Both the position numbers and the translations under genes were made by a program. The notes below the pieces were generated by a model. It was given only the letters and a program-made list of their open reading frames with translations, ran no database searches and was not told where the DNA came from. A stretch of DNA of 57,474 nt, filler included, from Asterionella formosa (Eukaryota): NCBI GenBank assembly GCA_002256025.1. It is 6 parts of 6 records of this genome, joined end to end, with 100 filler letters (N's around TTAATTAATTAA, not from the genome) between each part and the next. Parts side by side here need not be neighbours in the genome. Positions count along the whole stretch, not along the records: positions 1 to 9,516 come from NKIB01010581.1; positions 9,617 to 19,127 come from NKIB01010582.1; positions 19,228 to 28,735 come from NKIB01010592.1; positions 28,836 to 38,322 come from NKIB01010604.1; positions 38,423 to 47,904 come from NKIB01010609.1; positions 48,005 to 57,474 come from NKIB01010611.1. One strand, written 5' to 3'. Shown here piece by piece: positions 1 to 57,474 of the stretch (position 1 is the stretch's first letter; each line of letters opens with the position of its first letter).

Positions 1-1308
1 TTTGCGCAGGTTGAGCGCCGTCCGCTTCGGTCTCCCGGTGTCCTTGTCATTGGGCCTTCCAACTATCCCCTACAACTTACCATCATGCCTGTGGCTGGAT
101 CATTGGCGGGAGGCAACCCCACTGTTATCAAACCAAGTGAATTGTGCCCTGCTACATCCCAGTTGACGGCGGAGCTTGTAGCGCGCTACTTTGATGCTGG
201 CTCCTTGCAAGTGGTCCAGGGTGGGATTGATGAAACGACTGCTCTTTTGGAACAAGAATGGGGCCTTGTGTTCTTTACTGGAAGTGAGCGAGTGGGACGG
301 ATCGTTGCAGCACAGACTGCGAAAACGTTGACTCCGACGGTTTTGGAACTTGGTGGCAAGTCACCGACTTTTGTTGATGAACATGCTCCTTCGTTGCCGG
401 AAGTTGCGAATCGAATTATCTGGTCCAAAACTTTGAATGCCGGACAAACATGTGTGTCTCCCGACTACCTTTTGGTCCACCAACGGCATGCGGAGGCGTT
501 GTGTCAGGAACTTGTGAGAACGTTGGAGAAACAATTTGGTTCCAATCCTCAGAAAGGACCACTTGGAAGGATTGTTCAAGTGGCTCATGCTCAACGTCAT
601 GTCGAAATTTTGAAGGAAGTCGAGGCATGTCCAACCACCAAGATTCTATGTGGAGGATCTGGTAAATGTGATGCATCCTCCAGGTATGTGTGCCCTACCA
701 TTGTATTGAATCCACCCCGGAACTCTAGAATGATGACTGAAGAAATATTCGGTCCCATTTTACCAGTTATAGTGGTCCAGTCAAGACAAGAAGCAATTGA
801 CTTCATCAACGACATGCCTGGCGTTCCATTGGCATTGTACGTGTACACATCCAGGGCTGGTGTGTATCGTCAGATGAAGGACTCGTGTCCATCTGCCAGT
901 GCTGTGCGCAACGATGGAATTGTGCAATTTGCTAATCCCAATCTGCCGGTGGGTGGGTTAGGATCCAGTGGATATGGAAACTATCATGGAGAATTCTCGT
1001 TTAACACATTTACACATGCATTTGGTAGTATGTATCGGCCATGTTTTCCAGGGTCCGACTTTGGTATGGTACGATACCATCCATTTGGTAAAATGAAAGC
1101 CACTATTCTATGTGACTACCTAATGGACCTACCTTCAATCCCTGTACTGCCTTGGAGAAGTGCATTGGCGACAGTGGCTGTGATAATGGCGACCTACTAC
1201 CTACCAACACCAATCCAGCAGCCAATCACTTGGTGGCTCAAAGAGAATGTTGCACATGTGTTGGAACAGGCACTCGTCTGGTTGCGGTCGGCTGATAAAT
1301 ATTCCTAG
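1..1308 (+). CDS. Aldehyde dehydrogenase, class 3 / fatty aldehyde dehydrogenase-like (5'-truncated by window edge)
   Basis: Frame is open from base 1 (…LVIGPSNYP…). Motifs: KPSE, FTGSERVG, LELGGKSP, NAGQTCVSPDY (catalytic Cys), EEIFGP, GGLGSSGYGNYHG. Hydrophobic C-terminal anchor as in ALDH3A2-type enzymes. Confidence 0.95.
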   Translation, partial: FAQVERRPLRSPGVLVIGPSNYPLQLTIMPVAGSLAGGNPTVIKPSELCPATSQLTAELVARYFDAGSLQVVQGGIDETTALLEQEWGLVFFTGSERVGRIVAAQTAKTLTPTVLELGGKSPTFVDEHAPSLPEVANRIIWSKTLNAGQTCVSPDYLLVHQRHAEALCQELVRTLEKQFGSNPQKGPLGRIVQVAHAQRHVEILKEVEACPTTKILCGGSGKCDASSRYVCPTIVLNPPRNSRMMTEEIFGPILPVIVVQSRQEAIDFINDMPGVPLALYVYTSRAGVYRQMKDSCPSASAVRNDGIVQFANPNLPVGGLGSSGYGNYHGEFSFNTFTHAFGSMYRPCFPGSDFGMVRYHPFGKMKATILCDYLMDLPSIPVLPWRSALATVAVIMATYYLPTPIQQPITWWLKENVAHVLEQALVWLRSADKYS

Positions 1309-2477
1309 TTGATATAGGAAAACTATACATTGAGCTTGGGGAGTGCCAAATCCTTGGACTAGCGGCAACCATTGATTTATTCATTCATTTTACTGATATT
1401 GTACAATAGTTCACTTTCGACTATCAAAACATACTGAGTCTATGTGTGTAGGAAATGAGTGTAAAAATTAAATATTTGCTTAACAGCACACCGTACTAAT
1501 CATGTTCATTGCACACTAGGACACCACGGCGAAATTAGGCATGTGGGTGCAAATAATTACCGTAGTTTACAGGCTATCTAGATACCAGTAGTTAGTTAGC
1601 TAGTATTGACATTCACTATTACGATTTGTCTCCCTCCACTGCACCCCACCCCAAAAATGTCGGGTAACATATTTGTTCATTGTCCAGCCATCTCCTTTGG
1701 AATCTAGTTGGACACTAACATAACATAGATAATACAATCGTTAAAAAATAATGATAATAACACTGATATTGACAACGAAAATTGAAGTTACTGATGGCAC
1801 ATTGCTTCATGCAATTTAGATGATGCACAATTCAAAATGACGAAGTTACAAACAGACTTGACACTTTCACAGTTCCCAACACGCTATACTACGGTAATCT
1901 GTAGATCGAATGAAATTTTGTTTGATGCTCTTTTTAAGTAATTTTGATTAATAGTCCATTGACATTATCAACATGACTCTTTGTTGATGATTGCTAATCC
2001 AGTTGGCGACTACAACATGCAACTAGAAATCTGCTGACAACGACTAGAAACTACTGACTATGACCAGAAATTGCTGATTGGTTAATTCTATTCACGAACT
2101 GTGGTCATCAAGCAAGTTGCTGAATTTCATTTACCAGTAGTAGTTATAGGTGAACATGATTTCGATGATCAGAACATGACTTGGATTTAATGAGTGATAA
2201 TTTAACAGTGAAGAAAGTTACTTTAGAGAGTTCGGAATGAAAAACCAGTCTATCTTGTCTGACAGCCATAAGACAGTCCATTGAGAGTGCATTGAAACTG
2301 AAATTGTGCGCATAAAACGTGCGCCAATGGACCTTCCTGACTACCGGTACAGGTATGTACCGGTATCAAATGCTGAACAGCTACCACCAGGGTATCTGGT
2401 ACCTGGTACTATGATAGCATTGAGAAGCGCCTCGTCATTTGTACCAGGTAACAGGGAGTAGTCTACCTGGTACCGTA

Positions 2478-2577
2478 CCAGCAAGTTGCTTGCGATAATT
2501 GTGCTAAAGATGAAGATTTAGCTATCTTTATCCCATATGAAATTGTTTATTCAAGCAGGATGAAGGCAACTTGCTGG
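2478..2577. mobile_element. ~100-bp MITE, copy 1 (TIR CCAGCAAGTTGC, TA flanks)
   Basis: Perfect 12-bp terminal inverted repeat ccagcaagttgc…gcaacttgctgg with TA on both sides. Internal core tttagctatctttatccc is shared with copies at 56796, 57176 and ~50661. Confidence 0.8.
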
Positions 2578-2718
2578 TACAAGGTACCAAGTTCTGCTAT
2601 CGTACTACCGGGCACTGGTTCATATGTATATCTTACAAAACAAGTGCACACACCCCCAAGGGCAACAATGTTAGTCTATGGTAGATTGGGTACCTGGTAC
2701 CTGGTACCAGATACCAGG

Positions 2719-3929
2719 TGAGGGATCTCGCTCAACTACAGACATACCTATAGGGTTAGGTTTACATAGATATATCAGAACTCTATCAGGAGAGAACTCG
2801 ACTAACACCTACTTGAATACTTTAGTGTCAACCTAGGAGATCGAGTTGCACACAAGCATTAACTAATAAGCTCATATGTTCAACAAATACTACTACTTCT
2901 AGTTAGACACTCCACTTTGAATTCAAAAAGATTAAAATTAGAATTTTACAATGTTGATGTATTCTCAAGTCCCAGTGGTCCCATTGATCTAGGATTTCAA
3001 CCAACTAAACATCAAGAATAGCACCTTTCATTCATTCATACCAGTTCGACATCTTGAGTCTTTCAAGCAAGCAAGATGAGATTCATGGAACTCCGTGGAA
3101 GCTTTGTTGATTGTTGTGAGTTAATTCCACGACATGGTTTGTCTAACCTCCAGCAAGAAATGCCTTCTTTCTATTCCAAAGGTGCCTTACAGAAATCGCC
3201 TTGTCTGAATGGATGAACGTTGAAGTACTCCCAGATGATCAGCCCGATAACAGTTTTGATGATGCCATGGTGATATGGTTGGATGTGCAACTTTTTCTTC
3301 TTCGTCAGGATAGCTTTTCAGTGTCAGCATCAGTGGATGCTCTGATATTTGACAAAGCCATTCAGCATTTTCTAACGGACTTTCGGATACTGTCTCAAAA
3401 CCAGAAATAGACTCCTCAAGCTTGTGTATCATCCAGGAAATTTAGTGGTCATGAACCCTCCTGTTGGTCAGCTAGTGGCCTATGTGCCTAACAAAAACCA
3501 GCCGAATGCTGAACAGATTGCACATGTGTAACAATAGCAATGCTATTATTATGTATTCATGACGAAACATTGAATATGTCTCATGTCAGTCATCACCTGG
3601 ATATCATTTTGTATTTACAGGATAATTACGGTCTGAATACCGCCCTTTTATGTAAATGCGGGATATTCCAATAGCATAGCAGCCAGGATTCAATGTATCC
3701 CATGCATGATCTCACTGAATTATCATGCCTACTTCTGAACGAATAAATATTTGTCATATCAAACCTTTTCATAGGTGAAAGGTTTTCCCTTGGTGTGGGA
3801 GAGTGAGCGATCTCACTCAACTAGTAGTACAGACATACCTATAGGGTTAGGTTTACATAGATATATCAGAACTCAATCAGGAGAGAACTCGACTAACACC
3901 TATTTGAATACTTTAGTGTCGACCTAGGT
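2719..3929 (+). mobile_element. Short non-autonomous LTR retroelement (TRIM-like); 3' LTR runs into an assembly gap
   Basis: Direct repeat 2719-~2837 vs 3804-3929 (tgag.gatctc.ctcaacta…gacatacctatagggttagg…cctagg). Both copies start TG. The second is preceded by a purine-rich tract ggtgtgggagag (PPT-like). The first can end in CA at 2874 or 2885. The ~920-bp interior has no intact ORF. Confidence 0.7.
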
Positions 3930-4354
3930 NNNNNNNNNNNNNNNNNNNNNNNNNNNNNNNNNNNNNNNNNNNNNNNNNNNNNNNNNNNNNNNNNNNNNNN
4001 NNNNNNNNNNNNNNNNNNNNNNNNNNNNNNNNNNNNNNNNNNNNNNNNNNNNNNNNNNNNNNNNNNNNNNNNNNNNNNNNNNNNNNNNNNNNNNNNNNNN
4101 NNNNNNNNNNNNNNNNNNNNNNNNNNNNNNNNNNNNNNNNNNNNNNNNNNNNNNNNNNNNNNNNNNNNNNNNNNNNNNNNNNNNNNNNNNNNNNNNNNNN
4201 NNNNNNNNNNNNNNNNNNNNNNNNNNNNNNNNNNNNNNNNNNNNNNNNNNNNNNNNNNNNNNNNNNNNNNNNNNNNNNNNNNNNNNNNNNNNNNNNNNNN
4301 NNNNNNNNNNNNNNNNNNNNNNNNNNNNNNNNNNNNNNNNNNNNNNNNNNNNNN
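3930..4354. other. Assembly gap (N run) within scaffold 1
   Basis: Run of N without the TTAATTAATTAA linker. Confidence 0.99.
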
Positions 4355-4477
4355 CGGTACCTGGTACCACGCTATCTGGTACCAGGTAACCGGTTCCAGG
4401 AAACCGGTTCCAGTGTACCAGTACCAGGTACCAGGTACGAGGGGTACTTCTGGTACCTGGTACCAGGTACCTGGTAC
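4355..4477. repeat. GGTACC(A/T) motif cluster
   Basis: Multiple tacctggta / taccaggta / taccagta units in mixed orientation. Confidence 0.85.
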
Positions 4478-4656
4478 TTTGTGCTGGCAGAACGATGTGT
4501 GCAAGAACAAGCAACAAGGCATCATCATTCAGCCTTGGTCGTGCATGTTGGAGTAGTACCGATGGTGTTTTAGAATTGTTACTTGACCAATCGGGTTAGA
4601 ATTTCCTAACCGTATCACCAGCACACCTCTTGCCTTTCCAACAATATCAAACAAAC

Positions 4657-5004
4657 ATGGCTGAAATGCGTAAGCTCACGTCCTACTTCGGACAATTCGA
4701 CGGAACTGGCAAGCCTTGGGAGGAAGTTGAGCCGTTTTTTGGTTCTCTCTTCGCAAAGGATTGTGAGATCGTTACTGTCACTAAAGATGGTGAGGGGGTC
4801 ACCGGCTACGACGATTGGGCTGAATTCTTGAAGATTTCTCTTGAGCGCAAGGCTGATATCGAAATGACCCGAATCGAAAAGGTTTCTGGAGGTATTGAGT
4901 ACGAGGCTTCTCTGTGCTACCCTGGGAGAGACCCAATCTTCTTTGCATCGTTCGGCGCTTTCAAGGATGGTATGCTTTCCAAAGTGACACCACTCAAGAA
5001 ATAG
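4657..5004 (+). CDS. Small hypothetical protein, possibly NTF2/SnoaL-like fold
   Basis: 115-aa ORF from an ATG in aaacATGG context with expressed-gene-like codon use. Pattern 'SLFAKDC…GYDDW…FKDG.L..V' resembles SnoaL-like domains (inference). Confidence 0.7.
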   Translation: MAEMRKLTSYFGQFDGTGKPWEEVEPFFGSLFAKDCEIVTVTKDGEGVTGYDDWAEFLKISLERKADIEMTRIEKVSGGIEYEASLCYPGRDPIFFASFGAFKDGMLSKVTPLKK

Positions 5005-6264
5005 TCGAAATCCATCGCAATCATTCTTTTCCCGCAAGAGGCAATCGTACTTTCATTTCTGCACCAACTCTAACTTTCTCTGATCCAGGTGTTCTGGCAA
5101 TATCTGAAACCTTTTTGCTTGAAAATAAACACATTATTTAGCTCTCCAAAAGAATTCATGAACTAACATTACTACCAATCCAAGTATGCTAACAGAATGC
5201 TGGCTTTTTTGTCTGCATAGGTAGACATTCATCAATGACAGGGCTGTGCAGACTTGATGTCAATGTGTGTAGACATGCTTGTAAAATAACACTATCTTAG
5301 GTTTTTAAATCACAAATTTTGTTTGATGCCTGAATGATATTTGCCATGGCTTAAGTGCCGAGCAGCTTATTTTTAGGATGCATTACATAGAAAATATACC
5401 TTTTTTCAATGTGAAGGTTGGGTTACTTGATAAATGCATTTATGAGTTACTTACGTACCAGCTGTGAACATATATACCTACTCTGTTCCTATAATTTTAT
5501 TATTAGCATCTAAATAAAATGATGGAAACTAGTTTATATAAATATACGATAGTATATGAGTATAAATACATATACTGGTACATATACCTAGACATATAGT
5601 TGACTGACTCCTGGGATCCATATGAAAATGATGATGACTCAAAGCAACAATCCACCAGAAATCATGGAAGTTGTTGATGACGTGAAAAACAAATTGACTG
5701 TCTATTTCTATTTCATCACATCCTCTTTTGAGGTTCCAGAAACCATAATTGAGAACCATCTGATGCTCTTCTACTGACAAATCCCTCCTTCTAGAATGCT
5801 TTGTTAAGAGTGAGTGGTGGCTACTAACAGGGGGTCATGCATCTTCATTTTGGATGAGATGGGCAAAAGTGAAAATCCACTCCCCCCCCCCCATCACCAT
5901 CACAGCAAGGTTTGGGAAAATTGTTTCTTCAGAAAATCATTCTTTAAAATTCGATTTTGATTAAAATGAAATTAATGAGCAAGTGCAAAACCATTAGAAA
6001 TTTCTACAAGTCGAATTATATTGCCAGCAGAGGAGTCGAATTTGGGTGCCTGCCTGCGCTGTGTTTCATTGTTGGCAAAATGACTGCCTGCCTGTTCCAG
6101 CATTGTATGAAAGAGTCGAGCGAGTCGAGTCACCAATCTTGCTACCGTACTGGTGGTACCTGGTACCTCGGGTACATCTAGCAAAATGGTCCAGCATCGT
6201 CTAGAAGGTTCTACCAGATATGCCAGGCGATCCTACAAAGTGTAGGAAGGAACTCTGACTGACC

Positions 6265-8073
6265 ATGAAGGAAGCCAAAGTCTTTGACGGCACGAACTGG
6301 ATTGCGGTCCAAGATGTGCCAGTCACATCTTCCCATTTTCCCGTAGTCCCAGTTCCGGATGGAGATGGGACTGTCTTTGTTTCTCTTCCGTCGTTTCGAG
6401 GTACATAATGACAATGCCATCGTCGATCAACATGGACGTTGCCTCCTTCTGCCAACCATTGCTCACCCATCTCCTTCTTTCCTTCCATACCAGACGGAAA
6501 GAGGTGTGGCGAAACAATCAGAAGTATCTTCGATACTGCTGCCAATCCAGACAAGATTGTTGTTGGTGTCATTGAGCAAAATGATCCCGAAGATGACTTC
6601 TGCCTCTCTGTGTACTGCGGCTTCTACGGTAGGTCGACCGAACGAAATGATGAATGGACCTTGATTGCGTTTCGCACATGTATTCACACTTTGATATAAT
6701 TACAGGTGTCAAAACGATTCGTAAGCAGAAAATCCGCACTGACATGACCAAAATCATCGTCGAGGAGGGGAGAACGAAGTGTCCTCGCTTTGATCAGATC
6801 CGCCTTTTGGCGGTCTTTAATGTGGCTGCGAAAGGCCCCGCTGATGCTCGTGCTTTAACCAGAAAAATTGTTGGGAATGAAGAGTTCTGTTTGCAAGTTG
6901 ATGCACATACCACTTTTCGACAAGATTGGGAAAAGGAAGCTATTGAGGAATGGAAAAAGGTTGGTAATGAGTTTGCCATTCTCAGTACTGTTCCTGCCGA
7001 TATTGCTGAAAAAAGTGATTACGAAGGATGGACAGCAACCAAGAGCGGTGAAGTTCCCAGACAGTGCCTAGTTACGGTCGCTGAAAATGACACTCCGGTA
7101 AGTTCCTTTCAACCAAATGGAACCCAACCCTTTGATGAAAATACTCTTCATTGTTTGTGAATGCTCTCACCTTTATTTCGCAGGAGTATTCTTCGCCCGC
7201 CGATGGCAAAGTCGTGAACTTGGAAAAGCCCCTGCTCTCTCACGCGTGGTCAGCCGCGTTTTCATTTGCCAAGTGCCATATTGAAGAGACTGCTCCTTAT
7301 GATCCCTTCATTCCTTATGTCTTTGGTGTAGAACAGTTTTCTCGTTTTGCTCGATTCTGGACTCGTGGTTATGACGTCTACACGCCTACCAAGAATTTTA
7401 TATACCATGACTACTCTTCAAACGGTCATGATATTAAAGAGTGGTTCAGGCAGCGAAGGGAACGACTCCGTAATGAATCCTTGCATAGAGTACACACAAT
7501 GCTGCAGATCCCTGGGGGTGACTCTTCCGAGACTGCTCAAGCTAACCTCGGTGTTTATGGCCTTGGAAGGAGGCGGACTATACAACAGTTGATGGATTTT
7601 GTCGGCATTGACCTTGTGAAGAAGACTGGTAACCGAGGGGTAAGTGATTCATTTTATTTATGGCGACTTAACCTTACCTTTATTAACTGTCGTTTCGCAA
7701 TTTACAGCATATCAATTGCGCGAACAAGGCATGGGTCCCTTACGATGCTTCGACCTCTCCCATGGCCAATATGTTTGAGAGGGCGACGGACTTGGATCCC
7801 CAGCCGGAGTTCCCTCTCCGCGATCAACTGGTGTTTTACCAGCAAGTGGACCAACAAGGGGAAGTGCACGAAGAGCTCGTCATTGCAGAACAAAAGGAGG
7901 CCATGACTCCCCTCGTCCATACTACTGTGTCTAGTGACCCTCCGGCTTCCACTCTTTTCATTTTGTGGATCTTTGGATTGATTGTTTGGTGCGCTTATTT
8001 TATCAACATCAGAGGAAATGGTGTCACCCACTCGCAGGCAAGAAAGAAGAAAGGTGGGACTAAAGATGTCTAG
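6265..8073 (+). CDS. Glycosyltransferase family 60 (GlcNAc transferase, Skp1-hydroxyproline/Gnt1-like), 5 exons
   Basis: Exons 6265-6400, 6494-6628, 6706-7097, 7184-7639, 7708-8073 with GT-AG introns that keep frame. Motifs: VFVSLPSFRD, GVIEQN, AKGPADAR, EEFCLQVDAH, WSAAFSF, PYDP, FWTRGYDVYTP, YGLGRRRT. C-terminal TM helix. The start codon is uncertain. Confidence 0.9.
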
Positions 8074-8337
8074 CTACAGATGCTGCAAGTCGAGAAATGT
8101 TTTCGTGACAGAATGCAATCTCTGATCGTGAGATAAGGCCAAAGACTGTAACTGTAACAGAGTTTCGGATTAGTTTTGGATTACAATTGATACTAAATTA
8201 TAATAAATGGTCAAAGTGTGTGGGCTTTTCGTATGTACGGTAGTGACTGCTTCTGTTGCATGTGTGCCAAATTTGAGGTTGTTGTATACTAGTTCTGGTC
8301 AAAAAACCAAATTATTGTGTCGACGTCAGGATTGTAC

Positions 8338-9333
8338 TCAACGGCCCTTAATTTCGACAGAATCCTTGTCCACAGACCAACTTGCCATCGAGAGGGCAAG
8401 AGAATTGACCCACTTCTCAACAGCCTCAAGTCGAGCCTTGTAAGGTTCGAGACGCTTGTTGGCATCATCCAGCTGGGAACGCAATGTCTCCTCTAACTCC
8501 TTGCATTCCAATATCTCCTTCTGGCGTCGTTGTTCCAAGTTCTGGATATGGCTTGAATGGGCCTCAGTAATTCCTTTCAAACGGTTGTCAGTCATTTCAG
8601 TTGCTCTTCGCTGAGCTGCCTTTGAAACCGAGCACAAAATAGGGGCCAGCTCCAGGGTCTTTATCACCTGCTGCTTCACGGCAACAGTTGGAATATTTTG
8701 TGCATAGTCCATCGGCGTCTTTCCAGAGCTAGCTCGAAAAATGTATCCTTCAGGGTGAGTACTCATAATGGCCAATAAAACAGCTTCCGAAGCGCCCCAT
8801 TTAGCAGCCAGGTGCAAGGGAAGCATTTCTTCGTGGTCGTCCCGAGTGCGTGTCCCAGCAGGATAAGCATCAATCAGCATCTCGACAACCAGGTGGCTTG
8901 CACCAGATGCACAGCTGTTGTGAACAAATGTGTAAGTGAGCGGCCAATTAGAAAAGTCTATTCACTCTCTAATGACTTACGCATAATGAAGGGGAAGGTA
9001 TCCCCATTGGCCTCTTGTTCGGACAGCGTCCGGGTTGGCATGAAGCAAAGCTTCAATAACAGGGAGTGGTGTTTGATACTTGCAAACTTCATGTAAGGCC
9101 AGGTTGCCTTGGGAGCTACTTGACGAAAGGGACGCTCCTGTCAGGGAAGAAAATGCCAATGAAGGAACTTCCTTGATTTTCTCAATCATTTCCTCCCACG
9201 ACTTCTTCTCGATGAGGCGCAGGACAGCTTGCAACGCTTCCATGCTGGCCCCCGAGGGATTGCTGGACTCCTGCGGGGAACTGGAACACATGTCTGAAGC
9301 AATATCGGGCTTGGCTTCTTGTGAGTTCTTCAT
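8338..9333 (-). CDS. Ankyrin-like repeat protein with C-terminal coiled coil, 2 exons
   Basis: Exon 1 9333-8981, intron 8980-8915 (gtaagt…caacag), exon 2 8914-8338. Repeats GNLALHEVC, GYLPLHYAC, MLPLHLAA, GKTPMDYA. Confidence 0.85.
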
Positions 9334-9516
9334 TAGAATTACAATTATTCATCAACACTTTTCCTGTGTACGGTAGTTCGATAGAAGTGCACAAGTACAG
9401 GTAGATCTCGGAATTGAGCGATACGGACCACATCGTAATGGCACACAGCAATGGCTTGGCGATCCAAGGAAAATGGAACGCTTGACAGTGCGCACCTACC
9501 AGTATAGGAATGATTT

Positions 9517-9616
9517 NNNNNNNNNNNNNNNNNNNNNNNNNNNNNNNNNNNNNNNNNNNNTTAATTAATTAANNNNNNNNNNNNNNNNNNNNNNNNNNNN
9601 NNNNNNNNNNNNNNNN
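9517..9616. other. Artificial scaffold spacer (N44-TTAATTAATTAA-N44)
   Basis: 100-bp spacer with a six-frame-stop linker. The same structure occurs at 19128, 28736, 38323 and 47905. Confidence 0.97.
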
Positions 9617-10319
9617 TGGTGATTTGTATTTGGCTCCTGCATGATTGCAAAATTATTCTGTCCAACAATTTTTGTATACTGCGGCAATATAACAACTGGG
9701 TGGCCCACATTTCCTTGTGTCACCAAGATGACATCATTTTAGACGCGAATTTCAAGTGCTAAATATCAATGAGTATTAAAGTGTTGCAACTTTTTTGGAC
9801 CAGAGAAGGAGAAGTAATACTGATAAAACCATACAGCATGCTTGATGCACTTCATATCCTGGTGAGGTAATTGCCATACAAACTGAAGTTTAGCTGTATG
9901 ATTGGCAAACCTGAAGAATGCTATGTTTTTTGAATTTTCCTCATCTCTGACACCAATAAATGGATTCAGGGCAACAAAGAAATTAACAATTAATATCAAA
10001 GGAATTGCAAGCACTGTGGCATATAGTGGTACATAGAACCTTGTACTATTGCATCAATGGTTACTAACGTGCAAATATTGGGATAAGAATTAGCAAAGAA
10101 CTCTGTTATCATAAACGGTAAGAGATATTGGAGTAAAACTGTGGTACAATTGATGAAAGCAGAGTATTGTCTGGAGGATATTTCCAATGTTCATATGAGC
10201 AATCATCACACTTTGTCCTTTGGGGAGAATCATTTGGGTCGCGTAAATACCAGTATGCAGTGGACCTGTGTTACATCATTGGAGGACAAAACCAGTTGAA
10301 AACATACCAAAATTGCCAA

Positions 10320-10421
10320 TACAAAGTATTTCCATTTCCTGTGCATCTAAACATGATTTCATATATATATTACAAAGTATTTCCATTTCCTGTGCATCTA
10401 AACATGATTTCATATATATAT
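10320..10421. repeat. 51-bp perfect tandem duplication at the 3' end of the LINE
   Basis: tacaaagtatttccatttcctgtgcatctaaacatgatttcatatatatat x2. Confidence 0.9.
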
Positions 10422-10759
10422 TAATCATTTTTATAGCGCATTTTTACTAGTCTATTTCTAGGTTTGTCTTCGTTGCGCTCCATGGCCCTATTACTGTGCT
10501 GGGGCAGTGGAATTTTTGGTGGGTACCAGTAGTCATTTCCTCTTGAAGAAGTAGGGGTAAAAAATATTGTGGTAGCTTTTATCTGGAATCGGTTCCCTTT
10601 GACTGCACTGTTCATGTCAGCCTGAGAATTGGATGGTGAGTGTTGATTGGGTGAGTGATTTTCTGTATTTCCCCACTTCTTGTTGCTGTTTCTTGGTGTG
10701 TGTGTCGTTACTGGGGTTGTTGATTGATAGTAGGAGCTTATTGATTTTTGACCTTTCTC

Positions 10760-13700
10760 CGCCCATGCTTTTGAATCCGCAAATAAGTTTTTGGTCTTTT
10801 TTCCCAATCTTGATTTCAGTAGATCCTCGAGAGGAGTACCAAAAAGGTGCTCATCTCTACTCGAGATTTCCCCTTTGTGTTGATACAGTTTTTTAATATT
10901 TTTTCATCATATTCTGATTGTGATATCAAGTTATTCTGTCCATTCTGTAGTGCTTGGTTCATTTCATGCCATGCTCCTTCCGTGACTTTCCGGAGTTGTG
11001 AAATTGCCATTTTCACCCATAGCTAGGTTGCACATCCGTTGTGTCGGACTTGGATCCTGCTTTAAGCTTTGTACCGCTATTCTCCACTCTTTGCTCATAT
11101 ACCCCCTTAGTGTCATTATATTACCTCGAGCGTTTTGTTGGGCAATGGCCTTACGTATGTGTCTTTTTCTATTTAGTGGTGTACCCGGGACGAATTGGGG
11201 AACGAAACATATCTGATTTTGTGAGATGACATGTTGTACTAGGTATGCCTGGCATACGGAGGAAACTCTCTCACCTGTCTTGGACCTTTGTACTAGAGTT
11301 TGTGACATCTGTGAAATTTGTATGTCTGTTGTATTTGCTCTTTGGATGCTTGCAGTTGTGCATGTGTTCATTTGTTTCCCGCTCCCCACAGTGAACACAG
11401 CTGTCGGTGCCCTGGTGCATAACCTGTCTTCTTGCTCCTGTTGCGAGCCACCCAGGTATGTATTTTGTGATTGTCGTTTTGGTTTGTCCCGCTTGCTCTC
11501 TATAAGCTGCGGATAGGTTGTCCCAGTTCACCAGTTGTTCCCTGTTTTCGTCGTAATTTAATCCATGTGACCTTCGCTGCTATTAGTAATGTGTGAATCA
11601 ATTCCGCTAGAAGTGACACTATGTCTGCGTTGGCTGGGGGACGTCCCGTGTGCTTGCTCCATGACAAGAACCAAACTCTAGCTAGGGCGGCTGCACTGTC
11701 TGTCCAAATAGTTACCACGGAAGATGTGTCTGTCTTGTGGAACTTGATGAATTCCAGTAGAAATTTCAACGCTGGTGCAATTCCAAATAACTCCGCTCTT
11801 GTTGAGGTTGAGCTGTTCTGGTTGATATCTCCATCGACTGGCCCCGAGCAGGCTGCTGTTTGCCTTGGAATTAAACTTCTAGTTCCCCCCATTTGGTAAG
11901 CCATCCTGGTTTTCTTTGGCATTCCATGATTTCCTTCCTCAATCTTCGCCCATCTGCTGTTGCTATTTCCGCCACTGTAGTCACCTGTAGGAACATTCTG
12001 CATGCATTTAAATGAAAAAGTCTGGATTGACTCAATCCCTTTCCCGCCATGATGTGCATAATCATCAAATCGTTTTGACATTGCCTTTCAGGACTCCAGT
12101 GGTTACTGATATCGATTTTGAATTTGTTTTGTGCCTAAAAACTTTCGCATGGCTGTGCATTAGCCATGTTGGGGTTAAGTACGGAATTTCCTCTTCTGTG
12201 TGCATCAGTAAGGGTTCTTCGCAACCAGAATCTAGTTGACTGGTTCATGACGAGATATCCATCATTTTGCCACTTCATCTTTTGCATATTTGTGGAATAG
12301 AAAATTTTCTGTGGCTCTGATCCCTTCCTCGATTGATAAATACACTAGATTCAGTCCCCCTGTTGATATTGGGCCATAGACCAGCACTGCCTTCGGGAAA
12401 TTTACATTGAAGCCCATTTTTCCAAGACTCGCCATGCATGCATGCCCGCTTTTGTATGATTTCCAGTTGAGCTGATGTCATGCTTGTGATTGGTAGCAAA
12501 TACGCCATTTTTGCCGCCCATATCGCTTGGTGTGCCTGATCTGCGTCTCTTCTCCTCATCTTGTTTGACATTGTCTTTATTGCATGATCATTGCTCTTCC
12601 ATGGCAGCCTGTTGACCTCCCCTTCCCATGCACCTGCTGGGCTCAACATCATTCCCAGTGATTTTGTGCATTCTCCTGGGTTTTTATATGCTATAGTTAT
12701 TGGACTGGTTTTCTGATTGTTGCCTTGGATGTTTTTTACAACATATGTTTGATCTGGAGTTTCCCCTGGAATCGGAGCGAGCTGTGGTACCTTGGTGGAG
12801 CACCGTTTGTTGTGGATATCCCTGCTTATCCCACTGCCAGTGGATCGATTGATAAGAAACATTTTGATAGTTCCAGGGTGCCTCCTGAAGCAAATAATAG
12901 TTATTCCCACAGTTGTGCGCATTTTGTTAGGGTTTCAAGCATTGTTGCTATGATATTCATTCGTTCTTTGGGGTTGTCGTTGAAACCTAGACTGGTGTCG
13001 TCTACAAATGCATCTGCATATCGCTCTGATATGACCATGCCCGTTGGATCGCTGTATTTCATACCCCTTGGTGCATGTTTTGTATATGCTAACACTAAGG
13101 GAATGCAGATGGACAACCACACAGCTGGAGATACCCCGCTCCCTTGCCCTGTCCCTGCGAGCAGTTGTTCTTGATATGTACCCTGGTAGCGTGCCTCTGA
13201 TGTACCATAAATCGTTTTTATATTGTATTTCATCAGTCTGACTGTCTCTGAATGTGCTAATATGGCTCCTGTCGGAACCCCCAGTATTCTCGCGCTCAAC
13301 ATAGCAATATTGACTAGAATCCTGTCATAACAACTCTCTGCATCATTTTCAAAAATGGCGAGATTTGATCTTTGTTGTCTGGCGATGTCGAACGATAACG
13401 TCTTTTTGAATAGCACATCAAGTGTGCTTCTATGTTTTCTGGAGCCCTGCATGTCTTCGCCAAACAGTCCGCGATCCTCTGCTCTGCCCACCATATGAAA
13501 TCCCCATATCAATTTAAAGAACAAGTTGTAATTTGCTTCAAAAAGGTGGATGATGCAGAGACAATGGATTTTTGGATCTCCTTTGTCTTTTTCTAACATT
13601 ACTGATGTTGCTTGTTGCCATCTACTGGGAGAGAATCCGTTCGTCACTGGGATCATGTTAATCATCCTTGAGTACCCTATCAGTAATTCAGTGTCTTGTA

Positions 13701-15695
13701 AAGCGGCTTTGTAATGTCCCAGATGTCTACCAGCTACTGGGGGTCGGATGTAGAGGTCGATTCTTTCCATCCTTTGATACCTTTCTTGAAATCCGCTATC
13801 GATCTTTCTGTATTCAGCTGTTTGATACCTTTGAGTTCTGTTGGTATTGCCATGGAGGCAACTAGTTCTTTGACGCCCGGAAAGCACATCTCATCCACAT
13901 TGTGGAAAAGCGTGCCATCCAGTATCTTGTCTGCTGCTTCTGTCAGGCCGTTGAATCCTAAAAGATCCTTCATGGGTCCATGTCCAAACAATGTCACTGC
14001 TGACTTGCGATAGTGCTGATGACAGTGAGCTAGGATTGCACTTTCTAGACCCTCTGCCTCGAATTCTGTTGTCCAGGTGTGGCCATCTGACTGGATGGAC
14101 GGGACTAAAACTTTTGCTAGTGCTCCCCCTGTTCTTGAGTTGAAAATCTTTTTCAGTCTTTAGTTCCTCCATTACTTCGTCATTGATGATATTGAATGGG
14201 TGCAACCTCATTCTTCTTTTCCAGTATTGGTGTGTATATGCCGCTTTTCTGAGTTGTCTGGACCATGAGTGTTGTCCTGTTGGTTTTTTGACTGCCTTTT
14301 CTCGTAGCTGCATCGCCCTTCCTATGTCCCAGTCCAATTTTTCCCATTCCATTTGGATCACTTCTTTGGCGACTCTCTTGCTGTCCAACTCATTGATACT
14401 CCCTGCGATATTGTGGTTTCTCCAATATTTTTTAACTTCAGTTAGATATATTTTACAATCCTCTTGACTTATTGACTGAAACTGTCTAAGCTTTGCTGGC
14501 ACTACATCTTTTTGATTTCCTCCAAGCAACTTTTTCGGGTCAAAGTCGATATATAGGGCTCTGTGGTCTGCTTGAATTTTTTGTAAAATGGTAAGATACC
14601 TCCTCTTTCAACCGCATCTCTGCAATGTGCACTTCCCAGAATATAATCTATTGTTTTGGTTCCTCTGTTGTGGGTAACCGGACTTTTCAGTTCTTCGCTC
14701 AGAATCATTGATATTCCCGAGGAGCTTGAGCCAATTTCCTCATTTGCGTCGAGCATGAGTAGGATTTCCTTGTTGTCTTGTTGAAGTGCTTGAATAAACT
14801 GTATGATATCTCTAACAAATTGAGTTCTTGGATTTGGGTTTTGCAATCCCTTCTTGGACATGGCCATGTGCTTCTGGTGGTAGGAGGTCCCTTCACCATG
14901 GTGTGGCATAGAGGCCTGTGAAATTCTATATGCTGTGATTGCTGTGATGCTGACACCATTCTTGCCTTTTAGATTCATATACTAGCTCCAGTGACCCATG
15001 CCAGAGGGATCCTCGCCTGTTTCCTTCTCTGCTCTTCCACACCATTCTCCGGCTAGACCCATTGCCATTCCCCCTGGTTTGTAGTCCGATGCTGCTGGCA
15101 TCTCACTTGTCGAGAACTCGCATTTCACTGTTTGCATTGGTTTCTGGGCTCTTACTCTGAATTCCGTTTTTGTGCCTTGATTAAGCCAGTTGGTATTTGT
15201 TTCTGCCCCATGATTTCATAGTTTCCATATAGTATATCAGATCCGTTGATGTTCTTTGGAGATGGAGACCTTGAATATTTTTAAAATATACCCTGAAGAT
15301 GTTTTCCTCTGACATAATCATTTCATCCCCCCATGTTGATGGACTCATATCTGCAGACTTTGTGGATATGCCCATTTTTGTTTGTATTTCCTTCTTCGGG
15401 ATTAGCCTGTCTTGTTTTGGCTCTACGATCTGCTTGGGTCCTATGTGTGTGCGTAGTATCTTTCCCTTTCCCCCTCTAATTTCTAACTTGGATGGGATGC
15501 AGTTTCTTTGTGGGTAATATTCCTATCCCGTGTTTCATGTTCTTCAATCTGGCTCGTTTCTAACATCTGATCTCCAACTTGGTCTGGGTCGGTGGGATAC
15601 CGTGACCGGAGAGCTGCTGGATCTATCATTTGATGATAGGGGGACTTGTTGAGCTTGCTGGTCTACGGTGCCTTGATCTCTGTTTTCCGCCAGCA
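10760..15695 (-). pseudogene. LINE ORF2 (endonuclease, reverse transcriptase, RNase H), disrupted
   Basis: ORF-track pieces 15181-15375, 14502-14978, 13891-14529, 12901-13887, 12275-12922, 11500-12081, 11271-11531 and 10964-11398 tile one polyprotein. Confidence 0.85.
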
Positions 15696-15710
15696 TAGCT
15701 TCTAGAGGAG

Positions 15711-17992
15711 CTACACTGTTTTATGCAAGGTGTTGAGAGCCGGAGTGAGGGAGTTGAGTGGCTGATGAGTTGTGGTTGAAAGACCAGATGGTGGTTGAAT
15801 GCTCTCGTGGTCTTGGTCTTCTGACTGCTCTGTGTCGGAATCCTCTAGGGGCGGTGGCGCGGAGTTTGACCCGTTTTTGGCAATGGTTTTCTTTGCCTTT
15901 TTCACTGCTCTGTGAGCCATGTGCCATGTTGCTGTGTCGCTCCTTTCCATTCTTGTTTGTATTGCCTCCATGTCCTCTGGTGATGCTGCTCTAATTTGAA
16001 GCTCACTTGGAAGTTGAGTGAGGCTTTCTTCCTCGTTGGATGTGTAATTGCCTGATTCTGGATTGGAGTCTGTGGTTTGGGACCACATTGCTTGTGTAGA
16101 GAATTCCGATCTCTGCCTGGTTTCGCTTGACATTCTTATGCCTGAGCCAGCTAGAATCTTGACTAATTCTTGGATGGTAACACTGATCTCCGATAGTGTT
16201 GTCGTTGTCTCGCTTGCCTGTGTCCGGAGATCTGATATTGATGAGGCTGTGAAACTTGCCTGTCCCGCCGCTTTAAATTGGTATCCTATTAGTGCATCGA
16301 TGCTCTTTCGCATCATTCCCATTTCTGATTTAATGTTTTCATTGCTTGGTCATATGTGCCTTGTTTTGTTGCTACCTCATTCAGGAGTCTTTCAATCCCA
16401 TCCCGTTCGTCCTCCATGTCCAGGGTCATTTGATCTGTGCCTACTGTCGCTTGGGAAGAGTTATTCATGGTAACCTTCTCTGCATATGTGTGCTTGCGCT
16501 TGGGGTGAACGTGTTTGTTTCGATGTCCTGCCTGTGCCGCTGCTTGGGTGGGGATTTCTGTCTCTGTCATGGATTCTGCATTGGTAGGCTTGAATCTTGA
16601 CAGTAGAGCATTCACATGCTGTTGGTCGGCTGCATTCCTGTTTCCGCCTAAAGGTACTCTCTTCATTGAGTAGGTGGGTGGTGTGCTCTCCCCATATTCC
16701 TGTATGAGGAGGCGGTTGAACCCTGATGTATGTTTGATTACCTCTATCTCATTTGCTGCTGGATATATGATGACTGGAACTCCTGATGTTGTGTAATCAG
16801 TGTTGCATAGTAGACAGTTATCTGTGGAGTCCACTGCTTCAAGCATGTATTGTCTGAACGTCGTTATCTTGCCTTGAATAATTAGTCGAGTATCTATATC
16901 CTTAAAACCTGCCATCGTCAGTTTTGTCCTTGTGGTGGTTGTCAGCCATTTTTGTTGATAGTAATACTGGGCTATTCCTTCATGATCTTGATCTGCTGCG
17001 AAATTAATGGCGTGATATCCCACAAAACCAATTGAATAGTCTGATCTTATGGGGAACAAATTTGTCATTGCGTTGTAGGTTGCCTGCGCTGTGTTCTTGC
17101 TCGCTCGCACTGATGCCATAGGCATATGTCTTCACTTCTATTCTGAATTTGGCGTATTTTATTCCCTGGCTCCTTATTTGAAAGACCAAAGTAGAGGAAA
17201 CCTCTTCACCTAATAAACTCTTTATCCATTCCGTTGTACATTCTATCAAGGCTATAAAGCTGTTCTTTCCAAATACTACCCTACTTGCACATCGTCCAAG
17301 CTTTGATGTGTATATTCATCTAAGAACATAAGATTGTCCTTCAGAAATGGAATAATACTTCTCTTCATTGTGGAGTACTTCTGTGATTTCACCTTGATGT
17401 ACACGTCAATATACTATCTTTTGGTACCATCTTTAATCTTGATATATTTGAGTGGTTGATCCTCTGGATTGAGTTTGAACGCCACTTTTATTGAGATTTC
17501 TGAATTGGCATGATCTAATGGGAGGAGTTTGAATGTGACATCTTTCTCTCTCATTTCTTCCATCATTTTCTCCAACAAGTTCTTTTTGAAGATGACTGTT
17601 TGGACTTCGAAATTATCATTCAATGGTGTAATGCCTTGAACCTTTGTTTTCCAGCTAAGCATCGGGTTTCGCATGATGCTGTACCCTTGCTCCAAGGTGG
17701 AGCACCTTTGGACCTGACTTGGTTGCTTGATCTCTGCTGTCCTCTTGTTTCCTGGTGCCCCCTCCTTTGTGATGCCTACGGCATGGGGCAATGGTGTTCC
17801 TGTCAATCCTGCAGTACCTTCATCGTTATTTTGTTCGTCCTTTGCATCAGTGTCCTTGAAATGTCGGCCTTCCGTTGTGGCTACTAGTACAGCTGCAATT
17901 GTTTTGTTGTGAATGAATTCCTCGCTTATTCCTTTTTTCTTTCTGTGTTGAATGATTCTCCGCTGTACCCTCATCTTCATTTTCCGGTCCAT
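15711..17992 (-). pseudogene. LINE ORF1-like, disrupted
   Basis: Long co-oriented ORF fragments (17414-17992, 16313-17125, 15711-16322) lie directly upstream of ORF2. No recognisable domain. Confidence 0.6.
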
Positions 17993-18472
17993 TTCACTCT
18001 TTGCATAAAAGTGACCGAAAATGCATAATTAGTTAGTCAGGGGAACTCGGGATTACTTTTTAAACTAAATTTGTAGCAAATCAATAATAATTTTTATCAA
18101 TGATAGAAACTTTTCCTAACTAAGTTTTCAACGACTCTTTTTACTTATTATATTGAAAATCGAAAAATAAATATCTATTTGTACTACTGTACATTTTGTC
18201 AAGAAATCGAAGTAGCTAGCGACAGTTTTGAGTCTGAGATGATTAGCTTGATAACTTTGACTAGAAAAGGTTTCCTATGATTTGTAGAAATAGATGAGAA
18301 AACCTGAGCGACAGTATTCTCGGAGAAGGTACAACATTTCAAGATGCAACAAATTCCTTTACGTCAATTTTGTAATGAGTTTCGTGTAGGCACTAATTGT
18401 CGTGGTACATTTTTACGGAATCTTGAGTAGGGGGTTAAATATAGTCATAAATGCGATATCTACGATGTTTAC

Positions 18473-19127
18473 ATGGTACAAAATGCAATAGTTTATCGTG
18501 TACACAAATACTGCTATATACCGGTTGTAGCATACATGATAATCATGAGTGCCTACCGAACCCCCAACCTGTTGTCTGATCGGAACAAAGATGAAGACCT
18601 TTCTCTGGAGACGAGTGATCTAGTTTCCGTATTGAAGGGTAATTATGCTGGCGAAATTGGCCAGTTTGTATGCTACATGAAGGCCAAGGCGTTGGTCAAT
18701 GTGTACGACAGGGTCTTCAATAAATCAGTTCTCAACCATGCCTGGAAGCCTTCCGAAATCAAGAAAATCGTTCCTTGGGACAATACTTCTCCTTTACCTG
18801 AATACTTCGAATCCGTTTTGGAGGATGAAGTCTGGATTTTGCTGAAGCCATGAAAGCTGTGTCTTATATCATGGAAGATGATACAATGCTCCAGATTTCT
18901 GGTGTTCCACCTGATAAGTTATTTGTTTAAACTTGTCCTTTCTGCCAGACACCTTTTTTCGACCAAAAACTGTCCTTTCCTGGACTTCGGCCAACAGCAG
19001 GCAGATTATGGGTCAAGTCGGTACAGATCAGGCGAATTGGTCGCTTATCAGGGCTTCTTTCCGGACAAAGAGGATCCTTGCCGAATGCTTCAGGCAGATG
19101 ACAGGCGGGGCAATGTCGTTGGTTCTT
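18473..19127 (+). pseudogene. Hypothetical coding remnant with KOW-like motif, truncated by scaffold end
   Basis: 'DLVSVLKGNYAGEIGQF' resembles a KOW motif. The reading frame is interrupted. Confidence 0.3.
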
Positions 19128-19227
19128 NNNNNNNNNNNNNNNNNNNNNNNNNNNNNNNNNNNNNNNNNNNNTTAATTAATTAANNNNNNNNNNNNNNNNN
19201 NNNNNNNNNNNNNNNNNNNNNNNNNNN
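19128..19227. other. Artificial scaffold spacer
   Basis: N run with TTAATTAATTAA. Confidence 0.97.
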
Positions 19228-19317
19228 TTCTTTCACCCTCGGAATCCTGTGAAAACCATCCATTCACCATCAAGTGCATACCAGTCGACGTTTGGAAACA
19301 ATCGTTGTTCAGGGGCT

Positions 19318-19974
19318 ATGGAGAGCAGCGCCGCGGAGGAGAAAAGAAAGCTCCCGGAAACAGCGCAAAAACAAAGTAAGCGCCAGAAAACCAGGAAAAC
19401 CACAACCGTCCACGAGAACCTTCCGTTGGCTGGCTTGGCATTTGCCGTAACCACGCTGGATATCAAGGGTGGAAAACACTCCAACGATGCTCCATCGTAT
19501 AAGGCAGTTGTAGCCATAGTGACTTCTTTGGGGGCAAAGGCAACAGGCCAAGTCCACAAGGGACTAACTGGGGTCATTTGTAATCCATCCGCGGTGCACC
19601 ACCAGACGCAACGCGTTCGAAAGGCCATCAAGCGGGGCCTACCTTTGATAAGTGTGGATTTTTTGCACGCGTGTCAACAAAAGAAGGAACTGCTTGATTT
19701 TAGAGACTTCGAATTGAAAGTGGAGAATTTAAAGACAGATAACCGCTCCCGCAACGCCAATAATATTAGCGGCCTAGACGACTCCGCAAATGCCGATGCA
19801 ATCAATATTCTCACGCAAGTATTAGAGCCAAGGGAGAGTCAGTGGAGCGAACCTGTTGGCTTGGGATGCTGTTGCATCTGTCATGAAGAAAATGATGATA
19901 CCTGTCCTTGGTGCAATGATTGCGATGTCAACAAAGCCAAGAATCAAGAAGCAATTGAAGGAACAGTGAACTAG
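19318..19974 (+). CDS. BRCT-domain protein with C-terminal Cys-rich (Zn-binding) motif
   Basis: LAGLAFAV…SLGAKATGQVHKGLTGVIC…VRKAIKRGLPLISVDFLHAC fits the BRCT consensus. C-terminus GCCCICHE…CPWCNDC. Basic NLS-like N-terminus. Confidence 0.8.
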   Translation: MESSAAEEKRKLPETAQKQSKRQKTRKTTTVHENLPLAGLAFAVTTLDIKGGKHSNDAPSYKAVVAIVTSLGAKATGQVHKGLTGVICNPSAVHHQTQRVRKAIKRGLPLISVDFLHACQQKKELLDFRDFELKVENLKTDNRSRNANNISGLDDSANADAINILTQVLEPRESQWSEPVGLGCCCICHEENDDTCPWCNDCDVNKAKNQEAIEGTVN

Positions 19975-20297
19975 ATGCAAAGGCTCATTTGTAAACGGAA
20001 TACAAAATGGGAGAATTCTCCGGCAAAATCCCCTGCCAACGTCGCCAGTGATCTGTAAACATGCATTGTTCAAAATTGCTGAGGATTCTGGAAGCAACGT
20101 GATTAGCTTCCGCTGCCACACACCATTTGTGTAGCACAGGAAAATATTTTTATCATGCCCTCCCACCGCAGTAATGAAAATTCCATTTCAAGAAAGAATG
20201 ATGTTTCTATTCACACAAAAAATTCTATTTCTAAAATGTATACTGCCTCATATCAACCAAGGTCGTGCTGTTCTAAAGAATAAGAATAAAAGTTTTG

Positions 20298-20990
20298 TTA
20301 ATTGCAAATATTGCAGAACTTCGGGCAAAGGTAACACGGGATTTCAGTTGGGCTACAAAGCAAAGATTTGAAAGCAGTTCCATCGCCAGTAAGCCATGAG
20401 CAGGTTTGACTCCCAATATTAAATTTGACCCAGAAACTATAAACAGCACTGTCTGAACATGACTATGTGGGAGCAAATGTAGATGCTTCAGGGGTTGGAG
20501 GAACGGATGGTGTAGCTGTAGAAGAGTTGGTGAGTTGGTGGGAACACTAGTAGGAGAGCATGTAGGAAGACTTGAAGGAGCCCCGATGGGAGGACTAGAA
20601 GGAGCATCTGTGGGTTGACTAGTGGGAGAATCGGTGTGATGACTAGTAGGAGCATCGGTGGGAATACCAATAGGAGGACAACCATTAGTGATGTTTCTAA
20701 AGGAAGGTGAGTTATCAGGTGAAAAAACAGGAGACATGGCAGAACTGGAAAAGGTCGGCGAAGTGGAGGGTGGAGCTGGTGCAGCTGTTACAACAGGAGT
20801 GGCAGTTCTGACACCACCAGGGGGAGCTTGTTAACTCCAAAGGTGCAGCATCAGGTGAAAGAACCGGAGACATGGCAGGACTGGAAAAAGTAGGCGAAAT
20901 GGAGAGTGGAGCTGATGCAACTGCGACAACAGAAGTGGCATTTTAACTCTGGCACATTTTTGATTGTTGAATTGAAAAGGGCATTATGGA
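20298..20990 (-). pseudogene. Pro/Thr/Ser-rich (mucin-like) surface-protein gene with C-terminal Cys domain, frameshifted
   Basis: PTDAPTS/PTSQPT repeats, then in another frame CSDS…TCSWL…LC…LCPKFCNIC. Internal ~90-bp direct repeat at ~20714 and ~20851. Confidence 0.55.
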
Positions 20991-23142
20991 TTCTCCATCA
21001 CCATGTCATGAATATTTGTCAGTGGGAGTCCACCATTTGTTGAAAGGTGATAAAGCAGGTCGGTTAGGTAACATGCATGCAAAGAACATGATTCTTTTAA
21101 TTATTTAAGAGGTGATTGAACTCCGCAAGCTTTGGACTGGGATTAATATTGATTGATTCTAACAGATTATGGGCAGGGCTTCAAGATGCAAGTGCATTTT
21201 GTAATAGCCAAACTTGCATTGTGCACGATTATTCAAACCCGCTGGTAGTATGGATAAATAAAATGCTAAACATTGAAGGGCTGACTCTGAAATTTTGATT
21301 CAAATGGATTGCTAGTCATTGGGGGATTTTGGTTTGTCAAAAAGCGAGCAGCTGAAGAAAACCAATGTTTACATGTTGTCAACATTTGTCAACAGAGCTA
21401 GTGGCACTGAGACAACTAATAGCTACTAGTTATTACATATTATGAATCATTTCATCTACATTCTATAATTTGGTTGAGCTCGAAATGAAGTGATAATGAA
21501 TCATAATTTATTTTTTGTATCATACATACTAGTACTTTTCTGTGATCTAATTTTATTGGCAGACATTTCTAACCAGGAAGGAGGATCTGTAATTCATAAA
21601 GTTTGATTCATATATTGTAAACTTTGATAAGAGAATTTTATCATATAACGGTGTCAATAATATGAGAAAATGAATCATCGAGTTATTAAATGATTTGTAC
21701 CATATGAAAAATGTTGAATGACTCCCGCTATTTGAGGGGCTTAAGTGAATCACTGACTTGGACAAAAATTGATACGGAAAAAATTCAAAAACAGTACAGC
21801 AGGACGTGGAAATCAATGATATCCTCATGCATTGCATATATTTGAATTATGTATAAGCTTACTAACTGATGATAGTATGCCCATGCATACAAAGAGAGTC
21901 TTTGAACTACGAAAGTGTTCAAGCAACTGTATACATATACTTATGCATTTACAAAATGTTATGAATGTATACATGGCTAATACATTTGAAATCATGTTTA
22001 AAGGTTCCTTGTAATGCATACTGGTAACACATCCTGAAATGAGAGATCACATCAGCCACATGACAAGGAAAACTGAAGTGACGCTACAACACAATGAAAA
22101 CCTTCATGCTTAGAGGGATTGAAAATGGAAAAGTGAAGGGAATCTAGCTATGGTATTTCAAGGGCAAATGCCAGGATGATTGATTGTTGGGTTTACAAAG
22201 ACTAAATGATTGCTTCCTTTTATAGTAATCAAACAGCTCATTTTGCATTCAGTGGTAAACCTTCAATGTGGGAAAGAAAAAGTGGTAACTGCTCTCATTG
22301 GATCAAGCAAGGCTCAACTGTTAGAACATCACTGACACATGCTTGTTTTATATCTTTCCGGATAATTTTAATCAAACAGTTTGCTGTAAGTTATAAAAGA
22401 CATTTGTGGAATGATTTGTTGTTGTGTTTACTTATGTCGTGATATTTGACTGACACATTATTTTACTGAAATATGTCAAAGTTCATCGATTTCGTCTGGT
22501 AAGTGAAGCATCATAAAATGGGTCTGCAGTGTTGAGGTTTATTCAAAACATGGCTAACCGGTAATTCCTTCTCATTGCTTGTATGATTAAGAAAACAAAA
22601 TTGATAAGACAACGAAATATCGCATGCGAATTCAGAATCGGATTGAAAGGAAAGGGGAGTTACAGCAAGCAGTCAGACAAGTTTCAGAATCAGTGAGAAA
22701 GGGAGGCTGGAGGCATGCATGAAGAGCCTTAGGGCAATAGAAAAGGAGGGTGACATGGGCTCTTTAACCGCACAGAATGTAGAAACATAAAAATCATTAC
22801 AATCCATTTCAACCTATTTTCAACAGTGATTTTGATTAGATTTACCATCATGTTAAGATAGATAAATGATGAAAGAATGTACATCATAGGATAATGTTTT
22901 GATAATTATATGGTGTATTTTTTAATGTAAGTATGCTTTACATGATCACAATATTTTGATTTGTCAAAGGGTGTCTATAATCAATCTAGATTCTACTACA
23001 ATCAAAGAAAGTGGCTTGATGGAATTAAAAATGATAGGGCCAAAAAATGCTCTCAAGATGTACATTTTTTCATTTCCTCTTACTCATTAAAATTGGCAAA
23101 TATTTATTTGTTTAAGAAATCCAATTTTCCACATGGTGACCA

Positions 23143-24351
23143 TTATGTTCCATCATTGCCTGGTTGGTAAGTTGAATGATTGATACCAATACACCTTATT
23201 AGGTGCTTACCTGGGATTGTTCCACCTTGTTCACCTCTTATCACAATCTCCTCTTGCTTTGTTGCCCCTAATCTGGTCACTTCGAACTTTGCTCCACAAA
23301 CTTGTTTGGCAACCTCAATAGCCGTCTGTGTGTGAAGGGTAAGAGATCCAGTCAGAATCTCAGAAGAACCTGAAGCAAGGGCCATGTATATAATAAGTTG
23401 GTCTTGAAGCCATTCATCAACACACCCACCATCAGAAAGATTTTTGGCCAACTCATTTGCAGCTTCTTTGCCAATTTCCTTGGCATTTGTTTTAAAACTG
23501 CCCAAAGCAGATCCAGCCAACAAGCAGCTTGTTGAAGTCTTTGCTATAATCAAGATGCCAGATCCGCTACCAATGCAATTCTTATCTATAATTTCATCAA
23601 CTTGGGGTATGATTTCAGGATAAAGTGGTTGCAGGAATGACTTGGCTGCTTTGGTCATCACGCCGGCTACATATGCTGGGACATTGCCAGCAACAAATGA
23701 TCGAATGTAGATTTCAGTGACTTCTCCTCGTTCTGTCAATTGTATTGGATTCAATGATGCAGTCCACGGTTTTATTGTTAAACAGACTTCGCCACCACCT
23801 CGTGGATAGTAGCCTCGTTTTTTGACTATGGATTGAATATGCCACTGAGGAATGCGAAAGAATCGTTCCAACGTTGGCAGGAAGACTGTGACCCAATAGT
23901 CATATTGAGGTGCCATAGTAGCATTGGTGCCTCCTTTTAGGATCAATTTTGTGTCTTCAGTTGTTCCAAAAAGAGCACACGGTAAGGCGGTCTGCAGTAG
24001 TAAACAAATAGAACCAGCAGTCTTGGTATCGCCAGTGAAGCAACGATCAAGTGATTCATTGCCTCCCCTCCTAGCCCAGTCTGGATCATATTGTATACTC
24101 TGCGACGATAGCTGGTCTCCCTCCAAGCCACCACCACAAATCTGGCAGGCTAGTTGTAAGCCAGTCAGGTGCTGGCTTGCCAAACCCGGCTTCGACCTTC
24201 CTGCTCGTATGTTATCTATACGGATGGCCTTTTTTAGAATCGCCGCATAGCTCATGGAGTTCCGAAGCACTTGGCCTCCTCCTTCACCTTGAGATCCATC
24301 AATGAATAAGGATTTTTTGAGAGCAACAGCATTCCTTCCTTGGCCTGCCAT
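23143..24351 (-). CDS. RTCA: RNA 3'-terminal phosphate cyclase
   Basis: IDGSQGEGGGQVLR, NIRAGRSKPGLASQH, TAGSICLLLQ, LKGGTNATMAP, RGYYPRGGG, DEWLQDQL, and LTLHTQTA (adenylated His). Intronless. Confidence 0.95.
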   Translation of the reverse strand: MAGQGRNAVALKKSLFIDGSQGEGGGQVLRNSMSYAAILKKAIRIDNIRAGRSKPGLASQHLTGLQLACQICGGGLEGDQLSSQSIQYDPDWARRGGNESLDRCFTGDTKTAGSICLLLQTALPCALFGTTEDTKLILKGGTNATMAPQYDYWVTVFLPTLERFFRIPQWHIQSIVKKRGYYPRGGGEVCLTIKPWTASLNPIQLTERGEVTEIYIRSFVAGNVPAYVAGVMTKAAKSFLQPLYPEIIPQVDEIIDKNCIGSGSGILIIAKTSTSCLLAGSALGSFKTNAKEIGKEAANELAKNLSDGGCVDEWLQDQLIIYMALASGSSEILTGSLTLHTQTAIEVAKQVCGAKFEVTRLGATKQEEIVIRGEQGGTIPGKHLIRCIGINHSTYQPGNDGT

Positions 24352-25046
24352 TCTGTATATATACATGAAATTCTGACTTGACTACGGTATCCCGTTTCCG
24401 TTACCTGGTACATATGATGATTTGACGACAGTATATACATCTCGACCAGGACAAGAATTCGACAACAAAAGACATCAAGCAAAGGATGATGCAAAATGCT
24501 GGAAAGGATCGCAAATCGAGAACTTTACTATAACGACAACTGTGTGTTCTCGATAGTACAAACCGTCTTCTACCATTCTAATTTTTAGAAGCAACGAGTA
24601 AAGTCATCCATGCCTCGAATTTCTTCCTCTTGCTATCCTACATATAGCCTGTGGTGGCTATATATGATCACACCCATTTTAACCACTTATTATGATACTC
24701 GAGTGCAAAAGATAGACTTTACAGTGTCATTATTTATTTCAAAGAAACAGTGCTGACGTTCAAAATCTCTAAGCTGCTAAGCTTAGATAAATAATTGTCA
24801 CCAAATCGAGCATGAGGCTGTGTTGTTAAAGGGAAGTGTCAGTACCTGCCTTCAACCGAGTGAACCGAGGCTCGTGGAGCAAGTAGGTGTATACATTCAT
24901 CGGAAATGATGTGCGTTGATGATACTTAATCCCGTCAATATGGCGAGAATAATGGAAAAATCAGTAGATAGATAGAAGATTGGCTTTTCGTCTAGGATAT
25001 ATTTTCTCTCTTAATTTGGCGGGCTGGCAGGTGTGGAATGCGGTGA

Positions 25047-25913
25047 CTACTCTGACTGCCCACTATCCGTGGGAATGTTCTTGAACAGGTATCCTTCTGC
25101 TTGATATCGAAAGCTGCTACGCACCAATTCCTTGAACTGCTCATTATGAAAGACTTGGACAAGACTAAACTTGACGACTTCATCGAGTGTCTTTTGAGAG
25201 GCAGGAATGAGGCTGGCCGTAGCCTCGTACGCTGGTTCGCGAAGGACGCCATATGGTAGAGCGGAAACGAGAGGCAATACCGAGTTGTACACTGTAGCTG
25301 AGGGAATGAAGGCAGGAGCCAGACTGGTTAAATGGATGAGACCCCATGCATTTGTGTCTGTATTTGGGATGCGCGAAAAAAGAACACGTGATCCAAGAAG
25401 CTTGCTATAGAACGTATCGCTTGCGCGTTCTCGCTTTCGTCGATCGGCATGCGCTTGACCGATAAAGTAATTGTCCCTTTGCCACTCAACATTCTTCCAA
25501 ATAAAGTTGTATAATGGAGTTTTTGTGATCGCGTCGGGATTGACACTGGATTCGTAAATAGTCGAACGGTATTCCTCATAACCTTCGTCATCTGTCTCGG
25601 CAAGGTCTTCGTATTGTTCACTTCGTCGCCCGGGTACTTGCTTCGACCCATCAACATGTTTCGGTGAAATCACGTCCGTATTTTTCGACTTCACCTTATA
25701 ATCGTTACCAAGGATGAATCTTTCAACATGTTGCTCCAACTGGTCTTGGATTTGGTCTCTTCCTTCTTGGCTCTTCAAGTAGTCAAGAAGAGTTTTACTT
25801 CCCACAGCAGAGAAAACACCCATGAATCCATTGATCGTATTGATTTGTCCAGCACTTTCAATGGTCGGTTCGACTTCACTAGCATCATTCCCTCGACGTT
25901 TGCTATCGCTCAT
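25047..25913 (-). CDS. Hypothetical protein
   Basis: ~288-aa uninterrupted ORF with gene-like GC and CpG content. No family recognised. Confidence 0.65.
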   Translation of the reverse strand: MSDSKRRGNDASEVEPTIESAGQINTINGFMGVFSAVGSKTLLDYLKSQEGRDQIQDQLEQHVERFILGNDYKVKSKNTDVISPKHVDGSKQVPGRRSEQYEDLAETDDEGYEEYRSTIYESSVNPDAITKTPLYNFIWKNVEWQRDNYFIGQAHADRRKRERASDTFYSKLLGSRVLFSRIPNTDTNAWGLIHLTSLAPAFIPSATVYNSVLPLVSALPYGVLREPAYEATASLIPASQKTLDEVVKFSLVQVFHNEQFKELVRSSFRYQAEGYLFKNIPTDSGQSE

Positions 25914-26397
25914 GTTGTGCAAATACTATTTTATAGGAGGAATTTCACGGCAGCGATTTGAATGGTGATTGAGTGGACGACTTTAAATCACTCAGACACT
26001 GACAAACAAAACAGAACGAGGAACAACGAATAGATTGATGTCTATATGGTGTCTGAGATGACAACTATAATAACGATATCGAATGGCACACACACTTCTG
26101 CACCGCCATCCTTTGCGCAAACAAGGATCGAGTACATGACAGATTCATACCGGTATGGATGCAGAAGCAAACAATGGAGCAGAGAGTGCGTGTCAAGACT
26201 ATGTCTACGGTTGTCGCTATACATAACGAGCCACGAGGGCTGTGGACTCGACTATAGTCCAATGACTCAAATGGTGCGTTCCTGTGTCAAGAAGCTTGCT
26301 TGTGATATTGATGATTTAGATCAATCAGAAGAAGGCTTACATCAACAAAAATGAAACATGAAGAACAGGTTCTCAAAGTCTGATGAATGGGATTGAT

Positions 26398-27291
26398 NNN
26401 NNNNNNNNNNNNNNNNNNNNNNNNNNNNNNNNNNNNNNNNNNNNNNNNNNNNNNNNNNNNNNNNNNNNNNNNNNNNNNNNNNNNNNNNNNNNNNNNNNNN
26501 NNNNNNNNNNNNNNNNNNNNNNNNNNNNNNNNNNNNNNNNNNNNNNNNNNNNNNNNNNNNNNNNNNNNNNNNNNNNNNNNNNNNNNNNNNNNNNNNNNNN
26601 NNNNNNNNNNNNNNNNNNNNNNNNNNNNNNNNNNNNNNNNNNNNNNNNNNNNNNNNNNNNNNNNNNNNNNNNNNNNNNNNNNNNNNNNNNNNNNNNNNNN
26701 NNNNNNNNNNNNNNNNNNNNNNNNNNNNNNNNNNNNNNNNNNNNNNNNNNNNNNNNNNNNNNNNNNNNNNNNNNNNNNNNNNNNNNNNNNNNNNNNNNNN
26801 NNNNNNNNNNNNNNNNNNNNNNNNNNNNNNNNNNNNNNNNNNNNNNNNNNNNNNNNNNNNNNNNNNNNNNNNNNNNNNNNNNNNNNNNNNNNNNNNNNNN
26901 NNNNNNNNNNNNNNNNNNNNNNNNNNNNNNNNNNNNNNNNNNNNNNNNNNNNNNNNNNNNNNNNNNNNNNNNNNNNNNNNNNNNNNNNNNNNNNNNNNNN
27001 NNNNNNNNNNNNNNNNNNNNNNNNNNNNNNNNNNNNNNNNNNNNNNNNNNNNNNNNNNNNNNNNNNNNNNNNNNNNNNNNNNNNNNNNNNNNNNNNNNNN
27101 NNNNNNNNNNNNNNNNNNNNNNNNNNNNNNNNNNNNNNNNNNNNNNNNNNNNNNNNNNNNNNNNNNNNNNNNNNNNNNNNNNNNNNNNNNNNNNNNNNNN
27201 NNNNNNNNNNNNNNNNNNNNNNNNNNNNNNNNNNNNNNNNNNNNNNNNNNNNNNNNNNNNNNNNNNNNNNNNNNNNNNNNNNNNNNNNNNN
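26398..27291. other. Assembly gap (N run) within scaffold 3
   Basis: N run without linker. Confidence 0.99.
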
Positions 27292-27509
27292 GATTGTTAC
27301 CTACTAGATGATCTCTTTACTTGTTTTTTGGATAGTCCTACTACTACAGCTATGATACTACTATCACCATGGAAAGTTTCAAGGACTACACTGCTTATGT
27401 TACATCTGTTGGGCAGACCTAGTGTATCAGCCATTAAACATCAATGAGCATTTAACAATCGAATTAATTATTAAATTATATGTTCAACATGCAACACCAG
27501 TCGACCACA

Positions 27510-28095
27510 CTTGCATGGACCCCCTCATTATTCAGCATTCTTCTTCGCGATGCGCTCCTGCGAATATTTGACAATCACCAGCAAACGCCACACCATACTG
27601 TTAGTACCGGCATCCGCTTCTTCCAGGATAGCCAGATGTCACACAAAATCGAGCTACAAATCATCTAGCCCCATCATCTACATCACGTTTCGCAACCAAA
27701 GATGAAGAATGGCAAAAAGGACAAGAAAATCACATTAAGTGGCATGATGGAGCCAATAATGTGTCTGGTATGTCAAGGAGCATGTATCATAAATCATGTC
27801 CTTGCCATCCCTGCTGGTCAAACAGCATCATCCAAGATAAAAACCTACCAGTCAGGTACTCACACATACACACTCAAATCCAAGACAACTAACAAATGCA
27901 TTCAAAACTTGCTATCATGGAAACTGGACATGATCAACTTGGCCATGACCCACTAGATCTTGGATTATGCTCCATATGCAGCGCCATGGCAATGGCAATG
28001 ATTATATCCAGGGAACCTAACTGACTAAATGGTCATGCTAGTTAGGTGCTGGAAATCTGACTCATTTCTAATTTACATATGCAAGCAAGAAGTTC
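27510..28095 (+). pseudogene. Tyrosine recombinase relic, DIRS-type retrotransposon
   Basis: AFFFAMRSCEYL (catalytic Arg box), ITFRNQ/KNG, and C-terminal MLVRCWKSDSFLIYICKQ at ~28035-28090, matching a decayed GRWKSDxFLxYIR catalytic Tyr box. Frameshifted. Confidence 0.75.
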
Positions 28096-28735
28096 GTCAG
28101 GCAAAAAATGATCGCAATGAACATTCTTTCATCTGCCACCAGCAAATGCCCCAGCATTCACATCTCGATTGACAAAGGAAGGGCCAGAAGTGCATGCCAC
28201 ATCTCATCTAACATAAATTCGTTGTCACTATAAAGTAGATCAGCAAAAAGCAACTTGACTAACACAGAACCCGGGGACTGGATCCGGATTTGAACCCGGA
28301 TTTTGGGAATGGGACACATTTACTTAGCACTGAATTCAAAAGCCAAGCCATTTAAGCTTTCCCCCCACCGGTATTATTCCTGGCTCGCCATCTTATCCTA
28401 GCATTCTACTATGGACCGATCTACTTCATTCCAGCGAAGCACCTACAAACAAGCTAATACACAGACTATGGTATATATGGAGAAAGAAGAAACGGGGGAG
28501 ACAGTGGGCGCACTCTGATAATAAAAAATTATTATATCATGTGTGTATTATAACACAAATTATTCTGGTGATCTGCTACATAATATCGTCCTTGCGCTCT
28601 GATAGTAGAGATATTTTAGATTACTTCTCTGACATTATATATATTTTTAACTTTAATTTTCAACAGTTAAATTTTCATATCGATGCATCCTCTTGTATGC
28701 TATGCCGCCTCTTGTTCATTATATCCATGAGTTCT

Positions 28736-28835
28736 NNNNNNNNNNNNNNNNNNNNNNNNNNNNNNNNNNNNNNNNNNNNTTAATTAATTAANNNNNNNNN
28801 NNNNNNNNNNNNNNNNNNNNNNNNNNNNNNNNNNN
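28736..28835. other. Artificial scaffold spacer
   Basis: N run with TTAATTAATTAA. Confidence 0.97.
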
Positions 28836-29065
28836 AAAGAACCTGGATATCCACCACTCTTTTGTAGAGTACATTCAATTGTCCGCGGTATACCGGCAGT
28901 AAATATAGAGAAATATAACGTCCATGGATTCACCATTGCTCTAGGTGATTTCGGCGTTAAATGCAAATGATCTACAGGATTGAATATCTTTAAGATAACT
29001 TGACAACCTTTCGGTACTCTGACGTCATATTGTCGCCGAACAGGTCGCGGCGCCTCCTCAATCAT
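28836..29065 (-). CDS. Possible 5' part of a hypothetical gene, truncated by scaffold end
   Basis: Open frame MIEEAPRPVRRQYDV… runs into the spacer. No homology recognised. Confidence 0.3.
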
Positions 29066-29590
29066 TCTGTACCAGGTACCAGGTACCTGGTATCAGAGGG
29101 AGTTCATTGGGGTTCAACTACCGGTATATATCAAAGGAAAACTGAGCAAAATTTCTCATTCACCGCAACTTAAAAGTGCTACAGTAGACCTTGTACCAGG
29201 GGTACCAGGTACCCTTTAGCCCTGTACCTGTAATGACGATTTGGACATGTCGGATATTCACGCCTGAGGATCCAAATGTAAAATACATAATCTGGCTAGC
29301 TCGGATGGCGGTTATCTTTCATTCCTGGCATGATTGTTTTGAATGCTATTTATTTTATATTCTACATAGAATTCGATTTGGCAGGAACTATTTTATGTAG
29401 GGTCAGACTCATTCCCCCAATCTCAAACCACCCACCGCGTATCAAAAAAGATTGGGTTTTTACCGGAGAGCTAGATTCCGTCAGTGTCAGATGCGCGCTC
29501 AGAGAGAATATGTCTGTCTGCCAATCATGAGTGATGTACCGGTACACGTTCGGGAATAAATATACCGGTATGGACATACCGGTATATTAA

Positions 29591-30642
29591 TGTTCCTGCA
29601 TTTCAACCCTAGTTTAGAGGTAGGGTTGCAATTATAATATTGAGTCAGAGTACTCAAACACGCACTTCTTACGAGTAAAACATAAATGTGTATCGCTAAC
29701 GGAGCTTTCCTCAATATACACCCTTTCCATATGCTTAGATACAGTCATTGACAAAAGTAGGGGCACAGGTCAACGTTATATATCGTCAGGATATAGGATC
29801 TGGCGAGAAACTGCAGAAAGGAACTTCGGTTTTTTAACTATGCTATAAAGACTGGAAATTTCGGGGGAAATCACTTTATTTGGCATGTTTAAAAAACCGA
29901 AGTTCCTTTCTGCAGTTTCTCGCCAGAAGTTATATATTGATGCTATTTGAAGATTACATATGTATCTAAATCGGCTTCAGACCCAGCAAATGTTGAGCTA
30001 TTGTTGTCCAAAAATTCGACAAAATCGGCCTTTTCTACGGTCTCTGAATCATTGGAATCAGAACCACTTAGCACCGAAATGTCATCATTGGAATGGTTGT
30101 CTTGTAATGCAATATTTAGTCGTAAAATTTCCAGTACCAAAAATTCCATTGTAAGTGCGCGCAGTATTATATATGTACTGACTGGCTATGACATAATACT
30201 CGACTCCGTTTGATTGTGAGAGGAATTGCAAACCCACACCAGGAGCCACATTGGATACACATGTAACATTTCTTTGGGTGTACCGGTAGGCCGGTAATAT
30301 ATCCAGTGCGGGTACCAGTTTATGATCATCATTGGACATCATACATGTGGTACCTGGTACCATTCGTTCATTGCACTCTCAAATATTTGCTGGAGCCGTC
30401 GGGTCGTATATAAGAAAAATAATCGTTGGTATATATACATACAGTGATGCACCATATCCATGTATATATTTAGCTATTTCCAAAAGGAATCTATGTTCGT
30501 GCGCGCAAATTTCAACTGATTTAAATATTTCAAACGGAATCATGTCATTTAAAAATAGCTCCTATAAATTCTTAGTTCCAGGGAATTTCGGCAACCCTAA
30601 GCAATATTTTAATTTTTGCCTTAGGGTTGAAATGCAGGAACC
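29591..30642. mobile_element. Non-autonomous Kolobok derivative (~1.05 kb)
   Basis: 20-bp TIR gttcctgcatttcaacccta / tagggttgaaatgcaggaac. Flanks are TTAA (left) and TTAT (right). The right ~160 bp (30482-30642) is closely similar to the terminus of the coding element at 50411-50574. Confidence 0.8.
29799..29927. repeat. 39-bp perfect inverted repeat with 51-bp spacer (hairpin or nested MITE)
   Basis: tctggcgagaaactgcagaaaggaacttcggttttttaa (29799-29837) and its exact reverse complement (29889-29927). Confidence 0.9.
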
Positions 30643-30689
30643 TTATATAAAACATATTTACTGGCATGTACTCCTGCATACATGCCAGG

Positions 30690-31010
30690 ACATCGACAAA
30701 TGCGCTCTTCAATTGAATGATGCATGTTTGTTGCATTCCATTCATTTTCATCAGGCTCCTTGAGTTTCTCGTTGTTCCTGTTGATTCTTTCATGTATTTG
30801 TAGCCCATTGCATAGTACGCTGTAGATATTGTGTAGCTCCAAGCCCCGGTGCAGAGGACGCAATTCCAATGCCAGGCCATCGACAAGCAAATGTCCTCTT
30901 CAATTGAATGATGCATGTTGTTGCTTTTCATTCATTTTCATCAGCAAGCTCTCTGAGTTTCTTGTTGATTCTGTTGATTCTTTCATATGTTTTTTGCTCA
31001 TTGCATACAG
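30690..31010. repeat. Diverged direct duplication (~130 bp)
   Basis: catcgacaa…ctcttcaattgaatgatgcatgtt…cattcattttcatcag…ctgttgattctt…cattgcata at ~30690 and ~30878. Confidence 0.7.
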
Positions 31011-31849
31011 TGAAGAGATTTGGTAACAAGAGCAGTCTGATTTGATTGTGTGGCTTTAAATATACACCGCCCTCCATGGTGAGAGGTGGCGCTTACCAGT
31101 GGTAGTAGAATCGCTGTGGTGGTACTAGCTTAGTTTCTTTTGTTTAAATTTGGATGCTTTGACAAAATTGTGTATGTACACTTAGCAAGGGATTTGGATC
31201 TGGTGGACATTAAGGATGTTACGCAGGTTATCCCCCCCCAATCACTACTATCATGGTGGTGAGGATTTTTCGCATTGCAACAGCATAGGTATGCTCGTTC
31301 TCTTCCGGGTCATCCGCATGCATGAGGTCCACTAGTAGAAGATCAAGAATAATCTTGTTAAGCTCAGGAGATATGCCCTCAGCATTGTCTTCCTTGGCTA
31401 CAGGAGCGTGGGCTGCAGTATCCTTTGGGTTGCAAAAAGATAGAACCATATTGGGCTAGAACTTACCTGTGTGTTCAAGATAGCGTGTTAGTCAGCTTTA
31501 CAAACACAGGTGATCTTTGGGTCTTTATTCCTCACAACTACCGATGTCTGCAAATAAAAACAATCATGCATATAGGATCAAGGGTATCATACGCTAAGTG
31601 GCACAGGATTTTTACATAAATGATAGTTTTTGAATCAAAAATATGATCAATGTATCATATAATAATGATCATGCAGTACAATTTTACCGAGCTTGAAGTA
31701 TGATGATATTATCATAGTTATGACACCATTGCATCATATAATTAGATAAACATGGGCCTATGATGTGTATACTTTTCTCATACTAGATCTTCACATGATT
31801 GTAGTTCTCATCGAGATACTGTCTAAAATAGGATGAAACTGATCGAAAC

Positions 31850-32290
31850 TTAGAACTACATTTGAAAACGGATATATGTTTCTATAACATTCTGTAGTCG
31901 ATATGTTTTGCTCTTGTTCCGAGCTGTTGATTCTACTCTGCGATCATTGCACCTGTATTATCCTCATGTAGAATGCTTGGTAGGATGTTTTTGCCAGCCA
32001 CCTGTCACTTCGTTCTAGTAACATTGCAATAAATTTGATCTCTTGAGCACATTGCGAAGGTATTCTGCTTCTGTACTTGATTGAGAGCGTAACTAGGATG
32101 GCTGGCCCTTTGATTGCCAACTGATTAACGCACCACCAATGGTACTAACCAGACGACCCGTAATACTTTTTCGGCTTACCTTATTAGCGGCCCGCCCCAT
32201 TCACTATCAACGTGAGCAATAACCCGTAATTCCTTAGGTTTTCGACTCTTGAGAACTCTGTCCGATTTGCTCGATAAGAATTCAATAACT
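31850..32290 (-). pseudogene. Ty1/Copia RNase H relic
   Basis: Across frames: AHVDSEWG, KSITG, ISWQSKGQ, SSTEAEY, LHEDNTGA, TRAKHID. These are the canonical Copia RNase H motifs in order. Confidence 0.8.
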
Positions 32291-32565
32291 GTTTTGAAAG
32301 AGGATAGGATAGCGAACGACGATGAGGACAAAGGAGGAGGAGAGTAGGTTGAGTCAATTAACGAACCTGACAAGCTCAATAGGAGTTTGTAAGGGAGTAT
32401 GTTAAAAAGAGTGATTATAGTAAAGTAAAAGGAAATAGATATGAACGTAGAAGAAGAGCAACACGGGTAGAGTCAACCATCAGTGTCTGACATACAGACA
32501 TACATGATGGACATGATATTATGGTCGTAGTAAATCAAAAATGAAAAAGTGCCACAATCACCATC

Positions 32566-34275
32566 TACACATCTTGATTCCTCCTTTGATCAATAAATGT
32601 TCTTTATGAGTATATCGGCATATGACTTGATGGCATGGCATTGATCTTGTGAACATCGAATACAATGCTGGATATGAATCATCCTTAAATTGGTGGAGAA
32701 AGGTGGTTTGGAATAGTTTTTGCCACAGCACTGATGATGATCAGTCCACAAGCATCCGAAAATTCACACATCCTGATGCCTCCTTTGATCAAAATATGTT
32801 CGTTCTCAGAATATCGCCATTCGCCATGACGACATTGATCTCGTGTACGTTGAATCCTATGCTGGATAGAAATCAGCTTTAAAATGGCGGAGAAAGGTGG
32901 TTTGGAATTTTTGTTGCCACAGCACTGAGGATGATCAGTCCACAAGCACCGAAAATTTAAACACCATCCTGATGACCATTTTAATAAATATGTGTTCGTT
33001 CTGAGAATATCGATATTCGAAATGACGGGACTATTCTCGTGTACATCGAATACCATGTTGAATATGAATTGGTCTTAAATTGGTGGAGAAAGATGGTTTG
33101 GTATTTTTGTTGCCACAGCACTGATGATCAGTCCACAAGCATCCGAAAATTAACACATCCTGATGCCTCCTTGGATAAACAATGTTCGTTCTCATTATAT
33201 CGACATTTGCCATGACGACAATGATCTCGTGTAAATTGGATACTATGCTGAGATAGAAATCAGCCTTAAAATAGTGGAGACAGATGGCTTGGAACTTCCG
33301 ACGCTACAGCACTGGTCATGCCGCAGTTCACAGCAAGCACCGAAAATTTACACATCGTAATGAACAAATTTATCAATATATTTTCGTTCTTAGTAGATAG
33401 ACATTCATGATGACGGCATTGATGTTGAGGACATCGAATACTATGATTGATATAAATTAGCCTTAAATTGGTGGAGAAAGATGGATCGGAATTTGTTTTG
33501 GTTGCTACAGCCCTGATGATCAGAACACAGGCAGCCACCGAGATTTTACACACCATTATTATGCCTCCATTGATCAATATTTGTTCGTTCTCAGAATATC
33601 GACATTCGCCATGGTGGGATTGATCTCAAGGAAATCGAAAACTAAGCTGGATAGAAATCGGCCTTTAAATTGCTGGAGAAATATGGTTCGGAATTTGTTT
33701 TGCTATAGCGCTGGTGATGATCAGTCCACAAGGACCGAAATTTTACTCATCCTGATGACCAATTGATCAATTTATGTTCGTTCTGAGAATATCATTATTT
33801 GACCTGACGGCATTGATGTTGTGTACATCTAATACTATGCTATAAAGAATCGGCCTTAAATTTGTCAAGAATGATTGTTTGGAATTTTTGTTGGTACATC
33901 ACTGATGATCAGGCCAGCCACAAACACCGAAATTTTACACATCCTAATGACCAATTGGATCTATATATGTTCGTTCTGAGCATATCGCCATTCGAAATGA
34001 TGGCACTGATCTCGTGTACATCGAATGCTATGCTAGAAAGAAATCGGCCTCGAAATGATGGCACTGTTCTCGTATACATCGAAAATGCTATGCTAGATAG
34101 AAGTCGGCCTCAAAATGATGGCACTGATCTTGTTTACATCGAATAATATGCTAGATAGATCTCGCCCTCAAATCGGTGGAGAAAAGTTTTTGGAATTTTG
34201 GTTGCTACAGCACTGGTCATGCATTAGTCCACAGCAAGCTCCGAAATTTTTACACATCCTGATGACAAATCTGAT
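32566..34275. repeat. Tandem satellite, ~195-bp unit, about 8-9 diverged copies
   Basis: Recurring cacatcctgatg…atgttcgttct.agaatatcg…ttgatctcgtgtacatcgaat…ccttaaattggtggagaaag…gatgatcagtccacaagcaccgaaa at ~32566, 32766, 32962, 33154, 33350, 33548, 33745, 33937 and 34252. Confidence 0.9.
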
Positions 34276-36108
34276 CAATACTGACTAAGCATAGACTGGG
34301 CCAGCTTTTTCTGAAGTACAATTTACACAAATTCAGTACAAAATGAATGTCGACGAGGAGGACCATCCGTGGCAGTTTTCTTAAGAATGAAAAGCAGCTG
34401 CTGGAATGTAAGGAACAAAAAATCACATTCATGGTAAAATGAATTTTTGATATTGTTTTTGTTGTTGTTCTTGTCTTCTTTTCTGCTATCATGGTTGTGT
34501 TCTTGTTGTCATTATCGCTATCCCTGTTGTTTCTGCTGTCATTTCTCTTGTTCTTATTGTTGGAACTAAGGCGCTGTCTATTGTTTCGTTGTGTACTGAG
34601 GATGTATAGTACCCTTCTCTTCCTTGGTATTCTTTGCCCTGTGTTCGATCTTGAACATGCATTGTTTGAAATGGAATGTAAAAAGGTCTTGTTTGTTAAT
34701 AACCAGCCATCATCTGACTCTGTGAATCTCGTTCTTCGCTTCCAGATAACAAGGACTCTGTTGTGGGCCGGTTCCTCTGGAAGAAACAGGCAGGCATTTT
34801 TTGTTTCTCTTTTTGTCATCACAGAAAGGATGCATCTGAAAGTTCGAGAAATACATGGTAAGCAGTAAATATTTTGAGAAATGGAAACAGGATGTGTTAT
34901 ATTATTTTTGTTCTTTTTGTTGTTGCTCTGCACCGTCGTTTTCTTCGTATTGTGTTCGGAACTATATTTGACTGTTGTTGTAGTTCCTTTACCTCCATTT
35001 CGTTCTTCTTCTTGCTTGTGCTGTTTGAAATTGAAACAGTGGTCAGTCATGAACGTATTCTGCGAAACTTGTTCTTTTTCTACAGACAATCAATCTGTTT
35101 TTGGCAGGGCAGGGTTGAACCTTGGGAATATTGAAATGCGTCATGCTCTGTGTCAGACAGGGTATCAATCATTTGTTATTCGCATTATTGAAAGGATTCC
35201 TCTGGGGCAAAGGGGACGAATATATACGTGAAAAGCAAGTGAAATGTTTTCTTGCCTTCTGCTGATATTGTTTGCCGTTGCTTGTTGTGGATCTCCTGTC
35301 CTATTCTCCTTTGTTCGGCGTTCGGAATTGTTAGCGCTTGAATTAGAAGAAGGGCTTGATTGTGTACCTTTTACTTGTTGATCACGAACTTACTGGCATG
35401 GTAAACACAACGAAAACGATGCCTTTGTACTATCAATTGTTTTTTCATGAACTCACTTTGCAACTTTTGTTCACTGATCGCAGACAATCAATTTGATGAG
35501 GGCTGGGTTGGCCATTTTGGAACATGGTAAGGAGCACAACTGAACCGAAATCATGACTTCGCAGCTTTTGTTTTCTCATCAACTCACTCTGCAAACGTTG
35601 CCCTCTTTCTACAACAGACAATCAATCTGAGCAATGAGAATGAGCAGCCGGCTCATTTGCTATGAATTGATCTACCGGTATTAGTAACAGGGACTCCTGC
35701 AAGTATGAGTAGCCAAGCAATCTTGTGATTAGTTACAGCATTCAGCTGCAAGAATGAACATGTATTCCTTGTCTTATTGGTTTGAGAATGGCGTTCTATA
35801 GAAAGCATCAATATGAACTATATATGCATAGCGAAGCGATTGTTAATTTAATTGACTTTGGGATTGTAGAATTGAATTGAAATGTTGATTGGTTACACAT
35901 AATTATTTGCTTGACTAGTACTAGCATTTATATTTGCTTATCCTTGAGTTATTAATGTGATCAAAGTAAAGATATAATGGGAGCGTACAAACAGAATTAA
36001 TGGTAGTCAGAGTGAAGAATATTTGTGAACGGAACAAATGTTGCGAATTGTAGAGAAAAGTAGCGTATTATAGAGATTATTACTTAAAAAAAATTCTCCA
36101 CATCGCCA

Positions 36109-36965
36109 GGAAGGTCTGGTAATCAATGCACATAGAGTGCAAGTGGCTCGTTTTCTGTTCATCGATTCACATATGAGAAAAGGCAGGGGTAACCCCCCCC
36201 CCCCAAATTGTCGAACCCCTAAATTTTGCACTACTTGTCCGTTATTCTTTAAATAGTTGTTTGCATAGACGTTAAGCCCTTAGTCGTTTTATTGTCAAAA
36301 TGAACTTAAAGTCAGTAGTTAGTAAGTTGAAGTCAGCAGTCAGCGATTTTTTCAAAATTTTAGCAAATCAAGTCAGCATTCAGCGAAATGAAGTCCGCAG
36401 TCAGTAGTCAGCAAGTTGAAGTCAGTATTTTTACTATAGTACATCATGGTAGCAATATGAAGAAGTAGATTAATAGCAAAGATTTTTTCAGGCATCTACC
36501 AGTATGTCTATTTCACAGTTTTTATCATGTACGGAGTACCAGGTACCTGTGTTACTCCCTGTACCAAATAGTATGAACATAGAAGGCATCGCGTTTAGTA
36601 TCCCAATAACGGAAAGATGTGTTTCCATTGTTATTTAAAAATGAAAAGTAAACACGATTCATACACTGGTACTGGTAGTTGGTCTCTTCCTGTGTACAAA
36701 GTAGGTTTCTTGACGTCAGTATGTTGAAGTTAGCAGTCAGCAAATGAAGTCATCAGTCAGCGAAAAATTTCAAATTTTCAGCAAGTCAAGTCAGCAGTTA
36801 GCAACAGAAATTTTATAACGGTTACAGGTAATACAAAGAAATGGAAAAATTTTGAGATTGTTCATCATTTCGGAATTGGTGAGCTGGTCAGACTTCCAAT
36901 GAAGTAGGTTGAAACCGCTATGTGGTATTTTTAGTGCGCGCAATGTGCTGATTACCAGACCTTCC
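36109..36965. mobile_element. MITE-like element (~860 bp) with 17-bp TIR and internal subrepeats
   Basis: ggaaggtctggtaatca (36109-36125) and tgattaccagaccttcc (36949-36965). Internal gtcagcagtcagc-type repeats at 36310-36430 and 36715-36800. No TSD seen. Confidence 0.6.
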
Positions 36966-38171
36966 AGAAAATATTGTGAGTTGGCCACAAAAACTATGTG
37001 TGTTTCTAAAATAATTATGGAAGTTTTCGAAACTATTTTAGTTCACTCCGTTCATATATATTGTATGATGTATCATATTTTTTATGTGATGTCATACCCT
37101 TAAATTATTTACATAGCTAAATTCGTCATATTGGGCCACCCAAATAATTTAATTTGGGTGATCATATTTGACTAGTGTTTTTTCTTGTAGCTTTACCAGA
37201 AATCGGCGTTGCAAATGGATGCCAAGCATGTTGTGTTGAATAACAATCTGAGCATATTGAAGTGCTTCTGTCTCCTTCTTGATGTTGGAAGCTCGACCTT
37301 TTCTTGAATTTGGCATGGTGGTGCTGGTTTGCATGATAGCTGTGTGCTGTTTTTCATATCTAGTGGACTGACGGATACATACATATCAAAATCCTCAATC
37401 AGATATAGGTGTGCCATTATCATTTGCCATCTCTGTACAATTCAATTCCAAAACAAAATCTATATTGCTGTAAATGTGGTTAACGTTCAGACACAAATTA
37501 AATCAATATCGAAATATTTGTATACATTGTTGTATTATATGACGATGAGAACTCCAAACTTACCCTAATCCGTGTTCCCTATTTCCAGCAATCTTTAGAG
37601 ATGAACAACTGACTCCAAATCTCAAACTGAATACATAGCTGACAAGCCACATGCTCAAGAAGGAGCCAGAACTCTCAGAATTTACCTTTACTTAAGTTTT
37701 GATGGCAACGCACACGTGTTATTCTGGGTCACGGCAGTTCAAAAATATTCTCGATGGTCATGGCAGTTCTTCACTTGTACCTGGTACCTTGCCTTCCAAG
37801 TTGCGGTGAAACAGAAATTTAGCTTTGTTTTCCTCGAAGTCAAAAACTTCTCTACCCTACCGGTTTAGCACGACCGGTACCTGTTACGGTACCAGGATAC
37901 CCTTTCCATCTACCGGCGGTACCTGGTACCTGGTACCCCGGTACTCACACCTCGTCGCCACACACCAACCATCATCGACTTTCGAGAAACATCCATGGCG
38001 ACGATGCATGACCCTATGTATACATACAACATATATGTATACCGTTGTTTATTATTACCACACGTGTCCCCTATACCAGAAGAATGTGAGGACACTTCAA
38101 TGCATGAATAATTGCTGCATTGGATTGCTCCTTCTGCATTCTTCTATCCATATCCTATTAGCTATTTCACC

Positions 38172-38258
38172 ATGAAGTTCCCCACCCTTGCTACTCTTGC
38201 CTTGATCGCCGCCCCTGTGGTTGCCGAGATTTATCTCAAGGAACAATTCAATGATGAG
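38172..38258 (+). CDS. CRT: Calreticulin, exon 1 (rest cut off by scaffold end)
   Basis: MKFPTLATLALIAAPVVA|EIYLKEQFNDE is a signal peptide plus the typical calreticulin mature N-terminus. Followed by a GT donor (38259) and an AG acceptor (38309). Absent from the ORF track. Confidence 0.7.
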
Positions 38259-38322
38259 GTGCGTTTTTAGTGTCATAACTAAGTTGGAGACCTTTCCATA
38301 TTCATGTAGGGGCTGGTAATGA

Positions 38323-38422
38323 NNNNNNNNNNNNNNNNNNNNNNNNNNNNNNNNNNNNNNNNNNNNTTAATTAATTAANNNNNNNNNNNNNNNNNNNNNN
38401 NNNNNNNNNNNNNNNNNNNNNN
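38323..38422. other. Artificial scaffold spacer
   Basis: N run with TTAATTAATTAA. Confidence 0.97.
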
Positions 38423-38647
38423 CAAGAGGCAGGAGGTTTAGCTAATTGAAATTGTTATTTACATGTATATACTGCCTATAACTAACTTTACTGGAAGTCA
38501 TTGACCTTGACAGCCTCTACAATAGCCTTGGCGCCGACAACATTAATTGAAGTCTTTGGCACATCAAGCGATGTACCAGTACCCACATTGATACACCGCA
38601 AGAAATGTTTGTGTTGATTGGCCGAACTATGTATATACCGGTATATC

Positions 38648-38751
38648 GGTACCTGGTACCTGGTACCTGGTACCTGGTACCTGGTACCTGGTACCTGGTA
38701 CCTGGTACCTGGTACCTGGTACCTGGTACCTGGTACCTGGTACCTGGTACC
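38648..38751. repeat. (GGTACCT)n heptamer array, ~15 perfect units
   Basis: Read directly. Degenerate units continue to ~38890. Confidence 0.97.
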
Positions 38752-39049
38752 AGAGTACCGTATAGATATTTTTTGTATCAATGTATGATATACTGTACCA
38801 GGTACCTGGCACTGTAGTAGACGTCACCAGGTACCGTATTCCTCCTCCTACCTGGTACCAGTACCGCTACTACCGGTATACCGGTATGTACTAAATTTTG
38901 GTACTGATTCATGAGGATCGACAAAATTTCCGGCATTTTCCATCTAAAAATTCTATGACAAGTCGTAGAGAAAAGAAGTTTAATCACAAAAACGAGAACA
39001 AAAAATCAAACATGCCTTATGATGCTAAGTGTCCTTTCATAAATCAACA

Positions 39050-40516
39050 ATGAATATCGCCCCTAATTTTGTCGCCCCTACCCACAATGAAGCTCCAATT
39101 ACGAGTGAGCATGGCGAACGAGCAGAGTACCATAGGAATGGATTCTGTCCTTATCATCCAGACATTCAACTTCGCAAAATGACGAGATTTCGAGGTTGGA
39201 AGACTTTGCGAGACAGCTGCCCTAAATGCGATCGCATGAATAGTACCCAAGGGCCTACTTCTCCAGCGACTCCAATGCCTCAGCAGTCTCCTTCTTTGCC
39301 AGCAACACAATCTCAGCCTTCAACCCAAATTCCAACCACTTCAATTTCGTCTCCGATTGCTGAAACTCTTTCAAAGATGAGATTGAATGAACGGAATGCT
39401 AACATTCAAGAAGAAGGTCTCATGGAGCTTGCGAACTTGGCTGCGAATGATGAAAACCACAGGGTTACGATTGCTGAGGAAGGAGGTATTACTACGATTC
39501 TGTCTGCGATGCAGGCTCATTCCTCCAATGCTACTGTGCAAGAGAATGGTTGTGGAGCACTTTGGAACTTGGCTGTGAATGACAGCAACAGGCTAGCGAT
39601 TGTTGCAAAACGAGGTTTCACTACGATTCTGTCTGCAATAGAGACTCATTCCTCAAATGCTACTGTGCAAGAAAAAGGTTGTGCAGCACTTGAGAACTTG
39701 GCTGTGAATGATGAAAACAAGGTGGCAATTGCTGACAAACGAGATATCAAAACAATTCTGACTGCTATGAAAAGATGTGTACATAATGCAAATGTTCAAC
39801 ACTATGGTTGCTTAGTACTTGGAAACTTGGCTGTGAATGAGGAGAACAGGTCTACAATTGGTGGAACAAATGGTATCACTACAATTCTGTCTGCTATGAA
39901 GAATCATTCAGACAATGCTACTGTTCAACACTATGCTTGCTTAGCACTTGGGAACTTGGCAGTGAATGTTAACACCACGATGTCGTTTGAGGGAACAGAA
40001 GGTATCTCTTTGATTCTGTCTGCTATGAAGAATCATTTCGACAATGATAAGGTTCAACGCTTTGGTTGTTTGGTACTTGGAGACTTGGCTGTGAATAATG
40101 TCTACAGTTCTACAATTCGTAAAAAAGGAGGTATCGCTAGAATTCAGTTTGCTATTAAGAAGCATCCTGTTGATCCTAATGTGCAAGGAAATGGTAGGAA
40201 AGCTCTTTTGATCTTGAATCCTGGCTACAGTACAGGTGTTGTAACAACGGCAGTTGCAATGATTATTCTAATCGCAGTGATTCTTGCAATTATACTGTTT
40301 TTTGGAATTGCAAAAAGTCTTTTATGCACAATCCTTGATTTGTTGAGCTCACAGGAATCACGGCCAGTCATTCCTGCCCCATTTGTTACTGGTAGACGAA
40401 CACTTTTGTTGCCACGCATATCGAAAATTTGTTGTGTGAATTATTCTAATCGCAGTGATTCTTGGAATTATACTGTTTCTTGGAATTGCAACAAGTCTTT
40501 TGTGCACAATCCTTGA
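39050..40516 (+). CDS. Armadillo-repeat protein with N-terminal CxxH…CxxC motif and C-terminal TM helix
   Basis: Six to seven ~43-aa repeats (GITTILSAM..H..NATVQ..GC.AL.NLAVN). N-terminal GFCPYHP…GWK…CPKC. Hydrophobic segment AVAMIILIAVILAIILFFGI. The true 3' end is uncertain because of a tandem duplication. Confidence 0.85.
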   Translation: MNIAPNFVAPTHNEAPITSEHGERAEYHRNGFCPYHPDIQLRKMTRFRGWKTLRDSCPKCDRMNSTQGPTSPATPMPQQSPSLPATQSQPSTQIPTTSISSPIAETLSKMRLNERNANIQEEGLMELANLAANDENHRVTIAEEGGITTILSAMQAHSSNATVQENGCGALWNLAVNDSNRLAIVAKRGFTTILSAIETHSSNATVQEKGCAALENLAVNDENKVAIADKRDIKTILTAMKRCVHNANVQHYGCLVLGNLAVNEENRSTIGGTNGITTILSAMKNHSDNATVQHYACLALGNLAVNVNTTMSFEGTEGISLILSAMKNHFDNDKVQRFGCLVLGDLAVNNVYSSTIRKKGGIARIQFAIKKHPVDPNVQGNGRKALLILNPGYSTGVVTTAVAMIILIAVILAIILFFGIAKSLLCTILDLLSSQESRPVIPAPFVTGRRTLLLPRISKICCVNYSNRSDSWNYTVSWNCNKSFVHNP

Positions 40517-40618
40517 TTTTTTGAGTATACAAAAATTACGGCCAGTCATTCCTGTCCTATTTGTTACTGGCAGATGAATAGTTTTGTTGCCACCCACATC
40601 GAAAATTTGTAGTGTGAA
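40263..40618. repeat. 178-bp tandem duplication over the ARM gene 3' end
   Basis: ttattctaatcgcagtgattcttg… begins at 40263 and again at 40441. Confidence 0.9.
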
Positions 40619-41346
40619 GTAAGAATTTTCTTTTTTGTGTAAGTGATCATGCTGTGCTGGACAATACAGAGTCGTGAAATTATCACTCCACCATAGTAGT
40701 AAAAATGGAGGTATACCACTACATACAGTACAGGCGCCACTACTAGTAGTAAAGAGCAACATCAATGTTTTCCTAACATCTATGATATGGTTTGTGCATT
40801 GTAGAAGTCTCACACTAACCATATTAATTATGTAACTACTAAGCATGCATTGGATTCTATAAGAACCATTCAAAATCAACATTGTCATCAATGTCCCATT
40901 GATTAATGCGTTTATTGTAATCAATATTCTTCTCAGGAACATTTGGTTGAAGTGGTTCAACATATTGATGCATATCCTCTTCACTTACTTTGGGAAATGA
41001 GAAGTATGAGTGTGGGTAGATGATATTTGTTGTGGGAGTAGCAATTCCATTAGGATTCCTTCCATATTAAGATCGATTATTTTGTGAAAGTCCAGTGTAG
41101 ATTTCCTTATGTGATGATTTGCAAAATCCACATCACATACTAGTCATCAATGTAACCACAATGCGTCAGATGCAACATACTGAAACTGAAAACCAGAGTA
41201 CTGAAAACGGCGCTTCCAGGTGCTTCAACAACACTACAACAAAGAAAAATAAGTAATCTCATCATGCCTTTTTCACTCCACATCGACGCCATGAGAAACG
41301 ACCAAATCATCTGGCACTCGGAAATTCTGTGCTGGAATCCACATTA

Positions 41347-41530
41347 CAGACACTGGACACAGCAGGAAAATCTCAGTTTAGAAATTTAAATGGAAAAGAA
41401 ACCCATGTCATGACCACTGATCAATCATCAGATGACGGCAGACACTGGACACAGCAGGAAAAACTCAGTTTAGAAATTTAAATGGAAAAGAAACCCATGT
41501 CATGACCACTGATCAATCATCAGATGACGG
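41347..41530. repeat. 92-bp near-perfect tandem duplication
   Basis: cagacactggacacagcaggaaaa…catcagatgacgg at 41347 and 41439. Confidence 0.9.
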
Positions 41531-41849
41531 CGAACCTGGTTGGCAGACAGTTTTTCCCTGGACAAGACGTGCTAAGGTAACCCAGTTAGCTCGCATTCAA
41601 CCACCAATTTAGCCAAACAAAGGAATGGCTAAAAATGCTGCATTGCTTCCTGGATCCATAACATCCAGGAAAAACACGGCAATCTCGAAATTATCCATAC
41701 TACTTAAGAACCCTAAGCCAAGCTCACTCATTAAAACAGGAACAGGTACAAAACGCCCAATGTTGTCGCCAGATAGACAAACAGATGATCCAAGATTAAC
41801 TCTGATGCCAGCAAGCCCAACACAGCACAGTTCACCAGATGGAAAACCG

Positions 41850-42000
41850 TAGTACCACCATAACAGTACATTGCAGCCTCTACAGAGCAGCAACAGAAAA
41901 TAATAGGGAAAAACATAGTACCACCATAACCGTACATTGCAGCCTCTACAGAGCTGCGACAGAAAATAATAGGGAAAAACATAGTACCACCGTAACCGTA
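41850..42000. repeat. 66-bp tandem repeat, ~2.3 copies
   Basis: tagtaccacc… at 41850, 41916 and 41982. Confidence 0.9.
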
Positions 42001-42207
42001 GGTGCTCCTTAAAGGTGCTGATAAAAGACGTAGAATTCATAAAAGCAATATTATGATACCTACCGGGTAGGTATGCCATGCATCAACACATCACGAGCAT
42101 TGATTGTCTCCAATAGTACTTAGAAGTGCTGTCACTAATAGCAGATCACAATGATTTTGTTGTTTTAACAAACAACGTATTAACTTAACTTTTGCCAAAC
42201 CACCACC

Positions 42208-43300
42208 ATGTGGGCTAATCGACACAATTCTGCATCATTGTCTGATACAGACTCCATACCAGACAATCCTGCATCGGATGGATACGACGATTATCAACTT
42301 GAGGAGTATAATGAAGAAGAAAAGAGAGTCAAAGGAGATGGGAGGTTGACGGCTGAACAAGAAAGAGATAAACTCCAAATTCTATTGTCTGAGAGTACAC
42401 AGGAAATCAAGCGCCTACAAGAATTAGCAGCTAAAAAACAACCGTTTAACAATTGGAGTAGTAGGTGGAATTGGCCGGTGCAAACATTGGACAAACCTTC
42501 TGGCTAGCTGGGTCAGAGAGGAATTGTTTCCAAAAGTTAAATTTGTCACAGGTGGTTATGATTTGGAAATTAGGGAACCCGACAGCAGTGCTGGTGCTGT
42601 TTGTTATCATTTCCCATCACTCAGAAATGGTACTGACGAAGAGTTTGAATCGTTTTGGTTCACATATAAGTGTGACATCAACAAAATTATGTCTGAAAAA
42701 AAGAATGCTGTTTCAACATCAATCAGAAAGGGTTTCAAAAGTAAGTTCAAAATGAGTTGTCGTGCTTGCTGTTGGCTTGCTTTTCCAAACAATACTTAAA
42801 TATAAAAACAGGAATGGCTGAGGATGGAAAGTTACAGTTCCTTTCCCGGAATACAATTGTTCAGTCCAGGACAGAACCACCAGATGTTGGTAAAGTTGAA
42901 GAGCACCCCTTCATTATTCTAGTGAATTACATTTTTTCTCGGGTAGTGAAGTATAGTGATTATGCTAGCCAAAAACACACACAAAATATGGCCTCCATCA
43001 TGACTGTATCGGTTGAAGCATATGCCTTGCTTGACTTAGAAAATAGTTGGGATGTATGGACCAAGAACTATACAACTGGGGATAGTGGTAATGAAATTGC
43101 TGGCAGTGATGGTGGTTCAGGTGTTTTGTGTGAAATGCCTCTATACAAACCATGGAGGAGTTGGCAAACGGTATGGAGGGTGGCAAAGGGTTATGCAAGG
43201 TTCAATACAATTTTTGATCAAGTCGAGCACCTACGTGAGTCTGCAAACAGCATTGCTTTGTAGTCTATGTTCATGAATATGCAAAAGAAGGATACCAATG
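42208..43300 (+). pseudogene. Disrupted gene, probably a DNA-transposon accessory ORF
   Basis: Fragments MFPKVKFV…FW…KKNAVSTSIRKGF, intron-like gtaag at ~42741, then MTVSVEAYALLDLENSWDVW…YGGW…GYARFN. I associate this pattern with TE accessory proteins (inference). Frameshifted. Confidence 0.45.
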
Positions 43301-43413
43301 TGACCAAAATGGAAGGTAACAAATGAATTGTTATTATTAATATTAGTATTATTCTCATTTACTAGCTAACACTAATGTAATCACAATTCTAATGTGGGTA
43401 AGTTCTCGCGTAT

Positions 43414-44189
43414 ATGCCACCAGTGATTAGGGTACGAAACGACCTGGGGAAGGCAAAAACTCCAAGTACCGCTAGTATCCCTCCCACAGCCTCTTCAATG
43501 AGCGATCTTTCGGGCACTTCACCAGCAACTGAAAGAAACAGCACCCCCTTAAGAAATCCAATTCGTGTTGATGTTTCTTTCCCACATCCACCCAATGTGG
43601 CCTCGCTACCAACAATGGAAGGAAATGTGACACCATCAGAAAATGAACTTAATGGAATGTCAGAAAGTTCTATTAAAAGCTTATCGAATCGCTCACAAAG
43701 TTCGACTAAAACACCCACTACTTTGAACCAGGTGCGCAAGTTAACTGGAAATCATCGTTGGACAAGGATTTCATGAATTGTAAACGCCAAGGACTGGCTA
43801 TTCTGGTTATGGAAGCCATGACAAAACGTATGGAATGTCATAACCTGACAGTTCCCAAAGAACACCAAGAGATGTTAAAGGCAAACAACAACTATAAAGC
43901 ATTCTACCAGATGACTATGGAGGATCTCCATGACAGTGACATTCCTGAGTATAGGCGACTCGATAAAAAAAGATTCAAGAAATATTTCATTGAGTGCTAT
44001 GCTGAGACATCGGGCAATTTCTCTGTTTTCAATATAAGGGAACAAGCTTGCCATACTGAGGAGCTGAACAGAAGATATGCTGCTGCAAGAGAAGAAAATG
44101 TTCATCTACCTTATGAGCATAACCTTACTACGGGTAGTAGTGTTTGGAGAAATATGATGCAGTTTGAAGGAGAAATGGAAGAGATCTAA
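43414..44189 (+). pseudogene. Hypothetical gene split by a frameshift
   Basis: Overlapping co-oriented ORFs 43414-43776 and 43758-44189. Confidence 0.4.
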
Positions 44190-45749
44190 CCGTAACACCT
44201 ATACCTAGCTGTTAGTAAATGATAACTAATTTCGTATCTATGAAACAATGCATTTGCAGAGGATGTTATTTCTATTTATCTCCAACGTCTGCGCGTCCTG
44301 TCAATATCTACTCATTACCTCAATCGTTTCGACTGGTGGCATTGAGTAAAACATTTGCGAGAATGAATGGATCGATGGGATATTGATCACAAACAGGAAG
44401 AAACATAGTTTTTCGAGAGCGGTACTAGCTAGTACTTTACTAGTACATCTAGTAGTTGCTCGTTGCCTGTATTATTCTAGGCAAAATTTGATGAGCTTTC
44501 ACCTTTTATCACTTAATTGCATCATCAAATGAAAATCAAGGAGTGTCTACTACTGTACTGATGTGGTACATATATATAAAATACATATCATAAAAAGGCA
44601 CAATGGCTGATAGACAGCTAGTAGTAGGAGTAACAATATGCTATTCTAACAATTCACGCTTGTAGATACAGAATTTGGACTGGACGAAACATTTAGCAAG
44701 ACTGCGCCGGTGTTTTTCTGGTAGAAAGTACGTTGTTGTGATACAACGAGAGAATCCAGGCTGCGCCAGGAGTTTTGCCACGCAGCAGGAGGGTACACAA
44801 ACACAAAAATTAGCATGGTGAAAAAGTAAGCAATCAATGCGGCCAACAGCCAATCACCCCCTACTGGCTCTTCAGCAGCTAGATTAACATGTTTTCTTGT
44901 GTACCTAAATGCTAGTATGGCTTGTCAGCTCACGCATTGTTGTTGATAACAGGCAAGGACAATGAGGTCCGGAATGAAAGTTGTTCTGGTAAGATTACTA
45001 CGCTATTTTGACGGCTATATGAGCAACGCTGCTGATAACTCACACTGATCTTCCTCTACATTCAATTGACATTTCAGCAAACCCTTTCAATTCAGGAGCA
45101 TTCGGATGAAATCCAGGATTGAGTATTGTTGCTTTCTGATTCTGTGTTAATGTCATATGATAACAGGGCTCCGTGAATCATGAGTTGTAAGTGTGCCTTG
45201 GCGTGCTGTTTGTCATGCTGCCAGCTGCTGCTGTATTTCTACTGAATTATTGAACGACTGGCACATAAAGATTCGCATAGTCGTAAAAAGGATAAGACAT
45301 TTTCAAGGCAAGCAAGACAATATAAATGTGCATACTTCTCAACTATTAGAGAAAGAAGTGACTCTACATACTGCCTTTGATTCAAATAGTTAAAATTACT
45401 ATGACTAGTCTAGGAGATGATTTAAATTCAAGGAAAAGGACAAGTGAACAAGAAGGAGAAGAAGGGAAAGAAGCAACTAGTAGACTATTATTGCTAGGGG
45501 GGAGTGATGAATCATCAGAACATAATTTGTTAGAGAGTTCGAATATGGGGCAAACTCAGAAGGCTACTGGTCCTATCAGCACATGGTATTGCAGCTCGAA
45601 GATTGCGTTGATGTTCTCAAAGTACTCTACCCTCAATTCGATTTCTTGTTTCTTTTCGATCATTCCTGTAGGCACAACTGTCAGAAAGAATATGGCTTAA
45701 ATGTGGAATGAATGACTAAGTCCTATGGAGGTGCCCAAAACGGTTGAGA

Positions 45750-46540
45750 AATATGGCGAACACATGGTTACCAGGGACCTCACTTACCTAAGCTGGAACC
45801 AGGACAAACTCAATCAATGCAATCGATGTCATTCAGAATAGATGACACCGGACCATTCTGGATGATTCAAGTTGAACGAGATCAAAAGCGCCATGACTTG
45901 GTACTGTCTAAGGCGCAAGAACACAACTTACCAATTGAAGAGACTAAAGCAAAAGTTATCGAAGGATGGGAAAATTAAAAAATTGAGATTGGAGACCTAC
46001 ACGTTGAATGGAAAGCAGGATGCATTTGGATTTGTGCAGAAAGACTTTTATTTGAAGTCGCTGAAGGGAAACTGTCTTGATTTCGAGGAAGAGGAGATAC
46101 TATTGCAGTTAATGGGAAGGGAAATGGGAGTACTTGTTGACCGAACGCCAAAATGTCACTTTGAACTTGCAGGAGAGGGAATCGAGTATTCTTGGGGTTG
46201 CGCCAAGAATTTTTACTTTCGGGTTTCTCTGAAGAGGAAAAAGGGTAAAGAGGACTTCAGGTCTGTGGTGCGAGAGAGCCTGTCAAAAGACAAAGTGTTA
46301 ACAACAAAAAGGATAAGACAGTTTTCGAGGCGAGCAAGACAATATATATTTTGTGCATAATTCAAGATTTGGAAAGATCTGGAAGAACAACAACATGACA
46401 GGATTGTCGCCGAAGTTGACACAAAAACACATGAACCGGACCCCATCAGTGTTGAGAAGCTTGTCAAACAATTCAAAATACACCGCTGTGCTCTCAGTTT
46501 CGACACAACGTTCTGCAAGGCAGCCTATGTCAACGATCTA
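45750..46540 (+). pseudogene. IS630/Tc1/mariner-superfamily transposase, C-terminal relic
   Basis: RTPKCHFELAGEGIEYSWGCAK fits the PKxHxEL…IE..WG..K box around the catalytic Glu, followed by FSRRARQY. The N-terminal part is missing or decayed. Confidence 0.7.
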
Positions 46541-47599
46541 ACATAGCAGACAACAGAGCAACGAAGCAAACAAGAAGCACGCAGCAAAATCAACAAACAT
46601 GAAGGACGACAACAGATCGATGTTACATACCTTTTGAGAGGAAGTGAGCGGAGAGCAATATATTTAGGAAAAAGATATTTCGTCCCCTTATTTCGATATT
46701 TCGTCCCCCTCTTTTTATAAACCCTTAAACCCTAAGCCTACATAGCCTTCATATAAACCACCAATTTTTTTTTGCTAGTACACGGAAATCAGTTGGCTTG
46801 ATGACACTGCCGTGACGGCTGCTACTCATACTACACATGCACATCATTGTGTTCAAATTGACTCTGATGGCCTCAACCAAAGCAGTCAGAGCCTATTGAG
46901 GACAATACAGAGGAGGGACTGGACGGCCCTGTACAGGCGTTCTACGGCGCTGTAATTCGAAGATACAGAGCGCATTTGTGCACTTGAATGATCACCCCTC
47001 GACCCTCAGTCTACATGATGTTAAGGCGAGATTATTGTGGAGTTCATCATCTTTGCTGGCTTCCATTAAAAGACCAACAGAGGGAAAGCGACGGTACCTT
47101 GTCCACCGAAAATTCAATTGAGCAGAAACCAGACCAACGAATCTTGGAAGTTGCATCTTGGGCTTGTCAGGTATTAACTCTCTCCAATCTATCTGGTACT
47201 ATTAGTACCATATTGTGATGTAGTCCCCTCTCTGCTGCTGTGACAACTAGCAACTTTACCATAGTATGAATTCTAGCAAATGTCACATATAAATTTAAGT
47301 ATGATTACTACCATATTTTGATCTGTAGACAACCATGATAATCATTGCAATAAATGTGTACTGAAGTGTCTAAACTAGCTATCCCCAATCATCAACTGTT
47401 ACCCTAATTGCCAAATTGTTAATCCCAAACTTCATGCCACAAAGGCCTGACAGATCACTCCAAAATAATTTTTTCTAAGACTTGACCCTTTAAAATTGAA
47501 AGCATGAATCATATGTTTGATTTAAAATAATGGCAATTCTATACAGCTTACAAGGGTATCCTGCTTATGCATAGCGCAATAACTGTGATTTGCCCCTGG

Positions 47600-47904
47600 A
47601 TTTCAGGAATATTGAGCAATTCTTTGTTCAGGACTTAAACAGAGCAGATACACCTTCATAAGCTTTGTTAGCCATCCAACCTTGTCACACACTTCTGTAA
47701 ATTTTTCCAACATATTGTGCTATTTTGATATAGGTACCTGAACACCAAACACTGTTTGACCAGACTTCCAGATCATATCGATTTCAGGAAAATGGAAGTT
47801 TTGCATTACATACATTCCATCCATTGCCATGATTTTTTCGGTAACTCATTTGAGGGAAAGGTTTCAATCACATTGTATTCGTCCAAAGACAAAAACTCTC
47901 CAAA
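47600..47904 (-). pseudogene. Restriction-endonuclease-like (Crinkler/RHS C-terminal type) domain relic
   Basis: Manual translation from 47830: …QNFHFPEIDMIWKSGQTVFGVQVPISK*H, an FP.ID…F.VQV….H pattern with an internal stop. Confidence 0.4.
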
Positions 47905-48004
47905 NNNNNNNNNNNNNNNNNNNNNNNNNNNNNNNNNNNNNNNNNNNNTTAATTAATTAANNNNNNNNNNNNNNNNNNNNNNNNNNNNNNNNNNNNNNNN
48001 NNNN
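47905..48004. other. Artificial scaffold spacer
   Basis: N run with TTAATTAATTAA. Confidence 0.97.
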
Positions 48005-49625
48005 CTAACCATTTTTCCTGCTTTTACAGGGCACCATGTTTCAGAGCAGTAGTCGTGGCAGCCAAATAAATGATTGATTGGTGCCTTGGAGGAAATACTA
48101 AATTCGGCCAGAGAGAGGTTCCGGTTTTTTTTAATCCAAGCGCCATAGTAAACTTTCAACCGGAGACAATCTGCTTTTGAGGGACGCTCGAGGGAGACTG
48201 GGCCATTGGATTTCATAAAAGCTGGGCGGAGAAGTACCCGTACTCTGTGGGATGGGTCAGACAGAAATGTAGGTTCGGGTACAGTCAGTGGAAGGCATCC
48301 TTTGTCCGATTTTTTTAATCCTTTCAATGTTCTTGGCCATTGGAAGGATGGCTGTAGTTTCAATAACTCCTTATAGGACCACTTAGAAACAGCTCGAATA
48401 GTAGAATCATCATCACAGATGATTGTAGAGTAGATAACATTGTTTTTCATTACTGCATCAATCATCATTTCTACACCAGCATCTGGTTCCATTGCTTTCG
48501 AACTACCAGTTACATGATTCTTGGGAAAAACATGTTCCTTGATTGGTTTATTGTACCGTATAGCCCTTTCGCACACATTACAGACCTTAGATTTAAGTCT
48601 GTAATCTAGTATCTTTTTCGTGTAGCCGCCAATACAAAAAGCATGTCCACTTACAGAGTTGTACTTATTCCCGCTGGAACGCTGCTGCCAGCCCATATCG
48701 TAACTAACAGTGAGTCGAGGCATATTCAGTACAGACAAGCGATCCATACCAGTCAGACTGTTCCACTACTGAAAATCACGTCCTTTGTCAGCCCAGTCTC
48801 CTCGTTCATGGACATTGAGTGTCAGATATATTTCCTCCTGACACGCCTCTTTCATTGCAAGAGCGGTTGCAGTAACTTCAGCGTTTCCTACCAGTTCCTC
48901 TACTGCACCAAAGTTACCTTGCGTAGACCAAAATCCAAAGGTAAGTGGAAGATTCATTGCGGAGCAGATGATATCTGCATCTGCTGGTCCCATTCCGGCT
49001 TCGTGACAACCCAAAATAAACTGTTTGTTGATAGAAAAGTGTTTTGCCTCTATTGCGTTATTTCTTATCTCATCATTTCTGTCTCCATTACTGTTGCTTC
49101 TTGCAGGTTCGAGTTTAGAAATCAGTTTCTGATAGGTCAAACACCAAGAGACTTTGAATTCGCTTGCCAAGCCGTAATTTTTGATAGAGACAACGATCAA
49201 CGATTGTTTCATTGTTGAAATCAGAAAGTCAAACAAATCCTGCTCCAGAAATGATTCACATTGCTGTTCAATGGACAGCTTTTGTTGTCTATTTTATGTA
49301 AAGTAAGTTACAAAGTCACGAAGTGATTGTTTGCAATATTCTTTTACAAATTTATTAACACAACTTTTGCAATACATATTTTCCTGCAGAAATTTCGACA
49401 ATGTATTATAGCGATTATATGAGGATTCATGTTCAGTTGAGAGCAGTCTGTTTTAATTGGTGACGATGTGATTGCTAGTTCAATTGGTGAAGTGGTTGTT
49501 GTAGGGGGACAAAAAAGCATCTTAGAGGTACACCAATTTTGATTTTCATCGGACCCTATATTTCGTCCTCCTTGACCACCAACACCAATTTCGGAAATGA
49601 GACGGCTACCACTGGAACGTGGCAT
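48005..49625 (-). pseudogene. Kolobok/'Mutator-like'-family DDE transposase, interrupted
   Basis: LTVSYDMGWQQR…YNSVSGH, KVCNVC, KNH..GSSKAME, IICDDDST, DPSHR, HLFGCHDYC…WC. ORF pieces 49344-49625, 48766-49236 and 48005-48747. Confidence 0.8.
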
Positions 49626-49805
49626 GATTTTGTCTTATAATAGTTGGTGTTGCTGTTTTTTTATGGCTGGTTGATTCGTTTGATTGTGTAAAAAGAAAAT
49701 ATTTGTTATTCATGCCACTTCATTTCTAGAAGGTTTTGAAACATCATACGTAGGTGGATTGAAGTTCTTGATTTCCTAATGAAATAAATGAAAATCGTAA
49801 AAGCA

Positions 49806-50256
49806 TTAATCACTAATAGATTTAGAACATTTAGAACGTTTGAAATTTGGTTTGAAACCAGTGTACACTTCGTTTGGGTCCTTGTTCTTCAAAAGAGATC
49901 GAACCCCCTTCAAACAACAGTCAGGAAGTTGCATCCAAACACCTTTTCCCAATGGACCACTGAAAACTCTGATTAGAAACTTGTACAGAAGATTGCGGGC
50001 TCTTGATGCCGTAATGTCTTCATCCTTCAGCCTGGTAAGAATGGATTCACCTTCCAGAAACTTCTCCACCAACTCTTCGACTTCATCACTGACATTCAGG
50101 GCAGCAAAAATCGCACCATTCGCAGAAGATGCGATCCTCACATCCCTCCACATACGACTCTACAATCAACCGGTCTTGGCAGGTAGGACAACTATCATGA
50201 CTGTAGTTAAATTCGTCATTACCCTTGTCATCATTTTGATGTGTAATTTCGCTCAT
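49806..50256 (-). pseudogene. KolX-like accessory protein (related to the P2X7 C-terminal 'ballast' domain), one frameshift
   Basis: Cys-rich part (FCEWCDFCCPEC), then RNLLYK…GPLGKGVWMQLPDCCLKGVR…YTGFK, which matches the KolX pattern R..AY…G.LG.G.R..LP.C….IR…Y.GF. Confidence 0.75.
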
Positions 50257-50660
50257 GGTTGATTGTTGCTTTTTTTGTTTCTTACCGGTAGTCATCAAAA
50301 ATATTTGCCATGCTGCTGCCAGCTCGTCTGACACATATATGTTGATTGTATGATAGGGTATATAAACATTGAGCGATGGAGAATGTTTATGTATATAATT
50401 ATTGAATTGAAAAAGGAATCTATGTATGTATGCGCAAATTTCCAGTGATTCAAATATTTCAAATGGAATCAGCACGTCATTCAAAATTAACTCATAAAAA
50501 TTCTTAGTTCCACGGAATTTCGGCAACCCTAAGCAATATTTTAATTTTTGCCTAGGGGTTCAAATGCAGGAACCTTAATGTTACATAGTTCCTGGGTGAT
50601 ACTTGGTATATCCATTTACTGGTAGCCTCAGTCTATTTCCGGTCCTGGTACCTGGTACGT

Positions 50661-50725
50661 GCAAGTTGTGACAAATTGTGCAGTTGACGCAGCTAAAGCA
50701 TTAGTCTTCTTTATCCCATATATGA
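50661..50725 (+). mobile_element. Degenerate partial copy of the 100-bp MITE
   Basis: gcaagttgtgacaaattgtgc…ttagtcttctttatcccatat, preceded by cctggtacctggta. Confidence 0.5.
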
Positions 50726-52599
50726 TGACATAATGATTTGGACATCTATTAGTAAGATATTTTTGAAAAGTTTTTCTGGAATTCAATTCGGCTGGAAATA
50801 TTTAGGGTGAAACTTCAAGTCCTGAAACTCACACAGCCATGCAAACAAGTCTACTTAGTAAACAAACATACGGTATTAGATAAGGATGAAGATAGCTAAA
50901 TCCGTAGCTCCGGTGATATGATCAGAAAGCAACGCGTAGGTTGTGGTAATGTTCTTGCTGAAACTGTCAAAACATGACATTAGCTTGATACCAACAGCAT
51001 CTTCCTTGTCAGGGGAAATGTCATAAATGAACTTCATTAACGATATCTCAAATTATGACAAATGTCAACTACTACAAACTTGTCGTAAATGAGAATCTGA
51101 TGCCCTCAGATTCCCTCGGTGACCTCTCAGATAGTATACTGGTGTATACTCGGAGTATGATTACTAGGAGTATATATAAGCTAGTACAAAGCAAGCTAGC
51201 TCTAGAGTGCAAATATTAAACCCTGCCTGGCTGTACAGACAAATATCAGCAGCCAAGCCACTGCGATGATGCACTGTTCAGTCAATGCATGCAAGCAAGA
51301 GATATACCAGCCTTTGCCAGAGGAGTTTGATGTTTGCTGAAGCCAGCCAAAAAGGGGACTCCGGTGATGTGACCGTTGGTTGCAGTACTAGTAATGTGCT
51401 ATGGTGGGCTGAAAATGACAAATATCTATATACCAAGCAATGGCATCTTCCGTGTCTGGGAATTTGTCATTAACGAACTTGCTTCATGTATGACAAATCA
51501 ACTTATGACAAAATTAATTATGACAAGTTTGTCGTAAATAAATATATAAATGAGATTCAGATTTTTGAGATGCCCTGGGTGCTCAGTTGCCATCTCCCAC
51601 CATCTCATAAATATCTCTCTGCCGCAAATTGTTCATCAGTGATTTATTTATTTTCCTGTCTTATTCTTTCTTGTCAATATTTAGCACATCTCCATTCTTG
51701 TATTCTTCTTCTTGCACTATAATAGCGCTCACAGTTGTGAAAAAGTGGTTAGACTTCTTCTTTTTCTTTTCTCTTGCTGTTATCTTTGCATGGCTCTTCT
51801 TCTGTTTGCGTTGTGTTGATACGATTGCCATGAATTCCTCAACTGTAGCATCTGTGTCAAACACCAAATCGACATCCATGCAATCGCCATTTTTCATAGC
51901 TCCTGCATTAAGCTTTGTCAGCTTATCAATCTCCTCTTTCTGAATTCTCTTTCTATCGGATTACTATCTTATGATTCTGTCCCACATGGCTGGATGATTT
52001 GTTCTTTCTTTGCTTGGTTGGCCGCTTGGATAGCGCCTTTCGTCGTGTTGAATTGGTCGTTTTTAGGAATTATTGAGTATCAGCTGAAATGATATGAGCA
52101 CTCAAAATCTGGTGAATATTCTTTAAGCTTAAATTAGCTGAAAGTATATATACTTCTGGTGCAGGCGTCATGATTCATCATATGTAATTTTTGTTTATTT
52201 TTTATTTCACCCAAAACCCCTTTTCTCTTTCAACCTTAGATTTATTCAGATAGTAGCAGAATGAGCAAGTGATAGCAATCTGTTCTGTCAAATGCTTACC
52301 TTTAGCCATGCGTACCTACTTGCAGTGAAATTTCAATAAAAGTCAATGCAAAACCAAATCTATTGATTGTTCGAAGTCATTCATCTTGTACTTTTATACT
52401 TGAAAAACTACTCTGATCTGACATAAGTTCTTCCAAGAAGAAGAATCACAATGAAGACAGTAGTGATGAACAGTATGTGGTGAGTACATTCTCGTAAGTT
52501 TTACATCTTCGTCCAATGATGGCAAAGCCACTGTCAGCAGTGGTGTTGCACAGAGGATGAGAGAATCCTTTCGCAAGCATTTCAAGGCTGTAGCTTTTG

Positions 52600-53275
52600 G
52601 GTTTTTAAATGAAAATGCGACTGCAGGCATAACTTGAAATGCGGAAACCGGAGCAACAACTGCAACAAGGAATGAAAAGGTGGCAGCAGGCCTAACTCGA
52701 AATGCGAAAACCGGAGCCGTGACTGCCACAATGAATGAAAAAGCGATAGTAGCAGGAACAAGCCATTCCAGTCGATTCTGAAACCGGAACCACAACTGCA
52801 ACAGGAAATGAAAAGGCGGCAGCAGGCACATCTCCAGTCGACACGGAAAGCAGAACAACGCAATCAATGAATGAAAAGACAAGAGTATCAGGCGGAACAA
52901 CTCCAGTAGATTGCAACAAGTAATGAATAAGCAGCAGCAGCAGTCACAACAAAAAATGCGGAAACCGGAACAAAGCAATCAATGAATGAAAAGACAACAG
53001 TAGCAGGAAAAATCCAAATGCGGAAACGGGAACAACAAATGCAACAAGGACTGCAAAAAGAATCAAAAGTGCTAAAACAGCCAAGAACAAAGAAAATGAC
53101 AGCAAGAATTACAGCAGGAACATAGGAAAAGAACACAACAGGAATAGGGAAAACAGGATCATGTGACATGACTGATGAGAAATACAATGAAATTGTGTAT
53201 AATGCAACCAGAACAGGAAAAACGAGATCCTGTGACATGACTGATGAGAAATACAATGAAGTTGTGTACATAATT
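52600..53275 (+). repeat. A-rich degenerate repeats, probably a decayed low-complexity coding region
   Basis: Recurrent aaatgcggaaaccgga…aatgaatgaaaag units. ~60-bp duplication gtgacatgactgatgagaaatacaatgaa at ~53163 and ~53232. Confidence 0.55.
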
Positions 53276-55287
53276 GAAGGCTAGGATAATCCAGAGATGC
53301 AGCAACAACATCAAATTCGTTATTCACTTGTAAAAAAGTAGACCACCACAATATGTGCCATCATTCAAACAATATCATCTCAGGAGCATTCATTTCAACT
53401 TGTATTTTTTAATGAGTACTTATAGATCCTGTTTTGACAATTAACCATTATTCAATTGTCAAAACTCATGATTTTCCTGCATGCACATCATCTTGCAGAA
53501 TTGTATAGGCCTTTCTTTAGCATTTGTTGGATTGTAAGTTCTTAGCGGAAACCCACTGTTTTTGTGTTAGTGCATTGGTCCATACACTCCGTCTCAAGAT
53601 AATGGCCAAGGCAAGGAGATCACACTGCCTTTTGACAGGGATGCAAACAATGAGAACCTAGCTTGGCGCATCCCTCTCGTCCTTAGAATTTTCGTTCAAC
53701 ACAGATGCAGCTTGGCCATCAGAGCGACAAGGAATCGAATATTTGCAGTTAGTTTTCTTGTTAGTTGGAAGCAATTGTTGATTTGGCGGACCACATGGAA
53801 TTGACAGACACAACACACATGCAGGCAGCTTATACAATTGATGAATTGGATATTTTATACTTGAATGAGCAAAGGATGACCACCATGATTGAAATCTTGC
53901 TAAATGTGAGACTCTAGAAGCTGCCTTGCTTGTAATGTTTCCCTTGTCTTATCTGCAGACTTGTTCTGTTTTATGGCCTTTTTGATGACAAGGTCATTGA
54001 CAGGCACATACCTTGTTCGATTTCCGCTCTGGGTAATAACATTCCAAGTGAAAGACAATGTGGCATAAAATACTAAAATGCCTTCTTTTGTAGTAATATT
54101 TAATGGAAGAATGCTGGCCAAGTGTTTGGTTATCATCCTTGTTTTCCCCAGGCTCCTCTACACTAAACTCACAGCTTTTAGTATCATAGGATATTTGCCA
54201 TAACCTCTGTACAACATCATAGAAATAAGTACACTTTTGTAAGCATGGGAATGCGTCAGTTCATTTACTCTCCTGGTCAACATTGTTGCCATGCTGATGT
54301 TTAATTGTACTGATGTTTAAGTTTAATTCAATTAATATTGTTTTACCAGTAGTATAATCCCTCAACATAACATATCTACCAGTATGAGGAAGAATTTCTT
54401 GAACAATACCATCATATACCGCAGGGTTCTGTTACCCCGTTGGTAGAATATTCTACCAAAATGTGAAAAATAAATTCTACCCGTGCTACTGGTTAGAATT
54501 TTTGCCTTCCTCTCTACCATATTTTCACCACGGTCAAGCAAGGGAGGGGTACCGGACAGTAATGACCTGTCCGGAGTAGAACACTCTACCAGATCCCCAC
54601 AGTACAGAATACTACTATGTACTTTGGTAGAATTTCGTCTATAATGTCAAGGTACCATCATGTCTCGAGTAGAACAATAACAGGGGTCCACAGAAAGAAA
54701 CAACTTGGGTTGAATTTTACCAATAACAGTAATAGTCCTCAAATGTACTGGTATGTATTCATGTACGCACTTCGAGTACATAGCTAATACCTTGGCTGTC
54801 CATGTATTCATACAACTGTATATAGATGTACGATTATGATGTAAGTAGGTATTCTGTGAGCTATTGCTTCCAGGACCGAGCAGAGGAATGAAATTCTGTA
54901 ATGACGTCCTCTGTTGACGTGTAGGAATGCAATGACGCCAGCAAGCGAACTCATCATTGAAAAGACCTCTTTATTCTTCTTCGTTTCATACCTATGTATG
55001 TACAGAGTATGTAGTCCCTGATCCCTGATTCAACCGGTACCAGGGTACCTGGTAGCTAATAGCATGATGTTGGCTCCCGGTATAACGGCATTTGCTCCGT
55101 TGGTGGTGCATGCTGCTGTGACTATCAAGAGTCGGTTCACGGCCACCTCAGCCACGACACAACCACGTTGTCAACTTTGTGTATGCTGGTGCAGGACTGC
55201 CTACTCCGCCTGTAACAAAATATCACCCCCTACCCTGCTCATATTTTGAATTGCCACAGAATTTTTCTAAACCTATCAGAAACAAAG

Positions 55288-55899
55288 ATGACAAAAGCCA
55301 TCAAAACCGTTGCTCTTTTGGCAATGACTGCCACATCAAACGCATTTGCCCCAGCCCCCCACAAGAAAGCACTGACAGCTAGCTTCGCTGCCTCCAACCA
55401 TTTGCCTCATTTCATTGACCTAGTTGAACCGCCACCATCTGATTCAATCAAGGTCACAAAGAATGAGAAAGTTGCTGCTAAGAAGCACCAGGAAGGCTTG
55501 TTCTCACCTATAGTCATTGCAGCCAAGAAGTTGATTGGTGAGAAAAGCCTGAACAAGCTTCGTGGGGATGCGATCTCCCTACATTCTAGTGTTATCACCA
55601 GTTTCGTTGATACTGCTGAAACGCCCTTCGGCAAAACCGTCTTGAAGACCCTTTTCTCCATTACTGACAAGGACGCCAGTGGCACTATTGAAGAACAGGA
55701 GCTTAAACAAGCTTTCAATATTCTTGGCTTCACATGGCTACAAGACAAGCAAGTTCGAGGCATCCTTGAGCGGGCTGACTCAAACCAGGACGGGAGGATT
55801 GATATGGATGAATGGATAAATGAAGCACCGAAGACCTTGAGGACAAACTTGATCAAGCTTGCCAAGAAAAATGGTGGTGAATTGGGATTTCTATCGTAA
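55288..55899 (+). CDS. Plastid-targeted EF-hand calcium-binding protein
   Basis: Signal peptide ending SNA|FAP (ASAFAP-type motif). Two EF-hands, DKDASGTIEEQEL and DSNQDGRIDMDEW. Confidence 0.9.
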   Translation: MTKAIKTVALLAMTATSNAFAPAPHKKALTASFAASNHLPHFIDLVEPPPSDSIKVTKNEKVAAKKHQEGLFSPIVIAAKKLIGEKSLNKLRGDAISLHSSVITSFVDTAETPFGKTVLKTLFSITDKDASGTIEEQELKQAFNILGFTWLQDKQVRGILERADSNQDGRIDMDEWINEAPKTLRTNLIKLAKKNGGELGFLS

Positions 55900-56795
55900 C
55901 TGTTTAATCGCTTCCACTTTACTTTTCCATAAATGAATGATACTTGAAATGACTAAATAACTACATTTTTCATCACAGGCCAATTTATCTATACCATGAA
56001 ACAAATCAAATTAGACGAAACGTCAGTTTACAAATTCAAGCCATTCTACAACCATATTAGAAGGAAATGTACACCTTGAGACATTTGGCCGGAATACGGT
56101 ATTACTCATTGGACCCGTGCAAAAGAAGTTAGTTAAGTATAGTCACTGAGGCCACAATGGGGCCAGGCAAAGTAAATTCGCTATGTTCTATCACAGACGA
56201 GTCAATGGTTGAACTGTAGATCTGCAAAACGACCACTATTGCGGCATAGCCTACTATTTTTAGTTTGTTGTCAATATATAGACTACTTTTATCGAAAGGT
56301 GTGCAACCACTTCATTGGCTGACTCAGCCGTCCTCACCTATATCTCATTGTTCGATTCATCACCTGATGTCCTGATTCAATCGTTCTCTCAATCTGGGGT
56401 TCATGTGGCATGCAAATGAGAGATTCGTCAGAACCACAGGTAATACATCTCGACTACCTTCACAACTAGATTGTGGTTGAGGCCCTAAATTGTTTTGTTC
56501 AACTATGGTTGCTAGAGGATATCGTAGCATTTTGCTTCCGTATCATTTTGACTACTACATACTAGAAGTTTTCTTGTCACAATTGAACATTCTCAGCAGG
56601 CCATCAGAATTCAGATGGCAGGGACGAACTTCGTATCCTCCGACAAAAGTATCATGCAGACGAAGGACGCAGGGCGATATACATCACCGAGAAAGCAAGG
56701 TGCCAGGAACTATGTTACGAGTATGTTGTCCACATGGTGTACTTCGAAGGACTTGGTTCTCGGAGTCTTGTGTACCAGGTACACAGTACCTGGTT

Positions 56796-56892
56796 CCAGC
56801 AAGTTGTGGTCATTTTGCTTAAATAAACAATTCAATATGGGATAAAGATAGCTAAAGTTTTAGTTTCAGCACAATTACTGCAACCTGCAAGG
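56796..56892 (-). mobile_element. ~100-bp MITE, copy 2
   Basis: Its reverse complement aligns end to end with 2478-2577 (taattgtgct…tttagctatctttatcccatat…aattgtttatt.aagca…caacttgctgg). Confidence 0.8.
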
Positions 56893-57175
56893 TACGCACC
56901 GGGTCCTGTCCTATGGCATCTGGGACAAAGTGCCTGCTACTTGTACTTACTACTCGGAGTACCAGGTAACGGTACTCACCTGATAACAGGACCTTGTCAC
57001 CAATCTGGTGCTGACAACGCACTGCATCCCCCTCGGAGAACTTCATGACATCGTCAACAAACGCGCGCTAGGAAAAACGAAATGCTGCCCTTCGACAAAA
57101 GGCAGGAGTGCCTGTTTTCTGGGTTCCCTGGTACCTGGTAACCATCAGTTACTCGAGTACCGGTACTCCTACATA

Positions 57176-57271
57176 CCAGGAAGTTGCGGTAATTTTGCTG
57201 AAACTAAAGATTTAGCTATCTTTATCCCTGATTAAAATGTTAGATAAAGCAAAATGACCGCAGCTTGCAGG
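57176..57271 (+). mobile_element. ~100-bp MITE, copy 3 (TA flanks)
   Basis: ta|ccaggaagttgcggtaattttgct…gatttagctatctttatccc…gcagcttgcagg|ta. Confidence 0.8.
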
Positions 57272-57474
57272 TAACCATTACTTATGACTTGGTTCATACC
57301 GGTAGTCTACCGGGGTACCAGGTACCTAAAATGATGATCGTGAGTGAATGAGAACTCGTCGTCGCCATTTCTTCAAACCCGAACCCAACGAACGGACGAG
57401 CGCCAGAAGATCGACAGGTGGCGGTTGGACACACGAGGAACTGAACAGTCATGGACTCAAACAGGTCGTGAGGT

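Follow-up and report, generated by a model that had tools for sequence, protein, structure and literature searches.

Short words made of a TA, a few transposon-end bases and another TA, among them TACCWGGTA and TACCGGTA, abound in non-coding DNA of the diatom Asterionella formosa. They are probably the healed excision sites of TA-duplicating transposons of the IS630-Tc1-mariner group, left by at least two author families, and an 88-bp MITE found beside them is a visitor only. The analysed stretch (the window, 57,474 nucleotides) consists of six unlinked contigs of assembly GCA_002256025.1 joined via 100-bp N/TTAATTAATTAA spacers, so the spread of the motif over the whole window means a genome-wide trait. 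Footprints are normally regarded as rare by-products of transposition. If our explanation is true, they would here rank with the most frequent words in the upstream DNA of a eukaryote, with about 27,000 TACCWGGTA and probably equally many TACCGGTA. The words would then count past cut-and-paste activity that is hidden by the surviving copies, microsatellites could be born without slippage as the starting point, and transposon families would create, close to genes, the sites at which other families land. A literature search, with subscription papers mostly outside it, found no account of these words in the diatom or of microsatellites built from footprints.

Spread and spectrum of the words

The window contains 77 full words, namely 13 TACCAGGTA, 32 TACCTGGTA, 15 TACCGGTA, 11 TACCAGTA and 6 TACTGGTA. 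The numbers expected from 40 order-2 Markov simulations were 0.7 for CCWGG (maximum 4), 0.4 for CCGG (maximum 2) and 2.1 for CCAG/CTGG (maximum 7); the TACC(A/T)GGTA motifs reported in a preliminary description are real and far above this expectation. Their A/T centre is nearly invariant, TACCSGGTA occurring once in the window. Genome-wide, TACCWGGTA was found 26,886 times compared to 902 times for the reversed control. The eleven places where motif clusters had been described include 53 of the 77 words, but some are thinly filled, with one full word each at 6157, 50649, 55046 and 56773 and two at 37860-37945.

A count of such words in 497 kb gave 189 CCWGG (7 expected), 188 CCGG (1.5 expected), 120 CCAG/CTGG (20 expected) and 20 CCAGGG/CCCTGG (0.5 expected), with little or no excess of CCATGG (1) and CCA/TGG (87, 80 expected). 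CCSGG was found 14 times, as opposed to the 189 CCWGG. Further excesses between two TAs agree with the ends of other resident elements (CA/TG 519 vs 360; CTCSGAG 4 vs 0). The words have the form of Tc1/mariner footprints, TA plus terminal bases plus TA, and in this they behave as the preliminary description had supposed.

Only one of the 77 words is coding, where coding sequence, roughly delimited, makes up 18.1 kb or 32% of the window. The other 76 are non-coding and several clusters are located directly upstream of genes. A single TACCTGGTA in a GG..CC context at 6157..6165 precedes a glycosyltransferase gene, stacked CCAGGG + CCTGG units at 55038..55054 precede an EF-hand gene, and mixed arrays at 4358..4476 lie upstream of an ORF starting near 4639, with the units CCAG, CCAGG, CCAGG at 4416-4437 and CCTGG, CCAGG, CCTGG at 4454-4476. 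Such positions would suit binding sites of a promoter protein that arose by ordinary mutation, selection and slippage, with transposons tethered by that protein, and three or four unrelated families do land on the word. This origin is nevertheless improbable, as full units of 6-13 bp were gained in one step at bare TAs within transposon copies, even inside TIRs and pogo bodies and without a local template, and the word variants match the ends of resident transposons. A later regulatory use of the words is compatible with an origin by excision, too.

CCG-ended pogo elements and the CCGG words

Young pogo elements in this genome carry the TA duplication and have TA and CCGTA ends, and ten copies are 99-100% alike. 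One of them, L141, has a 421-aa frame matching PF03184 (DDE_1, E 1e-21) and a perfect 21-bp inverted match, TA included, at both ends, as also seen for L146, L144, L211 and L228. The DDE_1 transposase, the short TIR and the TA duplication place these CCG-ended elements with pogo (IS630-Tc1-mariner), and TACCGGTA is better assigned to them than to the MITE. Very probably they insert at almost any non-coding TA, and after excision 3-nt overhangs would anneal via CG and leave TA-CCGG-TA; it is the overhang lengths, and excision as the source of the inserts, that we infer. CpG decay of TACCGGTA may account for much of TACCAGTA and TACTGGTA. A CCGG-ended 'MITE' (TA-CCGGACAA...TTGTCCGG-TA) was rejected as author of TACCGGTA, since its flanks are common to the copies and it is therefore an internal part of a larger repeat.

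Overhangs of Sleeping Beauty anneal around a central mismatch. TA duplications and scars of 0-4 bp after end-joining are described for Sleeping Beauty and for the pogo element Passer (PMC9976928, PMC2874221). The scars in those accounts are from single excisions in the laboratory, whereas the 5-bp CCWGG of the diatom would need 4-nt overhangs.

The preliminary description had proposed comparing empty TAs with TAs carrying a unit, and such pairs were found, clearly for CCGG and more weakly for CCWGG. Words are gained at bare TAs, mainly as CCGG, in pairs of alleles and of repeat copies, the allele pairs giving no direction of change. Altogether 35 alignment rows pair an empty with a filled homologue, in unrelated contexts; grouped by eye, they represent about 13 distinct CCGGTA sites, together with cases of CCCGGTA, of CCCTGGTA and of stacking. 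Two of the CCGGTA sites fall in the window's own allele, L151, the homologue of 28836-37867. The TACCGGTA at 29577..29584 is a bare TA in L151, and the bare TA at 37114..37115 is TA+CCGG+TA in L151, with no CCGG template within about 40 bp. At 37866..37867, a TA beside TACCGG, the site is occupied in L151 by a young pogo element with CCG ends; the counterpart of this filled allele is empty, not scarred. Neither an excision event nor a pair of element-filled and scarred alleles of one site was seen among the homologues. Copies of the MITE have gained TA+CCGGTA at four different TAs relative to an 88-bp reference that has neither CCGG nor CCWGG, and the copy in L063 has CCGGTA+CCTGGTA stacked at one TA that is bare in the reference.

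Template switching during transposon-independent repair (inverted micro-triplication) could also add CC..GG at a TA. The insert at the MITE site GCGGTA|ATT is copyable from its flank, and the genome is rich in 3-4 nt inserts of the type XY-G/C/GC-XY at many dinucleotides. However, the identical CCGG occurs after TGTTA, ACATA, GTTTA, GCTTA and ATATA, five unlike flanks whose inverted copies would differ, and this makes template switching a very unlikely source of the words.

Mutator-like copies aligned to the L171 reference, about 59 kb in all, had no CCGGTA or CCWGGTA insert. This suggests that the process is local, as would equally be the case for a selected promoter signal. Contigs from four public runs covering 28836-38322, swamped by repeats, had no motif among the 12 indels listed, out of these and 250 more.

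CCAG-ended elements, CCWGG words and their arrays

The preliminary description had ascribed the words to a TA-flanked CCAG...CTGG element. An element of this kind that lands in the words does exist, although it is not the MITE of the window but a separate family of about 0.75 kb. It has 46 exact ends, found with a search pattern whose first letter was fixed to A/T; TA precedes 42 of them and position 3 is A in 42. Both ends are present in C164, C5982 and C10603, in inverted arrangement in C164 and C5982, and TA duplication with inverted CCAG ends is what is expected of a Tc1/mariner derivative. One element (L235) sits within (CCAGG)2 | CCTGG.

The family prefers GG|TA. Of 17 ends, two of which belong to elements already counted by their other end, 11 have GG before the TA; among pogo ends it is 2 of 36 (Fisher p 1e-5), and over all TAs the share is 7%. 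Correspondingly, the ends of CCWGG units have GG in 62% of cases (41% at ends free of an adjoining unit) and those of CCGG units in 10% (5% at free ends). Each scar class thus has the flank bias of its proposed author, and the GG|TA preferred by the CCAG element is the same junction that scars create; for the CCAG family, the match fits an author or a visitor alike. It seems reasonably likely that this element prefers GG|TA|CC and that, on excision, 4-nt overhangs annealing via C-W-G would leave TA-CCWGG-TA, other annealing registers giving CCAG/CTGG and CCAGGG/CCCTGG. A stagger of 3 nt in this family is not supported, as CCA/TGG and CCATGG are not enriched in the 497 kb.

No cognate DD[D/E] transposase with CCAG TIRs was found in profile searches of the genome, and the CCAG copies examined had no transposase ORF. 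PF13358 gave no match in the genome and neither did PF01359, for which the controls also had no match. Plant-mariner-like transposase remnants are present in L231 and L232, the single end seen being CTCC-like. The transposase-like ORF at 45866-46360 was rejected as a source, as it and 45 stretches around its relatives have GG-ended, TWA-flanked ends and no CCAG ends. Scanning a metagenome for the CCAG end yielded a single contig end, which is uninformative.

Alternatively, TACCGGTA alone may be a footprint, and CCWGG would have arisen by small mutation from TACCGGTA or GGTACC plus slippage, with the CCAG element, the MITE and a Gypsy-like family as visitors. The exact CCAG ends are few (46, compared to 26,886 units), and the site is common to three families. 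Among the homologues compared, gains of a single CCWGG unit were confined to TAs with an adjoining G/GG, and most CCWGG differences (L063, L084, L089 and window 37778) are equally explained by slippage. At 37778..37786, where allele L151 is 7 bp shorter, footprint and tandem duplication of TACCTGGTA are inseparable. Pure arrays differ by whole units (L063 vs L064/L065 by 14 bp; L084/L089 vs L088 by 7 bp), and slippage is also lengthening some arrays. The longest array, a pure same-orientation (CCTGGTA)14 at 38650..38749 upstream of an ARM-repeat gene, has probably expanded in this way.

Against such a derivation, neighbouring units in the 497 kb are near-random in orientation (18 same against 17 opposite when the 14-mer is excluded) and 33 of 68 arrays are mixed, whereas a slippage microsatellite should have identical neighbours, as only the long pure arrays do. 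Over all loci, neighbours more often share their orientation (50 same, 36 opposite). The stacking in mixed orientation that had been proposed earlier is supported, but not for the longest array. Furthermore, the A/T centre is strict, CpG decay of CCSGG was rejected as a route to CCWGG, its sibling products showing no enrichment in the 497 kb (6 vs 3.5 expected), and CCAGGG/CCCTGG requires the four bases CCAG, the end of the resident element. An origin of CCWGG by mutation and slippage alone is thus unlikely. At 29070..29092, CCAGG, CCAGG, CCTGG in the window faces 7 more bases, one more degenerate unit, in allele L151.

With excision as the origin, each scar would leave one TA preceded by GG and the other followed by CC and so improve the target, and repeat visits would stack units with a random centre base. 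Slippage would extend some arrays, and CpG decay would convert some CCGG to CCAG/CTGG. The chances seem about even that the words form, by a feedback that we infer, a self-feeding repeat, in which pogo scars seed half-sites, the CCAG element adds a unit per visit and the arrays log insertion and excision, the word serving as a landing site for the MITE and for a Gypsy-like retrotransposon, and perhaps as a promoter signal.

Microsatellites can be born from transposon sequence, where mobile DNA seeds a repeat and slippage extends it. In those cases the repeat stems from sequence carried by the element, whereas each unit in the diatom would be the record of its own round of insertion and excision. 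A likeness is found in intron 4 of Triticeae beta-amylase, where Stowaway/mariner elements left TIR fragments of 1-4 bp between TA duplications and, in one case, a TA with an older footprint had received a new element next to it (PMC1925063). The published case, as described there, concerns reinsertion at a scarred TA at one locus with at most two layers, compared to tens of thousands of sites, several authors and arrays in the diatom, and a target preference created by scars (GG|TA|CC) is a feature of the diatom.

The MITE and the LTR family at the words

The MITE is 88 bp long, ends in CAAGTTG and has a TIR starting with CAAGTTGC. Three of the four copies in the preliminary description are full copies, and the fourth is probably the degenerate, truncated piece at about 50663-50721 that follows TACCTGGTA (50649..50721, plus strand). 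The 92-bp copy at 2482..2573 (plus strand) has CAG / CTG flanks and is the only full copy reading CCAG...CTGG, from which the idea of such ends originated. The copy at 56800..56887 (minus strand) has TTG / CTG, and that at 57180..57267 (plus strand), in the cluster 57128-57330, reads CCAG...CAGG, a direct CAG / CAG duplication within TAC..GTA.

In 37 of 41 clean sites the flanking 3-mer is a direct CWG repeat (21 CTG, 16 CAG); the remaining four, the copy at 2482..2573 among them, are inverted CAG/CTG, and CTG/CAG does not occur (p 1e-7). The canonical sites are equally parsed as a 1-bp W duplication with G..C ends, but one GAG/GAG site (L049) favours 3 bp. Only 24 of 82 sites have TA on each side of the element, which is unlike a Tc1/mariner (Stowaway-like) element with a TA duplication; the TA flanks belong to the target site.

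It had been proposed that this MITE, with CCAG...CTGG ends and a TA duplication, writes the words, for which the copy at 2482..2573, reading TA-CCAG...CTGG-TA, and the presence of another word within 100 bp at 56 of 71 MITE sites (13.6% of background windows) would speak. However, an element duplicating CWG has TACCWGGTA as its target, not its product, and its consumption of that target accounts for the co-location. Words that its actual ends would give (CAA, CAAG, CCAGC) show no excess in the 497 kb, where scars retaining its duplication (TACCWGCWGGTA) are rare, with two found. Authorship by the MITE is refuted by the count of direct repeats and has next to no probability left; most likely it lands in the words and does not make them.

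In its 3-bp CWG duplication and its palindromic target, which has an ACCWGGT core, the MITE resembles NuwaI, of the PHIS superfamily, and Harbinger3_DR, whose target is given as AAACACCWGGTCTTT (PMC4482050, PMC3016246). The TIRs of NuwaI usually start with GGG and it is described from 16 animal genomes only (PMC4482050), whereas the present TIR starts with CAAG and the host is a diatom.

A Gypsy-like LTR family, with CCWGG as its duplication, would likewise use the unit as a target. Gypsy-like pol ORFs are present in its relatives L156 and L159, and CCAGG flanks L159 on both sides. In the window, an LTR-type repeat at 2719..3929 (plus strand), with LTR starts at about 2719 and 3804, has a 5' end that follows TACCAGG, and the cluster of seven full words at 2342..2720, which surrounds a MITE copy, stops at this LTR start.

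Abundance of the TA-bounded words

The five TA-bounded words (CCWGG, CCGG and CCAG/CTGG; W = A/T) occur 77 times in the window, far above Markov simulations (45 vs 0.7 for TACCWGGTA, 15 vs 0.4 for TACCGGTA and 17 vs 2.1 for TACCAGTA/TACTGGTA), which confirms the motifs of the preliminary description. Coding DNA, about a third of the window as roughly delimited, holds one of the 77. The window consists of six contigs (~9.5 kb each), and a trait that they share is therefore genome-wide. The genome-wide count proposed earlier was run for TACCWGGTA and gave 26,886 sites, whereas its reversed control has 902, in an assembly of 68.4 Mb and 15,436 contigs (G000), and 190 kb chosen irrespective of content held 88 CCWGG and 103 CCGG sites. 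The contigs are size-sorted and joined by artificial 100-bp spacers (9517–9616, 19128–19227, 28736–28835, 38323–38422 and 47905–48004; 44 N, TTAATTAATTAA, 44 N), and no reading across these is warranted. Relatives of one window protein that bear names are from diatoms (3 named among 120 matches listed).

The 88-bp MITE and other visitors

The 88-bp MITE, an old and abundant family (784 candidates at 80–86% identity and 173 exact matches of both ends in the genome), had been thought to end in CCAG...CTGG and to write the words. It extends from CAAGTTG to CAACTTG, and is flanked instead by direct CWG duplications. We reduced 98 copies to 82 unique sites; in 41 both flanks are clean CWG, direct in 37 (CTG/CTG 21, CAG/CAG 16) and discordant in 4 (all CAG/CTG, none CTG/CAG), and in the other 41 at least one flank is altered. 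Where both centres are A/T, the flanks agree in 61 sites and differ in 8. Since a TIR would appear inverted, these direct repeats are a target duplication, and the MITE is not the author of the words. The copy at 2482–2573, known from the preliminary description, is one of the four CAG/CTG exceptions. When empty sites are reconstructed, TACCTGGTA (n=9) and TACCAGGTA (n=8) turn up most often. The co-location of MITE and words is real, with another word within 100 bp in 56 of 71 sites vs 506 of 3,724 background windows, but it arises because the MITE targets the word. CWG duplication is a defining feature of NuwaI (PMC4482050) and the target of Harbinger3_DR has the same core as that of the MITE (PMC3016246). 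The TIR start differs from that of NuwaI, and membership is therefore not claimed.

An LTR family whose pol frames are Gypsy-like (window 2719–3929; loci L159, L154 and L156) also inserts at TA-CCWGG-TA. It starts after TACCWGG at 2719 and at seven other loci, and in L159 CCAGG stands on both sides, an apparent 5-bp duplication.

Candidate authors and their flanks

The words are probably the product of a known process, footprinting, at unusual scale and with feedback. When Tc1/mariner elements excise, pieces of their TIRs stay behind between the two copies of the TA: 1–4 bp for the rice mariner Osmar5 and Triticeae Stowaway elements, where re-insertion beside a footprint is also already known (PMC1925063), and 0–4 bp for the pogo element Passer (PMC9976928). 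Literature searches listed no paper on the words in diatoms, nor any on arrays built from footprints. A putative promoter function could be compatible with a scar origin.

Two CCG overhangs would pair best through CG, giving CCGG, and next CCG/CGG and CCSGG (S = C/G); a 497-kb sample held 188 CCGG, 72 CCG/CGG (31 expected) and 14 CCSGG (1 expected). Two CCAG overhangs would pair best through C-W-G, giving CCWGG, and next CCAG/CTGG and CCAGGG/CCCTGG; the sample held 189 CCWGG and 20 CCAGGG/CCCTGG vs 0.5, with no enrichment of the 3-nt products CCA/TGG and CCATGG. Repair of a mismatched centre either way would make unit orientation random. The mixed-orientation arrays proposed earlier are borne out by neighbouring units in the sample (18 same, 17 opposite, without the (CCTGGTA)14 run at 38650–38749). 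Across all loci, however, the count is 50 same to 36 opposite, and this excess, the 14-unit run and allele differences of 7 or 14 bp in pure runs show that slippage acts too.

A DDE_1 profile search gave 93 matches in the genome. Those elements that are complete are bounded by TA on either side and terminate in CCGTA (three families) or CAGTG, and one family has ten copies 99–100% alike. A second, CCAG-ended family (0.58–0.75 kb; terminus CCAGTTAAAAACTG) has 46 exact ends, of which 42 are preceded by TA and 42 carry A as the third base; three contigs contain both inverted ends, and none of its copies lies in the window. Thus a TA-flanked element with CCAG ends exists as predicted, but the copies inspected hold no transposase ORF and no transposase for the family was found. 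The family has 46 exact ends, a small number for 26,886 units, and could itself be a visitor, like the MITE and the Gypsy-like LTR.

Flanks were retrieved for 22 of the 46 ends, picked among TA-CCAG ends with flanks unseen; 17 were left once shared sites had been merged and an end from a further locus included. G precedes the TA in 15 of these 17, 8 of 36 pogo ends and 25% of all TAs, and GG in 11 of 17, 2 of 36 (Fisher p about 1e-5) and 7%, respectively. GG flanks CCWGG ends in 62% of cases (41% of the 249 touching no other unit) and CCGG ends in 10% (5% of 356). The words thus divide by flank in the same way as the candidate author families. CCAG/CTGG ends are intermediate (12% of 207), as expected from a mixture with CpG-decayed CCGG, and L212 and L228 have CCGG and CCAG at one site. 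In L235 a CCAG element lies within an array, between a pair of CCAGG units and a CCTGG unit; the array would gain a fourth unit if the element were excised and left CCWGG behind.

Pogo and plant-mariner-like elements (L141:781–1218, L231, L232) have a small convergent Cys/His-rich second ORF in common (151 matches), and the end of mariner-like L231 adjoins (CCTGGTA)3. A Stowaway-like TA-flanked element, L021:543–1374, has ends CTCCCTCC.

Empty and filled homologues, and further repeats

Homology between contigs could reflect paralogues or different strains; contig C10964 (L151), 92–93% identical to window 28836–37867, is most likely an allele. Two of its 45 indels are exactly CCGGTA at a TA: one at 29577, filled in the window and absent in L151, and one at 37114, filled in L151 and absent in the window, with no CCGG nearby. 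A further two indels, each of 7 bp, fall at CCWGG words. At position 37866, the TA is occupied in L151 by a pogo element that is young. The proposed comparison of empty TA with TA plus unit thus yielded CCGGTA pairs.

In repeat copies the majority state is known, and this reveals the direction of change. Neither CCGG nor CCWGG occurs in the MITE reference, yet copies selected by length have CCGGTA at four different TAs; five filled at position 11 may share one event. In L063, a MITE copy, CCGGTA then CCTGGTA follow at a single TA, and L210 has a longer stack. Empty/filled pairs made up 35 rows in an all-against-all scan, several repeating one site; grouped by eye, they include ~13 distinct CCGGTA sites, which lie within the bodies of pogo elements, within a TIR and within other repeats. 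There was no such insert in ~59 kb of Mutator-like copies aligned to their reference, and no site was seen both element-filled and scarred, nor any excision. Local template switching as the source of the inserts is excluded, since their sequence is independent of the flank.

The window also holds a decayed LINE-like element (10421–18028, minus strand; RVT_1 match at E 1e-5, which misses the curated cut-off) and a degenerate tandem array of ~195-bp units (32567–34280). The array is conserved in L151, and its deep coverage in public runs indicates repetition elsewhere. A transposase-like ORF at 45866–46360 has no Pfam match and 151 genome matches; a relative lies in L115:1668–8339 (6.7 kb), with 57-bp TIRs starting in GG and TAA flanks. 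The repeat at 48005–50578 (L171–L209; ~40 copies at 82–98% identity) encodes a Mutator-like transposase (PF20700, E 8e-36), yet has a GG-type TIR before TTAA, an end it shares with a non-coding element at about 29590–30648. At many dinucleotides its copies carry abundant 3–4 nt inserts, either of the pattern XY-G/C/GC-XY or as exact duplications of 3 bp, which suggests that further cut-and-paste families have left scars throughout the genome.
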